This document shows positions 1 through 64,000 of a stretch of DNA of 64,000 bases, one piece after another (the stretch's first letter is position 1; each line of letters opens with the position of its first letter). The stretch is from Candidatus Altimarinota bacterium. GTDB lineage: Bacteria; Patescibacteriota; Gracilibacteria; Peribacterales; Peribacteraceae. The position numbers and the translations under genes are program-made. The stretch spans positions 2,186-66,185 of the forward strand of contig CAVOCY010000001.1 of NCBI GenBank assembly GCA_963694385.1. Reading direction: 5' to 3'. The notes beneath the pieces are model-generated. The model made no database searches. It saw nothing but the letters and a program-made list of their open reading frames with translations, and was not told where the DNA came from.

Positions 1-13
1 GGAAGGAAAACCT

Positions 14-1165
14 ATGAACCGTGATCGTATCAAAGAGAAGTGGCCTTACTTTGGCTTAAGCTTCCTGTTTGGTGCTATAGCAATTTTTGGAAAGACAAAG
101 AACCTTAGTAACCTTAGTGCCGTGGATTACCTCCTGCTTAGTGCAAAGAATATTGTGTTCTCTGTGCAAAAAATCTTTGTACCTACTGATCTTTCGTTTA
201 TGTATCCACAGAGCACAGCAGTGTCTGTATTTGCACCAGACTTTTATATTCCGATACTTCTTCTGATTGCCGTAGCTGGATTGCTATTTATATTGCGAAA
301 GACACAACCAGTACTACTGTGGTGCACTGCATGGTTTTTGATCTGCATGGCACCAAATTTGCTAACGTATTCACAAAATCGTGACATCATCTTTACCTCC
401 AATCGCTACGTGTATCTCGCATGTATCGGTGTGTTTTTATACATCAGTTCTTTGCTTGTTACACAAAAACGCAACGTCGTACTCGCAGGTTCCATAGTTC
501 TTGTTGGAGCATGTAGCGCACTTACAGTAGCCGAAGCACGTACATGGAGCAGCAGCGAAACGCTTATGCGTAGCAGTCTTCGTGCTGGATACGACCACCC
601 AATCATCCATCAGTACCTTGCTATGTCTTTGCGATCTAAAGGGCAAGACGATGAAGCACTGACAGAATTTATGTTGGCAGCTCAGGCTGGTAACCCACAC
701 AGCTACAAACTTGCAGGGGATATGCAAAAAGAACGTGGTAATCACGATGAGGCAATGCGTCTGTATGAACAAGGTATGGAAGCTGCACGCGTAAGAGGAG
801 CTTATGGATCAACAGATCTTGCTGCACACTTTGAGATTGCAGGGATACGCCTCGCACAAGGAAGACTCCAACAAGCAGAATCCATATTACTAGAAGCTAA
901 AGATCTTGGGGACCATATCGCCAGTGTGCATATCAATTTAGGCACTCTGTATTTACAGACAGGGAATATTGCACGTGCTAAAGAGCACTTGATTACAGCA
1001 ACAAAGCAAAACACATTCTCGGCAGCTGCGTGGTATCACCTCGCATTTGTTTATGGACAAGAAGGAAATCTCGACAAAGCAGAAACAGCACTCAAACGTG
1101 TACTACGGATAGATCCAAACTACGAAGGAGCTGCCGAAAACTTACAACAGATTCAAAACTTGTAA
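14..1165 (+). CDS. Membrane-anchored TPR-repeat protein (may be the C-terminal part of a longer PMT/TMTC-like protein)
   Basis: 383-aa ORF with N-terminal hydrophobic helices, then several 34-aa TPR-like repeats (e.g. AWYHLAFVYGQEGNLDKAETALKRVLRIDPNY). The frame has no stop between nt 2 and the ATG at 14, but a GGAAGGA SD-like motif lies at nt 1-7, so the start is ambiguous. Confidence 0.6.
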   Translation: MNRDRIKEKWPYFGLSFLFGAIAIFGKTKNLSNLSAVDYLLLSAKNIVFSVQKIFVPTDLSFMYPQSTAVSVFAPDFYIPILLLIAVAGLLFILRKTQPVLLWCTAWFLICMAPNLLTYSQNRDIIFTSNRYVYLACIGVFLYISSLLVTQKRNVVLAGSIVLVGACSALTVAEARTWSSSETLMRSSLRAGYDHPIIHQYLAMSLRSKGQDDEALTEFMLAAQAGNPHSYKLAGDMQKERGNHDEAMRLYEQGMEAARVRGAYGSTDLAAHFEIAGIRLAQGRLQQAESILLEAKDLGDHIASVHINLGTLYLQTGNIARAKEHLITATKQNTFSAAAWYHLAFVYGQEGNLDKAETALKRVLRIDPNYEGAAENLQQIQNL

Positions 1166-1166
1166 C

Positions 1167-2906
1167 ATGCGAAAGCACCTCCCCTACATTGGTTTTCTCA
1201 TCGCTTTCCTCGGCATCTTCTTTTATGGGATGAATATGAGTGACATATTGGGTCATGATTATTTCTTTACATTTCCAAGGCTACTTACCGGAAACTGGCA
1301 TTTTGCCCATCAAGGGTTAAAACCTTTTCTCTATACACCACAACTCTGTGGGGGGCTGCCGATATATGCCAATCCACAAGACATGTTCTATTCACTGCCG
1401 CAATTTCTTAGCTTCATTATGGATCCGTGGCGGGCTGTGCTGCTGAGTTTGTGCATGACCATGGTCGTCGGATATACGGGGTGGTACAGAGTCGGTAAAG
1501 ATATTCTTCGACTACCCCTTAGATGGGCTCATGTTCTCGCTCTAGTAATCGTAGCTAATGGCTATTACTTCATGCACATGCTTATTGGGCATATTGTCTT
1601 CCACACTATTCCACTCATTGGATGGGGGCTTTGGTTATTGTTTGATCCACGAACAGATACACGTAAAACTCTCGCGCTTCGATCCTGTGCATTTGCAGCC
1701 CTACTCGCTGTCATGCTGTACTCCGGAGGATACTTTGTGATTGTTCTTTTGATGGGAACGGTGCTCATAGCACTTACTTTTGATCTTTTGCTGAGTAGTA
1801 ATCCACAAAAGCGCTGCAAAACTCTTGGAGCGCGATTATTGATGAGTGCATCCCTCGGCCTCTTTCTCTGCCTCAGCAAATTAATAGCTGTACTTAGTTA
1901 CATGCGCTTTTTCCCGAGAGAGACTCCCTTTGATACATTCCCTAAAGGAGCATCTACCATTGGTTTTTTCTTCAAGTCTCTCTGGGCTATTCCACAGAAT
2001 ACAGCACTGTTTACTAGTGTAAATATGCCCGACTGGGGTGCTATTCATGAGTACAGCCGATTTACATCACCTATTGTTCTTGTTGGTCTTCTTTTGGGAA
2101 TATGGTTTCTCTGGAAACAAAGAAAAGCAATCCAGCAAAACACAACACGCTCTCTTCTGCTCTTAGGTATTTCAGTAGCTCTCATGATCTTCTTTGTGCA
2201 GCTTATCCGAGGATACGGACTACTGGTTACCCCACTCGAAACAGTTCCGTTCTTCTCATCATGGCATGTAATGCTGCGGTTTATGTACATTCCAATTGTG
2301 TTTCTAAGCGGAATTTCTATTTGGACCATTGCGCAAAGCCCTTGGAACAACAATCGATTTGCTTTCACTACAATTGGTATCACTCTTTTTTCTGCGATCT
2401 TTGCATATGCACCAATGCTGCAATCAAAAGATTTTGGTTACACTGTTCCTTATCCACAAATTCAAGAAAATATACGTACGTCGAATTACCGATCTCTCAT
2501 CACAGAAAGAGTAGAGAGTATCCCCGGAGTTTCTGATACACATGGTATTTTTAATGGCTCTACTGCCACTCCTTGTTACGAGCCTGTGTACTGGGGTACA
2601 GGAGGCGTACAGCTAGACCCTCTGTTTATCGGCACTGTTGAAGGGTTATTTGAAGAGCAATTTAATATGTTTAACCCTGCTTGTCTCGTGTATCCAAAAG
2701 CAAATGATTGTACTCCAGGAGATCGTATCGCTTTGGAGGACTACAGCAACCTAGTCGCTTTTACGCATGGGAAACCTACAACATGGAAAGTCTCTGGATG
2801 GCAAAGCCTTGGTAATCTACTAAGTATAGCTACGCTGTTGATTATCATTATTCTGATGACTTCACTCTGCGTTGCACGCATAAAATCCTGTACTATGAGA
2901 GAGTGA
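1167..2906 (+). CDS. Polytopic membrane protein, paralog 1 of 3 (function unknown; GT-C-like glycosyl/polymer transferase is a guess)
   Basis: 579-aa ORF starting 1 nt after the TPR gene stop. It has many hydrophobic helices and shares blocks with the next two ORFs: HLPY..FL..FLGIFF, GHDY..FP.LL.G.WHF..QGL.PF.YTP..CGG.P, WGAIHEYS, N(M/L)(F/Y)NPAC..YP..N.C.PGDRI. It ends in a TM anchor. Confidence 0.75.
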   Translation: MRKHLPYIGFLIAFLGIFFYGMNMSDILGHDYFFTFPRLLTGNWHFAHQGLKPFLYTPQLCGGLPIYANPQDMFYSLPQFLSFIMDPWRAVLLSLCMTMVVGYTGWYRVGKDILRLPLRWAHVLALVIVANGYYFMHMLIGHIVFHTIPLIGWGLWLLFDPRTDTRKTLALRSCAFAALLAVMLYSGGYFVIVLLMGTVLIALTFDLLLSSNPQKRCKTLGARLLMSASLGLFLCLSKLIAVLSYMRFFPRETPFDTFPKGASTIGFFFKSLWAIPQNTALFTSVNMPDWGAIHEYSRFTSPIVLVGLLLGIWFLWKQRKAIQQNTTRSLLLLGISVALMIFFVQLIRGYGLLVTPLETVPFFSSWHVMLRFMYIPIVFLSGISIWTIAQSPWNNNRFAFTTIGITLFSAIFAYAPMLQSKDFGYTVPYPQIQENIRTSNYRSLITERVESIPGVSDTHGIFNGSTATPCYEPVYWGTGGVQLDPLFIGTVEGLFEEQFNMFNPACLVYPKANDCTPGDRIALEDYSNLVAFTHGKPTTWKVSGWQSLGNLLSIATLLIIIILMTSLCVARIKSCTMRE

Positions 2907-4612
2907 AGCTCAATCGTAAACACCTTCCCTATCTCGGATTCCTAGCTGCCTTCCTTGGCATCTTCTTTTGGGGACTGAATGTAGGCGACGCTATCGGGCA
3001 CGACTACAACTACTTCTTCCCTAAGCTTCTCGATGGCAACTGGCACTTTATGCGTCAGGGCCTAGCGCCATTTCTGTATACCCCTCACTACTGTGGAGGG
3101 TTCCCAGAGTTTGGCAACCCGCAATCAATGTACTATAGCCTCCTTCAGATTCTTTCTCTGAAGCTTGATCTATGGATTGCGATGCAACTGGTGATGGCAG
3201 TGGCGATGATGATTGGGTACTGGGGTTGGTATTTATTTGGAAGAGATGTCATCAAACTGCGATGGAACTGGGCGCACGTGTTTGCCTTAATTATTATCGC
3301 ACACGGTTTTTATCTGATGCACATGATGGCAGGACACGCTATTTATTATACGATGCCACTGATAGGACTGCTACTGTGGTTACTGCTTGAACGCACCCGT
3401 GATACTTGGAAATCGTTGATAGCAAAGTCTGCAGCATTTGGATTTATCACTGCGAATATTATTCATAGTGGTGGATTTATGGTCGGTGTTTTTGGTGCCG
3501 CTGCATTTGCAATCTTCTTGGCGCTAGAGTTGATCCTGAATCGAAAAACAATTCGTGATCGATCTCGAGTACTGGGATTACGTATCATTGGATGCACACT
3601 AGCAGCGCTACTGATGAATGGTGGAAAGCTGTATGCCATCTTTAGTTTGATGCGATTTTTCCCGCGTAACTTACCATTTGATCGTCTCGCAGAAGGGTCG
3701 AATACTTTCGGGTATATTTTAAATGCACTCTGGTCTTTTCCGCAGAACGAAGGGCTGTTTGTGCAGTATGGAATCCCTGATTGGGGTGCCATTCATGAGT
3801 ACAGTATGTACCTATCGCCGGTGGTTCTCATCGGGCTGCTCTGTGGAATGTGGTTGATGTGGAAACATCGGAAATTGAACATTCCACTGTTGGTAATCTC
3901 GATCGTGATCGGACTATTCTTTTTCCAATTGATCCAAGGTCATGGTGTATTCGTTACACCACTCGAAGGTCTGCCTATCTTTAAATCCCTCCGGATGAAT
4001 ACGCGATTTGTGTATCCATTTTCGTTTGCTTTGACTGCAGCAGGTGTGTGGAGTTTGAATCGCCTTTCGTCTCACGCCTCACGCCTCACGTACTACGCAT
4101 CACTTCTCACACTCCTCGCCTTTCTGTCCGCGTACGTACCAATGCTGATCGACATAGCACCACCACGGTCTTTGGATTACAGCGAAGTACAATATCACCT
4201 AAAACAAAATGAAGGATTTCTAGACCTTGATGTCAACAGTGTCATTGATATGCGCGGCGAAGGCCAAGCAGAGTTTGTTCCCCTCTTTGCCGGCGCCAAT
4301 CATGTGTACTGCGAAGAGCCTCTACTCTGGGGAGACAAGCCAGAAATGGAACCACTAGAAGCAGGAGATGTGTATTTAGGTTGGGATGATCGGCTGAACC
4401 TCTATAACCCTGCATGTTTTATCTATCCAGAGGTAAATAACTGCAAACCAGGAGATCGTATAGAAGTAGCAGATATGGATAACTTTACACAATTTGTATC
4501 CGGAGAAAAGACGCACTGGAAGGTTCCTATCGTACAAAGAATCCTCAACTGGATAAGTGTGCTGACGCTTATCTCTGCAGCTATCATTGCTGTACTATGG
4601 CGTAGACGATGA
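2903..4612 (+). CDS. Polytopic membrane protein, paralog 2 of 3
   Basis: 569-aa ORF whose GTG start overlaps the upstream stop (GTGA). It carries the same conserved blocks as paralogs 1 and 3. Confidence 0.75.
   Translation: MKLNRKHLPYLGFLAAFLGIFFWGLNVGDAIGHDYNYFFPKLLDGNWHFMRQGLAPFLYTPHYCGGFPEFGNPQSMYYSLLQILSLKLDLWIAMQLVMAVAMMIGYWGWYLFGRDVIKLRWNWAHVFALIIIAHGFYLMHMMAGHAIYYTMPLIGLLLWLLLERTRDTWKSLIAKSAAFGFITANIIHSGGFMVGVFGAAAFAIFLALELILNRKTIRDRSRVLGLRIIGCTLAALLMNGGKLYAIFSLMRFFPRNLPFDRLAEGSNTFGYILNALWSFPQNEGLFVQYGIPDWGAIHEYSMYLSPVVLIGLLCGMWLMWKHRKLNIPLLVISIVIGLFFFQLIQGHGVFVTPLEGLPIFKSLRMNTRFVYPFSFALTAAGVWSLNRLSSHASRLTYYASLLTLLAFLSAYVPMLIDIAPPRSLDYSEVQYHLKQNEGFLDLDVNSVIDMRGEGQAEFVPLFAGANHVYCEEPLLWGDKPEMEPLEAGDVYLGWDDRLNLYNPACFIYPEVNNCKPGDRIEVADMDNFTQFVSGEKTHWKVPIVQRILNWISVLTLISAAIIAVLWRRR
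4071..4090. repeat. (CTCACGC) x2.9 tandem heptamer array inside paralog 2
   Basis: Read directly: ctcacgc ctcacgc ctcacg. It encodes SHASRL in a segment that differs among the three paralogs. Confidence 0.8.
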
Positions 4613-6351
4613 AATTCTCCCGCCAACATCTACCGTACCTCATCCTTCTGGGGTTATTTTTGATCGCATTTTTCTGGGGGCTTTCTGCTGGAATACTTGG
4701 ACATGATTACTTCTACTTCTTCCCAAAGCTTTTGGATGGGAAGTGGCACTTTATGCGCCAAGGCCTTTCGATGTTCTACTACACCCCACACATGTGTGGA
4801 GGATTTCCGGAATATGCCAATCCACAATCTATGTACTACAGTCTGCAGCAATTCCTCGTGCTGTTTTTGGATATGTGGCTCGCTGTTCGTCTTACGATCT
4901 TGATCTCGATGGCTATTGCCTACGTTGGTTGGTATCGCGTAGGACGAGATTTGATCAAGTTGAATCTACACTGGGCACATCTACTGGCTCTGATTATTAC
5001 AGCGCATGGATATCACTTTATGCACATGATTCCGGGGCACGTTGTCTTCCATAGTATGCCTATTATTGGATGGCTGCTTTGGTTGCTGTTTGATCGACGT
5101 CAGCACTCCGTAAAAGAATTGATAGTAAAAGCTGCATGGTTTGCGCTTGCAACTGCCTACATCCTCTATAGCGGTGGCTATATGGTTGCTGTCATGGCAC
5201 TCTTTGCGGTCGTTGCGCTACTGCCATATGAATTGATATTGCACGCTTCTGATCTGCGCTCTCGATTGAAAGTATTCATGAAGAACGTCATTGCCTGTGC
5301 TATTGGTGGAGCACTCATCAACAGCAGCAAGCTCGTTGCTACGTTTAGTTTTCTCAGATACTTTCCGCGAGAGGTACCATTTGAGCGCCTGTGGGATGAC
5401 ACGAGTATCTTGGTCTATATTTTCCGCGCACTGTTTGCTCTACCACAGAACAATGATCTCTACTGGGAGTTTGGTATGGGTAAATGGGGAGCGTTTCATG
5501 AGTACAGCTTCCTCGTATCACCTGTGATTTTGGTCGGTCTTGGCTGCAGCGTGTACCTTCTCTGGAAAAGGCGATCTGCAATCTTGAATCACAAATATCT
5601 ACTGATAGTGACTGCTTTAGTATCAATGATTCTTTTGATGTTCCTCATGCAACTCATGCAAGGATACGGATGGATGGTAACCCCACTCGAGCACCTGCCA
5701 ATATTCAGGGGGCTCCACGTTAATATGCGCTGGCTCTATGCGTTTTCCTTCTTACCTATTATCACTGGAGTGTGGGGTTTGCAGCAGTGCTTTGCACGCT
5801 ACTCACGCAACTTCGTTATTGCAGGAGGAGTAGTGACAATCGTCGCTTTTGTCTGGGGATACTACGGTATTTTGCACACCAATACTCTTCCACGCACACT
5901 GCCCTACCCCGAAATTATTGCAGCCCTAGAGACGCAAGAAGACTACATGGATCTGGATGTCGAAGACGCTTTCGATATGCGTGAAATGGGGCACAGTGGT
6001 TTTATTCCACTCATCTTTGGTGGTAACCACATTTACTGTAGCGAACCGATGTTACTCGGTACTTCGAATGTGCCCGACACAATAACTGTTGGTCCAGTAA
6101 TGCAGGAAAGTAATGGATTTCTGAACATGTATAACCCTGCATGCATGGTGTATCCCAAGGCAAATGATTGTGAATCTGGTGATCGTATTCTTGCATCCGA
6201 CAAAGAGAACCTCGAACGATTTCGCACCGGACAAAAGACAACCTGGAAGATGTCTCCACTCCAACACATCAGCAACTGGATTAGTCTATTTACACTAATT
6301 ACCAGTTTGATAATTATCATTCTACGTAAAAAGTTAACTGTTAATTGTTAA
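4609..6351 (+). CDS. Polytopic membrane protein, paralog 3 of 3
   Basis: 580-aa ORF whose ATG overlaps the upstream stop (ATGA). It carries the same conserved blocks, and its C-terminal codons run into a heptamer repeat. Confidence 0.75.
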   Translation: MKFSRQHLPYLILLGLFLIAFFWGLSAGILGHDYFYFFPKLLDGKWHFMRQGLSMFYYTPHMCGGFPEYANPQSMYYSLQQFLVLFLDMWLAVRLTILISMAIAYVGWYRVGRDLIKLNLHWAHLLALIITAHGYHFMHMIPGHVVFHSMPIIGWLLWLLFDRRQHSVKELIVKAAWFALATAYILYSGGYMVAVMALFAVVALLPYELILHASDLRSRLKVFMKNVIACAIGGALINSSKLVATFSFLRYFPREVPFERLWDDTSILVYIFRALFALPQNNDLYWEFGMGKWGAFHEYSFLVSPVILVGLGCSVYLLWKRRSAILNHKYLLIVTALVSMILLMFLMQLMQGYGWMVTPLEHLPIFRGLHVNMRWLYAFSFLPIITGVWGLQQCFARYSRNFVIAGGVVTIVAFVWGYYGILHTNTLPRTLPYPEIIAALETQEDYMDLDVEDAFDMREMGHSGFIPLIFGGNHIYCSEPMLLGTSNVPDTITVGPVMQESNGFLNMYNPACMVYPKANDCESGDRILASDKENLERFRTGQKTTWKMSPLQHISNWISLFTLITSLIIIILRKKLTVNC

Positions 6352-6353
6352 CT
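6333..6353. repeat. GTTAACT GTTAATT GTTAACT heptamer array / hairpin at a convergent gene junction
   Basis: Read directly. AGTTAAC can pair with GTTAACT. The array spans the stop of paralog 3 (+) and the stop of the M23 gene (-). Confidence 0.8.
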
Positions 6354-6354
6354 G

Positions 6355-7398
6355 CTATTCCAGATACAACACCGGATTCTTCTTGATACCACTGACACGT
6401 ACTTCAAAGTGCACGTGGATTCCTGTGGCACCATACACAAGCCCTGTGTTTCCCATCCAAGCGATTGTTTGTCCGCGTTGTACACGATCCCCTTCTTTGA
6501 CATGCAAATCTTTGTTGTGCCCATAAAGCGTCAGTAGGCCGTTCCCATGATCGACTTCTATCACATTACCGTACCCTCCATTCCATCCCTTATCTGCACG
6601 CACAACTATTCCATCTTCTGCAGCGTAAATCGGTCCCCCAAGTGAGCCACCACTTTTATCCTGCATATCCACAGCAAAGTGGCCTCCGTGGAATCGCTGT
6701 GTGTAGAAACAGGTTATGCTACACGGTTTTTGCAATACTCCTGCAGTTGGCGTTGGCGTAAACGGCGCAGTAGATTTTACTACAACTTCAACTGGCTTCT
6801 TTACTGGCTGTGCTGGATCCTCTGTAGATGGCTGCTCATCTACAGTAGCTACTTGTACCTGTTTTTCGATAATAGGACTTCCATGTGGAACAATCAGCTG
6901 TTGCCCCGCCATAATAAACTCACTCTTCAGTTCGTTCTGCGACATAATTTCATTCATCGGAATATCGTAGAGCTGCGCAATGCGCGAGAGTGTCTGTCCA
7001 CGAGAAACCGTATGAAGTATTCCATCCACTGGCAAAATAAGGAGCTCGTCTCCAGGGCGAATAGGCACTCCTGCCTGCAAGTGGTTTGCCCAACGAATCG
7101 TATCAACAGATACCGGATACCACCGAGAAAGTCGCTCGAGGCTATCGCCATCTTTTACAATATGGATTGTCCCCTTCGCATATGCCCTGCGAGACCCTTG
7201 CCTTGTTAGGGGGGACGTCTTTTTGATAAAACCATCCTCTACCAATAAAAACTTCTGTGCAGCGAGTGTTTGGGTTGGTGGGGCAAGAGCTGCTTTTGGA
7301 ATGTACGGTGGCAAGAGAGATCCTACAAAAAATACGACAACACATGCCACTTGAATACGCCTGATAAGCCAACGATGTGTTGGAGGGACCGGACTCAT
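6355..7398 (-). CDS. LysM-domain M23 family metallopeptidase
   Basis: 347 aa with an N-terminal anchor and two LysM-like segments (HIVKDGDSLERLSRWY.., HTVSRGQTLSRIAQLYDIP..). The C-terminal M23 signature is present (GGYGNVIEVDHGNGLLTLYGH ... GIHVHFEV). Confidence 0.85.
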   Translation of the reverse strand: MSPVPPTHRWLIRRIQVACVVVFFVGSLLPPYIPKAALAPPTQTLAAQKFLLVEDGFIKKTSPLTRQGSRRAYAKGTIHIVKDGDSLERLSRWYPVSVDTIRWANHLQAGVPIRPGDELLILPVDGILHTVSRGQTLSRIAQLYDIPMNEIMSQNELKSEFIMAGQQLIVPHGSPIIEKQVQVATVDEQPSTEDPAQPVKKPVEVVVKSTAPFTPTPTAGVLQKPCSITCFYTQRFHGGHFAVDMQDKSGGSLGGPIYAAEDGIVVRADKGWNGGYGNVIEVDHGNGLLTLYGHNKDLHVKEGDRVQRGQTIAWMGNTGLVYGATGIHVHFEVRVSGIKKNPVLYLE

Positions 7399-8267
7399 GG
7401 TTCAATTCTTGCAACAGGCTCCGGGTCTGTCTCTAGCGCAGAGAGAATCGTACGCATATCTTCATACCGTTGGTTGGAGTTAAAAATAACAACGATATAG
7501 GATTGATCTACTCCTTCTACTACTGATACCAAACACTGTCCCGCATCACTAGTTGTTCCTGTTTTTCCTGCCATCACAGGGCCAACCTCATGCAAAAGTG
7601 CATGCGTGTGATACAACTGAATACTGTCACCTTCATTACTAGCAATCCGCTGCCCTGCACTACTCATGCGACTTGCTATCTCTTCGTAGCGCAAGCTAAA
7701 CATCGTCAGCCAAGCAATGTCTTGTGGTGTCGACCAATGTGCTGGATGATCCAGCCCTGCGGGGTTTCTAAATGATGTCCCCGTCATTCCCAATTGCAAA
7801 GCACGCGTATTCATTTCTCCTACAAAAGCAGAAACAGAACCACTGTGGAATTGTGCAAGTGTCACCGCTGCATCATTTGCAGAATTAATTAAAAGAGCCG
7901 AGAGCAAATCTCCAACATCAAAATGTTTTCCAGGTGGGAGGTATGCTTTGTTCCCCGTTACATCTAGAACACTTTTTGGAACGGTTACGATTTCATTAAG
8001 ATCGTGATTTTCTACAATAATTAGTGCAGTCATAAGCTTTGTAAGGCTCGCCATAGGACGCTGCACCCGTGCTTGCTTTGCATACAATCGCTGCCCACTC
8101 GCTGCATCAAAAATTACTACTCCAGATGCAGAAAGACGGTCTACAAGCTCTATCGCCTCACTTGATGGGGCAATATGCACCTTATCCAATGTAGAAATAT
8201 CAGTAGATATGGCATCTCCAGCCGGAAACAAGCCCAAAAGAAGCACTGATAGGAGCGATCGATACAT
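7395..8267 (-). CDS. D-alanyl-D-alanine carboxypeptidase (S11 / PBP5-like)
   Basis: 290 aa with a signal peptide and the SxxK (SLTKLMT), SxN (NSAND) and KTG (GKTGTT) motifs in canonical order. It overlaps the downstream M23 gene by 4 nt. Confidence 0.85.
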   Translation of the reverse strand: MYRSLLSVLLLGLFPAGDAISTDISTLDKVHIAPSSEAIELVDRLSASGVVIFDAASGQRLYAKQARVQRPMASLTKLMTALIIVENHDLNEIVTVPKSVLDVTGNKAYLPPGKHFDVGDLLSALLINSANDAAVTLAQFHSGSVSAFVGEMNTRALQLGMTGTSFRNPAGLDHPAHWSTPQDIAWLTMFSLRYEEIASRMSSAGQRIASNEGDSIQLYHTHALLHEVGPVMAGKTGTTSDAGQCLVSVVEGVDQSYIVVIFNSNQRYEDMRTILSALETDPEPVARIEP

Positions 8268-8380
8268 CTGTAATAGGATAGTCCTTATCCAAAAGGAGTA
8301 GAAGCGTTATCTTCTATTTCATTGGGAGGTATTTGGTGCCTGGTCAAGCGCTTTCCCTTGGCAGATCAGTAGAAAATTAG

Positions 8381-9289
8381 CTACTGATACATCACCCGAT
8401 CAGCAATACGCAGATCAATGTAGTCTCGTACCTCTTCAAACCCTACTTCTCGAAGGAATGTTCTGTACCGTTCCATTTGTTGCTCTAAGGGATTTCTCAA
8501 ATCAAACCAGAGCTCTTTTCCGTCTATCAATAAATGAAATTCCTGTGCTCGTAAGTACACAGTACGCCTGGACACCTCCTGTCCAAACTGCCGAAGCAAC
8601 GTAAGTTCAGATGCATTCATACGCTCTAAAAATTTTGGTTGAATTAGCAGCGTTCCTGGATCAGGCCGGACCCCCCAGTCCACAATAGAAAACTGTGGCA
8701 GAGTCTCTATGTCACGCGCCGCAGTTGTTGCTATGTAAATACCTTGTTTCGTTAGAAAGTCGATAGAAGTCCCCGTTCCTGTGCCTCCTGCGCTATCAGG
8801 TTCTTCGATATTAAGTCGTGCAACGAGTGGATGTAGTGTAATACGCACGTGCATTGTTCCGGGATAGGTTTTTCCAACAGTAATCTCATCGATGTCTGGA
8901 ATGCTGTCTTGCAGCAAGCTGGCAATTTCAAAAGATGAAAGAAAGAACATATGCCTCCCAAACATTGGCATAAGTGACTCTTGTACTTCTTCTATATCAA
9001 GGCGAGGACTTAAGCGGCTGACCTGAATTTCTCGTACTTGAATCACTGGAGAAAAGAGGAGGAATCCGAATACCAATAGGCCAATTATGATCAATGCAGC
9101 CATTGTCCACCGTACGGCAGATGCTCGAATGTCATCCCGCATCACTTCGATCCTGCGCTTTAGTCTTCGCCATTTCTCCTTTCTACGCTTGCTTTTACGG
9201 TCCATATGGCGCTTTACATAGCGCTTTGTGTCTGGTGAGACACGTCTGGCGTATTTTTTGGGAAGCCGTCGGGATTTTTTGAGGGGCAC
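8381..9289 (-). CDS. ftsQ: Cell-division protein FtsQ/DivIB-like (POTRA)
   Basis: 302 aa with a GTG start. It has a very basic N-terminus, a single TM helix, then a POTRA-like segment (VREIQVSRLSPRLDIEEVQESL...). Confidence 0.6.
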   Translation of the reverse strand: MPLKKSRRLPKKYARRVSPDTKRYVKRHMDRKSKRRKEKWRRLKRRIEVMRDDIRASAVRWTMAALIIIGLLVFGFLLFSPVIQVREIQVSRLSPRLDIEEVQESLMPMFGRHMFFLSSFEIASLLQDSIPDIDEITVGKTYPGTMHVRITLHPLVARLNIEEPDSAGGTGTGTSIDFLTKQGIYIATTAARDIETLPQFSIVDWGVRPDPGTLLIQPKFLERMNASELTLLRQFGQEVSRRTVYLRAQEFHLLIDGKELWFDLRNPLEQQMERYRTFLREVGFEEVRDYIDLRIADRVMYQ

Positions 9290-9341
9290 GGTACCATCTT
9301 AAGTGCTGGAAGTCTTTCCCACAAACCATCACAATGAACTC

Positions 9342-10427
9342 ATGAAACTTGCTATCGTCGCCGACTGGCTCCCTGTCTACGCAGGGGCAGAACATGTCAT
9401 CGCTCAGATGCATCATCTATGGCCAAATGCGCCGATTTTTACGACCGTAGTACATCGATCAAATATTGGCCCACTAGCTACTGCAGATATTCGAACAACC
9501 AGCCTACAAAAATGGTACAAGCTCACAGGAAATCATCAGTGGCTACTCCCATGGATGCCACGTGCAATAGAAACGATTGATCTTCGCGGCTTTGATGTGA
9601 TCTTAAGTTCCTCTCATGCTATTGGTAAGGGAATCATTCCTCCCAGTACTGCACGCCACATTTGTTACTGCCATACACCTATGCGCTACGCATGGGAGAT
9701 GGAAGATGAGTATCTTGATGACTTTAAGATACCGCAGTTTCTTCGTAGAACGATTAAGCAGAAGTTGAAACAGATTCGTAAGTGGGATCTTACTTCTGCA
9801 CAACGTGTCGATCAATTTATCGCAAACTCCACAACAGTGCAGGAACGCATCAAACGGATTTATAATCGTGACTCTGTCGTTATTCACCCCCCAGTTTCTG
9901 AGCGCTTCTTCGAAACCGACAACCGACAACCGACAACCGATTCCTACTATCTTACCGTCGGCCGCCACGTTCCGTACAAGCGAACAGATCTTCTGATAGA
10001 AGCAGCAAACAAGATGAAGATCCCTCTTAAGGTTGGAGGATCAGGAAAAGATTTTGATCGTCTTAAAGCAATGGCAGGACCTACTGTAGAAATGCTTGGC
10101 TTTGTCCCTGATGAGAAACTTCCTGAACTCTACAGCAATGCAAAAGCATTCCTCTTTGCACCGTTCGAAGATGCAGGAGTTGTACCACTAGAGGCGCAAG
10201 CCTGCGGCACTCCCGTCGTTGCATTTGGAAAAGGAGGTGTGCTGGATACCGTAATTGACGGGGAGACAGGGGTCTACTTTGGAGAGCAGACTGTTGATTC
10301 TGTAGTAGATGCTATACAGAAATTTGAGGGGATGCATTTTGATGAGTGTTTGATCCGTAAACATGCCGCTCAGTTCTCTGCAGAGCGGTTTAGAGAGAAG
10401 ATGCTTGAAGTATTTGACAACTTATAA
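9342..10427 (+). CDS. GT4-family glycosyltransferase
   Basis: The N-terminus MKLAIVADWL... is typical, so the internal ATG at 9342 is preferred over the ORF-track start at 9303. The C-terminal E-x7-E region is present (FEDAGVVPLEAQACGTPVVAFGKGG). It contains the heptamer array at 9914-9940. Confidence 0.85.
   Translation: MKLAIVADWLPVYAGAEHVIAQMHHLWPNAPIFTTVVHRSNIGPLATADIRTTSLQKWYKLTGNHQWLLPWMPRAIETIDLRGFDVILSSSHAIGKGIIPPSTARHICYCHTPMRYAWEMEDEYLDDFKIPQFLRRTIKQKLKQIRKWDLTSAQRVDQFIANSTTVQERIKRIYNRDSVVIHPPVSERFFETDNRQPTTDSYYLTVGRHVPYKRTDLLIEAANKMKIPLKVGGSGKDFDRLKAMAGPTVEMLGFVPDEKLPELYSNAKAFLFAPFEDAGVVPLEAQACGTPVVAFGKGGVLDTVIDGETGVYFGEQTVDSVVDAIQKFEGMHFDECLIRKHAAQFSAERFREKMLEVFDNL
9914..9940. 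repeat. (AACCGAC) x3.9 tandem heptamer array inside GT4 gene 1
   Basis: Read directly: aaccgac aaccgac aaccgac aaccga, encoding TDNRQPTTD. It is the reverse complement of the GGTTGTC/CGGTTGT family seen at 12106, 37270 and 45714. Confidence 0.9.
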
Positions 10428-10504
10428 GAAGTAAGTTTTAATGTACTTACTTGTGTTGGTCACGTGTGACCACGGTCTTTTTACACCAGAGCAGGGAGAA
10501 ACTG

Positions 10505-10855
10505 ATGTCTGCCATTTTTGAAAGAACAATGGATGGCGCTCTTGTCATTCTCACAATCAATCGGAAAGTTCTTGCCGGGGCAGTGGACCCCAAGCTATTC
10601 AAAAAAGAGGCGTGTAGTGCAGTCGAAATCTGTACTGAGGGCTACACTGTCCTCATCGATCTCTCTAAAGTAGAGAAAATCGACGTACGCTTTCTTGAAG
10701 TACTGAAAGTCTTGCAAGATCAAGCAGATAGGAACAGCGCGAACTTTGCCCTTCGTGTGGTAAATGCAAACGTTGTAGATGCCATTAAAAGATTCGACGA
10801 GCTCGCTACCATCCAAATAATCGAGGAGGTAACTCGGCTCGTTGCCACCAAATAG
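10505..10855 (+). CDS. STAS-like domain protein (anti-sigma-antagonist fold, tentative)
   Basis: About 116 aa from the ATG at 10505, preceded by GGAGAA. The pattern ..VLTINRKVLAG....F.......GYTVLIDLSKVEKIDVRFLEVL.. resembles STAS/SpoIIAA. There is no partner kinase nearby. Confidence 0.4.
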   Translation: MSAIFERTMDGALVILTINRKVLAGAVDPKLFKKEACSAVEICTEGYTVLIDLSKVEKIDVRFLEVLKVLQDQADRNSANFALRVVNANVVDAIKRFDELATIQIIEEVTRLVATK

Positions 10856-10887
10856 TGATCGTCGGTATAACCACCGATACAAGAAAA

Positions 10888-10921
10888 AGTCCTGCCTCAC
10901 ACTCGAGGCAGGACTGTTTTT
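10888..10921 (+). terminator. Rho-independent terminator
   Basis: An 11-bp stem AGTCCTGCCTC / GAGGCAGGACT with a 6-nt loop, followed by GTTTTT. Confidence 0.8.
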
Positions 10922-10984
10922 AAATTCTACTTCTCACCGCACCCCTGCCTGCCGGCAGATCAGTAGGAGTGCTCTTGTTGGTAA

Positions 10985-11048
10985 TGTGATTGTTGATTGG
11001 TGATTTGTCATTCGATTATGTTGTACTAATCACGTATCACAAATCACG
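10985..11048. repeat. Inverted pair of heptamer arrays: (NGTGATT)x4 / loop / (AATCACN)x3
   Basis: Read directly: TGTGATT GTTGATT GGTGATT TGTCATT ... AATCACG TATCACA AATCACG. It lies in a convergent intergenic spacer. Confidence 0.8.
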
Positions 11049-11095
11049 TGATCTACTTAATACTTCTACAATGCTGGCCGAAGACCCGCGCTGTT

Positions 11096-12082
11096 TTATC
11101 CTCTATCCACTTCTACATCGGTCTCGTCTTCGATCTCTCCGACTAACTCTTCGAGTACATCTTCGAGTGTCACAAGCCCTACAGTGTGGCCGTCTTCTTG
11201 CACAACAGCTTGATGAATGTGCTTGTCGCGAAATAATGCGATCAGTTCATCGCTCCTCATATCAGACTGTACGGTAAGAACCTCTCGTGTAATTGATGCA
11301 ACAGATTCACCACCCTGTTTTTCATACAGTGATTGCAGTACATCTTGCTTTAAGATCATGCCGATAATTTCGTGCATTGATGCACCAAAAACTGGGTATC
11401 TTGAGTGTGCTTCGTGGTCTATCTTCTGCCAGACTTCTTTAATAGAATCTTCGGTATTCACACCAATGATATCTTTGAGTTCCGTCATGATATCTGCTGC
11501 TTTTTTGTCGTTGAGGATGAAGGCACGATGAATCAGTTGCCCTTCGTCACTTTCGATGTGACCTTTGCTACGGCCAATCGTTACAAGAGATCGAATCTGC
11601 TCTTCGGTTCCTACTTTGCGTTCTCCTTTCTTAAATAAATTGGTTACCCATTCTAGGCCAACAATAATCGGAAGCATTACTATAGTCAGTGCCAGAATAA
11701 ATGGTGCTGTTAGTAAGGCAACACGCTCTGCGTAGTGAATACCAATAGCTTTTGGAATAATTTCTGAGAAGACGATGATACCGAATGTGAGTCCTGTAGT
11801 AATCACCGCAAGTATGGCATCACCGTACATGTTGATGACAATCTGACCCACGGTAATAGAACCTACAATGTTTACCACATTGTTCCATACGACGATCGTT
11901 ATTACCGATCTATTCAGCTGCTTGTTTACACGATTCAGTGTCGCAGAACCCATGCGCTTCTTCTGCATTAACGCATGAACCTCTGGGTCAGTAATACTAA
12001 CGAGCGCTGCCTCTGCTCCAGAAAAGAATCCCGAGAAGACAAGGATGATGAATATGACTGTAGCAAGTTCGAACATGGGCAT
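11096..12082 (-). CDS. CNNM/DUF21 + CBS-pair membrane protein (CorC/TlyC-like)
   Basis: 328 aa with an N-terminal DUF21-type membrane domain (FSGFFSGAEAALVS) followed by two CBS-like repeats. Confidence 0.8.
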   Translation of the reverse strand: MPMFELATVIFIILVFSGFFSGAEAALVSITDPEVHALMQKKRMGSATLNRVNKQLNRSVITIVVWNNVVNIVGSITVGQIVINMYGDAILAVITTGLTFGIIVFSEIIPKAIGIHYAERVALLTAPFILALTIVMLPIIVGLEWVTNLFKKGERKVGTEEQIRSLVTIGRSKGHIESDEGQLIHRAFILNDKKAADIMTELKDIIGVNTEDSIKEVWQKIDHEAHSRYPVFGASMHEIIGMILKQDVLQSLYEKQGGESVASITREVLTVQSDMRSDELIALFRDKHIHQAVVQEDGHTVGLVTLEDVLEELVGEIEDETDVEVDRG

Positions 12083-12105
12083 TAGTGTAGCAGATTTCCT
12101 GTACT

Positions 12106-12133
12106 AGTTGTCAGTTCTCGGTTGTCACTTCTC
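12106..12133. repeat. Degenerate heptamer array AGTTGTC AGTTCTC GGTTGTC ACTTCTC
   Basis: Read directly in the divergent spacer between the CNNM gene and nnrD. It belongs to the GGTTGTC family. Confidence 0.7.
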
Positions 12134-12165
12134 AAGAATCATCGATAGCGTGTACACTCTGTCTG

Positions 12166-12942
12166 ATGCAAAGAGATCCTTCCTCCCACAAAGGCGATAA
12201 TGGAAAAGTAGCAGTTGTTGGTGGTAGTACGTACATACACGGTGCACCTATCCTCAATGCGCTAGCTGCTGAGGCGAGCGGGATCGATACACTGAGTATT
12301 TGTTTACCACAGTGCCATAGCGAAGCGGCAAAGAGTTGGACACTGAATGCATTTGTGCATCCGTTTGATGGAGATGATATTGCAGACAGTGATATCGAAT
12401 CTATTTTGGAACTGATCGCCCCACTCGACTGTGTAGTTCTTGGTTCGGGTATCGCCAAAACTGGAGAGCGCGTTCACGCACTCGAAGAAATTATCGCATC
12501 GTGCACAACGCCGATGGTACTCGATGCAACGGCACTCCAAGAAAATACATTAGATCTTGTCCGCGGTAAGCAGGCAATCCTCACTCCCCACCTCGGAGAG
12601 CTCGAACGTATGGGAGTCGAAGAGAATGATTTACAGGACATTGCAAACGAGTATCAGGCGATCATTGTCCTAAAGGGGCAGACAGACAAAGTCTTTAGCG
12701 CACATGCAACGGATGAAATAGCTGGAGGAAACGCAGGGCTTACTACTGGCGGAACAGGTGATGTACTAGCAGGTCTCATCGCTGGACTGATCGCCCAACG
12801 CATGGCATCCGTAGATGCTGCAAAAGATGCGTGTGCCATTCTAAAAAAGGCAGCCGAGAAACTCGAGAAAGAAAAAGGGTACAGCTTCACCGCTACAGAT
12901 GTTGTGGGAGAAATTCCTGCACTGTTAAAGAATCAAAAATGA
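12166..12942 (+). CDS. nnrD: ADP-dependent NAD(P)H-hydrate dehydratase (YjeF C-terminal type)
   Basis: 258 aa with HKGDNGKVAVVGGS..Y.GAP and GGTGDVLAGLIAGL motifs. Confidence 0.85.
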   Translation: MQRDPSSHKGDNGKVAVVGGSTYIHGAPILNALAAEASGIDTLSICLPQCHSEAAKSWTLNAFVHPFDGDDIADSDIESILELIAPLDCVVLGSGIAKTGERVHALEEIIASCTTPMVLDATALQENTLDLVRGKQAILTPHLGELERMGVEENDLQDIANEYQAIIVLKGQTDKVFSAHATDEIAGGNAGLTTGGTGDVLAGLIAGLIAQRMASVDAAKDACAILKKAAEKLEKEKGYSFTATDVVGEIPALLKNQK

Positions 12943-13571
12943 TCACGCTCTTCCCGCAATTTACTGATCGAATAGACTGTCGTTTTTTAACGAAGAATGA
13001 TGATCGCAACGTTCCCGACCCCCGAGTTTGCCTTAATCAAATCCATGGAAATCGCACAATACTTTCTCGCGAACCAATGGAAAGTTCCGAAGAAGCGGAT
13101 GGAGTAATAACTGACCAAAAAGGATTACATCTCTTTATCCGCGCGGCCGACTGTCAGAACTTCGCGGTGTATGATCCGGTGCTCCACATTGGCGGTGTGT
13201 TACATGCCGGATGGAAGGGTATCGTCGCTGGTGCGATACCAGAATTTTTTCGGGTCTTTTCTGATACATTTGAGACTGATATTTCGCAGATTTTTGTCAC
13301 TGCTGGCCCCTCGCTCTGTAAGGCCTGTGCAGAGTTTTCGGACCCCAAATTAGAGCTGCCAGAGATCGATACTCAGTACGTTGATGGGAGGTGCGTAGAT
13401 CTCCAAAAAGTGGCCCAAGATCAAATGGTGGCGGCAGGGGTACTCCCCCAAAATTTCTTTCGGCACCCAGACTGCACCTGTTGCCAACATGAATCGTATT
13501 GGAGTTATAGAGGGGGAGACAGGAAAAGCGTCCAGAATGGGCAATCAAATATGCTTATATTGACGATTTAA
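12939..13571 (+). CDS. pgeF: YfiH/PgeF (DUF152) purine nucleoside phosphorylase / laccase-domain protein
   Basis: The ATG at 12939 overlaps the nnrD stop (ATGA). Motifs RAADCQNFAVYDP, HAGWKG and GPSLCKACAEF are present. Confidence 0.85.
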   Translation: MITLFPQFTDRIDCRFLTKNDDRNVPDPRVCLNQIHGNRTILSREPMESSEEADGVITDQKGLHLFIRAADCQNFAVYDPVLHIGGVLHAGWKGIVAGAIPEFFRVFSDTFETDISQIFVTAGPSLCKACAEFSDPKLELPEIDTQYVDGRCVDLQKVAQDQMVAAGVLPQNFFRHPDCTCCQHESYWSYRGGDRKSVQNGQSNMLILTI

Positions 13572-13651
13572 GTACAAATATCCATTTAATTGACATTTTT
13601 AACTAATTCATTACTATGCTACTAATTATTTAGTATATATAAGGATATCTT

Positions 13652-16600
13652 ATGGCTAAAAAGAAGCGCCCATCACTGGCGAAAGCTGCTGCTGACGCAG
13701 GTCAATTAGACCAGAAAGAACTGCCGGTAGGGAGAGCATGGTTTTTAGAACAACATGCCACAGCCCTTGTTGCTATAGAAACTATCGTTATAAATCTGCG
13801 TAAACGACTCGCAAAAACAGCTGATCGTAAAGGGGGCAGAGATCTTGAACCTCTTTTGGACATTGTCCGTACGCAAATACCAGAAGCAATACGTAATTTG
13901 GCACCTGTAAAAGTTATAAAATTGGATCAAATACAGGGGGCAAATGGGCTTTGTGAATCTATAGAATCACTGGTGGATGATGCACGTAAATCAGTTCCAG
14001 CTGGTCGTTCGAAACTGCAACAGGAACTGCTCCAGCAATTAGGCGATGTACAACAACGAGTGCAAGCACGTGCAGGAGAAATTACAGAGGCGAAGGATGC
14101 AGGACAACAAACGAAGAAGCCCTTCGTGCCAGACTGGGATCCTGTAACTCCTCCAGAGCCTGAAGTTCCTCTTACTCCAGTCGAAGAAGCATATGCGCTT
14201 GTCGATGTATATTCCGAAAAGGAGCGCGCAAAATTTATTGGTGAAAAACTCGTCAATCTTTTGCACGAAAAGTACTGGGATTTTCTTTCGCAAATTAGTG
14301 AACCGCCAATCAATTTATCGGAGCAAGTTACTGCAGGCACTATCAAGAACCTCTCTACTGTATGCATAGCACTGGAGGCTCACATAGGAAAAATATGTGC
14401 AAATGCTCAACCATTAGATTTGCAGGATATGCAACAAGCACTACTACTACCGATATCATTAGAAAAATTCTCTCTGCCACCTGCTATCGAAGGAGCATTA
14501 CACACTACAATAATTAGCTCTCTACGCACATGCATGGATGGCATCTCAGAGGATGAAGAAATGGTCTACATGTTATCGGATATAAAAGAACATATTCGAT
14601 ATGATAATGCGGATGACATACAGACCGTACTTCTCTGGGAAAAAGTAGAACAAGGAGAAGACTTTCCACTGCAACAATTTGAGCGCGAATATATTGCGGG
14701 TAGAACACCCGCAAAACGCAGAAGAATTAAATCAGCAGCCAAAAAGGCTGATCTCTGTGCAGAAATTGCTGTGCATCTCAATACGAAATATCACGGAGGA
14801 TTTTCTCTGCGCTCAATGGCAGATATTCAAAGAATTATGGCTGCATCGATTACACCTAAAAAGAGGCGCCTAGCAGCATCTCCAGTTGTAGCAGATGATA
14901 AGTCAGCAGCATCTCCAGTTGTAGCAGATGATAAGTCAGCAGCAGATCCAGTTGTAGTAGATGAGAAGTCAGCAGCAGATCCAGTTGTAGCAAGGAAGAT
15001 ATCAACATCAGCCCCCGTGAAGTTGCAACCAGAATCGCAACCAGTTATATCGCAACAAGATGCAGCTGCAGTCGCAGCGTTTGCACAAGGTCTTCCTGCT
15101 AGGCCAATAGCACCTGCTAAGGCGCAAGCAGTTAAAGAACAAAGTGTTCTAGAATTTGATAAGCGCGAACTAGATCACATGACGACGTTGATAATCCCTA
15201 CAGGTATTACTGATACTACGGACGTTCGTCTTCATACTGAATTGCGTACTACTCTCTGGAGAAGTCTTAACGCAACTCTCTATGGCGATTCTGATAAAGC
15301 AGTAGAAGAAGTCTACGGCCATACGCTTATGAACCAAGCGATTACTGCTGCCGCTTTATTAAAGCCTGTAGAGGAATACACTCCTACAGTAGCCCCTAAA
15401 TCGGAAGAAGTAGATCCAGATGCTTCAACACAACAAGAGCGCAATGTTGCACTTGCTATGGTTCGATCATGCAAAAAGATTGATACCGCATTAGCTAGAC
15501 GTCTTCGTATGGGAGTGAATATTAAAAGGGGGAAAGACAAGCTATCTCTTCGCGAGATTCCGTTTATCGAAAGTCTGATTGTAGAAACTCTGATAGAGCT
15601 GAAGAGAGAAGATGAAATTGCTACAGCAGGATTATCAACAGTAGTTGTAGAGCCTGTGACTGAAGAAGCTCCTACTGATGTAGAACCTGAGACTGATGTA
15701 CCTGAAGTTGTAGAGCCAGTTGCTGGAATACCTGTAGCTGTAGCTGTAGCTGTAGAGCTAGTGACTGATGTACCTGAAGTTGTAGAGCCAGTTGCTGGAA
15801 TACCTGTAGTTGCAGAACCTGTGATTGAAGAATCTCCTACTGATGTAGAACAAGTAGCTGTAAAATCTGTAGTTGTAACTACAGAAACTGTAGAGCCTGT
15901 AGCTGCTCCCCCTGCTGCAGAAACTGAAATAGAAGGAGAACTAGAACTCGAAGTGTTGCATATAGCTATGCGAGCACGCGCTGCAATGATTGAAGAATGG
16001 ACTACTGTCCAAGCATCTATAAAACGCATCACTGGCGAAGCAAATCAACTAGATGCGCAGCTTGTAGAACTTGAATCACAAGCAGACACACTCGGTGAAA
16101 CAATGGGGAATCTGATAACAGAATTGTTCTCAGCAGAAACGAGTAAACTTTTTAACCACTGTAGGATCGAAATCGACACTGGTGACTTTAAGCAAAGTCC
16201 CCGAGCAGATATACAGCAATCTGCAGAATTTTTGAAGAGTGCAATTACGAAACTTCAAATATTCAAAGATCTACAAGCACAACTAGAAAAAATGCGAGAG
16301 GCTATAAATGCATTACACGAGGAATACAAAACTCTTTCTGGCTCTGCACAACGTGCACAAAAGTTTCACAGCAAAGCAACAAGGGAAACCTTTGGTGTAT
16401 GCATGCAAGAATTCCTACCGGATGAAGACAGAGATCGCCTACAAGAAATTCCAGAATTTATTATGACTCTGGACGCAGCAAAAGAAGAAGTGGGAACTGT
16501 GGATCAAAGCCATATTCGTGGAATGGAATTATCTATAGAACAGGCAGGAATAGGGGTAAAATTCTCAGAAAAAGAACTAGAGAAAGCAAAAATGGGATCA

Positions 16601-17263
16601 AAGCATGACAAACAATCCCCAGCCCAAATCGAACAAATTTTTATTGAGTCTTTACAGATCGTACAGGCATTTTTGAATCCTTCAGCAAAAGCAAAGAAAG
16701 AGCCAGTTCCTAAGCCAGCATCTAAGTCGGCTCCTAAGCCATCATCAAATGGCAGTGCCAATGTCGACAGTCTTCCAGAGCTTACGCTAAGCGAACTGCA
16801 AACATCACTCATAAAGCTTATGACAGCCCAGATAGGAAACAGACATCCTCGACACACGACATGGGGATTTACAGCGGCAACTATTCGAACATTCTGGATC
16901 GAAACCTTTGGGGGCAACGATACTCCCTCAGAAGACGAGATCTGTACTGCGCTCAGTGATGCACAACTCACTGGAGATGTTCCTATACACGCCATGAACT
17001 ACCGTCCTTCAAATACAGAGATGCACGATTTCCGTAGAGCACCGCACTACATGACCAGGTGGGCCAATAAAATCAACGAGATGTTTTTGCCAACACATAG
17101 AATATTTGACTATGCAGAGCAGAATGAAATGGCCCTAAAAGAAGAAGAATTCGATCTACTGAAAACACACCGTGATGCTCAAAAAGCTGATAGACAGAAA
17201 CAGAATTGGGGTGGCAAGAAGAAGAAAACAACGAAGAGGAGAACGGGTGGAAATGATGCGTAA
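13652..17263 (+). CDS. Large (1203 aa) orphan protein: basic termini, coiled-coil-like segments, acidic V/P/E-rich tandem repeats
   Basis: Single long ORF with an AAGGA SD 8 nt upstream and an AT-rich upstream region (TTGACA...TACTAT). I recognise no catalytic motif. Internal 33-nt and 72-nt period repeats are present. Confidence 0.8.
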   Translation: MAKKKRPSLAKAAADAGQLDQKELPVGRAWFLEQHATALVAIETIVINLRKRLAKTADRKGGRDLEPLLDIVRTQIPEAIRNLAPVKVIKLDQIQGANGLCESIESLVDDARKSVPAGRSKLQQELLQQLGDVQQRVQARAGEITEAKDAGQQTKKPFVPDWDPVTPPEPEVPLTPVEEAYALVDVYSEKERAKFIGEKLVNLLHEKYWDFLSQISEPPINLSEQVTAGTIKNLSTVCIALEAHIGKICANAQPLDLQDMQQALLLPISLEKFSLPPAIEGALHTTIISSLRTCMDGISEDEEMVYMLSDIKEHIRYDNADDIQTVLLWEKVEQGEDFPLQQFEREYIAGRTPAKRRRIKSAAKKADLCAEIAVHLNTKYHGGFSLRSMADIQRIMAASITPKKRRLAASPVVADDKSAASPVVADDKSAADPVVVDEKSAADPVVARKISTSAPVKLQPESQPVISQQDAAAVAAFAQGLPARPIAPAKAQAVKEQSVLEFDKRELDHMTTLIIPTGITDTTDVRLHTELRTTLWRSLNATLYGDSDKAVEEVYGHTLMNQAITAAALLKPVEEYTPTVAPKSEEVDPDASTQQERNVALAMVRSCKKIDTALARRLRMGVNIKRGKDKLSLREIPFIESLIVETLIELKREDEIATAGLSTVVVEPVTEEAPTDVEPETDVPEVVEPVAGIPVAVAVAVELVTDVPEVVEPVAGIPVVAEPVIEESPTDVEQVAVKSVVVTTETVEPVAAPPAAETEIEGELELEVLHIAMRARAAMIEEWTTVQASIKRITGEANQLDAQLVELESQADTLGETMGNLITELFSAETSKLFNHCRIEIDTGDFKQSPRADIQQSAEFLKSAITKLQIFKDLQAQLEKMREAINALHEEYKTLSGSAQRAQKFHSKATRETFGVCMQEFLPDEDRDRLQEIPEFIMTLDAAKEEVGTVDQSHIRGMELSIEQAGIGVKFSEKELEKAKMGSKHDKQSPAQIEQIFIESLQIVQAFLNPSAKAKKEPVPKPASKSAPKPSSNGSANVDSLPELTLSELQTSLIKLMTAQIGNRHPRHTTWGFTAATIRTFWIETFGGNDTPSEDEICTALSDAQLTGDVPIHAMNYRPSNTEMHDFRRAPHYMTRWANKINEMFLPTHRIFDYAEQNEMALKEEEFDLLKTHRDAQKADRQKQNWGGKKKKTTKRRTGGNDA
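14873..14992 (+). repeat. 33-nt tandem repeat x3.6 (AASPVVADDKS units) in the 1203-aa gene
   Basis: Units 1 and 2 are identical, and units 3 and 4 are diverged (AADPVVVDEKS). Confidence 0.9.
15691..15809 (+). repeat. 47-nt exact duplicate at 72-nt period (TDVPEVVEPVAGIPV) plus a (GCTGTA)x3-4 run
   Basis: gactgatgtacctgaagttgtagagccagttgctggaatacctgtag occurs at 15691-15737 and again at 15763-15809. Confidence 0.9.
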
Positions 17264-17426
17264 ATAATGGACTTTTCTAGAATTTATGGTAAAGTGCATA
17301 ACCAAGCACCCAAAAACACGCTTGGATTGTTCCTTGGCACTATCGGCGTGCTAATAAAACTAAAACACTGCCCTTCACCTGGGCAACCGCAATGCACGGT
17401 ATGCATACTTAGGAGTTCACGAAGCC

Positions 17427-18278
17427 ATGTCCAGATTACAAACTAGTCGACGACAAGCATTAGTGCTTGCTATGCAAGATCGTGGATTCACGATCAAGCA
17501 GCTTGCGGAATCGGTAGCTGCCAAGCCCGCAAATGTCGCGGATGAAGCGAACCGCATCACTCGAATTCGTAGAAAGGACAAAAAATCTATCCTCCTGCGA
17601 CAGGAGGATGCCGTGCGATACGCGGCAGCTCTCGAAGTTCCCGTCAACCGCCTTCTTGCGGGAGAATTGACCTCCGAAGAAAAAAAATCCAGTGGCGGAT
17701 GCAAAGCAAAATCTGCTGCGCCCAAGGCGGGGAAATCCAAGTTGGAGAAACGAACAGCTGTCCTGAAAACCCGTAAGAAACTGGCTGCAGATCGCTTTAC
17801 AGCTCTGACCACAGCCCTCTGTGGACGTGGTCACGCTGCACTACACAGTCAACTTGAAGCTGCAGGGAAGTTGCAGTGGACAACTGCAATGGTGAAGTCA
17901 TACGTTCGGGGAACACGGTTCCCCAACAAAGACTTCTTGACGGACGTAGCAGAACTTCTGGGTGTGGACCTCAAAACCCTCACCATCCGTGAATCTCCTC
18001 TGGAGAATCTCGGACGAAGACCTGCAACAGTAACACCTGTTGTAACACCGGCTGTATTGTCAGCATTGAATGCAGACACAGGTATTCCTGTGAGGGTGTT
18101 TTGCAACGAACTTCTCGGGGTAAAACACGAAGATCGCATCGTTTTCGACGCTCCTACCCGATCATTTCGGGGACAGAACGTTGAACTCGTACCCAACAAA
18201 GGCGGATTTGACCTCGTCGTGAGAATCCCCGTCACAGGAGACATTTCGAAAAAATTGTTGGGTCTCGTGACCCAGTGA
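17427..18278 (+). CDS. Protein with two XRE/Cro-like HTH modules
   Basis: 283 aa with AGGAG 11 nt upstream. HTH-like module 1 is FTIKQLAESVAAKPANV...VRYAAALEVPVNRLL. Module 2 is WTTAMVKSYVRGTRFPNKDFLTDVAELLGVDLKTL. It is followed by its own terminator. Confidence 0.65.
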   Translation: MSRLQTSRRQALVLAMQDRGFTIKQLAESVAAKPANVADEANRITRIRRKDKKSILLRQEDAVRYAAALEVPVNRLLAGELTSEEKKSSGGCKAKSAAPKAGKSKLEKRTAVLKTRKKLAADRFTALTTALCGRGHAALHSQLEAAGKLQWTTAMVKSYVRGTRFPNKDFLTDVAELLGVDLKTLTIRESPLENLGRRPATVTPVVTPAVLSALNADTGIPVRVFCNELLGVKHEDRIVFDAPTRSFRGQNVELVPNKGGFDLVVRIPVTGDISKKLLGLVTQ

Positions 18279-18305
18279 ACAGCACGCCACCCGCCAACGA
18301 GCAAA

Positions 18306-18337
18306 GCCCCGTACAATCGATGTATGGGGCTTTTCTT
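18306..18337 (+). terminator. Rho-independent terminator after the 283-aa HTH gene
   Basis: Stem GCCCCGTACA / TGTATGGGGC (one G.T pair) with loop ATCGA, followed by TTTTCTT. Confidence 0.75.
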
Positions 18338-18351
18338 AGCACTATAGGCAA

Positions 18352-18379
18352 TTGACTAATGGTCGAAATAGCGTATAAT
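18352..18379 (+). promoter_or_regulatory. Near-consensus sigma70-type promoter
   Basis: TTGACT (18352-18357), a 16-nt spacer, then TATAAT (18374-18379). The ORF-track ATG at 18359 lies inside the promoter, so it is not the real start. Confidence 0.65.
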
Positions 18380-18382
18380 ATT

Positions 18383-18451
18383 GTGCCCATTTGGCAATTT
18401 GGCACATTTTTGTGCCTTTTTTTGCTATTTGGGACGGTCCTTTACACCGTC
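18383..18451 (+). promoter_or_regulatory. Structured leader / operator: alternative hairpins and a T7 tract
   Basis: GTGCC (18383-87), TTGGCA/TTGGCAC direct repeats (18391-18405), then the palindrome GGCACA-TTTT-TGTGCC (18401-18416) followed by TTTTTTT. A second hairpin GACGGT/ACCGTC lies at 18433-18451. Confidence 0.5.
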
Positions 18452-18508
18452 GGCTCACTATACAATTTACCGAATCAATCGGATCACCCAACTCAAAGGA
18501 ACAGTAAA

Positions 18509-19369
18509 ATGAAGAAGACTTCGAAGAAAGAAATGCGAATCGAGAACAAACAGTTCCGAGCAAAGGTCAAGGAAGGCAAGCTGCTCGGGTACTGGGTCAA
18601 CCAGAAGGACTGTGCCGAAAAGATCGGCATACCCCGAAGTACATTTGGAGGATATGCGGCGGGTTTTATTCATGGAGAAAACGTCTTATTGGCAATTGCA
18701 GCAATGCAAAAGCTAATCGACGCAGCTCCACCGCCAAGTATTCCTCCGGCCTCGACAGAACATCCACTTCAAGACCTCCTTCAACGAGGAAAAGACGCGG
18801 GTCTCTGGAAGGCTATCTCGTCCTGTGCGAATGTTCTAAAGAAAGATAGAGACACTATCTCTCGCTACCTCGACATGGAAAAAGAAGGCACTGTCGACGA
18901 TAGTACTATGCGCGAACGGGCTTACTACGCAAAACTCCTCGCAGCAATGCGAAGAAAATTGAGTAAAGGCTCGGCTGCACCACCAGGTGACCTGCCACCG
19001 GAGCGAGGACACCCCTCAGCTCCTGATGGTGTCGTCGCATCTCCGTATTACGACCGGCTCCTTGCCGGCGTTGCGGAGTTCGAGGACCAGAACCTCGGTG
19101 GTGTGCGTTTCGTTCTGACACAAAGAAACTTCAAGAGACTGAAAGGTGTCGTGACGAAACAGGAAGTAGCAGATACCAAGCTTCTCATCGAAGAATTGCG
19201 TCGCAGGTTAAACCTTGTGGCACAAAATAGCGATGAAGAGGTGCGGGCTCTGTGCTACCGCGAACTAGGGCAAGAGCTGGAAGCGCTCTTGAACGCTGCA
19301 GAAATCGTTCAGGAAGTAATTCCAACTGCAGCAGTTGCACGCTTGGAAAAACTTCGAAAAAGTCTCTAA
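18509..19369 (+). CDS. HTH-containing protein (about 286 aa)
   Basis: The start at ATG 18509 (AAAGGA 10 nt upstream) is chosen because the promoter lies downstream of the ORF-track start. The HTH-like segment is VNQKDCAEKIGIPRSTFGGYAAG. The composition is GC-rich. Confidence 0.6.
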   Translation: MKKTSKKEMRIENKQFRAKVKEGKLLGYWVNQKDCAEKIGIPRSTFGGYAAGFIHGENVLLAIAAMQKLIDAAPPPSIPPASTEHPLQDLLQRGKDAGLWKAISSCANVLKKDRDTISRYLDMEKEGTVDDSTMRERAYYAKLLAAMRRKLSKGSAAPPGDLPPERGHPSAPDGVVASPYYDRLLAGVAEFEDQNLGGVRFVLTQRNFKRLKGVVTKQEVADTKLLIEELRRRLNLVAQNSDEEVRALCYRELGQELEALLNAAEIVQEVIPTAAVARLEKLRKSL

Positions 19370-19403
19370 CATTTCTTTTCTCAAATCAGAAAGCTGAAAA
19401 ACC

Positions 19404-21521
19404 ATGGCCAAGAAACAACAAGCTGACAAAAGCGTAAGTGTCGCTCCTGTCATCAACCGCGAACGGGCGTTCCGTTCGGTCTGTCCAAAGTATCGTCCGA
19501 CTCTCACCAGAGTGGTCGAAGCCCTGAGGGAACTCGTGACCAATGGCGAAGATGAGGGTGCGGATGACATCCGTATCTTCATCGAAAAATCGAAGAAGGA
19601 ATTTCGAATCCATGACAATGGTCGTGGATTCGGCGCACGGCAGAAAAAGGGGTTCTTCTGGCTCTTTGAGTCAGAAAAGACGGACCGAAGCGGCAAGAAG
19701 AAACCCACAGGACAACATGGAACAGGGCGACTGCAGACTCTGCGATTTGCAGACTGCATCACTCCGTGTTCCTCCTCGCATGAGGATGCGGGGTTCTACA
19801 AAACGTCTCTCAGCAGAGCTGACGCGCAAGCGATCTGGGAAGGAGACACGACGGCTCGAAAATGGACACCATGTTCCAAGCCGAGTCATTGGCATCTTCC
19901 GCCAAAAGCGCATGGGTCTGTCGTCGACATCACTGTTTCAGATGAGCATTGGAAAGGAATGCCGTCAGTGAAACAGATCATCGATGAATTGGGGAAGCAC
20001 CTCTCACCGCGACTTGAACGGCAAGTCACGGTGAACGGCAAAAACCTCAAACCGAGGGCAGTCGCAAAAAGTTTCACGCAGAGTTTTGATCGAGCTGCGC
20101 TCGAAGAAGAACTCGGCGCGGAAGCAGCTGCGGCGCTCGGCGATTGTCTCGTCGATCTGTACATGCCCGAGAAGTTAGAGAGGGGCAACGACGACATTAA
20201 GTTGGGGGGAGCAAAGAATACAATTTGCTCTCTGTGGGATTTCCTGATGAGTCTGCCCGAAACAGACTTGCAGGATGCCCTCCCTTCGTTGCTGACCTCC
20301 CGAAGTCATCTCTTCGGATACGTCTTCATAGAAGGTCTCAACGAGCACGCTGCCGAGGACCGAAAGACGCTGAAAGACAGCGTCTACGATGGCATGCACA
20401 AACATGTCATCAGGTTCCTGGCGGATGTGGTCGGACCTCTGATCGAAGAAGCCTACGCGAAGAAAGAGGCAGAAGAAGCGAGGTCAAAAAGAAAGAAAAG
20501 CCTCGTGGATTTCTGCAGAGAACTCAAGAAGGCCTTTGACCCTGGCAAGGGCACATTGGCCGACGAGGACTCTGAAGAAACCGTAGAAGACGGCCTCCCC
20601 TCTGGCACAGCGAAAGAGGAAGAGAAAGAAACGAAACGGCCCGCGATCAGTGTAAAGCCGGGATGGTTCCACGCCATCGCGGGAGAAACACAACCAATCG
20701 AGGTTACCTTCCATGAAGGCATCAAAGAGACAGACCTCGAGTGGGTGACGGATGGAGTTAGTGAATGTGGTGCAATTTCTAAGGAAACTGGAAAAAGCAC
20801 GATCTTCACCGCGCAGAAAGTTGGAAGCGGCACGCTGGTCGTTCGCAACAAGCAGGATCACGAGCAGTGTGCGGAAGTCCGCATCCAAGTGGTCGACGAG
20901 AAGAAGTTACAGATCTCGCCGCCGAACGTTCCCGTCGAGCAAGGAAGCACGCAACGCTTCCGCGCCCGAAACCACGAAAGCACGAGTGGGAACATCGGAT
21001 GGAAGTTGGTCACGAAAACGCGTGGAATTCGCCTCTCCAACACGAAGGGGTTGGGAACAACCCTCACCGTCGCGGACGAGGCGAAACTCGGTGTCTACGA
21101 AATCGAATGTTGGGATGTGGACAACGACACCATTCAATGCACGGGAAGATTCGAAGTCGTGCCTGCCGACACTCCCAGCTTCGTGCTGAACGGCAAGACG
21201 TACTACCCCCGCGTGTCAACGGTGCCGCAACCGGAGCCTGTCATCTTGCAACAGGATTGCCTCTTCATGAAAGGAAAGAAGAAAGGCAAGGCTGGCAAGG
21301 TCGAAATCGATTTCGATCACGCAGACTTCAAGAACCTCCTCGCACTTGGCGGGGAAGACGAAGCAACAAGGATGATGATGTTCGAATCGATCATCATCCT
21401 GCATTTGGACAAAGAACTGGCAGCCGGGAACCTCCTCTCCGCCTCGGAGATGACAACCCGGTTCCACGAACTGCGTTCAAAATTCCTTGCAGACCGTGTT
21501 GCTGCAGGGAAAAAGAAGTGA
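19404..21521 (+). CDS. GHKL (Bergerat-fold) ATPase fused to two Ig-like (Big_2-type) domains
   Basis: 705 aa. The N-box E43-LVT-N47-GE-D50, the G1 box D71-NGRGF and the G2 box G103-QHGTG occur in canonical order and spacing. Residues ~414-497 and ~502-586 resemble Big_2 repeats (ISVKPG..AGETQPIEV...WVTDG...FTAQKVGSGTLVV). I see no signal peptide. Confidence 0.7.
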   Translation: MAKKQQADKSVSVAPVINRERAFRSVCPKYRPTLTRVVEALRELVTNGEDEGADDIRIFIEKSKKEFRIHDNGRGFGARQKKGFFWLFESEKTDRSGKKKPTGQHGTGRLQTLRFADCITPCSSSHEDAGFYKTSLSRADAQAIWEGDTTARKWTPCSKPSHWHLPPKAHGSVVDITVSDEHWKGMPSVKQIIDELGKHLSPRLERQVTVNGKNLKPRAVAKSFTQSFDRAALEEELGAEAAAALGDCLVDLYMPEKLERGNDDIKLGGAKNTICSLWDFLMSLPETDLQDALPSLLTSRSHLFGYVFIEGLNEHAAEDRKTLKDSVYDGMHKHVIRFLADVVGPLIEEAYAKKEAEEARSKRKKSLVDFCRELKKAFDPGKGTLADEDSEETVEDGLPSGTAKEEEKETKRPAISVKPGWFHAIAGETQPIEVTFHEGIKETDLEWVTDGVSECGAISKETGKSTIFTAQKVGSGTLVVRNKQDHEQCAEVRIQVVDEKKLQISPPNVPVEQGSTQRFRARNHESTSGNIGWKLVTKTRGIRLSNTKGLGTTLTVADEAKLGVYEIECWDVDNDTIQCTGRFEVVPADTPSFVLNGKTYYPRVSTVPQPEPVILQQDCLFMKGKKKGKAGKVEIDFDHADFKNLLALGGEDEATRMMMFESIIILHLDKELAAGNLLSASEMTTRFHELRSKFLADRVAAGKKK

Positions 21522-21540
21522 GCTGACAAGTAGAGACCCA

Positions 21541-21575
21541 CTCTCCTGGCACATTTGTGTTCAGGAGAGTTTTTT
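21541..21575 (+). terminator. Rho-independent terminator after the GHKL gene
   Basis: Stem CTCTCCTG / CAGGAGAG with a 13-nt loop, followed by TTTTTT. Confidence 0.8.
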
Positions 21576-22016
21576 AGCGTGCCTGAGTAACGTTTTAGTT
21601 CTTACACTGCTCTGATAAGTTGATCAGACTTTTGTTAAGTAGGTTGGGCTAAATGTTAACTTTGCTTACTGGTAGTTCCACCGTACAAACACACGTTTTG
21701 CACTGAGATAAATACCTCACGCAAGCTCTCTTCTTGGACAGTCTACCCCTAGGTCTCTACCATAAGTTCTGTTCTAGATGATTCGTTCTGAATCGGTTAC
21801 GTTTCTTCTCAATCAGCGTTCCCAGGGAGGTTAAATCATGTAGATCTGCGGATCTACGTTGCAACCACCCACCTAACTTACAGGGGACAGGCGTAATCGG
21901 ACGACGATCACCTGGAGATTAGTACACGGATCTAACCTCGCTCAACTGCGGATCACTGCAAGAGTGGGGTTTTTCTTATTCCGCTTCGCAGGATTTTTAT
22001 ATAGGATTACTATCCA

Positions 22017-23126
22017 ATGAAGAATCTCGAAGATCGCCTGACGGCAGCTAACACTCTTCTAGCCCCCTACGCTGTCCCTCACCAGGGAACACTAGGAAGA
22101 AAGGTAAAAGAAGCCCCTGACAGCACGAGGGGCCCATTTGTGCGTGATAGAGATCGTATCGTCTATGCAAAGGAAATGCGGCGTCTTATGGGAAAAACAC
22201 AGGTATTTGTCTCTGGAGAAGGAGACCACAACCGCACAAGACTTACACACACAGCAGAAGTCGTCATTATTAGCCGTAATATTGCACGAGCATTGGGTCT
22301 TAATGAAGATTTGGTGGAATGCATCGCTCTTGCGCATGACTTGGGACATCCTCCTTTTGGTCACTCTGGAGAAGCTGCTCTAAACGCTTGGATGAAAGAC
22401 CATCAATCTTCTTTTGAGCACAACAAGCAATCTCTACGTATCGTCGAGGTTCTTGCTCATCACCCTCCTCTGGCACAAGGGCTCAACCCCAACCGAGAAG
22501 TGTTAGAAGGAATGATGAAACACCGCACACCACATGATAACCCAGAAGATTCCATACCCCGCAATCCTTCTTTAGAAGCACTCGTTGTCAATATCGCAGA
22601 TGAGATCGCCTATACCGGTCACGATGTTGATGATGGACTACGTGAGAACATTCTTACGATGAAAGATCTCAGCCAAGTGGAATTGATTCAATACGCACAA
22701 GCACGAAAAACCCACGCCTCTCTTAATAGCGCCATCGTTGATGCGCTGGTAACAGATCTCTACGCAGAAACCGAGAAACAAATCGACGCGCAGAACATCA
22801 AAACACTTGATGACGTGTATGAGCGATCGGATAACCCTGTGCGATTTTCTACTGATATGCGCAAAAAACTAGATGAGCTTCGCAATTACCTAATGCTAAA
22901 TATGTACTTACATCCGGATGTATTACAAAGAACAGAACATGGAAAACGTATTGTTATCGCATTGTGTGACCACTTCCATAGCACCCCAAATAAACAGGTG
23001 ATGACATTGCAAAAAGCAAATGGCGGTAACCTTGCAGAAGCTGTAAAAGATCACATTGCCGGTATGACCGACGACTATGCTACGGCTACTTTCGAAGCTC
23101 TACCCCCGCAGCAGGAAGATGCTTAA
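22017..23126 (+). CDS. dgt: dGTP triphosphohydrolase-like HD-domain protein
   Basis: 369 aa with RTRLTHTAEV....IALAHDLGHPPFGHSGE and the C-terminal IAGMTDDYA motif. Confidence 0.85.
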   Translation: MKNLEDRLTAANTLLAPYAVPHQGTLGRKVKEAPDSTRGPFVRDRDRIVYAKEMRRLMGKTQVFVSGEGDHNRTRLTHTAEVVIISRNIARALGLNEDLVECIALAHDLGHPPFGHSGEAALNAWMKDHQSSFEHNKQSLRIVEVLAHHPPLAQGLNPNREVLEGMMKHRTPHDNPEDSIPRNPSLEALVVNIADEIAYTGHDVDDGLRENILTMKDLSQVELIQYAQARKTHASLNSAIVDALVTDLYAETEKQIDAQNIKTLDDVYERSDNPVRFSTDMRKKLDELRNYLMLNMYLHPDVLQRTEHGKRIVIALCDHFHSTPNKQVMTLQKANGGNLAEAVKDHIAGMTDDYATATFEALPPQQEDA

Positions 23127-23964
23127 GCGGATTGATATGACCCGCTCCTGTGATAAGTTCGAAGTGTAGATGTGGACCAGTAGAGAGATTACCCGCACCT
23201 GCAGTCCCCGGCATTCCTCCGCTAAGACCAATTGGGTCTCCTCGAAGTACTTGTTGTCCTTTTTCAACATGCAATTCACTGAGATGACCATACAACGTGA
23301 CGTACCCTGCATGCCGCACGGTAATAAAGTTATACCCAAGACCATTGTCGACAACCTCTTCTACTACACCGTCTTCGGCCACAGTCACTGCTGTACTTTG
23401 GATGGCTGGGATATCAATCGCATTATGCTCCATACCAAAGTACCGCTTGTACTCCGGATCTTGGAAGATAGCAGAGATTCCATACGTAGGTTCAACCGGC
23501 CAGCGAATGGTAATAATAGGGTCACTATCACTGAGTGTTGCTGCTGCAAGCCCTGCACGGTTGGCATCCCACATTTCTTTAAACGACTGCACCATCTTGT
23601 CATCAGCTCTGCGCTTTCCTTCTATCAGATCTACGATGAGGCGAAGTCCCTCACGAAATTCTTCGTTAAGTTCTTCACTAAGGTCAGGACCCATAAATTT
23701 GCGCTCTTCTTCTAGAACATTAAGCTGATACTTAAGAATCTCGATGTGTCGCTCGGCAATTTCACTCTCCAGCCTCGCCCTACGTACCTCGTCCTCTGCG
23801 GTGTGAATCGCTATTTGCTGTGGCTCTTCTCCTCCTTGTCCATCAAGTACCTGTGCAGATTGACCACTACTCATCACTGATGAAAGACCAAAAATAGACA
23901 CCCCTACAATCACCAGAAGAGAAAACGGCCGACTAATTTCGATGTGGACAGGCATTGTTGCCAT
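23086..23964 (-). CDS. M23 peptidase with N-terminal anchor and coiled coil (EnvC-like)
   Basis: 292 aa with VRHAGYVTLYGH ... GPHLHFEL. Its 3' end overlaps the dgt 3' end by 41 nt. Confidence 0.8.
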   Translation of the reverse strand: MATMPVHIEISRPFSLLVIVGVSIFGLSSVMSSGQSAQVLDGQGGEEPQQIAIHTAEDEVRRARLESEIAERHIEILKYQLNVLEEERKFMGPDLSEELNEEFREGLRLIVDLIEGKRRADDKMVQSFKEMWDANRAGLAAATLSDSDPIITIRWPVEPTYGISAIFQDPEYKRYFGMEHNAIDIPAIQSTAVTVAEDGVVEEVVDNGLGYNFITVRHAGYVTLYGHLSELHVEKGQQVLRGDPIGLSGGMPGTAGAGNLSTGPHLHFELITGAGHINPLKHLPAAGVELRK

Positions 23965-24048
23965 CTATTGTACCATAGGACATACCTAAAGAATGCAGTG
24001 ACTATGCATTCCCCAATACGCGTCAAACATCTATAATAGTAGAGGTAA

Positions 24049-24126
24049 AGGCGCGTAGCTCAGTTGGTTTAGAGCATCGGTCTCCAAAACCGGGGGTCGT
24101 AGGTTCGAATCCTACCGCGCCTGCCA
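24049..24126 (+). tRNA. trnW: tRNA-Trp (anticodon CCA), CCA end encoded
   Basis: The cloverleaf was folded by hand: acceptor AGGCGCG/CGCGCCT, D stem GCTC/GAGC, anticodon loop CTCCAAA, T arm GTAGG-TTCGAAT-CCTAC. TATAAT lies at 24032-24037. Confidence 0.9.
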
Positions 24127-24145
24127 ATCTCTTACCCCTATTCAA

Positions 24146-24286
24146 ATGACTCACTATATCTGTACCGGTACCTGCAAAGGACAAACCGATGATCCAAGCG
24201 TTGGAACCTGCCAAGCAGAAACGTGTGACAAGCACGGTGAACCTCTGACAACCTGTGAATGCGAAGACGGTAATCACGGAGCGTAA
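24146..24286 (+). CDS. Unannotated 46-aa Cys/His-rich acidic mini-protein (putative metal-binding)
   Basis: It is below the ORF-track cutoff. Translation: MTHYICTGTCKGQTDDPSVGTCQAETCDKHGEPLTTCECEDGNHGA, with 6 Cys including a CxxxC and a CxC pair. It starts 20 nt after the tRNA-Trp and has no obvious SD. Confidence 0.45.
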   Translation: MTHYICTGTCKGQTDDPSVGTCQAETCDKHGEPLTTCECEDGNHGA

Positions 24287-24287
24287 T

Positions 24288-25199
24288 TTACGCACAATGT
24301 TCATGGCTTTTCTCCCAGTCAGAAAAGCCTTTTTTACCAACCTTCCACCTGCCACGTTCTCGGAAGGCAGGGAGAGATTGTTTTTTTGCAGCGTTGGAAA
24401 TCACCTGTGCAGAATGCTTTGGATGGTCAGCGCCGGCGTCACTTACAAATACAATGTCATCCCCTTCGAGATACGCGATACGTTTATGGAAACTCTCTTT
24501 AAGATGCAAAGCAAAAATCAATTCAAATGGCTTTGTGTCACCCTTTCCATCGTATGCCTGTAATGCTGCGTAGTAGTCTTTCTTCTCTTTATTTCTGATG
24601 ATTACCGGAGGGTAACCAATCGTCTTTAATTGAAAATTAAGCAGCGCTCTACCCACACGACCATTCCCATCAAGGAAAGGGTGAATGTGTTCGAATGCGA
24701 GATGAAACAAAATAATTCTATCAAGAATATGCTCCGACTCATCGGCAAAGTCCGCCATCAAATTATCCATAAGACTAGGAAGTTTTTCAGGAGCTGGTGC
24801 TATATGTTTACCAACACGAACGTACTCTTTGGTCCTACGAAAGCATCCTGCAAAATCATCATTAATGTGACTGAGCAGTGTGCCATGCACTAGTAAGATC
24901 ATATCGTTTGAGAGTGATTCATCCTTCTCCAGCTTCGCATTAAGGTACTCGTTTACCTTCCCGAGATTGATCGCTTCGAAGACTTCTCTTTGACTGCTAT
25001 TTGGTGGAAGAGTTTGATGCTCAAGGATTTGCTCGGTTTCGTCTAAGGTAAGCGTAGAATTCTCAATCGCATTAGAGTTAAATACGAGCTCTGGAAGCTC
25101 CGCTTCCTCCAAAAGGGTAAGGAGGGACTCTTTGCCAATTTTACCCTCATCAAAGCGCTTTTGGAGCTCTTCTATGTTGTTTAGTGTAGTTTTGTGCAT
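24288..25199 (-). CDS. Fic-domain protein (AMPylase family) with an N-terminal auto-inhibitory motif
   Basis: 303 aa. The Fic motif HPFLDGNGRVGR lies at aa 172-183. The motif S42-NAI-E46-N47 matches the (S/T)xxxE(G/N) inhibitory helix. Confidence 0.85.
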   Translation of the reverse strand: MHKTTLNNIEELQKRFDEGKIGKESLLTLLEEAELPELVFNSNAIENSTLTLDETEQILEHQTLPPNSSQREVFEAINLGKVNEYLNAKLEKDESLSNDMILLVHGTLLSHINDDFAGCFRRTKEYVRVGKHIAPAPEKLPSLMDNLMADFADESEHILDRIILFHLAFEHIHPFLDGNGRVGRALLNFQLKTIGYPPVIIRNKEKKDYYAALQAYDGKGDTKPFELIFALHLKESFHKRIAYLEGDDIVFVSDAGADHPKHSAQVISNAAKKQSLPAFRERGRWKVGKKGFSDWEKSHEHCA

Positions 25200-25253
25200 T
25201 TAATAGGTGAAAATATGTCTTTATACTATCTTATTCACCTATAAAAGTCAACC

Positions 25254-27620
25254 CTATTTTTTCTTTGCTCCCCATGCCCCCTTCTTTCTTGGTGGTGCAT
25301 TGCGCTTCTTTTCGAGGAGTTCACAGGCTGTAATCAAATCGAGATCCTCTGGGTTAAAACGCTTCGGAACAGAAACGTTTGTCGTTCCATCAGTAATATA
25401 TGGCCCATAGCGACCAGTTTTTACTTCTACATCCCCTTTGGTATTCGGGTCTTTCCCAAGTACTTTAATCGGCTCTGCTTCTTTTTTCTTGCGGTCTTTT
25501 GCCGTCGCTATAAGTTCTTCTGCCTGTGGTAGATCAACTGTTAACGGGTCAACATCTTCTGGAAGGGATACAGTTACTTTTCCCCACTTGATGTACGGCC
25601 CATAGCGACCACGGTTCACCGTCATATCTTCTCCGTCTTTTTGCGTTAATGTACGTGGGAAGCTAAGGAGTGCGAGTGCATCTTCGAGTGTCACTGTTTC
25701 TTTAGTCATACCTGTAGAAAGGCTAGAACTTTTTGGCTTGCCCTTAATCTTTCCATCTTTTACATCTGCAGGAGTTCCTACCTGAATGTACGGGCCGAAA
25801 CGCCCAGTAAGTACGACAATATTAAGACCTGTTTCTTTGTCGACCCCCAGTACTTTTTCTTTAAGGACGTCTTCTTTTTTTACTTCTTTTCCTTTGCTAT
25901 CAACAAGCTTCTTAAATGGGATATAGAATCCTTTAAGGAACGCCGTACGATCTTCTTTTCCTTCGGCAATATCATCCAGCTTGTCTTCCATGTTTGCCGT
26001 GAACTGCAGGCTAACAATGTCAGTAAAATGTTCGGTAAGAAGATCTGTCACCGTGAAGGCAACATCCTCTGGTGCAAGTTGCTTACCATCTTTTCGAATG
26101 TATCCACGTGCTTGCACGGTAGAAATTGTTGGAGCGTATGTACTCGGTCGACCGATACCTTCGTCCTCAAGCTTCTTCACCAGACTCGCCTCTGTGTAAC
26201 GCGGAGGTGGCTTGGTAAAGTGCTGCTCTGGGGTAATCTCTTCCTGCTTTAGGGTTTCTCCTTGTGTAAGTTCTGGAAGGAATTTGTCTCCCGTTTGCTC
26301 ATTTCCTTCTTCGTCATCTTTACGGTGCTGATCTTGTGATGCATCCGTGCTTTCTGTGTAGACACGGTAGTATCCATCAAAGATGACCGTCTGTCCTGTC
26401 GCGCGAAAGATGTACTGAGCAACAGTAATGTCTGCTCCTATTCTTTTGAGTTCTGCCGAAGTCATCTGCGTTGCCATCGTTCTGTTCCAGATGAGTGTGT
26501 AAAGTTTTAGCTGTTGATGATCGAGCACCTCTTTAAGAGAAGCTGGAGTCCGAGACATTTCTGTTGGGCGAATAGCTTCGTGTGCTTCTTGTGCTCCTTT
26601 ACTTTTGGTTTTGTACTTACGAGGAGTAGACAACACATACTCTCGACCATACTGACTTTCGATCGTAGCCTTCGCATCTGTTAGAGCCTTTGCACTTAAG
26701 CTCACACTATCTGTACGCATGTAGGTGATAAGACCTGTGGTCTCTTCTCCTTTACCAAGGCTCATTCCCTCATAAAGTTGCTGGGCTACCACCATTGTCT
26801 GCTTTACAGAGAAACCTAACTTTCGACCTGCTTCTTGCTGCAATGTTGATGTTGTAAATGGCGCTGGAGGATTTTTCTTGAGATCTTTTTCTTCGATCTC
26901 TGCAACGGCCCAATCTTTACCATCGATATCTTTTAATACTTGGTCAGACTCTTCTTGTGATGTTGGCACAAACTTTTTTCCATCCTTCTGACGCAACCCT
27001 GCAGTAAATATTTCTGCATTTTCTTTTGCAAGCTCTGCATCAATCGTCCAATACTCCTCTGCATTAAAGGCTTGAATTTCTCGCTCTCTATCAACAATGA
27101 TACGTACAGCAACCGACTGCACACGTCCTGCAGAGAGTCCGCGGTACACCGTTTTCCAAAGGAATGGGGAAAGCGTGTATCCCACAAGTCGGTCGAGAAT
27201 ACGCCTCGCTTGTTGTGCTTCTACTAACTTATTATCAATCTCTCTTGGACTTGCAACCGCCTCATTAATGGCAGATTTGGTAATCTCATGGAATACAATG
27301 CGTTTTACAGGCTGATCTTTTTTCGGCTTAAGTGCCTGCACAAGATGCCAACCTATAGCTTCTCCTTCCCGGTCTTCATCAGTTGCGATCCAGAGGCATT
27401 CTGCCTCTTTCATCGCCTTACGTAAGGCGGTCACCGTACTCTTTTTTTCATCAGGAATTTCGTACTCTGGCTCGAAGTCACCATCAGTATCTACTGCAAG
27501 ACCTGAGCTTGGGAGATCACGAATGTGTCCCATACTCGCAAGCACGTTGTAGTCTTTCCCCAAAAATTTCTTAATGGTTTTTGCCTTCGTCGGGCTCTCT
27601 ACGATTACAAGTTGTGACAT
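25254..27620 (-). CDS. topA: DNA topoisomerase I
   Basis: 788 aa with a TOPRIM N-terminus (VIVESPTKAKTI), the active-site region ITYMRTDS, C-terminal GR(Y/F)GPYI repeats and a Lys-rich tail. Confidence 0.95.
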   Translation of the reverse strand: MSQLVIVESPTKAKTIKKFLGKDYNVLASMGHIRDLPSSGLAVDTDGDFEPEYEIPDEKKSTVTALRKAMKEAECLWIATDEDREGEAIGWHLVQALKPKKDQPVKRIVFHEITKSAINEAVASPREIDNKLVEAQQARRILDRLVGYTLSPFLWKTVYRGLSAGRVQSVAVRIIVDREREIQAFNAEEYWTIDAELAKENAEIFTAGLRQKDGKKFVPTSQEESDQVLKDIDGKDWAVAEIEEKDLKKNPPAPFTTSTLQQEAGRKLGFSVKQTMVVAQQLYEGMSLGKGEETTGLITYMRTDSVSLSAKALTDAKATIESQYGREYVLSTPRKYKTKSKGAQEAHEAIRPTEMSRTPASLKEVLDHQQLKLYTLIWNRTMATQMTSAELKRIGADITVAQYIFRATGQTVIFDGYYRVYTESTDASQDQHRKDDEEGNEQTGDKFLPELTQGETLKQEEITPEQHFTKPPPRYTEASLVKKLEDEGIGRPSTYAPTISTVQARGYIRKDGKQLAPEDVAFTVTDLLTEHFTDIVSLQFTANMEDKLDDIAEGKEDRTAFLKGFYIPFKKLVDSKGKEVKKEDVLKEKVLGVDKETGLNIVVLTGRFGPYIQVGTPADVKDGKIKGKPKSSSLSTGMTKETVTLEDALALLSFPRTLTQKDGEDMTVNRGRYGPYIKWGKVTVSLPEDVDPLTVDLPQAEELIATAKDRKKKEAEPIKVLGKDPNTKGDVEVKTGRYGPYITDGTTNVSVPKRFNPEDLDLITACELLEKKRNAPPRKKGAWGAKKK

Positions 27621-27670
27621 GTCTGGGAGGGTAGAGAGAAGAGGGTGGGGTTGTCAAAGGAAGACTTGAG

Positions 27671-27727
27671 GAAGTGATGCGTGAAGAGAAATGTGTAATA
27701 CGTACCTTACTCATTACTTCTCACTTA
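27671..27727. repeat. Inverted heptamer arrays: (NNNGTRA)x5 then (TYACNNN)x3
   Basis: GAAGTGA TGCGTGA AGAGAAA TGTGTAA TACGTAC / TTACTCA TTACTTC TCACTTA. Positions 27681-27699 match 58292-58310 at 17 of 19 nt. Confidence 0.75.
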
Positions 27728-27953
27728 CAACTAAAATACCGCTACAGCACTTGCTTTCCCGCCCAAAACATTGCATGGATGTCAAATCAACTTTCCACGC
27801 TGATCATCTTTGGTATTCAGGTAAACTCCGCTTGAGTTAGCCATTTAAATGACTTTTTAAGTGCTATTTTTCTCTGGACCACGTATTTTTGGCTTGCGTA
27901 AGCCCAATGCGAACGTAAACTTTTACTTGAGTTACATCTTTCCCCTTTATCCT

Positions 27954-28235
27954 ATGTCCAAACAGGATATCATTAACGCCATCGCAGACGCCGCTGGAAT
28001 CACTAAGCGATCTGCAGCTGCATCACTTGATGCACTCTGTACACTCGTAACAAAGGAGCTCAAGAAGGGCAACTCTGTTACAATTACTGGTTTCGGAACC
28101 TTCAAGGTTTCTAACCGAGCTGCTCGTACTGGGGTAAACCCACGTAACCCAACGCAGCGTATTTCTATTCCTGCTATGAGGGTTCCATCCTTCAAAGCTG
28201 GTAAGACTCTTAAGGATGCTGTTCGCAGTAGCTAA
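27954..28235 (+). CDS. hup: HU/IHF-family DNA-binding protein
   Basis: 93 aa from the internal ATG: MSKQDIINAIA...GFGTFKVSNRAARTGVNPRNP....IPA. Confidence 0.9.
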   Translation: MSKQDIINAIADAAGITKRSAAASLDALCTLVTKELKKGNSVTITGFGTFKVSNRAARTGVNPRNPTQRISIPAMRVPSFKAGKTLKDAVRSS

Positions 28236-28253
28236 GAGTTTCAATTTAAATGT

Positions 28254-28284
28254 AAAAAGCCTCCTTTTATAGGGGGCTTTTTTC
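28254..28284 (+). terminator. Rho-independent terminator after hup
   Basis: AAAAAGCCTCC-ttttata-GGGGGCTTTTTT. Confidence 0.8.
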
Positions 28285-28323
28285 TTCTCATAAGCAATAA
28301 ACCTCGCTATTCTTGGAGTCAAT

Positions 28324-28872
28324 ATGGACGCCAAGCTTATCGAAGAAACCGTCGGCAATCTCTTAAAGCAGCTAGGTCTGCCTTTTGACTCTATTACAGT
28401 AGAAGAGCGTGAGGATATGACCCATGCAGAGATTACCTCTTCTATAGCAAGTCGTATTATCGGCTGGCATGGCGAGACGCTTAACTCTATTCAGCATCTT
28501 GCAAAGTCTATTATCCGCCAAAAACAAGGATTGGACCGTAGTCCATTTTTAGTACTGGATGTCGATGGCTACCGTGCATCCCAAGAAGCGAAGGTAAAGA
28601 AAATAGCAGACCAGAAAGCAGACTTTGTACGGCGCACCGCAAGCCGTGTGGCCCTTGCCCCTATGAGTCCATACTTCCGTCGTATTGTGCACTTGCACGT
28701 TGCGAATACTCCAGAGCTATCTGATCTTACAACAGAGAGTATTGGAGACGGAGACTACCGTCAGGTAGTACTAAAACTAAAAGATGAGTCTACAAAAATA
28801 CAAGACGGTGAGGAGCTTGCTCCTGTGATTGTCGAAAGTAAGGACGACGGATTGGATAACTTAGATATTTAG
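28324..28872 (+). CDS. Jag/KhpB-like R3H RNA-binding protein
   Basis: 182 aa with a KH-like segment and an R3H region (APMSPYFRRIVHLHV). Confidence 0.7.
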   Translation: MDAKLIEETVGNLLKQLGLPFDSITVEEREDMTHAEITSSIASRIIGWHGETLNSIQHLAKSIIRQKQGLDRSPFLVLDVDGYRASQEAKVKKIADQKADFVRRTASRVALAPMSPYFRRIVHLHVANTPELSDLTTESIGDGDYRQVVLKLKDESTKIQDGEELAPVIVESKDDGLDNLDI

Positions 28873-28920
28873 GGGTGAGGTTGGCCTAGAGAGTGACTTG
28901 GGATGCAGTTATTAAAACTA

Positions 28921-30003
28921 CTATTTGGCTTCCCGAAGCTCTTCGTAAAGCTTTTTCTCTTGGCGGGAAAGCTTTTTTGGGATATCAATACGTACCGTTA
29001 CATAATGATCTCCGAGTCTCGAAGAATTAAGTTGTGGCACACCCTTAGATTTTAAGCGCATCACTTGCCCCGGCTGTGAGCCCGCTGGAATTTTGAGTGT
29101 GATATCTCCGTGTACTGTCGGGATAGAAATTTCTGTACCCAATGTTGCATCTACAACAGAGATAGAAACTTCAGATCGGATATCTGTACCATCGCGCACA
29201 AAGCGGTTATCTGTAACTACTTGAATTATGACAAAAAGATCTCCTGCAGCACCACCTTTTTTACCGGCATTGCCTTGCCCAGAAATACGAAGCGTCTGAC
29301 CGTCATCTATTCCCGCAGGAATATCGAGGGTTAGTTGTGTCTTCTCGCGTTTGATACCTTCACCACTACAATTCTTGCATCGGTGTTCTGGTATTTTCCC
29401 GGCCCCCTCACACTTTGCACACAGTACTGATTGCTGCACGACACCAAAAAATGACTGCGCAGTCCGTGTAATCTGCCCTGTGCCACTGCACTCTGAACAA
29501 CTCGTTACTGATCCACCTTCGGCACCCGAGCCTTTGCAAGGCTTACACGATACATACTTTTCTATGGCGATTGTTTTCTTTGCACCACTCACTACTTCCG
29601 AAAACTCTATGCTGATACGCACCTGAAGATCGGATCCGCGATTGTCAGGCTTACCACCTCTTCTTCCACCTCCACCTCCTCCTCCGCCAAAAAAACTGGA
29701 GAAGATATCACCGAGGTCTCCCATATCACCTTGTTGAAATCCAGAAAAATCAAACCCGCCAGAGCCTTGCCCTCCACCTCCTGGTCCTCCGGCTGAGCCA
29801 AATGTGTCGTACTGCTGCCGGCGTTTTGGATTACCGATGATCTCATACGCCTCATTGATCTCCTTAAATTTCTGCTCTGCCTTCTTATCCCCTTTGTGCT
29901 TATCTGGGTGCCATTCTTTGGAAAGACTACGATATTTCTTTTTAATATCCGCTTCTGAGGCAGATTTGTCTATTCCGAGGATGGAGTAATAGTCTTTGGA
30001 CAT
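28921..30003 (-). CDS. dnaJ: Chaperone DnaJ
   Basis: 360 aa with a J domain (HPD), a G/F-rich linker and four CxxCxGxG zinc motifs. No dnaK or grpE lies adjacent. Confidence 0.95.
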   Translation of the reverse strand: MSKDYYSILGIDKSASEADIKKKYRSLSKEWHPDKHKGDKKAEQKFKEINEAYEIIGNPKRRQQYDTFGSAGGPGGGGQGSGGFDFSGFQQGDMGDLGDIFSSFFGGGGGGGGRRGGKPDNRGSDLQVRISIEFSEVVSGAKKTIAIEKYVSCKPCKGSGAEGGSVTSCSECSGTGQITRTAQSFFGVVQQSVLCAKCEGAGKIPEHRCKNCSGEGIKREKTQLTLDIPAGIDDGQTLRISGQGNAGKKGGAAGDLFVIIQVVTDNRFVRDGTDIRSEVSISVVDATLGTEISIPTVHGDITLKIPAGSQPGQVMRLKSKGVPQLNSSRLGDHYVTVRIDIPKKLSRQEKKLYEELREAK

Positions 30004-30027
30004 GGGTCAAGGGAGAGGATAGTGGAA

Positions 30028-30098
30028 AATGTAATGCGTGACCCGTAATTTGTGATTCGATATTTACGAATCACGAGTTATCAATCGCTAGTCACTTA
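30028..30098. repeat. Inverted heptamer arrays: (NNNGTRA)x5 / (TYACNNN)x5, symmetric about 30063
   Basis: AATGTAA TGCGTGA CCCGTAA TTTGTGA TTCGATA | TTACGAA TCACGAG TTATCAA TCGCTAG TCACTTA. It lies in the divergent spacer upstream of dnaJ. Confidence 0.8.
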
Positions 30099-30165
30099 TT
30101 GTAAAATATTGTATAAATATACATAAACATGAGCTAAAATCCCAGAAATCTGCTATAATATCTTG

Positions 30166-31197
30166 ATGGTTTCAATAAACACACACATTACAAGAAATGC
30201 TTTGCGATGGGCTACCATTGTACTCGGTGTCTTTTCGTTGGCACTAGTAGTGTATGGATTTTCTCGAGGAGGTTTTGCTTCTATAGAGGGGCGTCTTCTT
30301 CCGAAGAGTCAAACACGTAAAATAGAATGGGTGACGATCACTGCTAAGCAGGTACTGTCGGGAGCTACTATCCCTGCAGACCGCAATGTGATTGTTCACA
30401 TACCAGAAGAGATTACACGCATTACCCGTAAGGTACTGTTTGGCCGAAGGGGAGATAATGGACTCAATGGTATGAAAGGTACTCGCTATTGGGGATACTG
30501 CTTTCCACAAAACATTCACGACTCGAGTAATAATGTTCGAAGAGGGTTCCCTGGAGACTTGTTTCTCTCGGAAGCAGAGAGAGAATATCGCCGCCGAGAG
30601 CTTATTGCACAACGTCGTCGTACATTCTCAATATTTGAAAACCTAACAGCAACCGACCTCAATGAAACACAAAATCGATTACAGTCTCGTATCCGACACC
30701 AAGTAGAAATCTTTACTGGTGGAAACACCTGCTATGTTATGACAGAAAAGTCTATCCCTGTCGGAGCAGATACGGATGGTGATGGTCTTAATAACTCACT
30801 CGAGCGTGCGTATGGATCTGATAATAAAAATCCTGATACTGATGGTGATGGAATCCTAGATGGACTCGAAGTATTCCGCTTAGGAAGTCACCCTACCAAG
30901 CGTGATTCTGATGGTGACGGTATTATCGATGGTATCGAAGATGCAAACCGTAATGGTCGCTTTGAGCCTGGAGAAACCAACCCTACAGAATGGGATACCG
31001 ATCGTGATGGTCTCTGTGATGGTATTTGTAAGGTAAACAAAGGACAGGACTTGCGAGGAGAGGACAAAAACCTCAATGGTATCTACGAACCTGACAAAGG
31101 AGAATATAACCCTCGAAATGTCGATAGTGACGGAGATGGCATATTTGATGAGCATGAGGTATATCTCTGTGTTCTTGGTGGAGGTGATGATTGTTAA
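30166..31197 (+). CDS. Membrane-anchored protein with thrombospondin type-3 (Ca-binding) repeats
   Basis: N-terminal TM helix. There are five D(T/S)D(G/R)DG(I/L)xDxxE-type repeats ([59 protein letters not shown]). TATAAT lies at 30154-30159, 6 nt before the ATG. Confidence 0.8.
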
Positions 31198-31225
31198 ATT
31201 TCCTATTTTACTGTATAATAATCAG

Positions 31226-31774
31226 ATGATTAAGAAACTTACACTTACGGCAGCACTAGCGCTCTTGGTAGCTCCTATGTCAGCACTCGCATACTTAAAC
31301 CCTGATGAGGTGCTTCTTAGTCGAGAACTCTTTTTGCCGCCTTCAGCGCGTGAAGGACAAATGCGAACAACATTGCAATCTGGAGAGTCTGCAGCACGTC
31401 GTGAACGAGAACAAGAGCGTGCATTTGAATTACAGAACCCAATTGTTGAAGAGCCAGTATTTGCATCCACTCCGCAAGAGCCACAGCAGTATGGTCTTCC
31501 AGCAGGCGGTTACTACGTCGTTCCTACTGGTGGAGCACCTGCTGCAGGTCTTGGTGACAGTGCGAACCTAGAACTTCTACGCACAATGCGTCTTCTCTCT
31601 CGCATCAACCAGAACCAAGCAACTGCGCAGCTACAGAACGTATTGCACTCCTTTGCAGATGACCTTGCTCCTACTGGAGCTGGAAGTATCGTTGCAGCCC
31701 TTGTTATGGTGGGATGTGTATTCTTTGTTCTACGAAGAGCAAAGAAATCCGAAACTCAAGTGCAGACGTTCTAA
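31226..31774 (+). CDS. Secreted protein with C-terminal TM anchor, unknown function
   Basis: The internal ATG gives the signal peptide MIKKLTLTAALALLVAPMSALA. TATAAT lies at 31214-31219. Confidence 0.6.
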   Translation: MIKKLTLTAALALLVAPMSALAYLNPDEVLLSRELFLPPSAREGQMRTTLQSGESAARREREQERAFELQNPIVEEPVFASTPQEPQQYGLPAGGYYVVPTGGAPAAGLGDSANLELLRTMRLLSRINQNQATAQLQNVLHSFADDLAPTGAGSIVAALVMVGCVFFVLRRAKKSETQVQTF

Positions 31775-31837
31775 GAAGAATTAGAACAATGTTTAGCCCT
31801 GTATTAAGCCATTTTTTTGGTATTTGATCAGAACAGA

Positions 31838-31870
31838 CACCTGTGTCATATACGCAGGTGCATTTTTTTT
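31838..31870 (+). terminator. Rho-independent terminator
   Basis: CACCTG-11 nt-CAGGTG followed by a T8 tract. Confidence 0.7.
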
Positions 31871-31886
31871 GGTACTGTAGTTGCCT

Positions 31887-33524
31887 ATGAACGGACTTTC
31901 ACTCACCGACAAGCATTGGAGCCTACCGGAGCATACCAAGGCGCTCAATGCCTCCCACGTACTTCTGCGACTCTTAAAAGAACGTGATATAGAAGAGAAT
32001 GCAAAACTTATCCCCCCATCGATCTATCCTGATATGCAAAAAGCCAAAGAGCGTATTCGATCTGCAATAGATTCTGGTGAGAAGATTGGCATCTTTGGTG
32101 ACTACGATTGCGATGGTGTGACTGCTACTGCTCAACTGGTGCGATACTTTCGTCGATACAACACTGAGCCTTTCGTACGACTTCCTCATCGTGTGCGTGA
32201 TGGGTACGGACTAAAGCCAGAAACCGCGAAAGAAATTATGGCAGCAGGAGTAAAACTACTGATAACGTGTGACACCGGTATAGCCTCTGTGAAAGAAGTG
32301 GAGATGTTACAAAATGCTGGTATTGATGTGATTGTTACCGATCACCACAGTGTGCACGAAGAGTTGCCGAAAGCGTTTGCGCTGATTCACCCTGCGCTCT
32401 GCTCGCACCCTCTTCCACACCCCGCAGGTGCCGGTGTCGTGTTTGCTCTTATCTTTGCACTTGAGGATGGTAAATGGAACGGGATGAATGAAGACATAGC
32501 ACTAGCAATGTGCGGAACAGTGGGAGACTTAGTACCACTGCGAGGGCACAACCGTACGCTCGTACAATTGGGACTAAAGGCATTTACCCAAATAGAAGGA
32601 GGGCCATTGGGGCAACTGCGAGAACGATGTAAGCCTAAAGATGCACCCATGACTTCGATTGATATTGCCTTCCGCGTTGCGCCACGCATTAACGCTGCTG
32701 GTCGCATGACCGAAGCAGGCATTGCACTGCAAGCTCTACTAGATGGTGGAGATGCTTTGGAGCAACTGGATCTTCTCAATAAACAGCGGCAAGACATCAC
32801 ACGTACTCTGCTAAAAGAAGTTGTGGAAGAATGTGAACAAGATGCAGTACCACCATTAATCGCAAAAATTAGTGGAGACTATCCCCATGGCATTGTCGGA
32901 CTTATTGCCGGACGACTCACAGAACACTTTGGTAAGCCCAGCCTCGTCGCACATACCGATGGTAGAACATGTACCGCATCTCTGCGTAGCCCTCCATGCT
33001 ACAACATTGCAGAAGGCCTTGGTCGTGTAAGTGACCTACTCTTAAGTTACGGTGGACATGCACAAGCTGCAGGTTGCACATTTACGGTGGAGCATTTTGA
33101 AATGTTACGCGATCGATTGATCGAAGATGTACGTGCACATGTCGATGAACAATTACTCGAACCGACTCTGCAGATTGACGCAGTACTTGATGCAACAGAT
33201 ATCACAACAGCCTTCTGTGAAAAATTACAATTACTCGAACCATTTGGACAAGGAAATGCCGAGCCACTATTTTTGTTACGCAATGTCTCACTACAAGATG
33301 CTCGGGCGTGCGGAAAAGATCAGACACACTTGCAAGCGCGCATCAGTGGTATCAAAGCTATTGGTTTTGGCATGGCACACCTTGCAAGCGGTAATGAAAA
33401 GTTTGATGTCGTTGCTCGGATTGGTATTGATGCGTGGAACGGAAAGAAAGAACCGCAGATATTTATCTGTGACCTAGGGGTAGCTGTACAGGCACAAAAA
33501 AAGGCGCACTCTCATGCACCTTAA
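31887..33524 (+). CDS. recJ: Single-stranded-DNA-specific exonuclease RecJ
   Basis: DHH motifs are present: GIFGDYDCDGVTA, ITCDTG, VIVTDHH and GGHAQAAG. Confidence 0.9.
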   Translation: MNGLSLTDKHWSLPEHTKALNASHVLLRLLKERDIEENAKLIPPSIYPDMQKAKERIRSAIDSGEKIGIFGDYDCDGVTATAQLVRYFRRYNTEPFVRLPHRVRDGYGLKPETAKEIMAAGVKLLITCDTGIASVKEVEMLQNAGIDVIVTDHHSVHEELPKAFALIHPALCSHPLPHPAGAGVVFALIFALEDGKWNGMNEDIALAMCGTVGDLVPLRGHNRTLVQLGLKAFTQIEGGPLGQLRERCKPKDAPMTSIDIAFRVAPRINAAGRMTEAGIALQALLDGGDALEQLDLLNKQRQDITRTLLKEVVEECEQDAVPPLIAKISGDYPHGIVGLIAGRLTEHFGKPSLVAHTDGRTCTASLRSPPCYNIAEGLGRVSDLLLSYGGHAQAAGCTFTVEHFEMLRDRLIEDVRAHVDEQLLEPTLQIDAVLDATDITTAFCEKLQLLEPFGQGNAEPLFLLRNVSLQDARACGKDQTHLQARISGIKAIGFGMAHLASGNEKFDVVARIGIDAWNGKKEPQIFICDLGVAVQAQKKAHSHAP

Positions 33525-33543
33525 GCTAAATTTTCTTGTTGGC

Positions 33544-33768
33544 CTAAACTGGGACTAGCGTCCCCTCCATTACAAAGACGTCAACAATAGGGTTTTCTAG
33601 TGCTGCAGAAATCTTGAAAGCAAGAAGTACAGAAGGGTTTGTGTCTCCACGTTCTATACTCATAATTGTTTGACGACTAACACCCGTTCTTAATGCGAGC
33701 TCCTCTTGTGTCATAGATTTTTCGAAGCGGAGACGGCGGATACTATTTTTGAGAACGGCTGTTGGCAT
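33544..33768 (-). CDS. XRE-family HTH transcriptional regulator (74 aa)
   Basis: MTQEELALRTGVSRQTIMSIERGDTNPSVLLAFKISAAL. Confidence 0.85.
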   Translation of the reverse strand: MPTAVLKNSIRRLRFEKSMTQEELALRTGVSRQTIMSIERGDTNPSVLLAFKISAALENPIVDVFVMEGTLVPV

Positions 33769-33871
33769 GAGTGTGAGTGGAAAAAGAAAAGTAAAAAATT
33801 GTTTCCCTTAGTTCGTAGATTGTACTGACTCTTTTTTTGTTTTCAAGAGAAAAATGTCTGTGAATTATATT

Positions 33872-34714
33872 TTACGTTGCAAAAGTTTGGGAAAGAATAA
33901 TAGTAATAATCGAAAGAATAAAAAGATACGGCACAAACCATGCCAAACTTCTACTAATAACAAATTTCCGTAAGAAAATAATAGAAGCAAAGCTAGAAAT
34001 AAATGATGTAGCAACTGCCACGGAAGTGATCTGTAGAGAGGGTAGTATCAGGTCTCCTGTAAAGAGATCAAGTACGGCAAGCGTGCTAGCTCCTGCGATA
34101 ATCGGCACTGCCATGAGAAATGAAAAGTCGAGTGCATCTTTACGATCCAACCCCATCATACGACCTGCAGAGATGGTAAGCCCGCTACGCGAGAGTCCTG
34201 GGATAAGTGCGAGTGCCTGTGTACAACCAATAAAAAATACAGACCGCGTGGTAAGTTTGCTTGGTTCGGATTCTGATGGGTGCAAAAGTTTATGCCATAC
34301 GCTTTGCGTCTTGTGTGGACTGTACTCACCGAGCAATAAAATCATTGCCGTAACTGCAAACGCAAGACCGATACTTAGTAAAGATTGGACGTTGATTGCT
34401 ATCCAGTCTTCTAAAAAAAATCCAGCAAGTGCACCAGGGATCGTTGCGATAACGAGTAGTACCAGCTTGATGGAATGCTGTTCGTCATTTATAAACGGTG
34501 CGCGAGCAAAGGCTATCCATGTTTGTGCATACACCAAAAGTAGTGCAAGCAGTGTTCCAGTATGTAAGAGTGTATTAAGTCCCTGCATGTCTTTGGGTGC
34601 GACGTGAATATTAAAGAGCAGCTCTGCAAGAACAAGATGTCCTGAGCTACTGATAGGGAGGAACTCAGTGATTCCTTGTAGTAAACCTAAGAAGAGAGCG
34701 TGCATTATTGTCAT
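33872..34714 (-). CDS. uppP: Undecaprenyl-diphosphate phosphatase
   Basis: GITEFLPISSSGH and PGLSRSGLTISAG motifs are present. Confidence 0.9.
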   Translation of the reverse strand: MTIMHALFLGLLQGITEFLPISSSGHLVLAELLFNIHVAPKDMQGLNTLLHTGTLLALLLVYAQTWIAFARAPFINDEQHSIKLVLLVIATIPGALAGFFLEDWIAINVQSLLSIGLAFAVTAMILLLGEYSPHKTQSVWHKLLHPSESEPSKLTTRSVFFIGCTQALALIPGLSRSGLTISAGRMMGLDRKDALDFSFLMAVPIIAGASTLAVLDLFTGDLILPSLQITSVAVATSFISSFASIIFLRKFVISRSLAWFVPYLFILSIITIILSQTFAT

Positions 34715-34731
34715 TGTTAAACAGTGTAAAC

Positions 34732-34816
34732 GGAAAGTGGAAAGTGGAAAGTGGAAAGTGGAAAAAGCTACAGTATATTAACTTGATTGTTTTCCGTTTT
34801 CCGTTTTCCACTTCTA
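34732..34816. repeat. (GGAAAGT)x4+1 / 22-nt loop / (GTTTTCC)x3+1 inverted heptamer arrays
   Basis: Read directly. Array B overlaps the stop of the TPM gene. Plus-strand RNA would pair fully using G.U wobbles, whereas minus-strand RNA would have A.C mismatches. Confidence 0.9.
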
Positions 34817-35722
34817 CCAACTACCACCTGCACCCCCACCACCAAAACCACCTCCACCAAAACCACCTCCTCCTCCAGAAGATCCTCCTCTGCCTCCTCC
34901 ACCTATCACCCATATACCTTCTCCACTTTTTTTCTTCTTCTTTTGCTTCTTTAAGAATTCGCGAAATGGCTTATGTTTAAGATAGAGCATAGAAGCGAGA
35001 AAATCTGTAAGTGCCCCGGCGGCTCCAAGAACAATCAGCCCTGTTATTCCTCCAAAGAAGAACCCAAACATCCCCCCAAGAAACCCTCCCTCCCACCATG
35101 ATCTACTTGGTGAAATTGTCAGAAGAACTCCGATAAAGAATTGGTAGAACATAAAGAAGAAGAACAATCCAAACACAGAAAGAATCATCCATAATGGAGT
35201 AGGCACTCCGTCAAGATTCTCTGATATTGATGTACTTGATACCTCGTACTCTCCTCCTATCTGACTTTTGAGTGCGGCCACTCCCGCAGTGATACCTCCA
35301 CTGTAATTCCCACTCTTAAACTCCGGAGTAATTTCTCTGTCGATGATCTGCTTTGCTGCAAGATCGGGTACTGCACCCTCGAGGCCGTATCCCACAGCAA
35401 TAAAAATCTTACGGTCTTCTATGGCGATCAGTAGAAGCAAGCCGTTATCGTTCTCCGCAGAACCGACGCCCCATTCTCGCCCTACTTCTACTGCAGTGTC
35501 TGCTATTACCTCACCATCAAGTGTATTGATGATGAGTATGGCGATCTCGTTACTGGTTTCACCTTTGTAATTTTGCAGATCGATCTCGAGGCTTCGTTCT
35601 TCGTTCGCAGAAAGAACACCTGCGATGTCTGTAACAAACCCGTCAGCTTCTGGCACATCAAACGCATAAGCGTTTGGGGTTAGGGTTAGGGTTAGGGTTA
35701 GGGCAAGGAAAAGAGTTCTCAT
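34814..35722 (-). CDS. TPM-domain (YgcG-like) membrane protein with a Gly-rich tail
   Basis: Signal peptide, then the TPM pattern (V.D.AGVLS..E...L...L....ET.NEIAI..INTLDG...WGVG...DNGLLLLIA...RK..I.VGYGLEG), TM helices and a GGGG-rich C-terminus. Confidence 0.85.
   Translation of the reverse strand: MRTLFLALTLTLTLTPNAYAFDVPEADGFVTDIAGVLSANEERSLEIDLQNYKGETSNEIAILIINTLDGEVIADTAVEVGREWGVGSAENDNGLLLLIAIEDRKIFIAVGYGLEGAVPDLAAKQIIDREITPEFKSGNYSGGITAGVAALKSQIGGEYEVSSTSISENLDGVPTPLWMILSVFGLFFFFMFYQFFIGVLLTISPSRSWWEGGFLGGMFGFFFGGITGLIVLGAAGALTDFLASMLYLKHKPFREFLKKQKKKKKSGEGIWVIGGGGRGGSSGGGGGFGGGGFGGGGAGGSW
35677..35703 (+). repeat. GGG(TTAGGG)x4 hexamer array (five G3 runs) on the template strand of the TPM gene
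   Basis: Read directly. It encodes LTLTLTLT in the signal-peptide region on the minus strand. Confidence 0.9.
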
Positions 35723-36276
35723 TCGAAGTTAACGACTGGAGCATCCTCGGCACCTTCCTGAGACTCAAAGAATTCTTCTGGTCCAAAGCCAAATACTTTC
35801 GCAAGAACGAACGCAGGGAACTGCTTTACGCGAACGTTATAGATACGAACGATCTCATTGTAGTCACGCCGAGAAACAGCAATGCGGTTTTCTGTTCCTT
35901 CGAGTTGAATCATTAAATCACGGTACGCTTGTGTCGCTTGTAGCGTTGGATAGTTCTCGAATGTAAGCATCAAACGTCCAAGTGCACCCTCCATGCCATT
36001 TGCAGCACTTACTTGCGCTGGCCTGCTGCCTGCGTTCATCCACTTAGTCCTTGCTTCTGTTACTTCGACAAAGGTGTCTTTCTCGAATGCAGCTGCACCT
36101 TTTACAGTAGAGACAAGATTAGGGATAAGATCGACACGCCTCTGATACTGCGTTTCTACTTGAGCCCAAGAACCATCGACTGCTTCGTGTGCTGCTACAA
36201 AACCGTTGTAGCCTGTCCACGCCCATCCAAGGATGAGGATAATGATGACAAGTGAGATGATGTGGGAGCGTTTCAT
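35719..36276 (-). CDS. lemA: LemA family protein
   Basis: Start at MKRSHIISL, a single TM helix, then the LemA pattern (YNGFV....V...W.QVE.QYQRR.DLIPNLV..VKG.A.FE...). It overlaps the TPM gene by 4 nt. Confidence 0.85.
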   Translation of the reverse strand: MKRSHIISLVIIILILGWAWTGYNGFVAAHEAVDGSWAQVETQYQRRVDLIPNLVSTVKGAAAFEKDTFVEVTEARTKWMNAGSRPAQVSAANGMEGALGRLMLTFENYPTLQATQAYRDLMIQLEGTENRIAVSRRDYNEIVRIYNVRVKQFPAFVLAKVFGFGPEEFFESQEGAEDAPVVNFE

Positions 36277-36287
36277 AGTAAAGAAAA

Positions 36288-36367
36288 GAATTATGAATGA
36301 AGTATTATGAATTATGAAAAGAAATGCACGCAAATCCTCGTAATTCTTAATTCTTAATTCTTAATTC
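36288..36367. repeat. (GAATTAT-like)x5 / loop / (TTAATTC)x4 inverted heptamer arrays
   Basis: GAATTAT GAATGAA GTATTAT GAATTAT GAAAAGA ... GTAATTC TTAATTC TTAATTC TTAATTC. Array B encodes the last codons of the DUF368 gene. Confidence 0.85.
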
Positions 36368-37228
36368 TCTTGCTGCGACAACTTCTATAACAATTACTAG
36401 CACTGCTCCTAGCGCCATAAATCCAACGACTTGTGCAGTGTCTCCATTCCAATCTGGAATCATGTTTTCTGTTCCTACTTTCCATGGCCAGATTTTTCTG
36501 AGGCTTCCAATCATCAGCCCTGTTAGAAGTGCGACAGTTAAATCGTGATACTTTGCAAAGAGCCATCCAAGTACCTGAGAGAAGAGGACCAAACCTACAA
36601 CAGCACCTATACCGATATATGCGATAGGGCCAACGTCACGATTGTTTACGGCAGAGAGTACAAACTCATACTTACCAAGAAGCACGAGAAGAAATGCACC
36701 AGATACTCCTGGGAGAATCATTGCGCAGATAGTAATAGCTCCACAGAGCACAAGGAACCATGCAGCATCTGGAGTCTGTACAGGCACTAGCCCAACGAGA
36801 ACATACGCAACGGCACATCCAAAGAGTAATGCGATGACGCGACGTGGAATCCATTTCTTTACACGTACGCCTACAACAAAGATTGAAGCAAATACTAATC
36901 CAAAGAAGAAACTCCATACGCGCGTTGGCTCTGTCTCGAGCAAATGCTCTAATGGAGAAGCAAGTAAAGCAGCAGCAAACAGAATTCCTGAGCCAACAGA
37001 AATAAGGAATCCCCATTTTGGGAGTGTAAATGCGTGATGAATTTTGCCGTGGACTATGTCTCGCCAAAATGCTTTCTTTCCGAAGAGGGCAATTGCATCA
37101 ATCAGCTCTTCGTATATTCCTAAAATAAACGCCATTGTTCCTCCGGAAACACCGGGGACAATGTCTGCAGCCCCCATACAGAAGCCACGAAGGAAGAGTC
37201 CGATCTGTCGACGTGCAATATGAATCAT
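36347..37228 (-). CDS. DUF368 family membrane protein (family recently implicated in undecaprenyl-phosphate translocation)
   Basis: GAADIVPGVSGGTMAFILGIYEELI near the N-terminus and a second PGVSGAF motif. It is polytopic. Confidence 0.8.
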   Translation of the reverse strand: MIHIARRQIGLFLRGFCMGAADIVPGVSGGTMAFILGIYEELIDAIALFGKKAFWRDIVHGKIHHAFTLPKWGFLISVGSGILFAAALLASPLEHLLETEPTRVWSFFFGLVFASIFVVGVRVKKWIPRRVIALLFGCAVAYVLVGLVPVQTPDAAWFLVLCGAITICAMILPGVSGAFLLVLLGKYEFVLSAVNNRDVGPIAYIGIGAVVGLVLFSQVLGWLFAKYHDLTVALLTGLMIGSLRKIWPWKVGTENMIPDWNGDTAQVVGFMALGAVLVIVIEVVAARELRIKN

Positions 37229-37269
37229 TGGAGGGATAGTACTAGAGTTTTTACTGTGTTTCTAGTGAT

Positions 37270-37347
37270 CGGTTGTCGGTTGTCGGTTGTCAGAATTCAG
37301 TAAAGATCAAATGTTACTGGCAACAAAGAACTGAAAACTGACAACTC
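37270..37347. repeat. (CGGTTGT)x3 / loop / (GCAACAA AGAACTG AAAACTG ACAACTC) inverted heptamer arrays
   Basis: Read directly. The 24-mer cggttgtcggttgtcggttgtcag is identical to 45721-45744. It lies in the divergent spacer upstream of the hsp20 gene. Confidence 0.85.
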
Positions 37348-37393
37348 GCATTGCCAGGAGGAATTTGCAGAAAAGCATGATTGTTCTGTACCA

Positions 37394-37864
37394 TTGAATG
37401 AAATGACCCCCTCACCCTTCCAAGGAATCTTCAGCGCGTTTGGACAAGAGCAGTCCACACAGACTACCGATGCACTACCGGTGCATGCGGAGAACAAGCC
37501 TGTGGAAGAGGCTGTTATTCGTCCAACAAGTACGCAAACGGGTCAGATTGCCGTAGATATTTATGAGCTTGATACGTACTACATTATTCGTGCTCCTATT
37601 GCTGGTGTAAAACTCAGTGACATTGATATCGAAGTAGATGACAAGGTATTGACCATTCGAGGAGCAAGAAACCCAAGTGATACCATCCCGCAAGACCAGT
37701 ACTACTTGCAGGAATGTTTCTGGGGAGATTTTGAACGCAGTATTACGCTACCGATCTCTATCGATCCTAAAAAAGTAAAAGCAACGTTCTCAAAAGATGC
37801 CATCTTGAAAGTGATCATCCCTAAAGAGGAGAAGGTGAAAATAGTTCGTATTAGTGAAGGATAG
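37394..37864 (+). CDS. Hsp20/alpha-crystallin small heat-shock protein
   Basis: Alpha-crystallin domain (AVDIYE.D.YYIIRAPIAGVK..DIDIEVDDKVLTIRG ... F.R.I.LP). The start is uncertain: TTG at 37394 or ATG at 37403. Confidence 0.85.
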   Translation: MNEMTPSPFQGIFSAFGQEQSTQTTDALPVHAENKPVEEAVIRPTSTQTGQIAVDIYELDTYYIIRAPIAGVKLSDIDIEVDDKVLTIRGARNPSDTIPQDQYYLQECFWGDFERSITLPISIDPKKVKATFSKDAILKVIIPKEEKVKIVRISEG

Positions 37865-37926
37865 AATATAAAGAAATCGAGGAAATCAACGAATTCCAGA
37901 AAATCGAGGATCCTTGTTTTCTTTGA

Positions 37927-38265
37927 TTACTTCGATTTCTTTTTCTGTGTCTTCTTCTTTGCTTTGCTCTTGACTACTTTCTTCACTGTCTTCTTCACTG
38001 CTACTGCCTTTCTCTTAGCAGGAGCTTTCTTCAGCTTTGCGTTTACCTCAGTTGGGATCAATTGCATGCTCTGCAAAACATCCTCTCCTCCCATAACCTG
38101 CCAGTCTACTTCTTTAAGAAGTGCTTTGAAATCTTTAAGAGTCTTCTGTGCGCTCTTTACTTTGTTAGCGTCCGTACTAGAGCCATCAAGAAAGTTCCAA
38201 AGTTCCACCTGCATAAGGTAGAGATTTTGTACTTTGTTCAGTGCTGTTTCTTTCTTGGTAGACAT
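37927..38265 (-). CDS. Small protein with a histone H1-like Lys/Ala-rich tail
   Basis: 112 aa. The C-terminus is KKAPAKRKAVAVKKTVKKVVKSKAKKKTQKKKSK. Confidence 0.55.
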   Translation of the reverse strand: MSTKKETALNKVQNLYLMQVELWNFLDGSSTDANKVKSAQKTLKDFKALLKEVDWQVMGGEDVLQSMQLIPTEVNAKLKKAPAKRKAVAVKKTVKKVVKSKAKKKTQKKKSK

Positions 38266-38505
38266 AATATTTGAAGTAGGAAAATCAGATCATTGTAGCT
38301 GAGATTGGCCAAGAGGTCAATTCTGATGCCTGATGAGGTGATTAATGGACGCGAACTTTACTGCATAAATCGTAAAAGCAAAGAAAAATTCGGGGTTTTT
38401 TGACTATTTTGGATCTTTTACACTATTTACCTATTTGTAAAACATCCGTTTTGTAGCAAAATTCACAATCTTTGGGGCAAAACATCTGATACACTTTCTC
38501 GCGAT

Positions 38506-39363
38506 ATGCCTATCACACAAGCAATATTACCGGTCGCAGGTCTTGGAACACGCTTTCTCCCGTGGACTAAATCTGTTCCTAAGGAGATGTTGCCTATTGG
38601 GAATCAACCAATTATCGCCAAGATTGTTGATGAATGTATAGATGCTGGAATCAAAGATATCTGCTTTGTAATCTCACAAGGCAAAGAAATGATCCCCCAA
38701 TACTTCTACGAAAATCCAGAACTCGAGGAGGAGCTTAAGAAGCGCGGAAAACTAGAACACTTAGGTCACCTCAAAAAATATGACAGTGCGGACTTTCATG
38801 TGGTCTATCAAAATGAATTACATGGAGATGGTCATGCTATTTTACAAGCTGCTGACTGGGTAAATAGCGATGCGGTTGCTGTACTCTTTGGTGATGACCT
38901 CTTTGTAGGAGGCAAATCCGGATTGCAACAATTGATAGATGCTCATAATGCTCTCACTGATGACGAGCAAGGAGCTCTAGTAGCTCTAGAGGCAATCGAC
39001 CCAGCAGATTCCAATCGTTACGGGATTGTTGATCCAGAAAAGAATCACGATACTATTTCTGGCTTGGTTTCTGTAAAAGGGCTTGTAGAAAAGCCAGAGT
39101 CTAACGATGCGCCAAGCAATCTTGGAATTGTAGGCCGTTATATCGTTCCTAAATCAACAATTGATGTCTTACCCAATATTGGCGCAAGTCATGGTGGAGA
39201 AATTCGTTTGATTGATGCATTGATCGAACAACTCGGAAGCATCCCTATACACGGACTGGAATGCGAAGGCACTCGTCTTGATACCGGCACACCAAAAGGA
39301 TACGCACATGCAGTACAGGTGCTGACGGATGTTGGATACGAACGAAATCGATCGGGATTGTAA
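38506..39363 (+). CDS. galU: UTP--glucose-1-phosphate uridylyltransferase
   Basis: AILPVAGLGTRFLPWTKSVPKEMLPI at the N-terminus. Confidence 0.9.
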   Translation: MPITQAILPVAGLGTRFLPWTKSVPKEMLPIGNQPIIAKIVDECIDAGIKDICFVISQGKEMIPQYFYENPELEEELKKRGKLEHLGHLKKYDSADFHVVYQNELHGDGHAILQAADWVNSDAVAVLFGDDLFVGGKSGLQQLIDAHNALTDDEQGALVALEAIDPADSNRYGIVDPEKNHDTISGLVSVKGLVEKPESNDAPSNLGIVGRYIVPKSTIDVLPNIGASHGGEIRLIDALIEQLGSIPIHGLECEGTRLDTGTPKGYAHAVQVLTDVGYERNRSGL

Positions 39364-39683
39364 TTACTCGGATCGGCATACTGCTCGATCATGCAAACAC
39401 CCTGACTGTTGTAATATAAACACCGCTGCGAATGGCTAGAATACGCATAGGAGAAACAACGTATCATGCATCTGCAAAGACAATCAAAATTTACTAGTGA
39501 TTCTTCTTACAGATTGAGAATCAATTTCTTAGAAACACTGATATGCCAATGGAGCACCTCTGTATTGGTTTCTCTGGTAAGAGAAGTTGCTACAGTAAGT
39601 ATCTGGGCTAGGGGGTGAGGTAAATTACTTTTCTCATTTCGCTATTCCTCTAACAACGAGTATACTTTTGCTTACCCTTCCAT

Positions 39684-40292
39684 ATGCAACGACCAATTTT
39701 ACTCGCTTCTGCGACAGTGCTTTCTCTACTATTTTCTTTTGCAATAGTAGATTCTGCTTACGCTACACCTGGAATGGACCCAAATGCTATTCGGAGAATG
39801 AGCCAGCGGAATTTCCGCAGGCCTGTTGGAGAAGCAGAACGCTACCGTCGTAATAAGAGGTCTCTGGAGCGCAGAAATATCGACCAATTTACAACTGGGT
39901 CTGGTTCTATCAATTCGTTTAAAAGAAGATCTGACTATCTTCGTGAGACTCAGCGAAGGCGCATCCAAGAAGACTTAGATAGCAGGGCATACAGTGGAAT
40001 ACGTAGAGTAACTCCACACTTCTGGGACCGTAAAAACCGCTCTTCGGATACAACGATTCGTCGTATTAACGAAGCAAGTCGCAGTGGTGGAATTCGTTTG
40101 CGACGTGGAACTGCATCATTACGACAGTTGCAGGGTATTACTTCTGAAGAAAAAGATGCGCGTATTAATGCTTACAGACAACAGGTACGTGAGGCTGAAA
40201 CAAAGCGCTATAACTTCACCTCTACAAATTGTGTAGAATTAAGTGGAAGGCGACAGGCACAATGCTGGTATGAATGGAGGAGGAGCAACTAG
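39684..40292 (+). CDS. Secreted Arg-rich protein, unknown function
   Basis: 202 aa with the signal peptide MQRPILLASATVLSLLFSFAIVDSAYA. It is very R-rich and overlaps the uvrB stop by 4 nt. Confidence 0.5.
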   Translation: MQRPILLASATVLSLLFSFAIVDSAYATPGMDPNAIRRMSQRNFRRPVGEAERYRRNKRSLERRNIDQFTTGSGSINSFKRRSDYLRETQRRRIQEDLDSRAYSGIRRVTPHFWDRKNRSSDTTIRRINEASRSGGIRLRRGTASLRQLQGITSEEKDARINAYRQQVREAETKRYNFTSTNCVELSGRRQAQCWYEWRRSN

Positions 40293-42271
40293 AGTTCTTT
40301 TTTGAGCATATCAATCTCATCTCGTAGATCTGCTGCTTTTTCGAACTCATAGTTCTGCGCTGCAAGTGCCATTTGGTTTTCCATCTCTTCTACCAAGCGC
40401 TTCTTTTCGTCTTTTGGAATCTTAGTGTGATCGCGCTTAGGTCGACGCAGCTCGAGAGCCTTCTCGCCGTCGGCGATATCGTGAATAGCTTTGATGATCG
40501 TCTTTGGAGTGATGCCGTGTTTTTTATTATGTGCATCTTGAATTTCTCTTCGGCGATCGGTTTCTTCGAGAGCTTGTTTTATGGCATCTGTTTCTTTATC
40601 GGCATACAGCGTGACGTGCCCGTTCACGTTACGTGCTGCACGACCAATGGTTTGGATCAGAGCATCACGTGAGCGAAGGAACCCTTGCTTATCTGCATCG
40701 AGGATGGCGATAAAACTTACCTCTGGCAGGTCGAGTCCTTCTCGTAACAAGTTGATACCTACAATGATATCAATCTGTCCGAGCCTGAGTAATCTGAGGA
40801 TCTCTATACGTTCGAAGGTATCGACATCACTGTGCAAGTAACGCACGGCATACCCTTGGTCTCGTAGATACTCATCCAGTTGCTCTGCGGACTTCTTGGT
40901 AAGTGTTGTAAGTAGCACACGCTCTCCACGATCGATCGTTTCGTTGATCTCTTTGGTGATGTCGTCGATCTGGTTCTTGGTAGGCTTTACCGTAACAATG
41001 GGGTCTAGGAGTCCTGTCGGGCGGATGATCTGCTCTACGATGAATTTCTTTTCCGTGTTTTTGTATTCATACTTTCCTGGCGTTGCAGAAACGTAGATCT
41101 TCTGATGTGTGCGCTGTTCGAATTCATCAAATTTAAGCGGACGGTTGTCTTGTGCACTTGGCAGGCGGAACCCGTATTCGATGAGAGTGTTTTTGCGAGA
41201 CCGGTTTCCCTCGTACATCCCACCCACTTGTGGCACAGAGATGTGTGACTCATCAATGAACATGAGAAAGTCATCGGGGAAGTAATCGAGCAATGTACTC
41301 GGTGGTACATCAGGCTTACCCTTGTTGCTTAAGTAGCGCATGTAGTTTTCGATTCCTGTACAATATCCCGTTTCGAGAAGCATCTCGAGGTCATACTCTG
41401 TGCGTGTCCTGATGCGCTCTGCTTTTCCGCGTTCTCCTGCATCTAGTAGTTGTTTTTCACGAATATCAAGATCGATTTTTATTCCTTCGATTGCTTGGTT
41501 GATCTTTTCTTTGGTGGTTACGTTGTGCGCAGCTGGGAAGACCGTAAATTTCTGAAGATCTGTTATCAGTTCGCCTGTAAAACTATCGACTTCCTGAATC
41601 GTTTCGATTTCATCGAAAGGCATTTCTACTCTAAACACCGTGTCTCCTCCTGGAGGGAAAATTTCTACTGTGTCACCCAGCACATGAAACTGTGACTGGC
41701 GGAACTCCATTCCACTACGGGTGTACTGAATATCAGTCAGTTGCCGAAGTAGCTTATCGCGCTGTAGCTTTTGGCCTCTCTCGAGCGTGATCGCTAGGGC
41801 TTCGTAGTCTGCCACATTACCAAGACCGTAAATACAGCTTACAGACGCGACAACAATTACATCTTTTCTCAAAAGAAGGTTATGCGTTGCTGCATGACGA
41901 TACTTGTTAATTTCATCATTGATCGAAGCATCTTTTTCGATGTACGTATCAGTCGATGGCATATAGGCCTCCGGTTGATAGTAATCGTAATACGAAACGA
42001 AGTAACTTACCGCGTTATCAGGGAAGAATGCTTGGAACTCGCTGCACAGCTGTGCGGCCAATGTCTTGTTGTGTGCAAGTACCAGAGTAGGTCTCTGCAG
42101 CTCTTGGACGATATTTGCAATGGTAAACGTCTTTCCTGTCCCTGTGGCTCCCAAAAGGATCTGATGCTTCTCTTTGGCCTTTATAGTGTCTAAAAGCTTT
42201 GCAATAGCCTCTGGCTGGTCACCAGCGGGTTTAAAATCAGATACGAGCCGGAAGGGAATATCTTTTGACAT
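40289..42271 (-). CDS. uvrB: Excinuclease ABC subunit B
   Basis: Start at MSKDIPFRLVSDFKPAGDQPEAI. Walker A is GATGTGKTF, and helicase motifs and a C-terminal UVR domain are present. TACAAT lies 8 nt upstream of this ATG. Confidence 0.95.
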   Translation of the reverse strand: MSKDIPFRLVSDFKPAGDQPEAIAKLLDTIKAKEKHQILLGATGTGKTFTIANIVQELQRPTLVLAHNKTLAAQLCSEFQAFFPDNAVSYFVSYYDYYQPEAYMPSTDTYIEKDASINDEINKYRHAATHNLLLRKDVIVVASVSCIYGLGNVADYEALAITLERGQKLQRDKLLRQLTDIQYTRSGMEFRQSQFHVLGDTVEIFPPGGDTVFRVEMPFDEIETIQEVDSFTGELITDLQKFTVFPAAHNVTTKEKINQAIEGIKIDLDIREKQLLDAGERGKAERIRTRTEYDLEMLLETGYCTGIENYMRYLSNKGKPDVPPSTLLDYFPDDFLMFIDESHISVPQVGGMYEGNRSRKNTLIEYGFRLPSAQDNRPLKFDEFEQRTHQKIYVSATPGKYEYKNTEKKFIVEQIIRPTGLLDPIVTVKPTKNQIDDITKEINETIDRGERVLLTTLTKKSAEQLDEYLRDQGYAVRYLHSDVDTFERIEILRLLRLGQIDIIVGINLLREGLDLPEVSFIAILDADKQGFLRSRDALIQTIGRAARNVNGHVTLYADKETDAIKQALEETDRRREIQDAHNKKHGITPKTIIKAIHDIADGEKALELRRPKRDHTKIPKDEKKRLVEEMENQMALAAQNYEFEKAADLRDEIDMLKKEL

Positions 42272-42324
42272 GTCGATGTATTGTACAGAGGCCTGATGTA
42301 TGATCAAATAGTCTACTCCCTTTT

Positions 42325-42948
42325 ATGATTAACGCAGAACACGACGATGACAGGCCTATTGCAAAAGATGCGCGTCAATTGCAAGAAGATGCACAAATTA
42401 ATGACATCAAAATGGATGCCTATGAAACCCTCAAGGACCAACTCTCTTCTGCTGATTTCAATAATCTATTTCCTTGTCAGTATAATGCAATAGAAGGCGC
42501 AAAAGCAGATGCCCCTGTTTCGAAGTTGTCATTAGATATGATACTTAAATTTGTTACTCCTGACAAAGAGAGTGATCCAGAACTTTATTATGTTATATCT
42601 CCAAGTATCGGGGTGCTGATTGAAAACAGCCCAGCGGAGTTTAGATCAGCAACGGGAGAGCGTAAGAGGATACAATGGGAAACGGAAACCGTAGATCCTA
42701 TAATATGCGCTAAAGTAATGGGTGAAATAGGAATGCGTCAGGAGAATCGTACTAATCTTGCAAACACACTTCTACTAGGCGCTGCACAGCAATTTCTTGA
42801 AGAGGCAGAAGTAAAAAAACATGATGAGGGATATGGTGCCATATTCGCCGAGCAAACACTGATTAAAGATGCTACAAGACGAGCCTATTGGCGTTTAACC
42901 CATACAGAACTACATGATGCTGATTGGTTGTCATCATTCATGCAATAA
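42325..42948 (+). CDS. Hypothetical protein (207 aa)
   Basis: An ORF fills an otherwise empty gap, and I recognise no motif. Confidence 0.45.
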   Translation: MINAEHDDDRPIAKDARQLQEDAQINDIKMDAYETLKDQLSSADFNNLFPCQYNAIEGAKADAPVSKLSLDMILKFVTPDKESDPELYYVISPSIGVLIENSPAEFRSATGERKRIQWETETVDPIICAKVMGEIGMRQENRTNLANTLLLGAAQQFLEEAEVKKHDEGYGAIFAEQTLIKDATRRAYWRLTHTELHDADWLSSFMQ

Positions 42949-43016
42949 CAGACCTCAAGCGAGAATGTACGATTGGTACTAGCCATAAGCGCCTTAAGTC
43001 CGATATCCTTTAAGGG

Positions 43017-44309
43017 ATGATCGACCTCCAAGACCTCCGCGCCAATCCTAAAGCCTACAAAAAGGCTGCAAAGGATAAAAACCTTACAATTGATATTGAT
43101 GCATTTTTAAAACTAGATGAGAAGCGTAAAGAGTTGATCCCTGCAGTAGAAGATAAACGTGCAAAGCAAAACGAGGCCAACAAGTTGATGCCGAATCTGG
43201 AGGGAGAAGAGAAGCAAAAAATGCTTGCAGAGTTAAAAGTGAAGAGTGAAGAGTTAAAAGTAGCAGAAGCTGAACTTAAAGAAGTAGAAATGCAGTGGAA
43301 GGATATGCAGTACTTATTCCCTTCTGTACCACTCGACAGTGTCCCTGTAGGTAAAGACGAAGAAGGAAACGTCGAGGTACGCAAAGAAGGAGAGCTACCA
43401 ACATTTGATTTTGAACCAAAAGATCACGTTACCCTTGGTGAAGAGCTTGATATTATTGATCTCGTTCGCGGTGCGAAGGTTTCGGGAGCGCGAAACTATT
43501 ACCTGAAAGGTGACGGTGCAAGGCTACAACAAGCAGTGCTCAACTTTACGATGGATCATCTACATGCCAAGGGGTTCGAATTGTTTAGCCCACCACTGAT
43601 GGCAAACTACGAATGCTTTATGGGTACTGGGTTTTTCCCAGGGTCTGATGAAAATCAAATTTATGTTGTTGGTGGCAAAGAAGAAGACGAGATAGTAAGT
43701 GATGATTTGTATTTGATCGGAACATCAGAAGTTACTGTGTGTAGCTACCACAAAGATGAAATCTTGAAGAGCGATGCGCTGCCAAAGCGTTACGCAGGAT
43801 CAAGCAGTTGCTTTCGCAGAGAAGCTGGAACCTACGGAAAAGATACAAAGGGTTTGTACCGTGTGCATCAGTTTGAAAAAGTAGAACAGGTGGTGTTGTG
43901 TAAAGGTGACGTTGACGAAGCCCTCAAGCTATTTGAAGAGATCCGTCAGAATGCAGAAGACGTACTACAAGCACTTAAATTGCCATACCGTGTAATTGAT
44001 GTGTGCACTGGAGACATGGGTAAAGGAAAAGTCTTTATGCAGGACATCGAAACATGGATGCCAAGTCGTGACAGTTACGGCGAGACACACAGTTGTAGCT
44101 ACCTTGGAGACTATCAATCTCGCAGGTTAAATATTCGATATGACGAGGGAGGCGAAAAGAAATTCGTCCATACGCTCAACAACACCTGCATAGCCAGTCC
44201 TCGAATTTTGATCCCAATTATCGAACAATATCAGAATGCCGATGGCACTATTACCGTTCCAGAGGTGTTAAGACCGTATATGGGTGGGCAGGAAGTGATT
44301 GGGAAATAG
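43017..44309 (+). CDS. serS: Seryl-tRNA synthetase
   Basis: N-terminal coiled coil and class II core motifs (FRREAG, GETHSCS..DYQSRRL). Confidence 0.95.
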   Translation: MIDLQDLRANPKAYKKAAKDKNLTIDIDAFLKLDEKRKELIPAVEDKRAKQNEANKLMPNLEGEEKQKMLAELKVKSEELKVAEAELKEVEMQWKDMQYLFPSVPLDSVPVGKDEEGNVEVRKEGELPTFDFEPKDHVTLGEELDIIDLVRGAKVSGARNYYLKGDGARLQQAVLNFTMDHLHAKGFELFSPPLMANYECFMGTGFFPGSDENQIYVVGGKEEDEIVSDDLYLIGTSEVTVCSYHKDEILKSDALPKRYAGSSSCFRREAGTYGKDTKGLYRVHQFEKVEQVVLCKGDVDEALKLFEEIRQNAEDVLQALKLPYRVIDVCTGDMGKGKVFMQDIETWMPSRDSYGETHSCSYLGDYQSRRLNIRYDEGGEKKFVHTLNNTCIASPRILIPIIEQYQNADGTITVPEVLRPYMGGQEVIGK

Positions 44310-44398
44310 CTGTTTGGCTTATGTAAGCCACTTCTTGACTCTTAATCCAACTCTGTTTCTATGCTATAATGTTCTGATACATACAATTTCTACTACCT

Positions 44399-44818
44399 AT
44401 GTTTCTCCTTCTAGCAGGATCCACCGAAATGGCTCGGGCGCTCATCGTTGATGAGTTCCTAGAGAATCATGATGATTGGCGACATCTTGCATTGGAGGAT
44501 ATTCAAGACCAAGAAATTGAAGGTGCTGACGACATGGAGGATGAGGATGTATTTGGATTCCAGATGGCTTTTATGACAATGGTTGCCTGCGAGTGTGCCA
44601 AAGAAGCACATGAAAAAGGTCATCGTATTTTGATTACCTGCCCAGAAAGCGAAATGCTCGAAGGGATTTATAGCGAGATTGAAGATCCCATTATTAGCGT
44701 ATTTCTTGGTATAGAAAATGATGCCGATGGATTTGATCATGTGATAAATAGTAGCGAGAAATCTATGGTAGAAGTGTGTAAACAACTGAATCAAATTATT
44801 CAGGCAACACCTGCATAG
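44399..44818 (+). CDS. Acidic hypothetical protein (139 aa, or from Met11)
   Basis: ORF only. A TGcTATAAT extended -10 lies about 30 nt upstream. Confidence 0.45.
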   Translation: MFLLLAGSTEMARALIVDEFLENHDDWRHLALEDIQDQEIEGADDMEDEDVFGFQMAFMTMVACECAKEAHEKGHRILITCPESEMLEGIYSEIEDPIISVFLGIENDADGFDHVINSSEKSMVEVCKQLNQIIQATPA

Positions 44819-44845
44819 AGTAAGATTTAGAGCTATAATCAATAT

Positions 44846-45220
44846 ATGGACACTTTTTTAATAGCTGATGATTCCGATGCAAAGGGGGACTGGCTAGAAG
44901 CCATGGTAAACAAGTCTGGCGTAGCAACTAAGATCATTCGTGCAACTACGACGGAAGAAGCCAAAGAGTTGATTGATAAAAAGAAGCCCGAGGCTGCCTT
45001 TATTGACTACGAAATGCCATCAGAGAATGGTCCTGCAGTTATCGCCTATTTACGGGAAAAAGTACCTACAGCGAAGATTGCTATGGCGAGTTCCAGTAAT
45101 TCTGATCGATATCAATCTGATGCTACGCAGGCAGGTGCTGAAGCCTATATCTGCACCTCATTTGAGGAGGAGGAAGTCGTAGATACGGTGATGAATTTGC
45201 TGGAGAAATGGAGGATTTGA
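44846..45220 (+). CDS. Stand-alone response-regulator receiver domain
   Basis: 124 aa with the CheY-like pattern (FLIADDSD ... AAFIDYEMP..NG ... KIAMASS). No kinase is nearby. Confidence 0.65.
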   Translation: MDTFLIADDSDAKGDWLEAMVNKSGVATKIIRATTTEEAKELIDKKKPEAAFIDYEMPSENGPAVIAYLREKVPTAKIAMASSSNSDRYQSDATQAGAEAYICTSFEEEEVVDTVMNLLEKWRI

Positions 45221-45280
45221 GTTATTGCGTGATTATTGTAATTATGTTATAATAATACTCGTACACAAAAATCAGTTACC

Positions 45281-45520
45281 ATGTCACATTCAAATAGAAA
45301 TCTTCCTAAGGCTATTGCCCTCTCTCTAGGAGTAGCGCTCATGCTTCCTGTTGCTACCTCCTGGCAGAGTATGTTTGGCTCTATGCATAAGGCTATCGGT
45401 AGCTCTATTACTGTCGATTCTGCTAATGCAGAAAAGGATCGCATGGAAGAGGAGATGGGGCAAATGCGCTTACAAATGGAAAAGCTTACGGAGCTTATCG
45501 GGAAATTGGAGCAAAATTAG
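45281..45520 (+). CDS. Small secreted coiled-coil protein (79 aa)
   Basis: Signal-like N-terminus and a heptad-rich C-terminus. Confidence 0.4.
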   Translation: MSHSNRNLPKAIALSLGVALMLPVATSWQSMFGSMHKAIGSSITVDSANAEKDRMEEEMGQMRLQMEKLTELIGKLEQN

Positions 45521-45565
45521 TAATTCGTGACTAGTGAACTTCTGTAGGAATGATAGTATGCATGA

Positions 45566-46624
45566 GTGAAAATTTTATTTACTCGTTTTCCATTTGAGTC
45601 TGCTAACGGTGGTGCAGAAAATCAGACGACCGTTCTGATGAAAGGATTGATAGATCGTGGACATGAGGTAAGTTTTTTGGGGAGTTGTCCGGTGCTACTT
45701 GATCGGTGTGAGAAGTTGTCGGTTGTCGGTTGTCGGTTGTCAGTAGGAAAACCACCTGTTACAAAGTGGGATGCTATTAGTTTTCTATGGCGTAAATGGA
45801 ATATACGAAAAAAACTGATCGCTACACTGAGAACTGAGAACCTAGAACCGACAACTATTGTCATGCTCAGTCTTACTGAAAAAATTCTTCTTACACCCTA
45901 TGCAGTATCGAAGGGTATAAAAGTGTGTTGGATAGAACATGACACTGTTGGTGATTGGCTTGCGAAAAATCCATCACTCTCGCAACTGCAACACATGAGT
46001 GAGAATGTAACGACTATCTGTGTTTCTGATTTGAGTGCTGATATTTTTAGAAGTCTCGAATATAAAAATGTCATCGGTATTCCTAATGGTGTTGATCTTC
46101 CGCCAGACAATTTTACCAAACATGATTTTGATGAAACATTGCGCGTCGGATGTATAGCGAGACTCAGTAAAGAGAAGGGGGTTGATGTTTTGGTGGAGGC
46201 AATGCGCATGGTCGATAATGCAACACTGCTGATTAATGGAAAAGGTGATGAGTACATCCAAAGCTCTGCAACAGTTTCTGTAAAAGCAGAAGTGCCTGAT
46301 GTAAACGATGTGTACAAAGAGATCGATGTGCTTGTTTTGCCGTCACGAAAAGAAGATCCATTCGGTCTGGTTGTTGCCGAAGCAATGCTTCGGGGCATTC
46401 CAACTATTTGCACTGATGCTTGCGGTATTGCACGGTATCTCTCTGATAATTCTGATACGTTAATTGTTCCTGCGGGCAGCAGCCAAGCCCTAGCTGCAGC
46501 CATAAATCAAATGCAAGACACGGCAACAAGGTCCCGCATTGGCAAGACAGGAAAACGAACTGCAGAAGAAAAATTTACTACCGAGAAGATGATTGATAAT
46601 TACGAAAAGGTGTTGAACGTGTAG
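45566..46624 (+). CDS. GT4-family glycosyltransferase
   Basis: GTG start (MKILFTRFPFESANGGAENQ) and a C-terminal EDPFGLVVAEAMLRGIPTI motif. It contains the heptamer array at 45714-45741. Confidence 0.85.
   Translation: MKILFTRFPFESANGGAENQTTVLMKGLIDRGHEVSFLGSCPVLLDRCEKLSVVGCRLSVGKPPVTKWDAISFLWRKWNIRKKLIATLRTENLEPTTIVMLSLTEKILLTPYAVSKGIKVCWIEHDTVGDWLAKNPSLSQLQHMSENVTTICVSDLSADIFRSLEYKNVIGIPNGVDLPPDNFTKHDFDETLRVGCIARLSKEKGVDVLVEAMRMVDNATLLINGKGDEYIQSSATVSVKAEVPDVNDVYKEIDVLVLPSRKEDPFGLVVAEAMLRGIPTICTDACGIARYLSDNSDTLIVPAGSSQALAAAINQMQDTATRSRIGKTGKRTAEEKFTTEKMIDNYEKVLNV
45714..45741. repeat. (GGTTGTC)x4 tandem heptamer array inside GT4 gene 2
   Basis: agttgtc ggttgtc ggttgtc ggttgtc, encoding LSVVGCRLS. 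Degenerate units extend upstream to about 45683. Confidence 0.9.
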
Positions 46625-46633
46625 AATGCCTCC

Positions 46634-48850
46634 GTGCAAAAAACATTCTTAACCTCTCTGGTTCAAATGCGGGCAAGTATGCCCGCTCTGGTTGTGGTAT
46701 GTTTTTTAATTTCAGGATCTGCCCTTACCCAAAAAACCATTACGTTTGATGAGCCTATTGATGCTCTGAGCGTACGTTTGCCACATGACGATACGCAGGT
46801 GATGATCCAAACTACTGATGGATGGCATCAGTTTGCTATCGAAAAAGAATTTGATCCTCTCATGATGGAGAGTGATCTTGTGATATTCCCAGAACCTGTA
46901 AAAAAGATCGTGATGCGTGGGCAGGTACAAAGTGTTGAACTTCACCCGATCGTTGTGAGTAAAGAGCCTGCCAAGTACAGCCTCGCTGCGACGCAGTTTT
47001 ACCGATCACCAAAGATATTAAGTCGTAAAGACTGGGGAGCAAATGATGAATACCTTTTTCGTGGACCACAAATAGCAAAGAGTGATACGGCTGTTGTCCG
47101 TGGAAATGGTACGAGTACGGGAACGAGTAGTAGCACTAGTAGTAAGCGCGTAGATGACTGCGAAATGAAACAGGTAAACTATCCGAATGACTTTAAGGCG
47201 AGTAACACCGAAACGCATGACGTCTCTGGTAACGAATACCGTTGGGCACAACGCTACTCACCAAAGGTAAAACTACTAGTTGTGCATCACACTGCACAAA
47301 AAGTGGCTGGTGATAACCGTCCCACTGTAGAACGGATGCGTGCACTCTATGAATACCATACCAATAGTCGTGGATGGGGAGACATTGGGTATCACTATGT
47401 TGTTGATGAACAAGGTGGTATTTATGAGGGGCGCAGTGGAGGGAAGAATGTTGTTGGTGGCCATGTGTACTGCGGAAATGTGGGCACTGTGGGCGTAGCA
47501 TTGATGGGAAACTTTGAGGAAGAGCAGCCGACGATACAACAAATTCAATCCTTACAGTGGCTGTTAAATCACCTCGGTGAAACGTATGACATCAACCTAA
47601 ATCGCACTGTGACGTTTCATGGAAAAAATGTAAAAACAATCCTGCGTCATAAAGACCTTATCTCTACAGAGTGTCCTGGATTTTTTATGAGCCATACGGT
47701 TTCACAGGTTCGCAGTAATGTTATCGCTGGAGATTTAATGAAAGGAGTGACATTCCCTAAGATGGCATCGAAAGGGTACAAAGATAAATCTCAAACACGC
47801 TTAAGTACGAGGCTACAGGAAGCAGGACAACAACTCTCTCGCAGATTTTATAGAACCAAAAGACAAATACGTACTGCCACAAGACTAGATAATCCTCGGC
47901 TTTCGTATTATCGAGATCAGCTTGCCGTAAGCACCAACATACAACGCAAACGTTCTCCGAGAACGCAAAGGCCTATGCGACCCACTGGCACACTCTATCG
48001 TCCAACAATTAACAAGCAACAATTAACAATTAACAATACTTCTCAGAATGGCCACATTCGCATTCGTCTGAGTTACACGGGAAACACTGCGGAGATTTCT
48101 TCTACAGAAGTTGCAGATGTAAACGGAAACCGTGCAAAGATCGTTCGCTTTGGTAGAGATGGAAATGTGTGCGTCGCTGTGAGTGGATCGCAAACACTTG
48201 CAGAAGGAGTGGTACGCGTGAACCCAGGGGAAGGAGTGATTACGGTGCAAAGCTGGAAGACAAAGTGGAATAGGTTCCGTGGTGTCATAGAATGCCGCAT
48301 TGTTGATGGGCAACTGGTGCTGATAAATGAGCTGTCACTCGAGGACTACCTTGCAGGACTCTCCGAGCAGCCAGATACAGAGCCACGCGAAAAGCAAAAG
48401 GCATTTGCTGTTGCTGCACGCAGTTATGCTGCGCACTACATGAACCTAAGTAACACCAAATTCCCTGGCAAGCCGTACCACGGCAGTGATACGGGGAAAA
48501 GTTTTCAAAGTTACAGTGGCGTTGCATATGAGGAAGATAACGCGAAGTGGGTACAGTCTGTACTGGATACACAGAACAAAGTAATTATGAAGAATGGCGA
48601 GATCGTGAAGGCAGCGTATTTCTCTTCTGATGATGGACGCACAAGAGCACCTGCAGAAAACGGTTGGAAGAACTTTCCGTTTGCAGAAGTGTTTACCTCC
48701 AAGAAAGACCCGTGGTGCGAAGGGATGACCTTACGCGGACATGGTGTAGGAATGTCTGGCTGTGGCGCAGAGGGGCAAGCCAGACAAGGTAAAAAGTACC
48801 TAGAGATTCTGAAGTACTACTATCCGGGGACAAGCGTTGTTCAGAGGTAG
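46634..48850 (+). CDS. Fusion of an N-acetylmuramoyl-L-alanine amidase (Amidase_2/PGRP) domain and a SpoIID/LytB-like domain
   Basis: 738 aa with a GTG start. Amidase_2 pattern: LLVVHHTA ... GWGDIGYHYVVDEQGGIYEGR ... HKDL..TECPG. SpoIID pattern: LEDYLAGLSEQP...KAFAVAARSYA ... SSDDGRT ... GHGVGMSGCGA. A basic linker lies between the two domains. Confidence 0.8.
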   Translation: MQKTFLTSLVQMRASMPALVVVCFLISGSALTQKTITFDEPIDALSVRLPHDDTQVMIQTTDGWHQFAIEKEFDPLMMESDLVIFPEPVKKIVMRGQVQSVELHPIVVSKEPAKYSLAATQFYRSPKILSRKDWGANDEYLFRGPQIAKSDTAVVRGNGTSTGTSSSTSSKRVDDCEMKQVNYPNDFKASNTETHDVSGNEYRWAQRYSPKVKLLVVHHTAQKVAGDNRPTVERMRALYEYHTNSRGWGDIGYHYVVDEQGGIYEGRSGGKNVVGGHVYCGNVGTVGVALMGNFEEEQPTIQQIQSLQWLLNHLGETYDINLNRTVTFHGKNVKTILRHKDLISTECPGFFMSHTVSQVRSNVIAGDLMKGVTFPKMASKGYKDKSQTRLSTRLQEAGQQLSRRFYRTKRQIRTATRLDNPRLSYYRDQLAVSTNIQRKRSPRTQRPMRPTGTLYRPTINKQQLTINNTSQNGHIRIRLSYTGNTAEISSTEVADVNGNRAKIVRFGRDGNVCVAVSGSQTLAEGVVRVNPGEGVITVQSWKTKWNRFRGVIECRIVDGQLVLINELSLEDYLAGLSEQPDTEPREKQKAFAVAARSYAAHYMNLSNTKFPGKPYHGSDTGKSFQSYSGVAYEEDNAKWVQSVLDTQNKVIMKNGEIVKAAYFSSDDGRTRAPAENGWKNFPFAEVFTSKKDPWCEGMTLRGHGVGMSGCGAEGQARQGKKYLEILKYYYPGTSVVQR
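48006..48040. repeat. CAATTAA CAAGCAA CAATTAA CAATTAA CAATACT heptamer array inside the amidase-SpoIID linker
   Basis: Read directly. It encodes INKQQLTINNT. Confidence 0.85.
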
Positions 48851-48870
48851 TTCTCTTTGTCGCTCATTAT

Positions 48871-48954
48871 CTGAACCATGATTCATAGGATTACAGGATA
48901 AACCTGATTTCATGGAATCTTGGTAATCCTTGAATCATGAAAATCAAGGTTCAG
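48871..48954. repeat. Long imperfect inverted repeat: GATT x4 then AATC x4 at 8-9-nt spacing, with outer arms CTGAACC/GGTTCAG
   Basis: Read directly in the convergent spacer between the amidase gene and metK. Confidence 0.7.
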
Positions 48955-48998
48955 ACAGTGGCAGACAAAGGAAGAAGAATGAAAAGAAGCAATTTCTG

Positions 48999-50168
48999 CT
49001 AAGCAACAGCCTTAATGTCTGCAACAGCACTCTGCAAAGCAGAAATTTGATCTGTCTGTTCCCAAGAAAACTCGGACCGACCGAAGTGTCCGTACGCAGC
49101 TGTTGCCCTGTAGATTGGACGACGAAGATCAAGCGTCTTGATTATGCCCGAAGGCGTCATATCAAACACAGACTTTATTGCAGATTCGATAGCCTTGTCT
49201 TCCACAGTTCCTGTGCCAAATGTTGTGACGTGCACAGACACTGGTTCTGGATAACCGATAGCGTACGCAAGTTGTACTTCGCATCGATCTGCCATGCCTG
49301 CAGCAACGATATTTTTTGCAATGTACCGTGCCATGTATGCACCAGAGCGGTCTTGCTTGTTGGGTACTTTTCCACTGAATGCTCCTCCTCCGTGGCGACC
49401 CATACCACCGTATGTGTCTACGATAATCTTGCGACCTGTGAGCCCTGTGTCTCCGTGTGGTCCACCGATAATGAATGTTCCGGTTTCGTTCACGAGAATC
49501 TTTGTTTGCTCATCGAGATATTCTCCACATACAGGTTTGATTACATTCTCTAGAAGTTCTGATTTGATTTGTTCATGGGTGATACCTTCGTCGTGCTGTG
49601 CAGCCAGAACTACCGTGTCGACACGTAGCGGTTTGTCATTTTCATCATACTCAATCGTTACTTGACTCTTTCCGTCTGGGCGAAGGTAACTGAGCGTTCC
49701 ATCTTTACGGACATCTGTAAGACGCTTCGCAAGTTTGTGTGCAAGCATTATTGGAAGTGGCATGAGCTCTTTGGTCTCGTTACATGCGTATCCAAACATC
49801 AGCCCTTGGTCTCCTGCGCCCTGTGCTTTGTGTGCACCATCACTTTCATCTTCACCTTGGGCTATCTGCGCACTCTGTTCATGAATCGCATTAAGGACGC
49901 TGCAACTCTTGTAGTCGATACCGTAGTCTGCATTGTTATATCCAATATCTTTTAGAACATCACGTGCAACTTTTTGCACATCAACATACGTTGTTGTTGT
50001 GATCTCTCCGCCAACAACAATAAGACCTGTTGTGGTGTAGCATTCGCAGCAACATGCTCCTGTGGGGTCATCTTTCAGCACTGCATCGAGCATTGCATCT
50101 GAGATTTGGTCACATATCTTATCTGGGTGACCTTCGGTTACGGATTCTGAAGTGAAGAAGTATGACAT
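48999..50168 (-). CDS. metK: S-adenosylmethionine synthetase
   Basis: [25 protein letters not shown] and GGGAFSGK motifs are present. Confidence 0.95.
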
Positions 50169-50198
50169 GAGAGTAAGGGGTAGGGTTGGGAATTAGGG

Positions 50199-50340
50199 AA
50201 AAATCACCTCCCTGCGTAGAAGGAAGTGTAGATCTAAGGCTATCTTCCCCCGTTAGGGGCCAGATTTCCCACCATGCCCTCAAGGGGAGGTTGGGGAGCG
50301 ACTTTAAGCGGGCTGGTTCCCTATTCGCTACTCAGGATAG
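50199..50340 (-). promoter_or_regulatory. SAM-I-type riboswitch (aptamer 50240-50340) plus terminator (50199-50227) in the metK leader
   Basis: On the minus strand P1 is CUAUC...GAUAG. J1/2 is CUGAG and P2 contains AGGGAACCAGCCCG. These are followed by CAACC, a P3 hairpin and GGUGGGAAAUCU (compare the consensus GGUGCCAAUUCC). P4 is GCCCC-UAAC-GGGGG, followed by GAAGAUAG. Next comes the hairpin CCUUCCU-7nt-AGGGAGG followed by UGAUUUUU. GGAAG in the P1 3' strand can pair with CUUCC as an antiterminator. Confidence 0.65.
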
Positions 50341-50359
50341 AAACGATGATGTTAAGAGG

Positions 50360-50387
50360 ATTATACGTATCTGCGCGCCTAAATCAA
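50360..50387 (-). promoter_or_regulatory. Putative metK promoter
   Basis: On the minus strand: TTGATT, a 16-nt spacer, then TATAAT, about 20 nt upstream of the riboswitch P1. Confidence 0.5.
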
Positions 50388-50400
50388 GTGGTTTTACGCT

Positions 50401-50646
50401 CTACTTAGCAAACTTGTTGTACAGCCAGGCAAGAACGACACCTCCAATACCAGCGTCTACAAATGCCCAAACAGCACCGACAACAATCCCAATAGGATTT
50501 GCACCAGAACCGATATAGTACTTACTCATCCACGTAACAATGTCTGCTCCATACCCATTTGTCATAGTGAGTACTGCAAGAACTGCGTAACCAGCTGCCC
50601 AGAGGATACCAAGGGCGAGACCAAAGGCTTTAACATCAAGTTTCAT
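50401..50646 (-). CDS. Small membrane protein (about 81 aa)
   Basis: Two or three hydrophobic helices from MKLDVKAFGLALGILWAAGY. Confidence 0.5.
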   Translation of the reverse strand: MKLDVKAFGLALGILWAAGYAVLAVLTMTNGYGADIVTWMSKYYIGSGANPIGIVVGAVWAFVDAGIGGVVLAWLYNKFAK

Positions 50647-50726
50647 AATAGTAAGGGAAGAATAGGTGAATGATATCACACTTCATTAATAGACCGAAGC
50701 ACCACTTTTACACTACAATCCTCTCC

Positions 50727-52154
50727 ATGAGCGAAATCTCAACTTCACATCCATTTACTCTTATCCTCTTTGGAGGATCTGGGCACCTAGCGCAAATCAA
50801 ATTGTATCCAGCGCTCTATGTATTAGCGCTAAAAAAACGCTTACCCAAAGATTACGCCATCGTGGGGTTTGCCCGCAGTGACATGGATGATGCTGCATTT
50901 CGTACACTCGTAGAAAGTGCGATTCGCAAAGAGATGATCGAAGTGACAGAGCCGGCTCTCGAAGAATTTATGTCACACGTGTATTACCAACAGGGTCAGT
51001 ATGATGATGTTGAAGACTATAAGAAGTTATCAGAACGATTAGTGGGTATTGAAAAACAGTGGGCAGTGGGCAGTGGGCAGTGTGTACGCTTGGCATATTA
51101 TTCTGTACCACCAACAGTCTTCGGTGCCATTTCGCATAACTTGTGTGAAGGAAACGTGCATGATGGCAAGATTCCATTTCGTTGTATTGTCGAAAAACCT
51201 GTAGGGCATGACCTTGAAAGTTTTGAAGATATTAAAAAGCAATTGGTTGGATGTTTTGCCGAAGATGAAATCTATTTGCTCGACCACTATCTTGGCAAAG
51301 AAGCGGTGCGTAACATTTACTATTTGCGCCACGCGAATCCTATCTTCGAACGCATTTTAAAAAACACACTGATTGATCACGTAGAAATTACCGCGATGGA
51401 GAACAAGGGGATAGAGGGGAGGGCAGGATACTTCGAAGCTGCAGGAACATTCCGCGATATGTTCCAGTCGCATCTTCTTATGATGGCATCACTGCTAACT
51501 ATGCGCATTCAAAGTGATGAAGACTTGGCTGCAGGACGCGAAGATGCGCTCTCGCAGTTTTATCTCCCTGCTGCAACGGACATGGGGGACATCGCACTCC
51601 AAGCGCAGTACAGCGGGTACCAAGATGAAGACGGTGTAGAAAAAGGATCTCGCACAAATACGTTTGCGTGCCTAAAGCTAATGACACGTATCTCGAAGTG
51701 GGATGGTGTGCCGTTTTATTTGCACAGTGGTAAGAAACTCGAAAAAAAAGAGACGCGTATCAGTATTCAATTCCAAGAGCCTAGACCTGTAGGGGAAGGC
51801 TCTGCTCCAAACCGATTGGATATCATCCTGCAAGGAGAAGCAGGAATGCGTATGCATTTACAGACAAAAATGGGAGGAACGGAGCCTGCATTCCGTCCAC
51901 TCGTTCTCGAAGATCCACTGGTGTGTGTTGGTGACTGTTTGCCAGAACATAGCTTGATGATTTTGGAGGCGATCCATGGAAGGCATCACTGGTTCCTTGA
52001 TTTTGATGAAATTAAAACCTCTTGGAGACTGGTAGATCCTGTACAAAAACATCTTGATGCTTCCGATACTCCTCTACACTCATACAAAGAAGGCAGCAAA
52101 GGCCCAAAGGCTGCAGATCAGTGGATAGAAAAGGATGGAATTGAATGGTTTTAA
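50727..52154 (+). CDS. zwf: Glucose-6-phosphate 1-dehydrogenase
   Basis: Start at MSEISTSHPFTLILFGGSGHLA. EKPVGHD and LDHYLGKE motifs are present. It contains the heptamer array at 51057-51084. Confidence 0.9.
   Translation: MSEISTSHPFTLILFGGSGHLAQIKLYPALYVLALKKRLPKDYAIVGFARSDMDDAAFRTLVESAIRKEMIEVTEPALEEFMSHVYYQQGQYDDVEDYKKLSERLVGIEKQWAVGSGQCVRLAYYSVPPTVFGAISHNLCEGNVHDGKIPFRCIVEKPVGHDLESFEDIKKQLVGCFAEDEIYLLDHYLGKEAVRNIYYLRHANPIFERILKNTLIDHVEITAMENKGIEGRAGYFEAAGTFRDMFQSHLLMMASLLTMRIQSDEDLAAGREDALSQFYLPAATDMGDIALQAQYSGYQDEDGVEKGSRTNTFACLKLMTRISKWDGVPFYLHSGKKLEKKETRISIQFQEPRPVGEGSAPNRLDIILQGEAGMRMHLQTKMGGTEPAFRPLVLEDPLVCVGDCLPEHSLMILEAIHGRHHWFLDFDEIKTSWRLVDPVQKHLDASDTPLHSYKEGSKGPKAADQWIEKDGIEWF
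51057..51084. repeat. (CAGTGGG)x3 + CAGTGTG heptamer array inside zwf
   Basis: Read directly. It encodes QWAVGSGQC just before the conserved R.(F/A)YY(L/S).PP segment. Confidence 0.9.
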
Positions 52155-52163
52155 TACATACCT

Positions 52164-52862
52164 ATGCAATACGATCACATTAAAGCATCATCAGAAGAAG
52201 ACTTTGTTGCGCAAAGTGTAGACATTCTCGTTGCACGTATCTCTCAAGGTATTGATGAGTTTGGTAGCGCCATACTCGGGCTTTCTGGTGGATCAACACC
52301 CCAGCCGATTTACGAGGCACTTGGGAAGCAGCCTATTGACTGGAGCAAGGTGTTTATTTTCTTGGTTGATGATCGCTATATAGAAAGAGATCACAATGAT
52401 AGTAACCAGAAGATGGTGCATGAAACATTGTTGATGCATGCAAAGATTCCCGAAGACCACATTACGTTTCCTGATACGAGTTTGCCTCTTGAGGAATGTA
52501 TTGAGCAGTACGAAGGAGAGCTTGCAGAACTGTTATCGAAAGGCATTCCCCATATTGTCACTCTCGGTCTTGGTAGCGATGGTCACATCGCATCATTATT
52601 TCCTCCTGTGCCAGCGGCAGGCTTTGGCGATCATCTTGTGATTCATACAGAGACTGATGATTTCGCTGTGCATGATCGCATCTCAACCACGATGGTGGTG
52701 ATAGGAAGTGCAGATCGCAAAATCTTTTTCTTAAAAGGAGAAGACAAGAAGTTTGTATGGGATGAAATGATGAAATCTGAAGATGGCGAAGATATGGATC
52801 GCTGGCCTGCAAAAGCAGCACTGCAACTTGGGGGTGGGGTGGTGGTTAGCGCATTTGCTTAA
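52164..52862 (+). CDS. pgl: 6-phosphogluconolactonase
   Basis: GLSGGSTP, VDDRY and LGLGSDGHIASLFP motifs are present. Confidence 0.9.
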   Translation: MQYDHIKASSEEDFVAQSVDILVARISQGIDEFGSAILGLSGGSTPQPIYEALGKQPIDWSKVFIFLVDDRYIERDHNDSNQKMVHETLLMHAKIPEDHITFPDTSLPLEECIEQYEGELAELLSKGIPHIVTLGLGSDGHIASLFPPVPAAGFGDHLVIHTETDDFAVHDRISTTMVVIGSADRKIFFLKGEDKKFVWDEMMKSEDGEDMDRWPAKAALQLGGGVVVSAFA

Positions 52863-53193
52863 TGTGTTTGAAGATCTTGTTTCCGATAACAAGGATAATG
52901 TCTATTCGCCACGGTGCATCGAACTCTTTTTGACTCATCCACTTCCACGCAGCCCTGCGCAGTGCGCGTTTTTTACGGGGAGTCATTCCAAGAGCCGGAA
53001 GAAAGTCTGCATCGTATTGTGAACGTGTTTTAACTTCGGCAAATACGAGCATTCTCTCCTCTTTGTCGTAGGCAATGATATCTATTTCATCACGACCAAG
53101 GCGAACATTGCGATCGTAAATCTTGTAATTACGTTCTTGAAGATACGCTGTAGCTAGCGCTTCTCCTCGCTTTCCTATTTGTAGATGATTCAT
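52846..53193 (-). CDS. yraN: YraN-family (UPF0102) endonuclease-like protein
   Basis: GKRGEALATAYLQERNYKI..RN.R..RDEIDIIA. It has a 17-nt convergent overlap with pgl. Confidence 0.8.
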   Translation of the reverse strand: MNHLQIGKRGEALATAYLQERNYKIYDRNVRLGRDEIDIIAYDKEERMLVFAEVKTRSQYDADFLPALGMTPRKKRALRRAAWKWMSQKEFDAPWRIDIILVIGNKIFKHIKQMR

Positions 53194-53261
53194 AACAAAG
53201 GTGTACGGTTGTCTACTCCATTCTATCGACAGTGCAAGGTGTACACAAGTACACTCGGTCC

Positions 53262-54767
53262 ATGCTTACAAAGTTAACCAGTTTTCAGAGCATCGGGTTA
53301 AAAAGTGAAAGGGTTACTGTCGAAGTCGGCGCAGTGCGCGGTGGTGAAGAGCCTAAGTTCTACATAGTGGGACTAGGGGACACCGCCGTGCAAGAAAGTA
53401 AGCGCCGCGTGCAAATGGCACTGCGCAGTAGTGGATTTAAACTCGCATCTGGGCGCACGATTACCGTTAACCTTGCGCCGGCTAACTTGCGCAAAACAGG
53501 TCCGCGCTATGACCTACCTATTGCACTTGGACTTCTGATTATTAACGGGCAAGTGCTTGTTGATGATAAAAAACTTGCGAGTATGGCATTTCTTGGCGAG
53601 CTCGCATTGGATGGGGGCTTGCGTCACATCAGTGGTGTGCTGCCTGCAGCTATTTCTTGTAGAGACCAAGGAATAAAAACCATTGTTGTTCCTACTGCCA
53701 ATGGTGCAGAGGCTGCGCTGATTCCAGGGTTAAATGTAATTGCAGTCGATAATTTGGAAGAGTTGGTGAATATTCTTAATGGCGAACAAGCGCCAAAGGC
53801 CATCGAACCTCCTGCATCAAGTGTGCTGCCAATCAGTGGCTTAATAGACTTTTCTGATGTGCGCGGACAAGAACACTGCAAGCGTGCACTCGAGATTGCT
53901 GCTGCTGGTGGGCACAATGTACTGATGAGTGGTGCACCTGGCTCTGGAAAAACACTTCTTGCAAAAGCATTTCGCGGAATTTTACCGCCACTGACACAAG
54001 AAGAATCTATTGAAGTCAGTCAGATCTATTCCATCGCAAACTTACTTACAAGCGACAGTCCACTTATAGAAGAGCGACCATTTCGCGTTGTGCATCACAC
54101 TGCTTCGGGAGTTAGTATTGTTGGTGGAGGACAAGTGCCCGGGCCTGGAGAAATAAGCTTGGCCCATAGAGGAGTACTGTTTTTGGATGAGCTTGCAGAG
54201 TTTCCAACACAAGTGCTCGAAGTATTGCGCCAACCTCTCGAAGACAGAACAATTACGATTACGCGCGCAAATGGTAGTGTGAAATTTCCTGCGGACTTTA
54301 TTATGGTGGCGGCAATGAATCCACCTCAATACAGCTCATCATCTGCACGGAAAATTGCGAATCGCATTAGCCAACCACTACTGGATAGAATTGATCTCAC
54401 GATTGATGTGCAACCAGTACCCATAGAAGATTTACAAAAAAAGCCTGATGAAAATGCAGAAACGTCTTCTGTGATTTTAGATCGAGTACTGAAAGCAAGA
54501 ACAAGGCAGTCGAATCGATTTGAAACATTGCCTATTTCTACGAATAAAGAAATGAATGTGAAGCACATCGATACACTTTGCGTACTTGATGAACCTTCGA
54601 AGCAACTCTTAAAAAGTGCTGTAGACCGGCTGGGTCTTTCTGCTCGTGCGTATCATCGCACCATTAAAGTAGCGCGTACTATTGCAGATTTAGCAGATAG
54701 GGAGGATCTAGAGGCAGGACACATCGCAGAAGCACTGCAATATCGACAGAGTATTTGTGGAGAATAA
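53262..54767 (+). CDS. comM: YifB/ComM Mg-chelatase-like AAA+ ATPase
   Basis: N-terminal Lon-like domain, Walker A MSGAPGSGKT, Walker B VLFLDE, and a C-terminal HRTIKVARTIADL segment. Confidence 0.9.
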   Translation: MLTKLTSFQSIGLKSERVTVEVGAVRGGEEPKFYIVGLGDTAVQESKRRVQMALRSSGFKLASGRTITVNLAPANLRKTGPRYDLPIALGLLIINGQVLVDDKKLASMAFLGELALDGGLRHISGVLPAAISCRDQGIKTIVVPTANGAEAALIPGLNVIAVDNLEELVNILNGEQAPKAIEPPASSVLPISGLIDFSDVRGQEHCKRALEIAAAGGHNVLMSGAPGSGKTLLAKAFRGILPPLTQEESIEVSQIYSIANLLTSDSPLIEERPFRVVHHTASGVSIVGGGQVPGPGEISLAHRGVLFLDELAEFPTQVLEVLRQPLEDRTITITRANGSVKFPADFIMVAAMNPPQYSSSSARKIANRISQPLLDRIDLTIDVQPVPIEDLQKKPDENAETSSVILDRVLKARTRQSNRFETLPISTNKEMNVKHIDTLCVLDEPSKQLLKSAVDRLGLSARAYHRTIKVARTIADLADREDLEAGHIAEALQYRQSICGE

Positions 54768-54794
54768 GGACAGACTTCGCTAGTATCCCTCCTG

Positions 54795-55634
54795 ATGCAC
54801 TTCGGAGACGCTTTGACGGCCGCTACAAAGGAGAAATCGCCTGTTTGTGTAGGATTAGATCCAAATGTCAGCAAACTCCCTGAGGGAATCTCTCAGGATG
54901 CAGAAGGAATGCTTACCTTCTGTAAGGGGATTATTGATGCCGTAAAAGACGTAGCCGCCTGTGTAAAACCACAAATGGCCTATTTCGAAGAGTTGGGATG
55001 GGAAGGAATGAGAACATTCTGGGAAACATGTGCCTACGCAAAAGAGCAGGGGCTACTTGTTATCGCAGATGGAAAGCGCAATGACATCGGCTCTACATGC
55101 GAAGCGTACGCAAGGGCATACCTCAATGAACTTAGCCCTATTGATGCGCTAACCGTTTCACCTTACCTCGGTACAGATGGACTTAATCCATTCGTAGAAC
55201 TTGCCTTTAAAAACAACAAGGGAATCTTTGTCCTCGTAAAAACTAGCAACCCGAGTAGCGGTGACATACAAGATTTACCGTGTGGTGACGAAGCAGTGCA
55301 CGAACACATGGCACAGATTGTAGAGGGGATTGCAGCACAAAACTGTGGCCCAGAGTTTCACCTCTCCTGCGTCGGAGCTGTTGTAGGCGCTACGTACCCC
55401 GAAGAGATGAAATACCTCCGCACACTGATGCCACACGTCCCAATTTTGATCCCTGGTTACGGTGCACAAGGTGGAAGCGCTGCAGATATCATTGGAGGAT
55501 TTATTCCAGACGGAACCGGAGCGATAGTAAATTCTTCTCGCGGTATTATCTTTGCAAGTAGTGGAGGCGACTGGAAAGAAGCGGCAGAGAAAGCAGCGTT
55601 GGATATGGCAGAAGACATCAAAAGCGCACTCTAG
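54795..55634 (+). CDS. pyrF: Orotidine-5'-phosphate decarboxylase (type 2)
   Basis: VCVGLDP, KPQMAYFE and DGKRNDIGST motifs are present. Confidence 0.9.
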   Translation: MHFGDALTAATKEKSPVCVGLDPNVSKLPEGISQDAEGMLTFCKGIIDAVKDVAACVKPQMAYFEELGWEGMRTFWETCAYAKEQGLLVIADGKRNDIGSTCEAYARAYLNELSPIDALTVSPYLGTDGLNPFVELAFKNNKGIFVLVKTSNPSSGDIQDLPCGDEAVHEHMAQIVEGIAAQNCGPEFHLSCVGAVVGATYPEEMKYLRTLMPHVPILIPGYGAQGGSAADIIGGFIPDGTGAIVNSSRGIIFASSGGDWKEAAEKAALDMAEDIKSAL

Positions 55635-57281
55635 TTACTTCCATATACTTCCCTCTGCGATGGGATGTGGAAGTTCTATCCAGTTATACGCACCTTGACC
55701 ATCAGTCCATTGAATATGTCCCATGATACCTGGTTCGATGCTCGTAGAAATAATGCCAGGCTCTGCAAGGTCTATCTGCAATATAGGATCTGCAAGTGTC
55801 TCATCGATTTCTAGTTTTCCCCATAGCTGCACAATGATACTTTCGTGCTCTATGACACCAACAGATGCTGGGATATTAAAACAGTTAATATACTTAGAAC
55901 CCTCTGTGGAACACGCCACTGTAATTGTTGAATGAAAAGCACCGAGTGAAAACTGAGAAAGAAGCACACCGTGTTTTTGTGCGATAGAAAATGTCAGATG
56001 ATTAATCTGAAGCTCTGCCCCTTCTAAATGCTCTCCTTCAATTTCAAACTCTCCAAGTAATACACTCTCTCCTTCGCCAATATCCACTACAGGAGGACGG
56101 TTATTACTGACGTTTGTTATATTTGCACTCGCTGTTTGATGTGAAGGATATGCTGTGTCTGTAGCGATAATTTGATAGGATTCATCAAGCCCAAAAGGGC
56201 TTGCGTAGAGAGATATCCACTTTACTTGGATTAGCTCTTCGGGGAATCCTACTGTGACATCTTGCAGTACTGCTTCGATACCAAGAACTTTTCCTTCTAC
56301 GGGGATGATGTAGTTTCCAAATACATTGTCTGCATCCGCCTTCCACGTGCGATCAAATTTATCAAATGTATCAGGTACTAGCTCTGCAATACGTTTACCA
56401 AATTGGTCAGTGAGATACACGCTACGAATGTTTTTTTGCTCTTCACGAAACTTTACTGTGATGTTGCGTATCCAAACAGATTCTGACCGAGGTTGAAAGA
56501 ATCCACTTGCAATAATTTCCCGTGATCCGAGTAGAAGAAAATGGCTTTTTGCAGGGAAAATATGAACCACTTCTGGCTCTTCAATTGACTCTTTTTTTAG
56601 CTCTTCTTCGATCTCCTTCTCTTGTACACGCTCTGCTATCTCTTTGGCAATAACAAGATTTAAACTTTTCTCTGCAAGACGATACGTGTCTAGTTCTCCT
56701 TCTTCGTGCGCACGGTATGCAGCTGCAAGACGTGCCATTTGTCCGCGTGTTATGGAGCGGTCGAATTTGATAGATGAAGGAAGCCCCGTCTTATTAAACT
56801 GTGCAGCGCGTACATATCCTGCATACCATGGTTCGTCATCCGCTGAGAATGCAACGTAGTTATATAACTCTCCCAGAATTTTAAGGGCCTCTGCATAATT
56901 TACTGGTCGTCCTGGTTTAAATTCACCATCCTGATACCCACTTACCATGCCGCGCTTCTTTGCCAAACAAACGTACTGGGAAAACCAGTCATCACTTGAA
57001 ACATCAGGAAAGCAGTTCGCAGAATCCGATTTACTCACACGAACCTTTGGATAACTTAATAATGCAATCTTTAAAAACTCTGCACGGTTGAGTGTTTGAT
57101 TTGGGCGAAACGTCCCGTCGGGGTTTCCTTGTATCGCTCCAATTGATGTCAGCAAACTAATACCTGCAGACTCTGCAGGGATAAACGGTGCATCTGTGTA
57201 GAGCAGGCTTAAGTTGCGGAATTCCAGTGCTGCTACCTGAAATGGAAGAATTAGGCCGATGATGATTGCTGCCCGCTTCAT
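55635..57281 (-). CDS. Secreted protein with three N-terminal SLH (S-layer homology) repeats
   Basis: Signal peptide MKRAAIIIGLILPFQVAA (an alternative ATG lies at 57299). SLH-like repeats include ..GAIQGNPDGTFRPNQTLNRAEFLKIAL, FPDVSSDDWFSQYV..AKKRGMVSGYQDGEFKPGRPVNYAEALKIL and ..ITRGQMARLAA. The stop abuts the pyrF stop. Confidence 0.75.
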   Translation of the reverse strand: MKRAAIIIGLILPFQVAALEFRNLSLLYTDAPFIPAESAGISLLTSIGAIQGNPDGTFRPNQTLNRAEFLKIALLSYPKVRVSKSDSANCFPDVSSDDWFSQYVCLAKKRGMVSGYQDGEFKPGRPVNYAEALKILGELYNYVAFSADDEPWYAGYVRAAQFNKTGLPSSIKFDRSITRGQMARLAAAYRAHEEGELDTYRLAEKSLNLVIAKEIAERVQEKEIEEELKKESIEEPEVVHIFPAKSHFLLLGSREIIASGFFQPRSESVWIRNITVKFREEQKNIRSVYLTDQFGKRIAELVPDTFDKFDRTWKADADNVFGNYIIPVEGKVLGIEAVLQDVTVGFPEELIQVKWISLYASPFGLDESYQIIATDTAYPSHQTASANITNVSNNRPPVVDIGEGESVLLGEFEIEGEHLEGAELQINHLTFSIAQKHGVLLSQFSLGAFHSTITVACSTEGSKYINCFNIPASVGVIEHESIIVQLWGKLEIDETLADPILQIDLAEPGIISTSIEPGIMGHIQWTDGQGAYNWIELPHPIAEGSIWK

Positions 57282-57316
57282 TACGAGGCATTCTACCATA
57301 CGATTTAGTAAATCAA

Positions 57317-57391
57317 GCCCCTGTAGTTCAATGGATAGAACGGCCCCCTCCTAAGGGGCAGATGTAGGTTCGATTCCTACCGGGGGTACCA
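57317..57391 (+). tRNA. trnR: tRNA-Arg (anticodon CCU), CCA end encoded
   Basis: Hand fold: acceptor GCCCCTG/CGGGGGT (with G.U pairs), D stem GTTC/GAAC, anticodon stem GCCCC/GGGGC with loop CTCCTAA, T arm GTAGG-TTCGATT-CCTAC. Confidence 0.9.
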
Positions 57392-57393
57392 TT

Positions 57394-57696
57394 CTAATTC
57401 ATCTCCTGTTCGTTTAAGAGTGCACATGTCATGCCAATTAAGACATTGTCTCTTGTTATACCTCTTCGTAAGAGGTGATCTTGTACCTGTGATGACCTGT
57501 CACCTATTGCACCGCTTTGTTGAGCCTTCCTATCAATAGCTAACAAGAATCGTGCACTGAGTAGCGTGTTTCTATTGCAAATATCTATCATCTCTAAAAC
57601 GTCAGAATAGTAAGGCATTCTCCCTGCATCAATCCCATTTAAAAACTCCTGCATGTTTCTTTCGTCTACTTCTTGTTCTTTCAATGCAGATAACAT
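57394..57696 (-). CDS. Hypothetical protein (100 aa)
   Basis: ORF only. It is tightly packed with the upstream gene. Confidence 0.4.
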   Translation of the reverse strand: MLSALKEQEVDERNMQEFLNGIDAGRMPYYSDVLEMIDICNRNTLLSARFLLAIDRKAQQSGAIGDRSSQVQDHLLRRGITRDNVLIGMTCALLNEQEMN

Positions 57697-57698
57697 GC

Positions 57699-58238
57699 TT
57701 ACTTTGAAGGCTTAAGAATAACGACTTCTCTTCCTTCTACAGGAAGACCTCCTTTAAGCTTGTACTCTTTCTCGATCTCTTTGTCCTGTGCTCCGACAAT
57801 CTTAAGGAGTTCCACAAATGTTTCCTCGTCTTTGGTAGGAAGTGGCACAAGTACTCGTGGATCTACTTCGTCGATGATTTTCTGTGCAATTTTTGTATCA
57901 TCTGCTGGGATGCAGAGGATATCAACATCACCAAGAAGCTGCAGGTTATTATCTGTCCAATCGTGAAGAGGAGTGGAAAGAAATGCTACGCGCACTTTAC
58001 CGTCATCCACTACATAACTCACACGCTGCCCCTCTTCGTGACCAATACCACGAATAGAAACACCACCAATGTCATATTCACCAGGCCAAGAAACAACACC
58101 GGAGCTTACTTCGTCTTCGGGACTTCCAAGAAGAGAGATGTTAGCCTTTTCGTCTGCTTTGGCAGGAAATGCAACAATAACTGTACCGTTGATATCCACC
58201 TTTGTTGTGGTGCCGCCAAGAGAAGTGATTGTGATCAT
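57699..58238 (-). CDS. Hypothetical protein, possibly a degenerate MBL-fold (UPF0173-like) protein
   Basis: 179 aa with beta-rich N-terminal MITITSLGG...VDING..IVAFP. No HxHxDH motif is seen. Confidence 0.35.
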   Translation of the reverse strand: MITITSLGGTTTKVDINGTVIVAFPAKADEKANISLLGSPEDEVSSGVVSWPGEYDIGGVSIRGIGHEEGQRVSYVVDDGKVRVAFLSTPLHDWTDNNLQLLGDVDILCIPADDTKIAQKIIDEVDPRVLVPLPTKDEETFVELLKIVGAQDKEIEKEYKLKGGLPVEGREVVILKPSK

Positions 58239-58284
58239 GTGGAGAGATGGTATGTGAAGTTTGAATGAAGTGCTAGGGATTGAT

Positions 58285-58358
58285 GTAGATTGTGAAGAGA
58301 AATAAGTAATGAGTGAAGAGTAATTATCTATCTTTACTTTTCACTTTTCACTTTTAAC
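58285..58358. repeat. Inverted 7-nt-periodic arrays: GTAG/GTGA/GAAA/GTAA/GTGA/GTAA cores then TTAC/TCAC/TCAC/TAAC cores
   Basis: The cores start at 58285, 58292, 58299, 58306, 58313, 58320 | 58334, 58341, 58348, 58355. Array B encodes the murA C-terminus (KVKSEK). Confidence 0.75.
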
Positions 58359-59686
58359 TCTTGCTTGATGTTTGCTTCTACATGCTCCTGCTTAATAGTT
58401 CTTATAACTTCAGTCGGATCTTCCAGTTCTACCTTCGTAATATTTGCTCCAAGGCTGCGTAACTTATCATCAAGATGATCATATCCACGCTCGATATATC
58501 GTACGTCTGTAATTGTTGTTTCTCCTTCTGCACAGAGTGCAGCAATCACCATAGCAGCACCTGCGCGGATATCATTACTCGCAACTGTGTGACCACGCAA
58601 AGTAGTTGGCCCAATGATCAACGCCTGATGTGAATTGAGAATCTCTATTTGTGCTCCCATTTTTTCCAGCTCGTAGAGATAAGCCATACGACCTTCGAAT
58701 AACCGCTCAAACAAGCGAGATACTCCTGTAGCCTGTGTCATAGCAACACCAAGTGGTGCCTGAAGATCTGTCGGTAATCCTGGGAAGATATTCGTCCGTG
58801 CCTCTATTGCATTGAGTGAGGAGATCTCTCCATCTACAAACAATACTTTTTCTGCTGAGTCGTACTTCCACTCTGCACCCATACGCCTTAGGACATCGAG
58901 AAAGTTTGTAAGATGATCATATTCGGTGTCATGCAAACGCACTTTACCACGTGTAACAAGAGCTGCGATTGCAAGCCCTCCAGCCTCTAGATAATCCGAA
59001 GGAACACGATACTCAGCACACGCAAGTTGCGTGCGACCTCGAACTGTAACGGTGTGCGTTCCGATACCTTCTACTTCTGCACCCATGGCACAGATAAATT
59101 TCTCTACTGCTTGAACGTGTGGTTCTGCAGCTGCCATTTCGATACGTGTTTCCCCTGGTGTCAGTGCCGCTGCAAGAATGGCATTCTCTGTAGCAGTAAC
59201 CGAAAACTCTGGAAGGATAACGTGTCCAGGCTTGAGCGTTCCTTGCAGATGCAACACATCATTACTACTCAAATCTTGCGCTCCGAGTTGTGTCAGTGCA
59301 CGAATGTGCGCTTCTACCGGACGCTTCCCAAGTACACATCCTCCTGGGTAACACATCTCCACTACTCCAAAGCGTGCTAGTAGTGGCCCAAGCAATACGA
59401 TAGAACCACGAAGTTTGGAAACAAGCTCTGCTGGAATTGGTTTGCTTTGTAAATTCTGCGTTTGGATACGTACTGTCCCATCTTCGAAACTTGTCTCGGC
59501 ACCTAGGTAGTTGAGGATCTGTAGCATCACTTTAATGTCCCGCAAAAATGGAACGTTGGTCAGCACTGTCTCTCCTTTACAAAGTACCGACGCAGCAATC
59601 AACGGCAACGCTGCGTTTTTGGATCCACTGATGGTGACGTCTCCTTTGAGGGGCACCCCTCCTTGAATGCGATAACGGATATCCAT
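58334..59686 (-). CDS. murA: UDP-N-acetylglucosamine 1-carboxyvinyltransferase
   Basis: GSKNAALPLIAAS and the active-site Cys context PGGCVLGKRPVEAH. TATAAT lies 8 nt upstream of the ATG. Confidence 0.95.
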   Translation of the reverse strand: MDIRYRIQGGVPLKGDVTISGSKNAALPLIAASVLCKGETVLTNVPFLRDIKVMLQILNYLGAETSFEDGTVRIQTQNLQSKPIPAELVSKLRGSIVLLGPLLARFGVVEMCYPGGCVLGKRPVEAHIRALTQLGAQDLSSNDVLHLQGTLKPGHVILPEFSVTATENAILAAALTPGETRIEMAAAEPHVQAVEKFICAMGAEVEGIGTHTVTVRGRTQLACAEYRVPSDYLEAGGLAIAALVTRGKVRLHDTEYDHLTNFLDVLRRMGAEWKYDSAEKVLFVDGEISSLNAIEARTNIFPGLPTDLQAPLGVAMTQATGVSRLFERLFEGRMAYLYELEKMGAQIEILNSHQALIIGPTTLRGHTVASNDIRAGAAMVIAALCAEGETTITDVRYIERGYDHLDDKLRSLGANITKVELEDPTEVIRTIKQEHVEANIKQELKVKSEK

Positions 59687-59737
59687 AGAGGCAGATTATA
59701 GCGTAAATGGGGTTGGTGAAAGCAAAAGAATTGGGGA

Positions 59738-59796
59738 TTAGTAGCTAGTAGCTAGGAGATAGGGGGCCTAGTCCCAAACTACTAACTACTAGCCCC
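59738..59796. repeat. (TTAGTAG CTAGTAG CTAGGAG ATAGGGG) / loop / (CTACTAA CTACTAG CCCC) inverted heptamer arrays
   Basis: Read directly between the lspA stop and the murA start. AGGGGGC and GCCCCT can also pair. Confidence 0.8.
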
Positions 59797-60216
59797 TTTC
59801 TTCACAAGAAAGGCTTCAACTAGCAATAGGCCCACTCCAACAGTGATAAACGAGTCTGCTACGTTAAAAATAGGAAATGAGCCTATTTGGAAGAAATCTG
59901 TCACATATCCATCACGAAGACGATCTATGATATTCGCTACTCCTCCTCCAATAACGCACCCAAATGCTACTAAACTCAGACGATTCCTCGCTTTAACCGC
60001 CATAGAGCCTACTGCAACAAGAGCAAGTAAGATCAGTATCTCCTGAACCCCGCTTGGAAGCCGAATTCCCCATGCAATACCCGGATTGAGTGAATAGCGA
60101 AGCCCCACAAATGAGCCAACAATCGCTATGCGCTTATCAATCCAGAAATCAGCGGCAATAGCAGCTATTAGGCTACAAATACCCGAAATAACAATGGTTA
60201 TATAGAGGATTCTCAT
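59782..60216 (-). CDS. lspA: Lipoprotein signal peptidase (SPase II)
   Basis: 144 aa with four TM helices and the motifs NPGIAWG, GGGVANIIDR and FNVADS. Confidence 0.85.
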   Translation of the reverse strand: MRILYITIVISGICSLIAAIAADFWIDKRIAIVGSFVGLRYSLNPGIAWGIRLPSGVQEILILLALVAVGSMAVKARNRLSLVAFGCVIGGGVANIIDRLRDGYVTDFFQIGSFPIFNVADSFITVGVGLLLVEAFLVKKGASS

Positions 60217-60349
60217 TGATGAGATGATAGCAGATTAGCCTTAAGATTCCTTGCCCCAGGCAAAGAATCCTGTACAATAAGGTTAAGTTAAGACTGTCTT
60301 ATTGGATAAGACGGTCGGCTTACTGACATATTAATTAATCCACCATCTC

Positions 60350-61723
60350 ATGAAAGCTTCATTCATCGCCGCTATTAACCAAATCTGTTCCGAGAAAAAC
60401 GTTGGTCCAGACCAAGTACTCGATGCCATTAAGCAGGCAATCGCTACTGCCTACCGTAAGGACTACGGAAACAAAGAGCAGGAGATTCGTGTTGATCTTG
60501 AAGAAGGCCGTGACGAGCCGGTAATTCTATTGGTAAAAGAAGTAGTAGAAGAAGTGGAGAACGAAAACTTTGAAATCTCTTTAGCAGAGGCTAAGAAGAT
60601 TAAGAGTGATGCAGAAGAAGGAGATGAGATTACAATGGACGTAACTCCAGATGGATACGGACGTATCGCTGCGCAATCTGCAAAGCAGGTGATCTTGCAG
60701 AAGCTACAAGAAGCAGAGAAGCAGAGCTTGTACGATATGTTTAAAGATCGTGAGCACGAACTTCTTACTGCAACAGTTACAAAAGTAGAACCAAACTGGG
60801 TGACCTTAGAGATAGAAGGCATGACGGTTTCTATGCCATGGCGTGAACAGATTCCTGGTGAGCATTACTACACAGGTAAGCGTATCCGTGTGTACCTTGA
60901 TACTGTTGAGCAAACAGGTAAAGGTCCTCAGCTACGCATCAGCAGAACACACCCAGACCTCGTAAAGAAACTCTTGGAACTAGAAATTCCAGAAGTCCGC
61001 AACGAAGATGTAGAGATTAGAGCGATCGCTCGTGATGCAGGATTCCGTAGCAAGGTTGCGGTAAGTAGCAACCAGCCAAGCATTGATCCTATCGGAGCAT
61101 GTGTTGGACAAAAGGGTGTTCGTATTCAAGCAGTGATGGATGAAATTAACGGAGAACGTGTTGATATGATTGAGTGGAGTGATGATCCTATTAAATTGAT
61201 CTCTACTGCACTACAGCCTGCAGCAATCTCTGCTGTAATTATCGTAAATGGTACAGAGCACCTCGACGAAGAAGGTCGAAAAGTTAAGAAGCGTGCAGCT
61301 GTGTTTGTAGAAGAAGCTCAGCGCCCTATGGCTATCGGTCGTAAGGGGCAAAACATTCGTCTTGCAACAGATCTTACAAGTTTTGAACTCGACATGTACA
61401 ACTACGAAGAGCTCCCTGCCTTTAAGGCCAAGCTTGCAGAGATAAAGGGTGAAGAGATTGAAGTTGTTGAATTTGAGACAGACGAAGATGGTGATGTGAT
61501 TGTAAAAGGAGAATCCGAAGGAGCAGTAGCAGCAGCTGATGAAGGAAAAACAACTGTGAAGCCAAAATCTGCAAAAAAGCCTGAGCCAAAGAAAGAGGTG
61601 GCATCAGCCTCCGCCGAGGCTACGGCCGACAAGGAGGTGACCGAGGAAGCACCAGCTGAAGAAGTAATAGAAAAGGAAATCGAAGAAACCAAGGAAATCG
61701 AGGAAGAGAAGAAGGCTGAATAA
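60350..61723 (+). CDS. nusA: Transcription termination/antitermination factor NusA with an acidic K/E-rich tail
   Basis: N-terminal domain, S1 domain and two KH domains (GACVGQKGVRIQ, AIGRKGQNIRLA). No rimP lies upstream and no infB downstream. Confidence 0.9.
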   Translation: MKASFIAAINQICSEKNVGPDQVLDAIKQAIATAYRKDYGNKEQEIRVDLEEGRDEPVILLVKEVVEEVENENFEISLAEAKKIKSDAEEGDEITMDVTPDGYGRIAAQSAKQVILQKLQEAEKQSLYDMFKDREHELLTATVTKVEPNWVTLEIEGMTVSMPWREQIPGEHYYTGKRIRVYLDTVEQTGKGPQLRISRTHPDLVKKLLELEIPEVRNEDVEIRAIARDAGFRSKVAVSSNQPSIDPIGACVGQKGVRIQAVMDEINGERVDMIEWSDDPIKLISTALQPAAISAVIIVNGTEHLDEEGRKVKKRAAVFVEEAQRPMAIGRKGQNIRLATDLTSFELDMYNYEELPAFKAKLAEIKGEEIEVVEFETDEDGDVIVKGESEGAVAAADEGKTTVKPKSAKKPEPKKEVASASAEATADKEVTEEAPAEEVIEKEIEETKEIEEEKKAE

Positions 61724-61741
61724 TCATTGTGATTACACACT

Positions 61742-61770
61742 ACCGGGGCTTGCATGCTCCGGTTTTTTTA
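61742..61770 (+). terminator. Rho-independent terminator after nusA
   Basis: ACCGGGGC-ttgcat-GCTCCGGT followed by T7-8. It overlaps the stop of the convergent gene. Confidence 0.8.
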
Positions 61771-64000
61771 TTGTCGCTTGTGGCTGTAGAGATATCCTCC
61801 AATCATTACGAGCGAGAGGAGTGTGACTATCGGTAGTGTCTGCTGTGAGGTCCGGACAGTGCTGAGGAGGGATGCTACAATGGAGGAGTTCGTTGGTTCC
61901 ATCACTGTAAGTCCTAATGCTTTTCGGTACGCGTACAACGCACTTTCTGTAAAAGCTGTATCACTTTCTTCTAAAAAGGAAATAGGATCATCCAAATCCC
62001 ATTCAGGCTCTTCCGAGTAACCGCCTGGGTTTAAGGCGTTGGGGATTTGATTCAATAATCGATATGCAGCAATCTGATCTACCAAATCTCGTGACTCTCC
62101 ACGAGCAATTAATTCATCAAGGAATGCTTTTCGTGCACCAAGATTGACAACACCATATTTAATGCAATCTGTGGCCCCTTGAGATGTATCCTGCAAAAGG
62201 AAATTTTCAATGTAATTCAAACGGGTTCGAGTGGGGTGACCACCAGTAGTAACTTGATTGTTTGTGCAGGTAAATTGCGATGAGAATGTTTCATCTTTTA
62301 AGCAAAATCCCTGTATGCAACCGTTGGGGCAATCTTTCCATATACCAGGAATATTAGGATATCGTGCGGCGTCTTTCTGATCTTGTACATTGTAAGAATG
62401 GAGAGGTGGGTGGTCTTCTCCTATGCAAGAGGGCTGATTGACGAAGCAGGGCTTTGCCCCGGTACCAGCGCATGAGTCTACTGCATACCCTATTTTTGTA
62501 CCTAACCCGATGTCTGCAGTAAAGCATGAATCTCTAATAACGTTCTTTATGAGTGTCTTTGAATCATCAGGATACCTAGAAGCATACAATTTTTTGCTAG
62601 GATACCGTTCCGTTGCAATGCTTCCTGGGAACGCGGTCAGATTATCTGGATCACTGTCTTTGCAGGATCTGTAAGCCCCTTGGCAAACGTGCAGTACTTT
62701 TCCTGGTTTTAAACTACTTGGCTCTCCAAATTCTATTTTAAGTCCGATTCCACTGCTATATGTATTGCATGTTGGCTTGCTCATGAAATGATTAATACAC
62801 TCTGGCGCGGAATCTGCAAAATCAAATGTTCCAGATGCTTGTGTCGCAGTTCTTGTTCTAATCAAGTTACATGAACGCCTCTCGCCTCTGCAATACGTTG
62901 TATTCCCATACGATCGCATATCCCTTCGATACACCACCTTGCCATCGATATGATCTGGACACCACGTCGCCGCTAACGTTTCACACTCCTGTCTATCAGG
63001 AACATCTGTTATATGGTCGACATCGTATTCTTCAGTAACAAAGACACAAAGAGCCATTTGACTACTACTTGAGCTACTGGAAGCAGCAACAATTGGCCGA
63101 ACTACTGGTGGATCTGTTGGCAGAGTAAACTGTGCGGAAGGATCTCCTACATATTTACACTGCGTCTCGAAGTCGTCTCTTCGGCGCACAGAGAATGCAA
63201 TACCATCCTGAAGATGTGTGTAATATTCTTTAAAGTTCCATATGCTTCCTGTCCATGTGAAGTACTGCGTATTTCCGTACATATAGAGAATATCTTGATC
63301 GATCTTGAACCCATCGAGATTTAATGCACCAGGATTTGGAGATCGAGAGACTTCTTGTACAGAGAATCCATTGTAGTAAAAGAACCTATACCAAAGGCCA
63401 TTGTTTCCTGAAACCCTTTTGCGAACCAACAGGTGAATCTTTCCATTGTGAGCAACGGCATCTTGAAGACTATAGGTATGTTGAATATTGCCCTGAGTAT
63501 ATACTTCTGGCAAAAACTCGAAATCTTGGACAAATTCTGTTCCATTAAAGCGGTATGCTTTTTTCGCAATAAGATAGATTGTATCGTTAAAGACAACAAT
63601 CTTTGCGAGTGCATCTGGGATATCACCCACCTTCACAAAGGTATCATTTTCACGCTTGTACAGATTGGAGAAGACAGATCGATTCTGCCCAGTGCCTGAG
63701 CTGCCGTAAATTACAACGTAGTCTATTCCGTCGATGGTTTCCATATCGGTAACGTACGACTCACCGAGAGTTCTTTGTGGCACACCCTGATGTACCCACT
63801 CATTATTTACGTATTCGAATAGACCGTTGTTGAGTTCGGATTTATACAAGTGTTCATCAAGGTTAAACATTCTCTGACTTGATACGACAATTTCAGAATC
63901 GGTAATCTCAAACCCATCGAATGTACTAAGAGGAATAGGTGTTTCCATTATCGTCCAGTCTTGCGCGTCTCGACACTCAGCAAGTGTAAAGCGCTGATCT
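61768..64000 (-). CDS. Large Cys-rich surface protein with a C-terminal TM anchor (5' end probably outside the window)
   Basis: 726 aa from the first Met, but the frame stays open to nt 64000. The N-terminal part has beta-propeller/Kelch-like repeats. These are followed by a poly-Ser linker, a domain with more than 20 Cys, and a C-terminal hydrophobic anchor plus HKRQ. Confidence 0.7.
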   Translation of the reverse strand, partial: DQRFTLAECRDAQDWTIMETPIPLSTFDGFEITDSEIVVSSQRMFNLDEHLYKSELNNGLFEYVNNEWVHQGVPQRTLGESYVTDMETIDGIDYVVIYGSSGTGQNRSVFSNLYKRENDTFVKVGDIPDALAKIVVFNDTIYLIAKKAYRFNGTEFVQDFEFLPEVYTQGNIQHTYSLQDAVAHNGKIHLLVRKRVSGNNGLWYRFFYYNGFSVQEVSRSPNPGALNLDGFKIDQDILYMYGNTQYFTWTGSIWNFKEYYTHLQDGIAFSVRRRDDFETQCKYVGDPSAQFTLPTDPPVVRPIVAASSSSSSSQMALCVFVTEEYDVDHITDVPDRQECETLAATWCPDHIDGKVVYRRDMRSYGNTTYCRGERRSCNLIRTRTATQASGTFDFADSAPECINHFMSKPTCNTYSSGIGLKIEFGEPSSLKPGKVLHVCQGAYRSCKDSDPDNLTAFPGSIATERYPSKKLYASRYPDDSKTLIKNVIRDSCFTADIGLGTKIGYAVDSCAGTGAKPCFVNQPSCIGEDHPPLHSYNVQDQKDAARYPNIPGIWKDCPNGCIQGFCLKDETFSSQFTCTNNQVTTGGHPTRTRLNYIENFLLQDTSQGATDCIKYGVVNLGARKAFLDELIARGESRDLVDQIAAYRLLNQIPNALNPGGYSEEPEWDLDDPISFLEESDTAFTESALYAYRKALGLTVMEPTNSSIVASLLSTVRTSQQTLPIVTLLSLVMIGGYLYSHKRQ

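Follow-up and report, generated by a model that had tools for sequence, protein, structure and literature searches.

A 64,000-nt window (the whole stretch of DNA analysed) from a marine Candidatus Peribacter (Peregrinibacteria, Candidate Phyla Radiation, CPR) contains short tandem arrays of 7-nt units, in spacers and genes alike, that arise and change as units are locally duplicated in tandem or deleted, 7 nt at a time, the outcome expected of slipped-strand mispairing. We consider it likely that they are long simple-sequence repeats similar to the short tandemly repeated repetitive (STRR) heptanucleotides, that such mispairing in 7-nt steps makes them and that they concentrate where spacer DNA readily forms hairpins, most copies being dispensable and a few perhaps doubling as terminators. 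The kind of element is not new; what the window adds to the poorly understood heptamer repeats of cyanobacteria and Xanthomonas is a new host, and one that is not a cyanobacterium.

Period-7 arrays in spacers and genes

A lag-7 scan of the whole window (at least 12 of 14 matches in 21 nt) detects 15 strong period-7 arrays, compared with a mean of 0.4 and a maximum of 2 in first-order Markov resamples. The same scan yields no arrays at period 5 or at periods 8–11, and 10 at period 6, where about 1.4 are expected by chance; once coding-type periods are set aside, 7 is the only period among 5–11 that stands out. Spacer DNA alone has its largest autocorrelation excess at lag 7 (z = 4.4 relative to dinucleotide shuffles). 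The pattern described in the first-pass annotation is thus borne out within the window, and Tandem Repeats Finder calls period-7 arrays at or adjoining all of the main coordinates given there (Table 1).

Table 1. Repeat loci of the window, with positions counted from its first letter
Positions	Strand	Repeat	Context
4071–4090	+	(CTCACGC)2.9	within 569-aa paralog
6333–6354		GTTAACT x3.1, self-complementary	last codons and stop of 580-aa paralog (4609–6351); convergent junction of 3 nt
9914–9940	+	(AACCGAC)3.9; unit family of 37269 and 45715	interdomain linker of second GT4 glycosyltransferase
10985–11048		inverted pair NGTGATT / AATCACN	convergent spacer
12106–12133		single unpaired array GTTGTCA / GTTCTCG; unit related to 37269 and 45715 arrays	divergent spacer
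27671–27727		degenerate GTRA-N3 / TYAC-N3 hairpin	between divergent topA and HU genes
30028–30098		degenerate GTRA-N3 hairpin	between divergent dnaJ gene and TSP3-repeat gene
34732–34816		(GGAAAGT)4.7 – loop – (GTTTTCC)3 hairpin	between TPM-domain gene and BacA
36288–36367		GAATTAT (degenerate) / (TAATTCT)4 hairpin	overlaps DUF368 (VCA0040-like) end and LemA start
37270–37347		(CGGTTGT)3.3 / NAACTGA-type hairpin	between divergent DUF368 (VCA0040-like) and Hsp20 genes
37870–37942		hairpin, 9-nt-period arms (GAAATCGAG)	convergent spacer; T-rich tails on both strands
43229–43254	+	imperfect AGAGTGA array	coiled-coil arm of seryl-tRNA synthetase (SerRS)
45518–45540	+	short GTRA-N3 array (TAGTAAT TCGTGAC TAGTGAA)	begins at stop codon of 79-aa ORF
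45715–45856	+	inverted pair: (GTTGTCG)3.9 at 45715–45741; ACTGAGA/AACCGAC at 45826–45856	Glyco_transf_4 domain of GT4 glycosyltransferase
48004–48037	+	(AACAATT)4.9	within amidase/SpoIID gene
48855–48970		hairpin, 58-nt arms, ~8–9-nt periodicity; z about −7.8	between convergent amidase/SpoIID and MetK genes
51057–51082	+	(CAGTGGG)3.7	G6PD loop
58285–58358		GTRA-N3 / (ACTTTTC)3.4 hairpin	overlaps last codons and stop of murA
59738–59796		CTAGTAG / CTACTAA hairpin	between lspA and murA promoter

Inverted array pairs are found in 10 spacers, where they fold as long imperfect hairpins (z-scores of the hairpin loci from −1.6 to −7.9). The paired layout was confirmed for the annotated loci starting at 10985, 27671, 30028, 34732, 36288, 37270, 58285 and 59738. 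At two others the repeats are present, but 6333–6354 is one short self-complementary array and 48855–48970 has a periodicity other than 7. Among the weaker annotated cases, 10429–10452 turned out to be a plain 8-bp hairpin, and 38322 and 39615 are only marginal; the hairpin at 37870–37942 is an additional locus. As previously proposed, all junction types are occupied (3–4 of 7 convergent, 4 of 19 tandem and 3 of 7 divergent spacers), and arrays overlap the stop codons of paralog 3 and of the DUF368 (VCA0040-like), TPM-domain (TPM) and murA genes.

Seven of the 15 strong arrays, absent from the first-pass annotation, lie within real coding sequences. An inverted partner is present for 7 of 8 intergenic arrays compared with 2 of 7 coding ones (95th percentile of the partner-identity null, 0.59). 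In-frame stops are edited out of the coding arrays; in that of the amidase/SpoIID gene, one unit is changed where an in-frame TAA would otherwise occur. In the GT4 and SerRS genes the array substitutes for sequence and protein length is unchanged, which requires paired +7/−7 events or some conversion-like process. The SerRS array, the weakest case, may partly represent low-complexity coding sequence. At the G6PD loop, L004 (compared sequences are given L numbers) carries a different heptamer array (TCAGGAG/TTAGGAG), and L001 and L002 carry none.

The annotated locus specificity of the units holds in part: many do differ, but the CGGTTGT unit is found at both 37269 and 45715, in reverse-complement form at 9914 and as a variant at 12107, and a GTRA-N3 flavour recurs across loci as well. 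No dispersed sequence family was found, the loci sharing nothing beyond 12–21-nt unit matches, and Rfam searches were negative even at a cut-off of E ≤ 0.1. Within a hairpin, the two arms are homogenised independently. Indeed, (GGAAAGT)n and (GTTTTCC)n are each perfect, yet differ at two of seven paired positions, and (TAATTCT)4 is perfect while its partner arm is 75% degenerate. Furthermore, 25 of 28 hairpins have, on both strands, a 5' arm rich in G and poor in C, a strand-symmetric polarity that slippage leaves unexplained; canonical terminators of the window display the opposite arm polarity.

Unit-step alleles and turnover between species

An assembly artefact is ruled out, the arrays being present in every covering assembly (7 over 48334–64000, 5 over 24.8–45.7 kb and 6 over 1.1–22 kb, at 99.6–99.99% identity); at least 10 independent metagenome assemblies (JGI, ENA and Logan samples) reproduce them. 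Among near-identical strains, the 34732–34816 array alone varied, all others being invariant. It has three natural alleles, set apart by a single 7-nt unit in either one or both of the arms: allele A (found in the window as well as in L085 and 19 similar places) has about 4.7 and 3 units in its two arms, in allele B (L175) the GTTTTCC arm alone is one unit shorter, and in allele C (L086–L088) each arm is one unit shorter. The DNA around these alleles is ~99.6–99.9% identical per aligned stretch, and in L175 repeat indels make up two of the four differences across 14.4 kb. Such unit-step alleles imply ongoing stepwise slippage, in which the hairpin arms change independently and by a single unit at a time.

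Comparison of orthologous spacers revealed that array position is loosely conserved and that unit sequence and even presence turn over between species. In the lspA–murA, murA–lactamase, Hsp20–DUF368 (VCA0040-like), dnaJ–TSP3 and topA–HU spacers, relatives have hairpins of unrelated units (period 7 or 9) or none, implying that there is no conserved site. For example, the dnaJ–TSP3 hairpin has an ortholog in L096, whereas L095 has two unpaired arrays instead, the conserved TCCACTA beside the dnaJ start being triplicated there by local duplication. The TPM–BacA hairpin is absent from L096 and L097, relative to which it is an insertion of ~85 nt exactly after the TPM-gene stop codon. At the Hsp20–DUF368 junction, L095 and L097 are without a hairpin and other relatives have unrelated ones of 7- or 9-nt period; at the end of murA, relatives have an orthologous array with drifted units. 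The process works on resident sequence, including coding DNA and a conserved promoter-proximal heptamer, with no mobile sequence inserted. The first-pass annotation had favoured a mechanism that generates the repeats, or a property at the level of structure, over a conserved binding site, and the unit-step alleles, the L095 triplication, the in-gene arrays and the turnover of units all support this.

Slippage and alternative explanations

Under the slippage model, arrays are some 10-fold denser in spacers than in genes because a ±7 step would cause a frameshift within a gene. Spacer arrays would persist mainly as inverted pairs, and hairpin-prone ones would keep expanding because fold-back repeats could stabilise slipped intermediates; balanced arms may also be tolerated better than unpaired arrays. 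The majority of copies would be dispensable spacer DNA, and a minority, lying between a stop codon and the next promoter and having a T-rich sense tail (34732, 36288 and 59738; 37870 on both strands), probably double as transcript-end hairpins. T-rich sense tails at three of the four tandem-junction hairpins of the window hint at function. Of all the hairpins, the one at 59738–59796, whose fold is also the more stable on the sense strand, most resembles a terminator. For the 7-nt step itself, the only published idea is that it corresponds to the length of DNA gripped by the replicative polymerase (Mrazek 2007, as relayed in PMC4679880 and PMC4692102). Two further features go beyond pure slippage, namely, the near-universal inverted pairing of intergenic arrays and the retention, in degenerate arrays, of a 4-nt GTRA core between 3-nt spacers that vary.

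It is possible, if rather unlikely, that the hairpins are primarily functional RNAs (long-stem intrinsic or bidirectional terminators, 3'-end stabilisers or RNase III processing sites) whose periodicity is a by-product of growth. Besides the T-rich tails, this would account for the many hairpins located exactly between a stop codon and the −10-like box of the next gene, for junctions that carry hairpins in several species and for the 5'-purine/3'-pyrimidine polarity, which resembles the A-tract/U-tract symmetry of bidirectional terminators. However, three hairpins lie between back-to-back promoters and one pair within a coding gene, only 8 of 52 tails have at least 6 T, the stems are interrupted and AT-rich, and neither folding energy nor G–U pairs favour the sense strand (4 sense, 6 antisense, 1 neutral). 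Moreover, some of these junctions have no hairpin in close relatives (L095/L097 and L096/L097, as above), and GC-rich, T-tailed canonical terminators of opposite polarity exist apart from the repeats, one of them at 10884–10919, separate from the 10985–11048 pair. The earlier claim that the arrays are not plain terminators is thus upheld by the divergent-spacer and in-gene cases, the lack of a consistent T-tail and the lack of sense-strand bias.

It is improbable that the arrays are binding sites recognised, through a short core spaced every 7 nt, by an oligomeric nucleic-acid-binding protein, within a regulatory network like that put forward for TAACTGA of Beggiatoaceae. The GTRA core keeps its 7-nt spacing, with variable 3-nt spacers, at six or more loci (8 matches versus 0.07 expected), the units share a weak consensus (information content 5.25 versus a null of 4.59 ± 0.24), and NAACTGA-like units occur at 37325–37345 and 45826. 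Nevertheless, many arrays have unrelated units (GGAAAGT, GAATTAT, CTAGTAG), no core dominates across Peribacteria (TTTC, CTTT, TGAT, GTGA, CGAA and TTCC are each found at just 4–5 loci), units are swapped or arrays wholly lost in orthologous spacers, and all contexts are occupied, coding DNA included.

The remaining explanations are all very unlikely. Miniature mobile palindromic elements (REP/REPIN, MITE or cyanobacterial SDR-like) inserting into spacers would fit the ~85-nt insertion, the palindromic layout and the intergenic bias, and REP/REPIN and other miniature elements are likewise intergenic imperfect palindromes at many junctions (PMC3116915); here, by contrast, there is no conserved family sequence beyond the short unit matches, terminal repeats and target duplications were not seen, Pfam lists over ~1.1–22.1 kb and 24.8–64 kb include no transposase or RAYT domain, and arms grow by local unit duplication through slippage rather than by transposition. 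There is equally little probability that the arrays are contingency loci, in which copy number switches expression or C-terminal tails of adjacent genes. Unit-step polymorphism is present, a ±7 step in the arrays that overlap stop codons would alter a C-terminal tail, and heptamer phase variation is known in Haemophilus (PMC8262952), but the gene-end arrays are invariant in all strains, the neighbours are housekeeping genes (murA, lspA, BacA, G6PD, SerRS) and not surface antigens, and the polymorphic array is noncoding and located upstream of the BacA −10 box, where gaining or losing units does not affect promoter spacing. Finally, a structural role at the DNA level, in which spacers would form cruciforms and so take up the supercoiling that transcription generates or bind architectural proteins, would agree with the both-strand symmetry, free of RNA-strand bias, and with the location between divergent promoters, where negative supercoiling accumulates; yet many stems are weak (4-bp helices split by internal loops) and close relatives dispense with the hairpins, making such a role highly improbable.

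Known heptamer repeats

STRR heptanucleotides of heterocystous cyanobacteria (Calothrix/Nostoc) were reportedly described by Mazel and colleagues in 1990. The arrays of Peribacter resemble them in the small number of tandem 7-nt units at each of many, mostly intergenic, loci of a genome and in the absence of an established function, and differ in their CPR host, diverse units and mostly inverted pairing; the canonical STRR units CCCCAGT, TTGGTCA and CAACAGT do not occur in tandem in the window. STRR, which are also mentioned in PMC4692102, hold as the nearest precedent, as had been suggested. A wider one is the excess of heptanucleotide long simple-sequence repeats (LSSRs) across many prokaryotic genomes (Mrazek et al. 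2007, as reported in PMC4679880 and PMC4692102). As described in these papers, LSSRs share with our arrays the singling out of period 7 among 5–11-nt units, intergenic enrichment, sporadic phylogeny and a slippage origin, for which unit-step polymorphism is shown here; the 2007 survey, which predates CPR genomes, is described there without the paired-hairpin layout, arm polarity and in-gene arrays found in the window.

Inverted heptamer pairs as such are already on record for Xanthomonas and Nostoc (PMC4692102; PMC4679880). Rehm et al. (2015, PMC4692102) described GGGAATC repeats in the former and GGGGAYT repeats in the latter; these are flanked by the same genes across related species, are highly variable in length and sequence, and in some cases form inverted repeats capable of folding into stem-loops. 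However, they represent one G-rich unit family with G-quadruplex potential, whereas the units of Peribacter are AT-rich, varied and devoid of G-runs except for CAGTGGG in G6PD. Similarly short arrays occupy many intergenic and in-gene loci in marine Beggiatoaceae, cyanobacteria and Bacteroidetes, as TAACTGA direct repeats (MacGregor 2015, PMC4679880), and in Geobacter metallireducens, as tandem-heptanucleotide elements (PMC2700814). NAACTGA-like units also occur in the window, where TAACTGA itself is not found in tandem. In contrast to the many units, inverted pairs and varied junctions seen here, those systems are built from one conserved unit, usually repeated in direct orientation immediately before a start codon; BOGUAY has just one indirect TAACTGA repeat. 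Most other loci compared are without such arrays; similar ones occur in other Peribacteria, at one Moranbacteria locus, in Caldithrix and in a Clostridia and a Thermodesulfobacteriota MAG, a patchiness that agrees with the sporadic phylogenetic distribution of heptamer repeats (PMC4679880).

Period-7 arrays and their hairpins

Tandem Repeats Finder calls period-7 repeats at or beside all the main positions at which the first-pass annotation had reported tandem heptamer arrays, and the sequences read as it described them; the three cases set apart as weaker are indeed weak. Scanning for lag-7 matches (at least 12 of 14 within 21 nt) yields 15 strong arrays in the window; first-order Markov resamples average 0.4 and never exceed 2. 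The analogous lag scan gives 10 arrays of period 6, for which ~1.4 are expected by chance, and none of periods 5 and 8-11 in the window. When spacer DNA is taken alone, lag 7 displays the top autocorrelation excess over dinucleotide shuffles (z = 4.4). Eight of the arrays are located in ~6.3 kb of spacer and the other seven within real coding sequences (~57.7 kb of coding DNA). Array density in spacers is thus ~10 times that in genes, a difference predicted by frameshift selection against a 7-nt step.

The inverted pairs of arrays, also claimed earlier, fold as long interrupted hairpins (z-scores -1.6 to -7.9), hereafter periodic hairpins, in which an internal loop of 1-3 nt typically recurs every seven bases. 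The palindrome proposed as an 8-9-nt variant has 58-nt arms of roughly that periodicity, and an additional hairpin, beyond those listed earlier, was found in a convergent spacer (Table). Together, the elements take up ~13% of the scarce spacer DNA. Tandem or convergent junctions account for 8 of 11 hairpin contexts and divergent spacers for three, and one pair is intragenic. The units include GTTAACT, GTGATTN, GGAAAGT, GAATTAT, CGGTTGT and CTAGTAG; CGGTTGT is found at four loci in this genome, and a degenerate flavour, GTRA-N3 (a 4-nt GTRA core with a variable 3-nt spacer), at six loci or more.

The closest MurA matches (81-90% identity) come from Candidatus Peribacter and other Peribacteria MAGs, across which gene order is kept, and by these sequence comparisons the host is assigned to Peribacteria (Peregrinibacteria, Candidate Phyla Radiation). 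A cyanobacterial origin is ruled out by the same nearest relatives. The only paper found on complete Peribacteria genomes does not mention such repeats. Independent assemblies (JGI, ENA and Logan samples), retrieved through exact-protein look-ups, cover 48.3-64 kb seven times, 24.8-45.7 kb five times and 1.1-22 kb six times at 99.6-99.99% identity to the window. The arrays are present in all of them, which excludes an assembly artefact, the explanation that the first-pass annotation had named as fatal to its reading. No relatives of intermediate identity (90-98%) were found, the identity of TPM-domain protein homologues falling from 99% to 79%. An 8.1-kb block is a strain-variable island: in five assemblies (L090-L094) that match the window at 99.8% elsewhere, it is missing and ~62 nt stand in its place. 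Its products are a 1203-aa repeat protein, a HATPase_c-like protein of 705 aa and two further proteins of 283 and 336 aa. The 33-nt and 42-nt tandem repeats inside its 1203-aa protein are in-frame peptide repeats with no relation to the heptamers.

Periodic hairpins and other features, in window coordinates unless a compared locus is named
Feature	Coordinates	Context
Periodic hairpin, (GGAAAGT)4.7-loop-(GTTTTCC)3	34732-34816	tandem junction, TPM-BacA
Periodic hairpin	36288 (start)	tandem junction
Periodic hairpin	59738 (start)	tandem junction
Periodic hairpin, 9-nt period	37870-37942	convergent spacer
Periodic hairpin, 8-9-nt period	48855-48970
Heptamer array	4071	tandem paralog
Heptamer array	6333	tandem paralog, at stop
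Hexamer array, (GGGTTA)4.5	35677-35703	TPM-domain gene, 5' end
Canonical terminator	10884-10919
Canonical terminator	18300-18336
Canonical terminator	28261-28276
Canonical terminator	31838-31860
Promoter-like box	59687-59700
Promoter-like box	37229-37245
Promoter-like box	30004-30030
Promoter-like box	54780-54794
Variable block	13478-21580
33-nt tandem repeats	14872-14992	variable block
42-nt tandem repeats	15697-15785	variable block
Cumulative GC skew minimum	~30 kb (region ~24000-32000)	close to topA, HU, dnaJ
Giant gene	61768-64000	runs over window end
Three paralogous genes	1167-6351	tandem, 4-nt overlaps
Heptamer arrays, L036 (Caldithrix abyssi)	1512-1578; 12438-12719	near murA, dense
Heptamer arrays, L044 (Clostridia MAG)	11316-11450	near murA, dense
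Dense heptamer arrays, L016 (Moranbacteria)	66-89; 6522-6544; 8359-8389; 12298-12322	near murA

Whole-unit mutation and turnover of arrays

The longest perfect element, located between the TPM-domain gene and BacA, exists as three natural alleles. The window form is also found in the near-identical locus L085 and 19 similar places. In a second near-identical locus, L175, the GTTTTCC arm alone is one 7-nt unit shorter, whereas in L086-L088 each arm has lost one unit. As L175 has a single altered arm, the idea that one event changes the two arms together is rejected; they change separately and no such event is needed. L175 differs from the window at four places across 14.4 kb, two of which are repeat indels: this unit loss and, within the TPM-domain gene, a change of 12 nt to a hexamer array of GGGTTA. 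The hexamer array is telomere-like and has two units (four residues) fewer in L175, so that slippage of repeats extends beyond heptamers. The three alleles and the share of repeat indels in L175 imply that arrays mutate by whole units, and on these comparisons they appear to do so much faster than point mutations arise. The other arrays do not vary among these near-identical strains, as expected if they are shorter, less pure or inside genes. A further unit step is seen adjoining the dnaJ start, where the conserved TCCACTA is present in three tandem copies in the relative L095 and in one copy in other species. Moreover, each arm has been homogenised on its own. The (GGAAAGT)n and (GTTTTCC)n arms are both free of imperfections but mismatched with one another at two of seven positions, and a perfect (TAATTCT)4 is paired with a degenerate arm. 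Independent metagenomes thereby supply direct natural-population evidence for single 7-nt unit changes and for independence of hairpin arms. As the host is abundant in public marine metagenomes, slippage rate, allele spectrum and transcript ends are measurable uncultured from existing reads.

Five orthologous spacers were compared among relatives: lspA-murA, murA-lactamase, Hsp20<>DUF368 (VCA0040-like), dnaJ<>TSP3 and topA<>HU. At these junctions several species have periodic hairpins of unrelated units with period 7 or 9, and some have no hairpin whatsoever. Orthologous hairpins with drifted units are found between the window and the relative L096 at dnaJ, and in the murA tail array of most species. 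The 34732 hairpin is missing in L096 and L097, in which the BacA promoter region comes straight after the TPM stop codon.

The unit changes operate on local sequence, genes included. A G6PD loop contains (CAGTGGG)3.7 in the window and a different heptamer array (TCAGGAG/TTAGGAG) in L004; no heptamer array is present at this loop in L001 and L002. One GT4 glycosyltransferase carries an inverted heptamer pair within its N-terminal domain, the interdomain linker of a second bears an array from the same family of units, and the amidase/SpoIID gene contains (AACAATT)4.9. Coding arrays deviate from the repeat at the unit that would otherwise have introduced an in-frame TGA or TAA. For GT4 and seryl-tRNA synthetase, orthologues are equal in protein length, which implies that the array overwrote sequence rather than being added to it; simple one-way expansion would therefore fail to account for these cases. 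Overall, the unit-step alleles, the L095 triplication and the intragenic arrays bear out the essentials of the original proposal, which named a generating mechanism or a structure-level function behind units that differ among loci.

Relation to known heptamer repeats

Knowledge of tandem heptamers (STRR) goes back to 1990, and the STRR1-3 families of heterocystous cyanobacteria have the units CCCCAGT, TTGGTCA and CAACAGT. Heptamer repeats in general exceed statistical expectation in numerous bacteria. The window resembles these cyanobacterial repeats in having tandem heptamer arrays at many intergenic loci but differs in units, none of the three being tandem on either strand, and in host, Candidatus Peribacter rather than a heterocystous cyanobacterium. 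The STRR precedent cited in the first-pass annotation thus holds for the general kind, heptamer simple sequence repeats, and fails for the narrower definition.

According to Mrazek (2007) as cited in PMC4679880 and PMC4692102, the heptanucleotide is the commonest long-SSR (LSSR) unit class in many prokaryotes, with a sporadic distribution, and slippage related to the polymerase footprint has been hypothesized for it. The window arrays share with such LSSRs the dominance of heptamers among 5-11-nt units, whole-unit copy steps (the 34732-34816 alleles and the L095 triplication) and depletion in coding DNA of units with a length not divisible by 3. Between the same genes in relatives, Xanthomonas and Nostoc have heptamer arrays of variable length and sequence, sometimes as inverted pairs (PMC4692102); the G4 repeats of these taxa have a run of at least three G per unit, allowing a G4 to be built from four units, whereas the listed window units have no such run, and GGGAATC and GGGGATT do not occur in tandem in the window. 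TAACTGA arrays of Beggiatoaceae and heptanucleotide elements of Geobacter are intergenic as well as intragenic (PMC4679880, PMC2700814). The Beggiatoaceae network, however, consists of a single unit in direct repeats just upstream of starts, whereas the window has diverse units, mostly in inverted pairs, and TAACTGA is not tandem there. Judged by sequence, the window arrays match the heptamer-SSR kind on every feature tested, and the narrower definitions (STRR by units and host, G-quadruplex repeats, the TAACTGA network, REP/MITE and intrinsic terminators) fail. Heptamer SSR hairpins are now found in a CPR host with a small genome and scarce spacer DNA. Among other murA loci compared, dense heptamer arrays are present in unrelated phyla (L036, L044 and L016), where several form inverted pairs and some have TCAGTTN/NAACTGA-like units; they are missing from most proteobacterial loci.

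Arm polarity, transcript ends and other explanations

The hairpins of the window and relatives share a compositional polarity: G is plentiful and C scarce in the 5' arm, and the 3' arm shows the opposite, in 25 cases out of 28 (pooled counts: G 308 and C 132 in 5' arms, G 106 and C 219 in 3' arms). The reverse complement of a hairpin keeps the same polarity, so that neither gene strand nor replication strand explains it. In all four canonical terminators the polarity is opposite, C being enriched in the 5' arm and G in the 3' arm. Among the periodic hairpins, 48% of 5' arms, versus 15% of 3' arms, contain stop codons in every frame. Selection for stop codons was rejected, since 5' arms contain 178 stop trinucleotides where base composition predicts 165, which is no enrichment; period 7 and C-poor composition account for the three-frame stops. 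Strand-symmetric polarity and intragenic arrays are constraints on any model. We consider it unlikely, though worth stating, that selection has made the periodic hairpins a lineage-wide class of strand-symmetric "junction insulators" in CPR genomes that are compact and mostly leaderless. The first arm met on either strand would then be G-rich, C-poor and supplied with stops in three frames, and the second would complete the long interrupted stem; one element would serve both directions, either by halting spurious translation and transcription or by absorbing supercoiling, and 7-nt slippage would be the means to build, tune and replace elements quickly. Neutral slippage does not predict the polarity, opposite to that of canonical terminators, nor does it predict that hairpins of unrelated units keep appearing at the same junctions.

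Some hairpins may act at transcript ends. A TATAAT/CTATCC-like box lies at ~-8 to -15 of most start codons (examples in the Table) and Shine-Dalgarno motifs are rare in this genome; the sequence suggests that mRNAs are mostly leaderless or have very short leaders. With promoter-like boxes so close to start codons, a tandem-junction hairpin is placed after one gene's stop codon and ahead of the next promoter. T-rich sense tails follow three of the window's four such hairpins (34732, 36288 and 59738), and the convergent 37870 hairpin has them on both strands, consistent with a possible role of these four as transcript-end hairpins; hairpins between divergent promoters cannot have it.

Canonical Rho-independent terminators, by contrast, are rejected as a general explanation. 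The periodic stems are long, AT-rich and interrupted, unlike the short GC-rich stem, 3-8-nt loop and U-tract of an intrinsic terminator, and real GC-rich, T-tailed terminators are present separately. A terminator scan of the 25-45 kb stretch called none of the periodic hairpins. The earlier view that these are not simply terminators agrees with their divergent and intragenic occurrence (divergent spacers are occupied as often as convergent ones), with the scarcity of tails of at least six T (8 of 52) and with the absence of any overall preference of folding energy or G-U pairing for the sense strand in 11 tandem contexts (4 sense, 6 antisense, 1 neutral). The same 11 contexts rule out RNA-level selection expressed as G-U wobble or folding-energy asymmetry.

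A known structured RNA is rejected, as Rfam 15 finds two tRNAs and matches no hairpin, whether the gathering threshold or E <= 0.1 is applied. The units are not one binding site: the consensus among them is weak (information content 5.25 versus 4.59 +/- 0.24), and no 4-mer core dominates across Peribacteria. A dispersed mobile family (REP/REPIN or MITE) is dismissed, given no conserved family sequence among window spacers; all-against-all BLAST of spacers gave unit-level matches of 12-21 nt only, and no transposase domain (RAYT/Y1) was found among called genes covering most of the window.

Several other features of the window were observed. The cumulative GC skew minimum may mark a strand-switch region or replication origin; neither dnaA nor dnaN was seen. 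The giant gene at the window end reaches up to 4992 aa in longer contigs (L079/L080), with weak or faint FG-GAP, Kelch and Laminin_G_3 matches. The three tandem paralogs encode proteins of 579, 569 and 580 aa; none has precomputed Pfam hits, and scans of the 569-aa and 580-aa members gave no Pfam match at E <= 0.001. Two of the three contain heptamer arrays.

What the first reader, a model, noticed from the sequence alone, without database searches (positions are those of the whole stretch)
17264..22016. GC-shifted three-gene cassette (HTH / HTH / GHKL-Ig ATPase) between housekeeping genes: candidate undescribed system
From about 17.3 to 21.6 kb the sequence looks clearly GC-richer than the flanks, with GC-ending codons such as GTC, GAC, CTC and CGC. 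Between 19.4 and 21.5 kb every frame carries long spurious ORFs, which is typical of GC-rich DNA and is seen nowhere else in the window. The block encodes a 283-aa double-HTH protein with its own terminator. A near-consensus promoter then drives a 286-aa HTH protein and a 705-aa GHKL ATPase with two Ig-like domains, and this unit is closed by a strong terminator. The flanks are core genes: nnrD and pgeF on the left (beyond the 1203-aa orphan) and dgt on the right. A regulator-plus-GHKL-ATPase module on a compositionally foreign island is the kind of architecture found in anti-phage or mobile-element modules. I know of no described system with this domain combination. No integrase, transposase or flanking direct repeats were found by eye.
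Basis: partly seen in the sequence, partly recalled or inferred. Interest (0 to 1): 0.78.

Follow-up and report, generated by a model that had tools for sequence, protein, structure and literature searches.

The report
Mobile four-gene GHKL-ATPase island in Peribacteria
An 8-kb block of foreign-looking DNA inserted into the end of a housekeeping gene of an uncultured marine Peribacteria (CPR) bacterium carries four linked genes: an Hsp90/MORC-like ATPase with two Ig domains, two small partner proteins and a giant coiled-coil protein. These genes recur together in related CPR genomes and match no described system.

Summary
Region 17264-22016 has GC 0.507 against 0.448±0.009 for the rest of the window (z 6.8). 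The 705-aa protein is a GHKL ATPase with two Ig-like domains. Both terminators, the promoter and the core flanking genes check out.

The 1203-aa "orphan" belongs to it. The four genes (Big, A, B, GHKL) are homologous and adjacent in seven independent loci. B plus GHKL also occur in a Gracilibacteria MAG.

Ten related loci have pgeF followed directly by a conserved non-coding element and dgt, with no block between them. In the window, about 8.04 kb (~13499-21577) is inserted into the pgeF 3' end. The insert supplies a surrogate pgeF C-terminus. The native last 12 codons survive as a remnant at 21578-21615. No integrase is present.

The ATPase has an Hsp90/GyrB/MORC-like N-terminal and middle domain, with the catalytic residues intact in the window protein. 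A has weak Xre-type HTH support. B and Big match no known family. PADLOC, Pfam, PDB, phage and plasmid searches assign the module to no characterised system.

My best reading is an accessory, horizontally moved, DNA-directed ATP-clamp module, probably a conflict or defence system. The island status is well supported. The function is inferred.

The parts
13499..13571 (+). Left end of the island: donor-derived surrogate 3' end of pgeF (encodes ...GQSNMLILTI*). The boundary is uncertain between about 13498 and 13535.
   Evidence: DNA homology to the closest empty-site relatives (L024/L015) ends at about 13498. Positions 13496-13555 instead match an L020-type pgeF allele (75% over 60 nt). The C-terminus differs from the SG[VL]SNVLVLTLL* of close relatives.
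13590..13617 (+). Sigma-70-like promoter of the Big gene (TTGACA-16-TACTAT)
   Evidence: 10 of 12 matches. The sequence is conserved in L005 upstream of its Big gene.
13652..17263 (+). Big: 1203-aa acidic protein with no known domain. It has a conserved N-terminal region (about 1-410), low-complexity Pro/Val/Glu repeats, a coiled-coil-like stretch (about 770-930), a conserved C-terminal domain (about 1040-1150, LSxLQ...TWGFT...FW...PSEEEI) and a basic tail.
   Evidence: Homologous to L005_1061, L007_1355, L008_1218 and L010_2048, and to fragments in L004 and L009. It is always adjacent to the GHKL gene, in either orientation. No Pfam, PDB or PADLOC family. No TM segment. GC3 0.298, with deviant tetranucleotide use.
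14872..14992 (+). 33-bp tandem repeat (3.7 copies) encoding the (A)SPVVADDKSA repeats inside Big
   Evidence: TRF score 200, 94% matches.
17427..18278 (+). A: 283-aa basic protein (net charge +21). It has an N-terminal HTH-like domain, a K/R-rich linker, a second Xre-type HTH (141-183; present only in the window clade) and a small conserved C-terminal beta-rich domain.
   Evidence: HTH_3 E 4.8e-4 (below cut-off), phrog_8 E 1.4e-8, PADLOC HTH_VI 7e-5. Homologues lie upstream of B in L004, L005, L007, L008, L009 and L010. AGGAG lies 12 nt before the ATG.
18299..18341 (+). Intrinsic terminator after A
   Evidence: 13-bp stem, dG -22.7 kcal/mol, z -5.6, followed by UUUUCUU. Hairpins at the same place in L005 and L004 keep the stem through compensatory changes.
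18352..18379 (+). Promoter of the B-GHKL operon (TTGACT-16-TATAAT)
   Evidence: 11 of 12 matches. Conserved in L005 and L004.
18392..18451 (+). Structured 5' leader of the B-GHKL operon: a hairpin plus U7 (18401-18426) and a second hairpin (18433-18451). This is a possible attenuator.
   Evidence: dG -15.3, z -4.7. Both hairpins are conserved in L005, the first with compensatory changes.
18509..19369 (+). B: 286-aa protein with two copies of a roughly 70-aa helical repeat (G.W....CA..L...R.T...Y) and a conserved C-terminal domain (SPYYDRLLAGVAE...RFVLT..NF..L.G.VTK...LI.ELRRR). The true start is 18509, not the ORF start at 18359.
   Evidence: Orthologues align from residue 1 of the 286-aa form, and gene callers use this start. 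B lies immediately upstream of the GHKL gene (10-35 nt) in all 8 loci, including the Gracilibacteria locus L014. No Pfam or PDB family.
19404..21521 (+). GHKL-Ig ATPase, 705 aa. Domains: Bergerat ATPase domain (about 19-200), middle/transducer domain (about 200-330), long helix (331-378), acidic disordered linker (382-410), two Ig-like domains (415-497, 502-586), a beta domain (593-635) and C-terminal helices (640-704).
   Evidence: HATPase_c_3 E 7e-8. N47, D71, G73, G75, G103 and G108 are invariant or nearly so across 60 family members. AF2 pLDDT 89.2, pTM 0.70. Foldseek matches TRAP1/Hsp90 N+M at 4e-12 and ParE/GyrB 43K at 1e-10. PDB profile search gives MORC2 at 2e-14.
21530..21577 (+). Intrinsic terminator closing the island
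   Evidence: dG -20.9, z -4.65, followed by U6. L005 keeps the hairpin through compensatory changes.
21578..21615 (+). Remnant of the native pgeF 3' end (…LSNVLVLTLL*), displaced by the insertion
   Evidence: 92-94% identical over 62 nt to the pgeF 3' end plus downstream DNA of the empty-site relatives L024, L015 and L022. Identity to L024 jumps to 0.93 at 21579.

Best explanation
SHOWN. Window positions about 13499-21577 are an 8-kb accessory genomic island. It was acquired horizontally by a marine Peribacteria (Peregrinibacteria, CPR) lineage and inserted into the 3' end of pgeF. It carries four genes that recur as a linked module: Big (1203 aa, coiled-coil scaffold-like), A (basic, Xre-like HTH protein), B (repeat protein of unknown fold) and a 705-aa GHKL ATPase. 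The island has three expression units:
- its own promoter for Big;
- a terminator after A;
- a conserved promoter plus structured leader for the tightly coupled B-GHKL pair, closed by a terminator.

INFERRED (acquisition). The incoming DNA came from a divergent Peribacteria donor in which the module already sat behind pgeF. It recombined within pgeF on the left and joined illegitimately, or through a now-decayed att site, 12 codons before the pgeF stop on the right. No integrase is encoded in the island.

INFERRED (mechanism). The GHKL protein is a constitutive dimer of the GHL class (Hsp90, GyrB, MutL, MORC). Its N-terminal domains close on ATP binding to form a clamp. The window protein keeps the catalytic Glu43, the Mg-binding Asn47 and a middle-domain Arg320, so it probably hydrolyses ATP. 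B, always translated just upstream, is its obligate partner or loader. A is the DNA-binding regulator or targeting factor. Big is a long scaffold or effector, with a conserved C-terminal domain that I read by eye as winged-helix-like (not tested) and a basic tail.

Together they most likely act on DNA as an ATP-gated clamping or compacting machine directed at invading or selfish DNA, that is, a conflict (defence or exclusion) system that works like a MORC.
For: Island status:
- Ten related loci (L012, L013, L015, L017, L019-L024) have nnrD-pgeF-[conserved ~400 bp]-dgt with nothing inserted. They include relatives with 85-91% identical NnrD and 83% identical Dgt.
- The native pgeF 3' end is a remnant at 21578-21615, and a donor-type pgeF end sits at about 13499-13571.
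- GC and tetranucleotide deviation.
- L007 shares DnaJ-RecJ-HSP20-NTP_transferase synteny with the window but has its module at a different site.
- A, B and GHKL have GC3 of 0.43-0.73 whatever the host value (about 0.33 to 0.77). They look GC-rich in AT-rich hosts and GC-poor in the GC-rich host.

Module:
- All four proteins are homologous and adjacent in the window, L004, L005, L007, L008, L009 and L010. B and GHKL are also present in L014.
- The B-GHKL spacing is 10-35 nt in all 8 loci.
- The GHKL family has 124 clusters at E<=1e-10, mostly 650-710 aa and full length.
- One member is annotated in Candidatus Gracilibacteria and one in Candidatus Peribacteria.

ATPase class.

Fast evolution: module proteins are 22-30% identical between the window and L007, against 47-74% for flanking housekeeping proteins.

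DNA link: the HTH hits of A, and the net positive charge of A (+21) and B (+9).

Regulatory elements are conserved with compensatory changes.
Against: - No nuclease, toxin or other effector domain was found in any of the four proteins.
- Neighbours in the eight loci are mostly housekeeping genes, not defence islands.
- No member was found on phage, plasmid or IMG/VR sequences, so there is no direct link to mobile elements.
- The HTH call for A is sub-threshold in Pfam. B has none.
- Half of the family has Gln in place of the catalytic Glu.
- In L007 and L014 the module is compositionally native, so it could be an old resident of the clade.
- Whether genomes with an empty pgeF|dgt site carry the module elsewhere could not be tested.
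Confidence: 0.45

Rival explanations
1. The module is a lineage-specific cellular machine, not a conflict system. It could be a divergent Hsp90-type chaperone, with Ig client-binding domains and dedicated co-factors, or a nucleoid-organising system of the Gracilibacteria/Peregrinibacteria clade. It is present in most genomes and merely relocates or is exchanged between relatives.
For: - The best fold matches are Hsp90/TRAP1 N plus middle domains.
- The motif GYVFIEGLNEHAAEDRKTL resembles the Hsp90 middle-domain LPLNxSRExLQ loop with the catalytic Arg (the Hsp90 motif is from my own knowledge).
- Neighbours are housekeeping genes in all loci.
- The module is compositionally native in L007 and L014.
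- The family is sizeable for a clade with few genomes.
- No effector domain was found.
Against: - The site is polymorphic among close relatives and the module is compositionally foreign in at least four hosts.
- The module diverges much faster than flanking core proteins.
- The Hsp90 C-terminal domain and the Pfam HSP90 signature are absent.
- The HTH-like, basic partners fit DNA better than protein clients.
Confidence: 0.25
2. The four genes are the remnant or cargo of an integrative mobile element that targets the pgeF 3' end. A and B would be its repressor/excisionase-like regulators. The GHKL protein and Big would serve the element's own maintenance, exclusion or DNA processing. The recombinase would be lost, supplied in trans, or hidden in Big.
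For: - Insertion into a gene's 3' end with a surrogate end supplied by the incoming DNA is the classical signature of integrative elements.
- A's best matches are phage repressor families (phrog_8, phrog_4, RstR).
- In L004 a ClpP-like protease sits inside the module and a VirD4/TraD-like ATPase follows it (phrog_5156 4e-64).
- The GHKL protein hits the phage family phrog_6203 (1.9e-9) and folds like phage RIIA and topo II ATPase domains.
Against: - There is no integrase, transposase, replication or structural gene, and no DNA-level direct repeat (best 7 nt).
- No relatives were found in 50,697 phage records, 72,556 plasmids or IMG/VR.
- The donor-derived sequence seems to extend about 35 nt beyond the duplicated segment. 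That fits one-sided homologous recombination better than a site-specific core.
- The same four genes, and nothing else, recur in very different contexts.
Confidence: 0.15
3. The module is a signalling or regulatory unit in which the GHKL domain is a protein kinase (as in SpoIIAB, or CapK-CapS) that phosphorylates the HTH regulators to switch expression of neighbouring genes.
For: A regulator-plus-GHKL arrangement exists in CapK/CapS, which controls immune operons (PMC13373217). A has an Xre-type HTH.
Against: - The GHKL domain carries a GHL-type middle/transducer domain. It matches Hsp90, MORC and GyrB, not histidine-kinase or SpoIIAB-type kinases.
- There is no STAS domain in any partner.
- No conserved downstream operon exists to control, because the neighbours differ in every locus.
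Confidence: 0.07
4. One reading: a self-contained three-gene HTH/HTH/GHKL cassette beginning at 17264, with the 1203-aa gene as an unrelated orphan.
For: The strongest GC shift is confined to 17.3-21.6 kb. The Big gene has low GC3 (0.298).
Against: - Big homologues are adjacent to the GHKL gene in seven loci, in two orientations.
- Empty-site relatives lack Big as well.
- The insertion boundary lies in pgeF, upstream of Big.
- Big is also deviant in tetranucleotide use (z 6.5).
Confidence: 0.03

Closest known systems
Prokaryotic MORC-like (paraMORC) GHKL ATPases of conflict systems (Iyer, Abhiman & Aravind 2008, cited in PMC12137116) and eukaryotic MORC2
   Same: The Bergerat ATPase domain is of the HATPase_c_3 type. 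MORC2 is the best PDB sequence match (E 2e-14, N-terminal ~110 residues). A middle domain follows the ATPase domain. The genes are accessory and fast-evolving, and a coiled-coil component belongs to the system.
   Different: No restriction, methylase or nuclease partner was found. The coiled coil is a separate giant protein. The two Ig-like domains and the C-terminal helical module have no MORC counterpart. An S5-fold identity for the middle domain was not established.
Hsp90 / HtpG / TRAP1 chaperones
   Same: These are the best fold matches over about 410-430 residues (N plus middle domain; E 4e-12). The proteins share an acidic flexible linker, a middle-domain loop with a conserved Arg in the window subfamily, and a probable C-terminal dimerisation module.
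   Different: There is no Pfam HSP90 match. The C-terminal half is Ig-Ig-beta-helical instead of the Hsp90 CTD. The gene is encoded on a mobile island with three unknown partners. Half of the family lacks the catalytic Glu.
ATPase (B) subunits of type II topoisomerases (GyrB/ParE 43K, Topo VI-B) and phage RIIA
   Same: GHKL plus transducer architecture (ParE TM-score 0.52 normalised to target). Phage topo II and RIIA are among the best viral fold matches.
   Different: No Toprim or catalytic-Tyr winged-helix partner is detectable in any of the four proteins by HMM. There is no membrane partner like RIIB.
Tiamat (TmtA) single-gene defence system (PADLOC models; the nature of the system is recalled from Millman et al. 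2022, not re-read here)
   Same: TmtA models are the only defence HMMs hit repeatedly by the family (20 of 60 members, best E 1.6e-8). A sacsin-type HATPase domain hit points the same way (NCBIfam 8e-7).
   Different: The similarity covers only the roughly 60-100-residue ATP-binding core of a 1486-position model. The window protein scores E 0.0037. Tiamat is one large protein, whereas this is a four-gene module.
Shedu type I-D (VcSduA: GHKL + DUF4263 nuclease) and CapK/CapS (HTH-STAS-GHKL kinase + STAS-wHTH)
   Same: A GHKL domain is used as the nucleotide-dependent control element of an immune or immune-regulatory module, together with HTH domains (PMC12137116; PMC13373217).
   Different: There is no DUF4263/PD-(D/E)xK domain and no STAS domain. 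The GHKL domain here is of the GHL clamp class, not the SpoIIAB-type kinase class.

Membership tests
GHKL (Bergerat-fold) ATPase superfamily | Motifs I (ExxxN), II (DxGxG), III (GxxGxG) and IV (G[ST]) | tested here: met
   E43/N47, D71-G73-G75, G103-G108 and G171-S172 are present. N47, G108 and G171 are invariant, and D71, G73, G75 and G103 are conserved in at least 95% of 60 members. HATPase_c_3 scores 32.9 bits against a cut-off of 25.
GHL clamp class (GyrB/Hsp90/MutL/MORC) | A middle/transducer domain follows the ATPase domain and supplies a basic residue to the active site | tested here: inconclusive
   The AF2 model aligns over about 410-430 columns with Hsp90 N+M and GyrB/ParE 43K. A candidate Arg320 is present in 32 of 60 members and co-occurs with Glu43 (23 E&R against 19 Q&other). 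Its contact with the ATP site was not examined.
Hsp90/HtpG family | Pfam HSP90 signature and the Hsp90 C-terminal dimerisation domain | tested here: not met
   No HSP90 family hit in Pfam or NCBIfam. The C-terminal half is two Ig-like domains, a beta domain and helices.
MORC / paraMORC | GHKL plus S5-fold domain; in prokaryotes, linkage to restriction-modification-type partner genes | tested here: not met
   No REase, MTase or nuclease gene lies next to the GHKL gene in 8 loci. The MORC2 match is limited to the ATP-binding core.
Type II topoisomerase (IIA / IIB / Topo VIII-like) | A Toprim domain and a catalytic-tyrosine winged helix, in the same protein or in a partner | tested here: not met
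   No Toprim or TP6A_N hit in Big, A, B or GHKL, or in their homologues. No invariant Tyr or DxD among the Big homologues. Remote folds could not be checked.
Tiamat (TmtA) | Full-length match to the TmtA model | tested here: not met
   The window protein scores E 0.0037 over 64 residues of a 1486-position model. Family members match only at the GHKL-core level.
Shedu type I-D | DUF4263 PD-(D/E)xK nuclease domain | tested here: not met
   No DUF4263 hit. The C-terminal acidic residues are not conserved across the family.
CapK/CapS-type regulator pair | STAS domains in the kinase and its substrate | tested here: not met
   No STAS hit in any protein. The architecture was taken from PMC13373217.
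Genomic island / integrative element | Presence/absence polymorphism at a conserved chromosomal site | tested here: met
   Ten empty-site loci against occupied sites in the window, L018 and L005.
Genomic island / integrative element | Compositional deviation from the host | tested here: met
   GC z 6.8, tetranucleotide z up to 11. The same contrast is seen in L005, L004, L008 and L009.
Genomic island / integrative element | Integrase or recombinase gene | tested here: not met
   No recombinase family in any of the four proteins. There is no room for another gene.
Genomic island / integrative element | Flanking direct repeats (att) | tested here: inconclusive
   The last 12 codons of pgeF are present twice (13534-13571 and 21578-21615). 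The copies are alike as protein (GQSNMLILTI* against LSNVLVLTLL*) but not as DNA; the best shared word is 7 nt.
Xre/Cro-C1 HTH regulators (protein A) | Match to the HTH_3 family above threshold | tested here: inconclusive
   HTH_3 scores 20.6 bits against a cut-off of 23 at residues 141-183. One homologue hits HTH_26 at 4e-4. phrog_8 'transcriptional regulator' scores 1.4e-8.
HTH proteins (protein B) | Any HTH family match | tested here: not met
   No Pfam family in 7 homologues. No PDB relative. No profile similarity to A. Only phrog_4151 at 0.018.

The most novel reading that the evidence does not exclude
The Big-A-B-GHKL module is a previously unrecognised kind of immune or DNA-exclusion system, specific to the Gracilibacteria/Peregrinibacteria branch of the CPR. 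An Hsp90/MORC-like ATP-gated dimeric clamp with Ig-like sensor domains is loaded by protein B and scaffolded by a giant coiled-coil protein. It recognises and compacts or silences invading DNA without a classical nuclease effector, and it spreads between genomes by natural transformation and homology-facilitated recombination rather than by an integrase.
Probability: 0.3. Interest if true: 0.8.

Novelty: new variant of a known kind. Interest (0 to 1): 0.62.

Why it matters
CPR bacteria make up a large share of bacterial diversity, yet little of their accessory gene content is understood. Three of the four proteins here belong to no described family.

The work delivers a clean natural experiment: occupied and empty sites in close relatives, with base-level junctions. 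This shows that CPR genomes exchange multi-gene cassettes without any element-encoded recombinase.

It also defines a testable four-gene module built round a GHL-class ATPase with an unprecedented Ig-Ig C-terminal half. If the module proves to be a defence or DNA-silencing system, it would add a MORC-like, possibly nuclease-free mechanism to bacterial immunity, and it would give a handle on how ultra-small symbionts cope with foreign DNA. If instead it is a core chaperone or nucleoid system, it would mark a cell-biological novelty of this clade.

Tried and rejected
- Word-indexed homologue search with the 60-sequence alignment returned only the same five close relatives. That search was wasted.
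- The first metagenome-contig scan and the viral-contig scan with the GHKL alignment found nothing.
- tblastn against phage and plasmid records found no match.
- The first AF2 run, with 5 sequences, was too poor to use (pLDDT 54).
- PDB profile searches for A, B and Big found nothing significant. Pfam on all their homologues gave only HTH hints for A.
- hhalign of B against A found no relation, so B is not a diverged copy of A's HTH.
- hhalign of the Gracilibacteria 943-aa and 409-aa neighbours against Big and A found no detectable homology. Only positional analogy can be claimed there.
- Rfam found nothing for the conserved non-coding element, at gathering score or at E<=1.
- Idea rejected: that the whole pgeF gene of the window is xenologous. 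pgeF is simply fast-evolving in all comparisons (64-73% identity where NnrD is 88-91%).
- Idea rejected: a PD-(D/E)xK nuclease in the GHKL C-terminus (FDHADFK). The acidic residues are not conserved in the wider family.
- Idea rejected: a CapK/CapS-like kinase module. There is no STAS domain and the GHKL class is wrong.
- The literature search for Tiamat/TmtA returned only unrelated word matches.

Full report
**1. The observation**

The compositional shift is real.
- Region 17264-22016 has GC 0.507. Equal-sized windows elsewhere in the 64 kb give 0.448±0.009 (z 6.8).
- The signal is carried mainly by the 705-aa gene (GC 0.535; GC3 0.615 against a window GC3 of about 0.30-0.50).
- The two upstream genes are only mildly shifted (GC3 0.47-0.48; z about 3).
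- Tetranucleotide deviation peaks at z 11.2 in 19.5-21.5 kb. All twelve most deviant 2-kb windows of the whole window lie between 14 and 22.5 kb. The 1203-aa gene is therefore deviant too (z 6.5), although its GC is normal and its GC3 is the lowest in the window (0.298).
- ORFs of 80 aa or more are densest over the GHKL gene (11 per 2.1 kb against mean 5.6, sd 1.8), but they occupy five of six frames, not all six.

The regulatory elements hold up.
- The hairpin after the 283-aa gene has dG -22.7 (z -5.6).
- The hairpin after the 705-aa gene has dG -20.9 (z -4.65) and is followed by U6.
- Promoter TTGACT-16-TATAAT lies at 18352-18379.
- All three are conserved, the hairpins through compensatory changes, in relatives L005 and L004.
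- A further hairpin plus U7 lies in the leader between this promoter and the start codon of the next gene.
- The true start of that gene is 18509 (286 aa), as in its orthologues, not the ORF start at 18359.

**2. Whose DNA**

The window is a JGI marine metagenome contig. The only species-representative genome with a close GHKL homologue is a MAG named uncultured Candidatus Peribacteria. The Dgt homologues nearest to the window's are annotated Peribacteraceae or Peregrinibacteria. The host is therefore a CPR bacterium of the Peregrinibacteria.

**3. The unit is four genes**

The word-indexed search found only five GHKL proteins. An exhaustive profile search then found 443 relatives, 124 of them at E<=1e-10. 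Most are 650-710 aa and match full length.

I fetched the DNA around seven divergent members (L004, L005, L007, L008, L009, L010, L014). BLASTP among the neighbours gave these results.
- The 283-aa protein (A), the 286-aa protein (B) and the 1203-aa protein (Big) each have homologues next to the GHKL gene in L004, L005, L007, L008, L009 and L010.
- B always sits 10-35 nt upstream of the GHKL gene. A sits upstream of B.
- Big lies either upstream on the same strand (window, L005, L004) or downstream and convergent (L007, L008, L009, L010). Its length ranges from 1061 to 2048 aa.
- In the Gracilibacteria MAG (L014) only B (C-terminal domain) and GHKL are demonstrably homologous. The adjacent 943-aa and 409-aa proteins are positional analogues only.
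- L004 has an extra ClpP-like gene inside the module and a VirD4/TraD-like ATPase after it.

**4. It is an insertion**

I searched for homologues of the flanking Dgt protein and fetched their contigs. I also searched a metagenome collection for a conserved 20-mer from the dgt upstream region.
- Together these gave ten loci with the order nnrD-pgeF-[~400 bp conserved non-coding]-dgt-M23 and nothing in between.
- Four of them are close relatives: NnrD is 85-91% identical, and Dgt is 83% identical in L021.
- Occupied sites are the window's own population (L001-L003, L018) and L005, whose GHKL is 81% identical.

The junctions can be read at base level.
- Right junction. Identity to L024 jumps from background to 0.93 at 21579. 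Positions 21578-21615 encode ...LSNVLVLTLL*, which is the C-terminus (SG[VL]SNVLVLTLL*) and DNA of the relatives' pgeF. The conserved non-coding DNA follows.
- Left junction. Homology to the close relatives ends at about 13498. The last ~24 codons of the functional pgeF (…GQSNMLILTI*) instead resemble the pgeF allele of a distant relative, L020 (75% over 60 nt).

The incoming DNA therefore brought its own pgeF end, and the native last 12 codons were displaced 8 kb downstream.
- The two copies share no DNA word longer than 7 nt.
- No recombinase is encoded.
- L005 has the same junctions, so the insertion predates the split of these two lineages.

L007 shares DnaJ-311-RecJ-HTH-HSP20-NTP_transferase synteny with window 28.9-39.4 kb but carries its module after the NTP_transferase gene, where the window has none.

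Across hosts, A, B and GHKL keep a GC3 of about 0.43-0.73 whether the host GC3 is about 0.33 (L008), 0.40 (window), 0.55 (L007) or 0.77 (L009). This is the pattern of a module that moves between genomes of different composition.

Between the window and L007 the module proteins are 22-30% identical, while flanking housekeeping proteins are 47-74% identical.

**5. The proteins**

*GHKL.*
- AF2 with the 60-sequence alignment gave pLDDT 89.2 and pTM 0.70.
- Domain order: Bergerat ATPase domain, alpha/beta middle domain, a 48-residue helix, an acidic disordered linker, two Ig-like sandwiches, a small beta domain and a helical C-terminal module.
- Foldseek matches the first ~420 residues to TRAP1/Hsp90/GRP94 N plus M domains (E 4e-12) and to ParE/GyrB 43K fragments. 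In the viral library it matches phage topo II, RIIA and Hsp90, and the Ig part matches Big_2 proteins.
- The PDB profile search puts MORC2 first (2e-14), then TRAP1 and Hsp90.
- Motif residues N47, D71, G73, G75, G103, G108 and G171 are invariant or nearly so. The catalytic Glu43 is E in 32 and Q in 28 of 60 members. Arg320 in the middle domain tends to accompany Glu43. The window protein has both.
- PADLOC gives only ATP-core-level hits to Tiamat TmtA for 20 of 60 members, and none for the window protein at E<=1e-3.

*A.* The protein is basic (net +21). It has a sub-threshold HTH_3 hit and phage-repressor PHROG hits. Its N-terminal HTH-like domain and small C-terminal domain are the conserved parts. 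The second HTH is clade-specific.

*B.* No family matches it. It contains one to three copies of a roughly 70-aa helical repeat and a well-conserved C-terminal domain.

*Big.* No family matches it and it has no Walker motif. It has low-complexity acidic/proline repeats, including a 33-bp tandem repeat, and a coiled-coil-like segment. Its conserved C-terminal domain has a pattern (LSxLQ..L..LL…PSEEEI..AL) that I read as winged-helix-like. That reading is an inference, not a test. It ends in a basic tail.

None of the four proteins has a transmembrane segment.

**6. Interpretation**

What is shown:
- an accessory, horizontally acquired, integrase-less 8-kb island;
- a conserved four-gene module with a tightly coupled B-GHKL pair;
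- a GHL-class ATPase that is probably catalytically competent.

What is inferred:
- The module acts on DNA. The support is the HTH hits and charge of A, the charge of B, and the basic tail of Big.
- It works as an ATP-gated clamp.
- It serves a conflict function. The support is its accessory status, mobility, fast divergence and compositional behaviour.

Against the conflict reading:
- no effector domain;
- housekeeping neighbours;
- no presence on phages or plasmids;
- native composition in L007 and L014.

The main rival is a clade-specific chaperone or nucleoid machine. An integrative-element remnant and a kinase-type regulator are less likely.

I put the island at about 0.9, the four-gene module at about 0.85 and the DNA-directed conflict function at about 0.35-0.45.

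**7. Comparison and novelty**

The ATPase belongs to the GHKL superfamily and resembles the GHL clamp class. It fails the membership tests for Hsp90, MORC/paraMORC, type II topoisomerases, Tiamat, Shedu I-D and CapK/CapS (see the table). Literature searches found no description of this architecture. I rate it a new variant of a known kind: a GHKL-centred accessory module with three partners from unknown families.

**8. Limits**

- Structures of Big, A and B could not be predicted.
I could not check whether empty-site genomes carry the module elsewhere.
- The junction positions on the left are fuzzy by about ±20 nt.

Noticed in passing
window 21616-21985 (+), between the pgeF remnant and dgt: A roughly 370-nt non-coding element is highly conserved (up to 95% identity where the flanking genes are 60-90%) in all 12 pgeF-dgt loci. 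RNAalifold on 8 sequences predicts nested helices, including a hairpin with several compensatory changes, many invariant G·U pairs (which points to the + strand), and a 3' hairpin plus U-run about 40 nt before the dgt start. There is no Rfam match, even at E<=1. It is a candidate new sRNA or a dgt leader/riboswitch.
   Followed up: partly
window 22017-23126 (dgt) compared with L024 3777-4838 and L021 1582-2691: Dgt is mosaic among close relatives. It is 83% identical to the window's in L021 but only 62% in L024, although NnrD and M23 in L024 are about 91-92% identical. pgeF is also unusually divergent (64-73%). The pgeF-dgt interval looks like a recombination or variability hot spot. Dgt matches the PADLOC dGTPase model (5e-79), as any Dgt homologue would.
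   Followed up: partly
window 24288-25199 (-), and tRNA-Trp at 24049-24126: A Fic-domain protein matches the PADLOC candidate-defence models PDC-S04 (1.6e-36) and SoFic (9e-33). It is syntenic in the relatives L012 and L013, so it is not part of the island. L012 has an extra RelA/SpoT-domain gene inserted between M23 and Fic.
   Followed up: no
GHKL family alignment A2, columns of residues 43 and 320: The family splits almost evenly between Glu and Gln at the catalytic motif-I position (32 against 28 of 60). Arg320 of the middle domain tends to be kept with Glu (23 E&R, 19 Q&other). This suggests hydrolysing and non-hydrolysing (ATP-switch) subfamilies.
   Followed up: partly
L004 498-1313 and 5676-7913: In the Candidatus Peribacteria MAG, a ClpP-like serine protease gene lies between Big and A. 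A VirD4/TraD-like coupling ATPase (phrog_5156 4e-64; PADLOC mad8 2e-10) follows the GHKL gene. This is a possible link to a conjugative or DNA-translocation apparatus.
   Followed up: partly
window 18392-18451: A terminator-like hairpin plus U7 lies only about 15 nt downstream of the predicted transcription start of the B-GHKL operon, followed by a second conserved hairpin. This may be an attenuator controlling the operon.
   Followed up: partly
window 33872-37228: Four minus-strand genes lie between the HTH74 and HSP20 homologues. They have no counterpart at that position in the otherwise syntenic locus L007. This is another variable spot in the same neighbourhood.
   Followed up: no
window 13652-17263 (Big): Big has the lowest GC3 of the window (0.298) and lies directly beside the gene with the highest (GHKL, 0.615). 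The same contrast is seen in L005, L004 and L008. The two halves of the island therefore have different compositional histories or constraints.
   Followed up: partly
L007 260-834: A RelB/YafQ toxin-antitoxin pair is inserted between Jag and DnaJ in L007. It is absent at that place in the window, L012 and L013.
   Followed up: no

What the first reader, a model, noticed from the sequence alone, without database searches (positions are those of the whole stretch)
19404..21521. GHKL ATPase head fused to tandem Ig-like (Big_2-type) domains in an apparently cytoplasmic protein
The Bergerat-fold motifs are directly readable: E43xxxN47xxD50, D71-N-G-R-G and G103-Q-H-G-T-G, encoded at nt 19530-19727. 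About 300 residues of unassigned, partly acidic and coiled sequence follow. Next come two ~85-aa segments (aa ~414-497 and ~502-586, nt 20643-21161) resembling bacterial Ig-like group 2 domains, and then a basic helical tail. Big_2 domains are usually extracellular or found on phage virions, yet I see no signal peptide or TM helix here. A MORC/Hsp90/MutL-style ATPase clamp coupled to Ig-like binding modules is unusual. It could be a sensor of phage structural proteins or itself a phage-derived protein.
Basis: partly seen in the sequence, partly recalled or inferred. Interest (0 to 1): 0.7.

Follow-up and report, generated by a model that had tools for sequence, protein, structure and literature searches.

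The report
Hsp90/MORC-like ATPase with cytoplasmic Ig domains
A real, previously unnamed protein family joins an Hsp90/MORC-type ATP-binding head to two Ig-like domains inside the cell, and here it sits in a four-gene island that some otherwise identical strains lack, which suggests an accessory conflict or defence module rather than a housekeeping gene.

Summary
ORF 19404-21521 encodes a 705-aa protein with intact Bergerat ATP-binding motifs. Pfam HATPase_c_3 scores 7.4e-8, and a family profile finds MORC2 (1.6e-16), TRAP1/Hsp90 and MutL. A 124-sequence AlphaFold model (pLDDT 90.7) shows a GHKL head, a second alpha/beta domain, a long helix, an acidic disordered linker, two Ig-like domains, beta hairpins and a helical tail. 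Head plus second domain match Hsp90 N-terminal plus middle domains best. The Ig domains are homologous to each other. They match Big_2 repeats only through family profiles, not by direct Pfam search. No member has a signal peptide.

New findings:
- The family has at least 124 clusters at 50% identity, all unnamed.
- An HTH-repeat partner gene always lies immediately upstream.
- The catalytic Glu is Gln in 45 of 124 members, while the ATP-binding residues stay intact.
- Window 13478-21580 (four genes) is replaced by 62 bp in contigs whose flanks are at least 99.96% identical.
- The ATPase gene has deviant GC3 (0.62 against about 0.40).

I read it as an ATP-gated dimeric clamp in an accessory island, possibly defensive. 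Function is untested. No phage origin was detected, and it is not a sensor-kinase fragment.

The parts
13478..21580 (.). Strain-variable accessory island of 8,103 bp carrying all four genes. In 'empty-site' contigs it is replaced by 62 bp.
   Evidence: blastn of L019 and L024 against the window: L019 1-9502 matches window 3976-13477 and L019 9565-21110 matches window 21581-33126, at 99.96-99.99% identity. No att-like terminal repeats were found.
13590..13617 (+). Promoter-like site (TTGACA-16-TACTAT) upstream of the large gene.
   Evidence: Consensus scan, 10 of 12 matches. This is a pattern match only.
13652..17263 (+). Large acidic protein (1203 aa, pI 5.2) with no known domain. It has Pro/Val/Glu-rich in-frame tandem repeats and a conserved C-terminal domain around aa 1032-1161.
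   Evidence: ORF. No significant Pfam, PADLOC, PHROG or PDB match. Homologues lie beside the ATPase gene in L008, L010 and L014. pI.
14872..14992 (+). 33-nt in-frame tandem repeat (3.7 copies). Its copy number differs between strains.
   Evidence: TRF. The window protein has one extra 11-aa unit compared with L020.
15697..15785 (+). Second in-frame repeat region. A 24-aa unit is present in the window and absent in L020.
17427..18278 (+). Basic protein (283 aa, pI 10.3) with two weak XRE-type HTH matches and a small C-terminal beta-rich region.
   Evidence: HTH_3 at 4.8e-4, below the Pfam cut-off. phrog_8 transcriptional regulator at 1.4e-8. Homologues occur in L001, L008, L010 and L014. pI.
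18307..18337 (+). Terminator-like hairpin (CCCCGTACA...TGTATGGGG followed by CTTTTCTT) after the 283-aa gene.
   Evidence: Read by eye. It was not reported by the scan.
18352..18379 (+). Strongest promoter-like site in the island (TTGACT-16-TATAAT, 11 of 12 matches). It lies inside the spurious 5' extension of ORF 18359.
   Evidence: sequence.
18509..19369 (+). Partner protein (286 aa, pI 9.3) with HTH-like repeats and a conserved helical C-terminal domain of about 90 aa. A gene of this type lies immediately upstream of the ATPase gene in all nine independent loci whose DNA could be read.
   Evidence: Other gene callers start it at the internal ATG. An AAGGA motif sits 8 nt upstream of that ATG. 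Alignment A5. blastp links. A profile HMM finds the unseen partners L016_275 at 2e-18 and L017_390 at 5.7e-12. No Pfam or PDB match.
19404..21521 (+). The GHKL-Ig ATPase (705 aa), which is the finding itself.
19491..19928 (+). GHKL (Bergerat) ATP-binding domain, aa 30-175.
   Evidence: Pfam. The profile finds MORC2 at 1.6e-16, TRAP1 at 1.5e-13 and MutL/MLH1 at about 1e-10. Conservation.
19929..20393 (+). Second alpha/beta domain, aa 176-330, resembling an Hsp90 middle or transducer domain. It contains the conserved LN..(D)R loop (L312, N313, D319, R320).
   Evidence: AF2. Foldseek alignments of about 400-500 columns to TRAP1, GRP94, HtpG and Hsp90 N-terminal plus middle domains, E down to 9.9e-13. 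No sequence-level PDB match.
20394..20537 (+). Single long helix, aa 331-378.
   Evidence: AF2 secondary structure.
20562..20630 (+). Acidic disordered linker, aa 387-409.
   Evidence: pLDDT below 50. Net charge -8 over aa 386-411.
20646..20894 (+). Ig-like domain 1, aa 415-497.
   Evidence: AF2, Foldseek, hhalign against Ig2 with probability 99.4%.
20910..21161 (+). Ig-like domain 2, aa 503-586. It is the best-conserved part in close relatives.
21180..21515 (+). C-terminal module: beta hairpins (aa 593-635) and two long helices (aa 640-704). It is a candidate constitutive dimerisation element, by inference.
   Evidence: AF2. Present in 107 of 124 members.
21540..21575 (+). Intrinsic-terminator hairpin (ACTCTCCTG, 13-nt loop, CAGGAGAGT, then TTTTTT), 19 nt after the stop codon. 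The island ends 5 nt later.
   Evidence: Read by eye. The scan's loop limit excluded it.

Best explanation
The gene encodes a cytoplasmic ATP-gated clamp or switch of the Hsp90/MORC/MutL branch of GHKL ATPases. It represents a previously unnamed family with a fixed architecture: GHKL head, Hsp90-middle-like second domain, long helix, acidic linker, two Big_2-related Ig-like domains, and a beta-hairpin/helical tail.

It is co-transcribed with an obligate partner, a basic protein with HTH-like repeats and a conserved helical C-terminal domain. Here it also travels with a second HTH protein and a large acidic repeat protein. Together these form an 8.1-kb island that is present or absent among otherwise near-identical strains of a marine bacterium, probably of the Candidate Phyla Radiation (Peribacteria-like).

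Proposed mechanism, all inferred. ATP binding closes the N-terminal heads of a dimer that is held together constitutively by the C-terminal module. The ATP-bound state is the working state and hydrolysis only resets it. The partner tethers the clamp to DNA. The conserved Ig pair binds a fixed protein ligand, either another island product or an invader component. The most likely biological role is an accessory conflict module, meaning defence against phages or mobile elements, or maintenance of such an element, rather than housekeeping.

What is shown: the fold, the motifs, the family, the operon linkage and the accessory status. What is inferred: dimerisation, DNA tethering, the Ig ligand and the defence role.
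For: Fold and motifs:
- Pfam HATPase_c_3 scores 7.4e-8.
- The family profile finds MORC2 at 1.6e-16, TRAP1 at 1.5e-13 and MutL at about 1e-10.
- The AF2 model has pLDDT 90.7 and pTM 0.74.
- The top 50 Foldseek PDB hits are all Hsp90-family, over about 400-500 aligned columns.
- Viral-library hits are Hsp90-like proteins, topoisomerase II ATPase subunits and RIIA, all of which pair a GHKL head with a second domain.

Family: at least 124 clusters at 50% identity share the N, M and Ig regions, and 107 also share the tail.

Switch behaviour: E43 is Glu in 78 members and Gln in 45 of 124. The Gln members keep N47, D50, G73, G75, G103 and G108 in 45 of 45 cases. Loss of R320 is associated with Gln43 (Fisher p=0.003, not corrected for phylogeny).

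Partner linkage: a homologous partner lies directly upstream in the window and in L001, L008, L010, L011, L014, L015, L016 and L017. Gaps run from -26 to +34 nt, with overlapping start and stop codons in four loci. In the window the pair has its own promoter-like site and terminators.

Accessory status:
- Empty-site contigs have flanks 99.96-99.99% identical to the window.
- The ATPase gene has GC 0.535 and GC3 0.615, against 0.448 +/- 0.013 GC and about 0.40 GC3 outside the island.
- In distant lineages the pair sits among different housekeeping genes each time.

Localisation: no signal peptide or TM helix in any member.
Against: - No protein of the island, or of distant loci, matches any PADLOC defence model beyond a GHKL-core resemblance to TmtA (E 0.0037; 7e-6 for P0020).
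- No recognisable effector domain, such as a nuclease, protease or TIR, is present.
- The Ig domains are conserved rather than hypervariable. Ig2 pairwise identity is 0.70 against 0.64 for the ATPase head in close relatives.
- No integrase or att repeats mark the island. The variation could therefore reflect recombinational loss of a dispensable cellular function.
- Dimerisation, DNA binding by the partner and the Ig ligand were not tested.
- The HTH assignment of the partner rests on weak matches (HTH_26 at 0.0076 in one of seven members) and on its basic pI.
Confidence: 0.4

Rival explanations
1. A nucleoid or transcription regulator. It would be a MORC-like DNA clamp recruited by HTH proteins to compact or silence chromosomal DNA, serving the cell's own gene regulation rather than defence.
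For: The best sequence-profile hit of the ATPase head is MORC2. Two basic HTH-type proteins lie in the island, with pI 10.3 and 9.3. The partner is always adjacent. Distant loci sit among housekeeping genes such as FtsW, L25, SecDF, L10/L12 and MraZ.
Against: The whole island is dispensable in strains with at least 99.96% identical flanks. Its composition is foreign. No DNA-binding surface is evident on the ATPase itself: the net charge of the Ig domains is about 0.
Confidence: 0.2
2. A dedicated Hsp90-type chaperone. Its client would be another island product, for example the 1203-aa acidic repeat protein. The Ig pair would replace the Hsp90 C-terminal domain as the client or co-chaperone platform.
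For: All top-50 structural matches are Hsp90 family members, spanning the N-terminal and middle domains. A conserved LN...DR loop lies in the second domain at L312, N313, D319 and R320. From my own knowledge, this recalls the Hsp90 catalytic-loop motif. A large low-complexity protein is always nearby.
Against: No member matches the Pfam HSP90 family at E<=0.01 (0 of 60). The second-domain profile finds no Hsp90 by sequence. TM-scores are modest, 0.43-0.54 on fragments. A third of the family carries Gln at the catalytic Glu position, which is unusual for a cycling chaperone. Homology of the large neighbour is shown only for the closer branch.
Confidence: 0.1
3. A phage-derived or prophage-remnant protein, for example a virion or decoration protein with Ig domains, now stranded in the chromosome.
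For: Big_2-like domains are common on phage particles, and Foldseek and profile hits include the phage SU10 tail surface protein. phrog_6203 matches 47 of 60 members, with a best E of 3.8e-15. In L001 the neighbours are a ClpP-like protein and a TraG/VirD4-like ATPase, phrog_5156 at 3.8e-64.
Against: There are no relatives in IMG/VR and no tblastn hit in phage or plasmid records. The phrog match covers only the GHKL region (aa 38-222). The island contains no capsid, terminase or integrase genes.
Confidence: 0.05
4. An ordinary two-component sensor histidine kinase fragment carrying a HATPase_c domain.
For: Pfam HATPase_c (PF02518) scores 5.9e-6.
Against: The ATPase is at the extreme N-terminus with no HisKA or DHp domain before it. 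HATPase_c_3 scores better. Profile and fold matches are to MORC, Hsp90 and MutL, not to kinases. No response regulator lies nearby.
Confidence: 0.01

Closest known systems
Hsp90 family (HtpG, TRAP1, GRP94)
   Same: A GHKL N-terminal domain followed by an alpha/beta middle domain. This is the best structural match over about 400-500 aligned columns, E down to 9.9e-13. The head profile hits TRAP1 at 1.5e-13. There is a conserved LN...DR loop in the second domain.
   Different: There is no sequence match to Pfam HSP90 or to Hsp90 middle domains. The Hsp90 C-terminal dimerisation domain is replaced by two Ig-like domains and a hairpin/helix module. The charged linker lies after the second domain, not before it. 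The catalytic Glu is Gln in 36% of members. The gene is accessory, not housekeeping.
MORC ATPases, eukaryotic MORC2/3 and prokaryotic MORC-like proteins
   Same: This is the best sequence-profile match of the ATPase head: MORC2 at 1.6e-16 and MORC3 at 1.4e-10. It belongs to the HATPase_c_3 subfamily. It has a second domain after the head. It is linked to DNA-binding partners, and an accessory or conflict context is plausible.
   Different: No CW zinc finger and no coiled-coil insertion in the ATPase module. An S5 fold in the second domain was not demonstrated, because the fold search prefers the Hsp90 middle domain. The Ig pair has no MORC counterpart.
MutL/MLH1 N-terminal domain
   Same: GHKL head with E-x3-N, DxGxG and GxxGxG motifs. 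Profile hits are about 1e-10 to 4e-11. NCBIfam mutl scores 2e-4 over aa 35-77.
   Different: The scores are far below the family cut-offs (20 bits against 180). There is no MutL C-terminal endonuclease or dimerisation domain.
Phage RIIA and phrog_6203 (unannotated phage GHKL family)
   Same: GHKL plus second-domain fold similarity to RIIA models. phrog_6203 matches 47 of 60 family members.
   Different: The similarity is limited to the ATPase region. No full-length relatives occur in phage collections.
Bacterial Ig-like group 2 (Big_2) repeat proteins and phage Ig decoration or tail proteins
   Same: The Ig1 and Ig2 profiles match Big_2 repeat units in register with Pfam's Big_2 calls in P0053, P0061, P0063 and P0093. 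Fold matches include LigA Big_2 and the SU10 tail protein.
   Different: Those proteins are long, secreted or virion-exposed arrays. Here exactly two domains sit in a protein without a signal peptide, fused to an ATPase. The window protein itself does not reach Pfam Big_2 significance.
Tiamat defence protein TmtA (PADLOC)
   Same: Shares the GHKL core. E is 0.0037 for the window protein and 7e-6 for family member P0020.
   Different: The match covers about 60-80 residues of models about 1300-1650 positions long. There is no further similarity and the architecture differs.
Topoisomerase VI B subunit of Methanosarcina (recalled from my own knowledge, not tested)
   Same: As I recall it, this is a precedent for a GHKL-transducer protein that carries a C-terminal Ig-like domain of unknown role.
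   Different: There is no Top6A/Spo11-like partner (no Toprim domain) in the island. Topo VI did not appear among the top fold hits.

Membership tests
GHKL (Bergerat-fold) ATPase superfamily | Motif I (E-x3-N-x2-D, the catalytic Glu and Mg-binding Asn) | tested here: met
   E43, N47 and D50 are read directly. N47 is kept in 121 of 124 and D50 in 120 of 124 members. Position 43 is Glu in 78 and Gln in 45.
GHKL (Bergerat-fold) ATPase superfamily | Motif II (DxGxG) and motif III (GxxGxG), with a significant profile match | tested here: met
   D71-N-G-R-G and G103-Q-H-G-T-G. HATPase_c_3 scores 7.4e-8, 32.9 bits against a cut-off of 25. 56 of 60 members hit this family.
GHKL clamp ATPases (Hsp90, MutL, GyrB, MORC type) | A second (transducer or middle) domain directly after the ATP-binding domain | tested here: met
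   AF2 shows an alpha/beta domain at aa 176-330 with pLDDT above 90. Foldseek alignments extend about 400-500 columns over Hsp90 N-terminal plus middle domains, and over viral topoisomerase II ATPase subunits and RIIA.
GHKL clamp ATPases (Hsp90, MutL, GyrB, MORC type) | ATP-dependent N-terminal dimerisation | not testable with these tools
   No multimer prediction or experiment was available.
Hsp90 family | Sequence membership in Pfam HSP90 (PF00183), covering the middle and C-terminal domains | tested here: not met
   0 of 60 members hit HSP90 at E<=0.01. The second-domain profile finds no Hsp90 chain at E<=10.
Hsp90 family | Hsp90 C-terminal dimerisation domain | tested here: not met
   Residues after the long helix form two Ig-like domains, hairpins and two helices.
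MORC family | GHKL head of the MORC type | tested here: met
   MORC2 is the top PDB profile hit at 1.6e-16.
MORC family | S5-fold second domain | tested here: inconclusive
   A second alpha/beta domain exists. The top fold hits are Hsp90, not MORC or MutL.
MORC family | CW zinc finger and coiled-coil insertions (eukaryotic MORCs) | tested here: not met
   No such Pfam domains.
Big_2 (PF02368) | Direct significant match to the Pfam model | tested here: not met
   No hit at E<=1 for the protein and none at E<=10 for the isolated segments. 2 of 60 members hit, with a best E of 0.0019.
Big_2 (PF02368) | Profile-level homology to Big_2 repeat units and an Ig-like beta-sandwich fold | tested here: met
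   The Ig1 and Ig2 HMMs hit repeat units of P0053, P0061, P0063 and P0093 at the positions of Pfam Big_2. Tandem-Ig fold hits. The profile hits the SU10 tail protein at 4.4e-15 and Nup210 at 8e-12.
Sensor histidine kinases | A HisKA/DHp phospho-acceptor domain N-terminal to the HATPase domain, with a cognate response regulator | tested here: not met
   The ATPase starts at about aa 30 and no HisKA is present. No response regulator is found in the island or its flanks.
Known anti-phage defence systems (PADLOC-DB v2) | Significant match of the system's proteins to a defence-system model set | tested here: not met
   Only GHKL-core matches to TmtA. The partners and large proteins of five loci have no hits. 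The neighbouring dGTPase hit (5.2e-79) belongs to a flank gene that is also present in the empty-site strains.
Integrative mobile element | An integrase or transposase and terminal direct repeats | tested here: not met
   No such Pfam domains. No terminal repeats. The island replaces, rather than interrupts, 62 bp that include a diverged gene 3' end.

The most novel reading that the evidence does not exclude
The island is a previously undescribed multi-gene immune or conflict system of Candidate Phyla Radiation bacteria. In this reading, an Hsp90/MORC-like ATP switch uses cytoplasmic Ig domains to recognise an invader or self protein. It is positioned on DNA by an HTH-repeat partner and acts through the large acidic protein as a new kind of effector or scaffold.
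Probability: 0.25. Interest if true: 0.75.

Novelty: new variant of a known kind. Interest (0 to 1): 0.55.

Why it matters
If the reading is right, it adds a new architecture to the GHKL clamp ATPases. The usual C-terminal dimerisation or effector part is replaced by Ig-like domains working inside the cytoplasm.

It also defines a conserved two-gene core (HTH-repeat partner plus ATPase) in a group of bacteria that cannot be cultured and whose accessory genomes are almost entirely unannotated.

The natural Glu/Gln dimorphism at the catalytic base offers a ready-made comparison between hydrolysing and ATP-locked forms.

The presence/absence polymorphism among near-identical marine strains gives a direct handle. 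Metagenomic time series and viral co-occurrence could be used to ask what the island is for.

Tried and rejected
- Direct Pfam search for Big_2 on the whole protein and on isolated Ig segments gave nothing, even at E<=10.
- The first AlphaFold run used the 5-sequence alignment. Only the Ig region was confident (mean pLDDT 53.8), so its fold search saw only Ig hits.
- The word-indexed homologue search returned only five close relatives, and returned the same five again when given the 60-sequence alignment.
It found nothing in viral contigs and only a C-terminal fragment in metagenome contigs.
- PDB sequence searches found nothing for the whole protein, the second domain profile, the partner profile, the large protein or the 283-aa protein.
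- PADLOC, NCBIfam and PHROGs gave no informative names for the partners.
- tblastn against phage and plasmid records found no match.
- A profile for the C-terminal domain of the large protein did not reach the convergent large proteins of the distant loci L011, L015, L016 and L017. A universal third component is therefore positional only and not proven homologous.
- Three literature searches found no description of this family.
- I rejected the sensor-kinase fragment idea because there is no HisKA domain and the ATPase is N-terminal.
- I rejected secreted adhesin because no member has a signal peptide.
- I rejected a simple insertion by site-specific integration because there are no att repeats and the gene 3' end is replaced rather than duplicated.
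- Model coordinates were not exposed to scripts. I could therefore not check the S5 topology or the position of R320 and R218 relative to the ATP site.


Full report
**1. The observation**

The ORF at 19404-21521 (+) is open for 705 codons.

- Pfam confirms the domain. HATPase_c_3 scores 7.4e-8 over aa 38-143, above its curated cut-off, and HATPase_c scores 5.9e-6.
- NCBIfam gives only sub-threshold head matches to a sacsin-type ATP-binding domain (8e-7) and to MutL (2e-4).
- A simple hydropathy scan finds no TM-like segment, with a maximum 19-residue Kyte-Doolittle value of 0.98.
- No member of the family has a hydrophobic N-terminus, 0 of 124.

**2. Size of the family**

The word-indexed search of 5.8 billion proteins returned only five relatives at 100, 81, 79, 57 and 52% identity, all unnamed.

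The exhaustive HMMER search with their alignment found 443 proteins at E<=1e-3 and 124 at E<=1e-10.

- 124 contain the head, the second domain and the Ig region.
- 107 of those also contain the tail.
- The median length is 676 aa.
- 27 are long repeat proteins that match only the Ig region.

None of the ten clusters looked up carries a name other than 'hypothetical protein'. The family is therefore real, fixed in architecture, strongly diverged (mean identity about 17-25%) and unannotated.

**3. Structure**

With five sequences, AlphaFold was confident only for aa 412-590. With the 124-sequence alignment the model reached mean pLDDT 90.7 and pTM 0.74, and only aa 1-3 and 387-409 stayed below 50. 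The parts are:

| Part | Residues |
|---|---|
| GHKL head | about 30-175 |
| Second alpha/beta domain | 176-330 |
| Single long helix | 331-378 |
| Acidic disordered linker | 387-409 |
| Ig-like domain 1 | 415-497 |
| Ig-like domain 2 | 503-586 |
| Beta hairpins | 593-635 |
| Two long helices | 640-704 |

Foldseek against the PDB returns only Hsp90-family chains in the top 50 (TRAP1, GRP94, HtpG, Hsp90). E-values go down to 9.9e-13 and alignments span about 400-500 columns, which covers the N-terminal and middle domains. TM-scores are modest: 0.54 on a 365-residue TRAP1 fragment and 0.43 on a 483-residue one.

Against predicted viral structures the hits are Hsp90-like proteins, topoisomerase II ATPase subunits, RIIA and Big_2 proteins.

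At sequence-profile level the head is closest to MORC2 (1.6e-16), then TRAP1 (1.5e-13), MLH1/MutL (about 1e-10 to 4e-11) and MORC3. The second domain alone has no detectable sequence relative in the PDB. No member matches Pfam HSP90.

I therefore place the protein in the Hsp90/MORC/MutL branch of GHKL clamp ATPases, but in none of those families.

**4. The Ig-like domains**

- The family profile hits a phage SU10 tail surface protein (4.4e-15) and Nup210 (8e-12) by sequence.
- Direct Pfam searches do not find Big_2 in the window protein.
- The long repeat proteins picked up by the family profile are Big_2 proteins. Separate Ig1 and Ig2 HMMs hit their repeat units in register with Pfam's Big_2 calls.
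- Ig1 and Ig2 are homologous to each other: hhalign probability 99.4%, E 1e-21.
- The Ig domains are not hypervariable. In the close set, pairwise identity is 0.70 for Ig2 and 0.53 for Ig1, against 0.64 for the head.
- Their net charge is near zero.

**5. Catalytic residues**

The nucleotide-binding residues are nearly invariant (N47, D50, D71, G73, G75, G103, G108). The general-base position 43 is Glu in 78 members and Gln in 45.

The Gln members keep N47, D50, G73, G75, G103 and G108 in 45 of 45 cases. By established knowledge of GHKL enzymes, Glu-to-Gln at this position preserves ATP binding but cripples hydrolysis. This suggests that the ATP-bound state is the functional one and that hydrolysis is dispensable in part of the family.

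In the second domain a loop, LN..(D)R, is conserved (R320 in 83 of 124). Its loss is associated with Gln43 (Fisher p=0.003, not corrected for relatedness).

**6. Gene neighbourhood**

In the window the ATPase gene is the last of four plus-strand genes:

- a 1203-aa acidic protein with in-frame repeats (13652-17263);
- a 283-aa basic protein with weak XRE-type HTH matches (17427-18278);
- a partner protein (18509-19369);
- the ATPase.

The mechanical ORF for the partner starts at 18359. However, the strongest promoter-like site of the region (TTGACT-16-TATAAT, 18352-18379) lies inside that extension. A terminator-like hairpin precedes it (18307-18337). Other gene callers start the gene at the ATG at 18509, which has an AAGGA motif 8 nt upstream.

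A hairpin with a T-run follows the ATPase stop codon at 21540-21575. Partner and ATPase therefore look like their own transcription unit.

The same four-gene order occurs in the contigs of P0002 and P0003. In seven further independent loci a partner homologue lies directly upstream of the ATPase gene. These are L001, L010, L011, L014, L015, L016 and L017, with ATPase identities to the query of about 52% down to about 20%. In four of them the genes overlap by 4-26 nt.

Homology of the partners is shown by blastp. It is also shown by a profile built without L016 and L017, which then finds them at 2e-18 and 5.7e-12.

The conserved part of the partner is a helical C-terminal domain of about 90 aa. 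The N-terminal part has one to three HTH-like repeats. Neither part matches Pfam or PDB.

A large or medium protein of unknown function is always adjacent, either upstream on the same strand or convergent downstream. Homology to the window's large protein is demonstrable only for L008, L010 and L014.

The flanks differ in every lineage and are housekeeping genes: pyrF, holB, MgtE, OTCase, FtsW, L25, SecDF, sigma-70, L10/L12 and MraZ.

**7. Organism**

The only titled relative (52% identity) lies in a MAG called 'uncultured Candidatus Peribacteria bacterium'. The window is therefore probably from a marine member of the Candidate Phyla Radiation. This rests on that single record.

**8. The island is accessory**

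I looked up the exact dGTPase protein encoded just downstream. That returned contigs in which the Cu-oxidase_4 gene is followed directly by the dGTPase gene (L019 and L024, plus three similar places not shown).

Their flanks are 99.96-99.99% identical to the window over 9.5 kb and 11.5 kb. Window 13478-21580 (8,103 bp) is replaced in them by 62 bp.

The left breakpoint lies inside the Cu-oxidase_4 gene. The last 31 or so codons of the two alleles are homologous but strongly diverged. The right breakpoint is 5 nt after the ATPase terminator. There are no terminal repeats and no integrase.

This is the signature of allelic replacement by homologous recombination with a diverged donor. It is not the signature of site-specific insertion or of a simple deletion.

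Composition agrees with a foreign and mosaic origin:

| Region | GC | GC3 |
|---|---|---|
| ATPase gene | 0.535 | 0.615 |
| Large gene | 0.434 | 0.298 |
| Outside the island | 0.448 +/- 0.013 (2-kb windows) | 0.38-0.46 (flanking genes) |

All four genes are gained or lost together.

**9. Interpretation**

*Shown:* a cytoplasmic Hsp90/MORC-class GHKL ATPase with a second domain, two Big_2-related Ig domains and a helical tail; an obligate upstream partner; a natural Glu/Gln dimorphism; and accessory status.

*Inferred:* the protein acts as a dimeric ATP-gated clamp or switch. The partner tethers it to DNA. The conserved Ig pair binds a fixed protein ligand.

Accessory status, foreign composition, variable chromosomal contexts and the recurrence of MORC-like ATPases in conflict systems lead me to favour an accessory conflict or defence role, with confidence about 0.4.

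The weaknesses are the lack of any known defence-family match, the lack of a recognisable effector, and the conserved Ig surfaces.

The rivals are a MORC-like nucleoid regulator (0.2), a dedicated Hsp90-type chaperone for an island protein (0.1), a phage remnant (0.05; no viral relatives) and a sensor-kinase fragment (0.01).

**10. Novelty**

No paper in the searchable library describes this architecture. It is a new variant of a known kind: the ATPase class is familiar. What is new is the fusion to cytoplasmic Ig domains, the partner and the island.

Noticed in passing
window 23965-24290 (tRNA at 24049-24123), compared with L020 12007-14374 and L021 12119-14374: This is a second, independent strain-variable spot next to a tRNA gene. 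Some contigs carry an ABC transporter (561-586 aa) and a DUF559/Vsr-like gene between the M23 peptidase and Fic genes. The window, L019, L022 and L024 lack them. The two polymorphisms assort independently: L022 has the ATPase island without the ABC genes, and L020 has both.
   Followed up: partly
window 14872-14992 and 15697-15785 (inside gene 13652-17263): The large acidic protein is 1203 aa here and 1168 aa in L020. The only differences are one 11-aa unit (AASPVVADDKS) and one 24-aa unit (TDVPEVVEPVAGIPVAVAVAVELV) of in-frame tandem repeats. There are no other substitutions.
   Followed up: yes
window 13478-13571 (3' end of the Cu-oxidase_4 gene): The last 31 or so codons of this housekeeping-type gene exist in two strongly diverged alleles. 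Island-bearing strains have ...CCQHESYWSYRGGDRKSVQNGQSNMLILTI and empty-site strains have ...RCHPETYLTYRGGDKSDVQTGLSNVLVLTLL. The rest of the gene is about 100% identical between them.
   Followed up: yes
window 18359-18508: The mechanical ORF start at 18359 adds a hydrophobic 50-aa extension that is probably not translated. It contains the best promoter-like site of the region and is not conserved in homologues.
   Followed up: yes
window 21581-22016: This is a 436-nt non-coding stretch upstream of the dGTPase gene, and it is also present in the empty-site strains. It contains GC-rich palindromic segments around 21840-21975 and ends in a GGGG-TTTTT run. There is no Rfam match at gathering threshold. 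It could be a leader or small RNA.
   Followed up: no
window 23086-23126: The dGTPase gene (22017-23126, +) and the M23 peptidase gene (23086-23964, -) overlap convergently by 41 nt.
   Followed up: no
L001 498-1313 and 5676-7913: In the Peribacteria MAG contig the cassette is flanked by a ClpP-like protein (weak Pfam match; phrog_1827 at 1.3e-5). On the other side is a membrane-anchored Walker-A ATPase that matches phrog_5156 at 3.8e-64. By eye it resembles a TraG/VirD4-type coupling protein. This hints at a mobile-element context in that lineage.
   Followed up: partly
family alignment A4, column of E43: The catalytic Glu is replaced by Gln in 45 of 124 family representatives. None of these is among the 12 closest relatives of the window protein. 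All ATP-binding residues are retained in them.
   Followed up: yes
window 19404-21521 compared with L020 7388-9505: The ATPase differs by a single residue between the window and the L020 strain. The partner and the 283-aa protein are identical. The database entry P0001, reported as '100%' identical, may therefore differ from the window protein by one residue.
   Followed up: no
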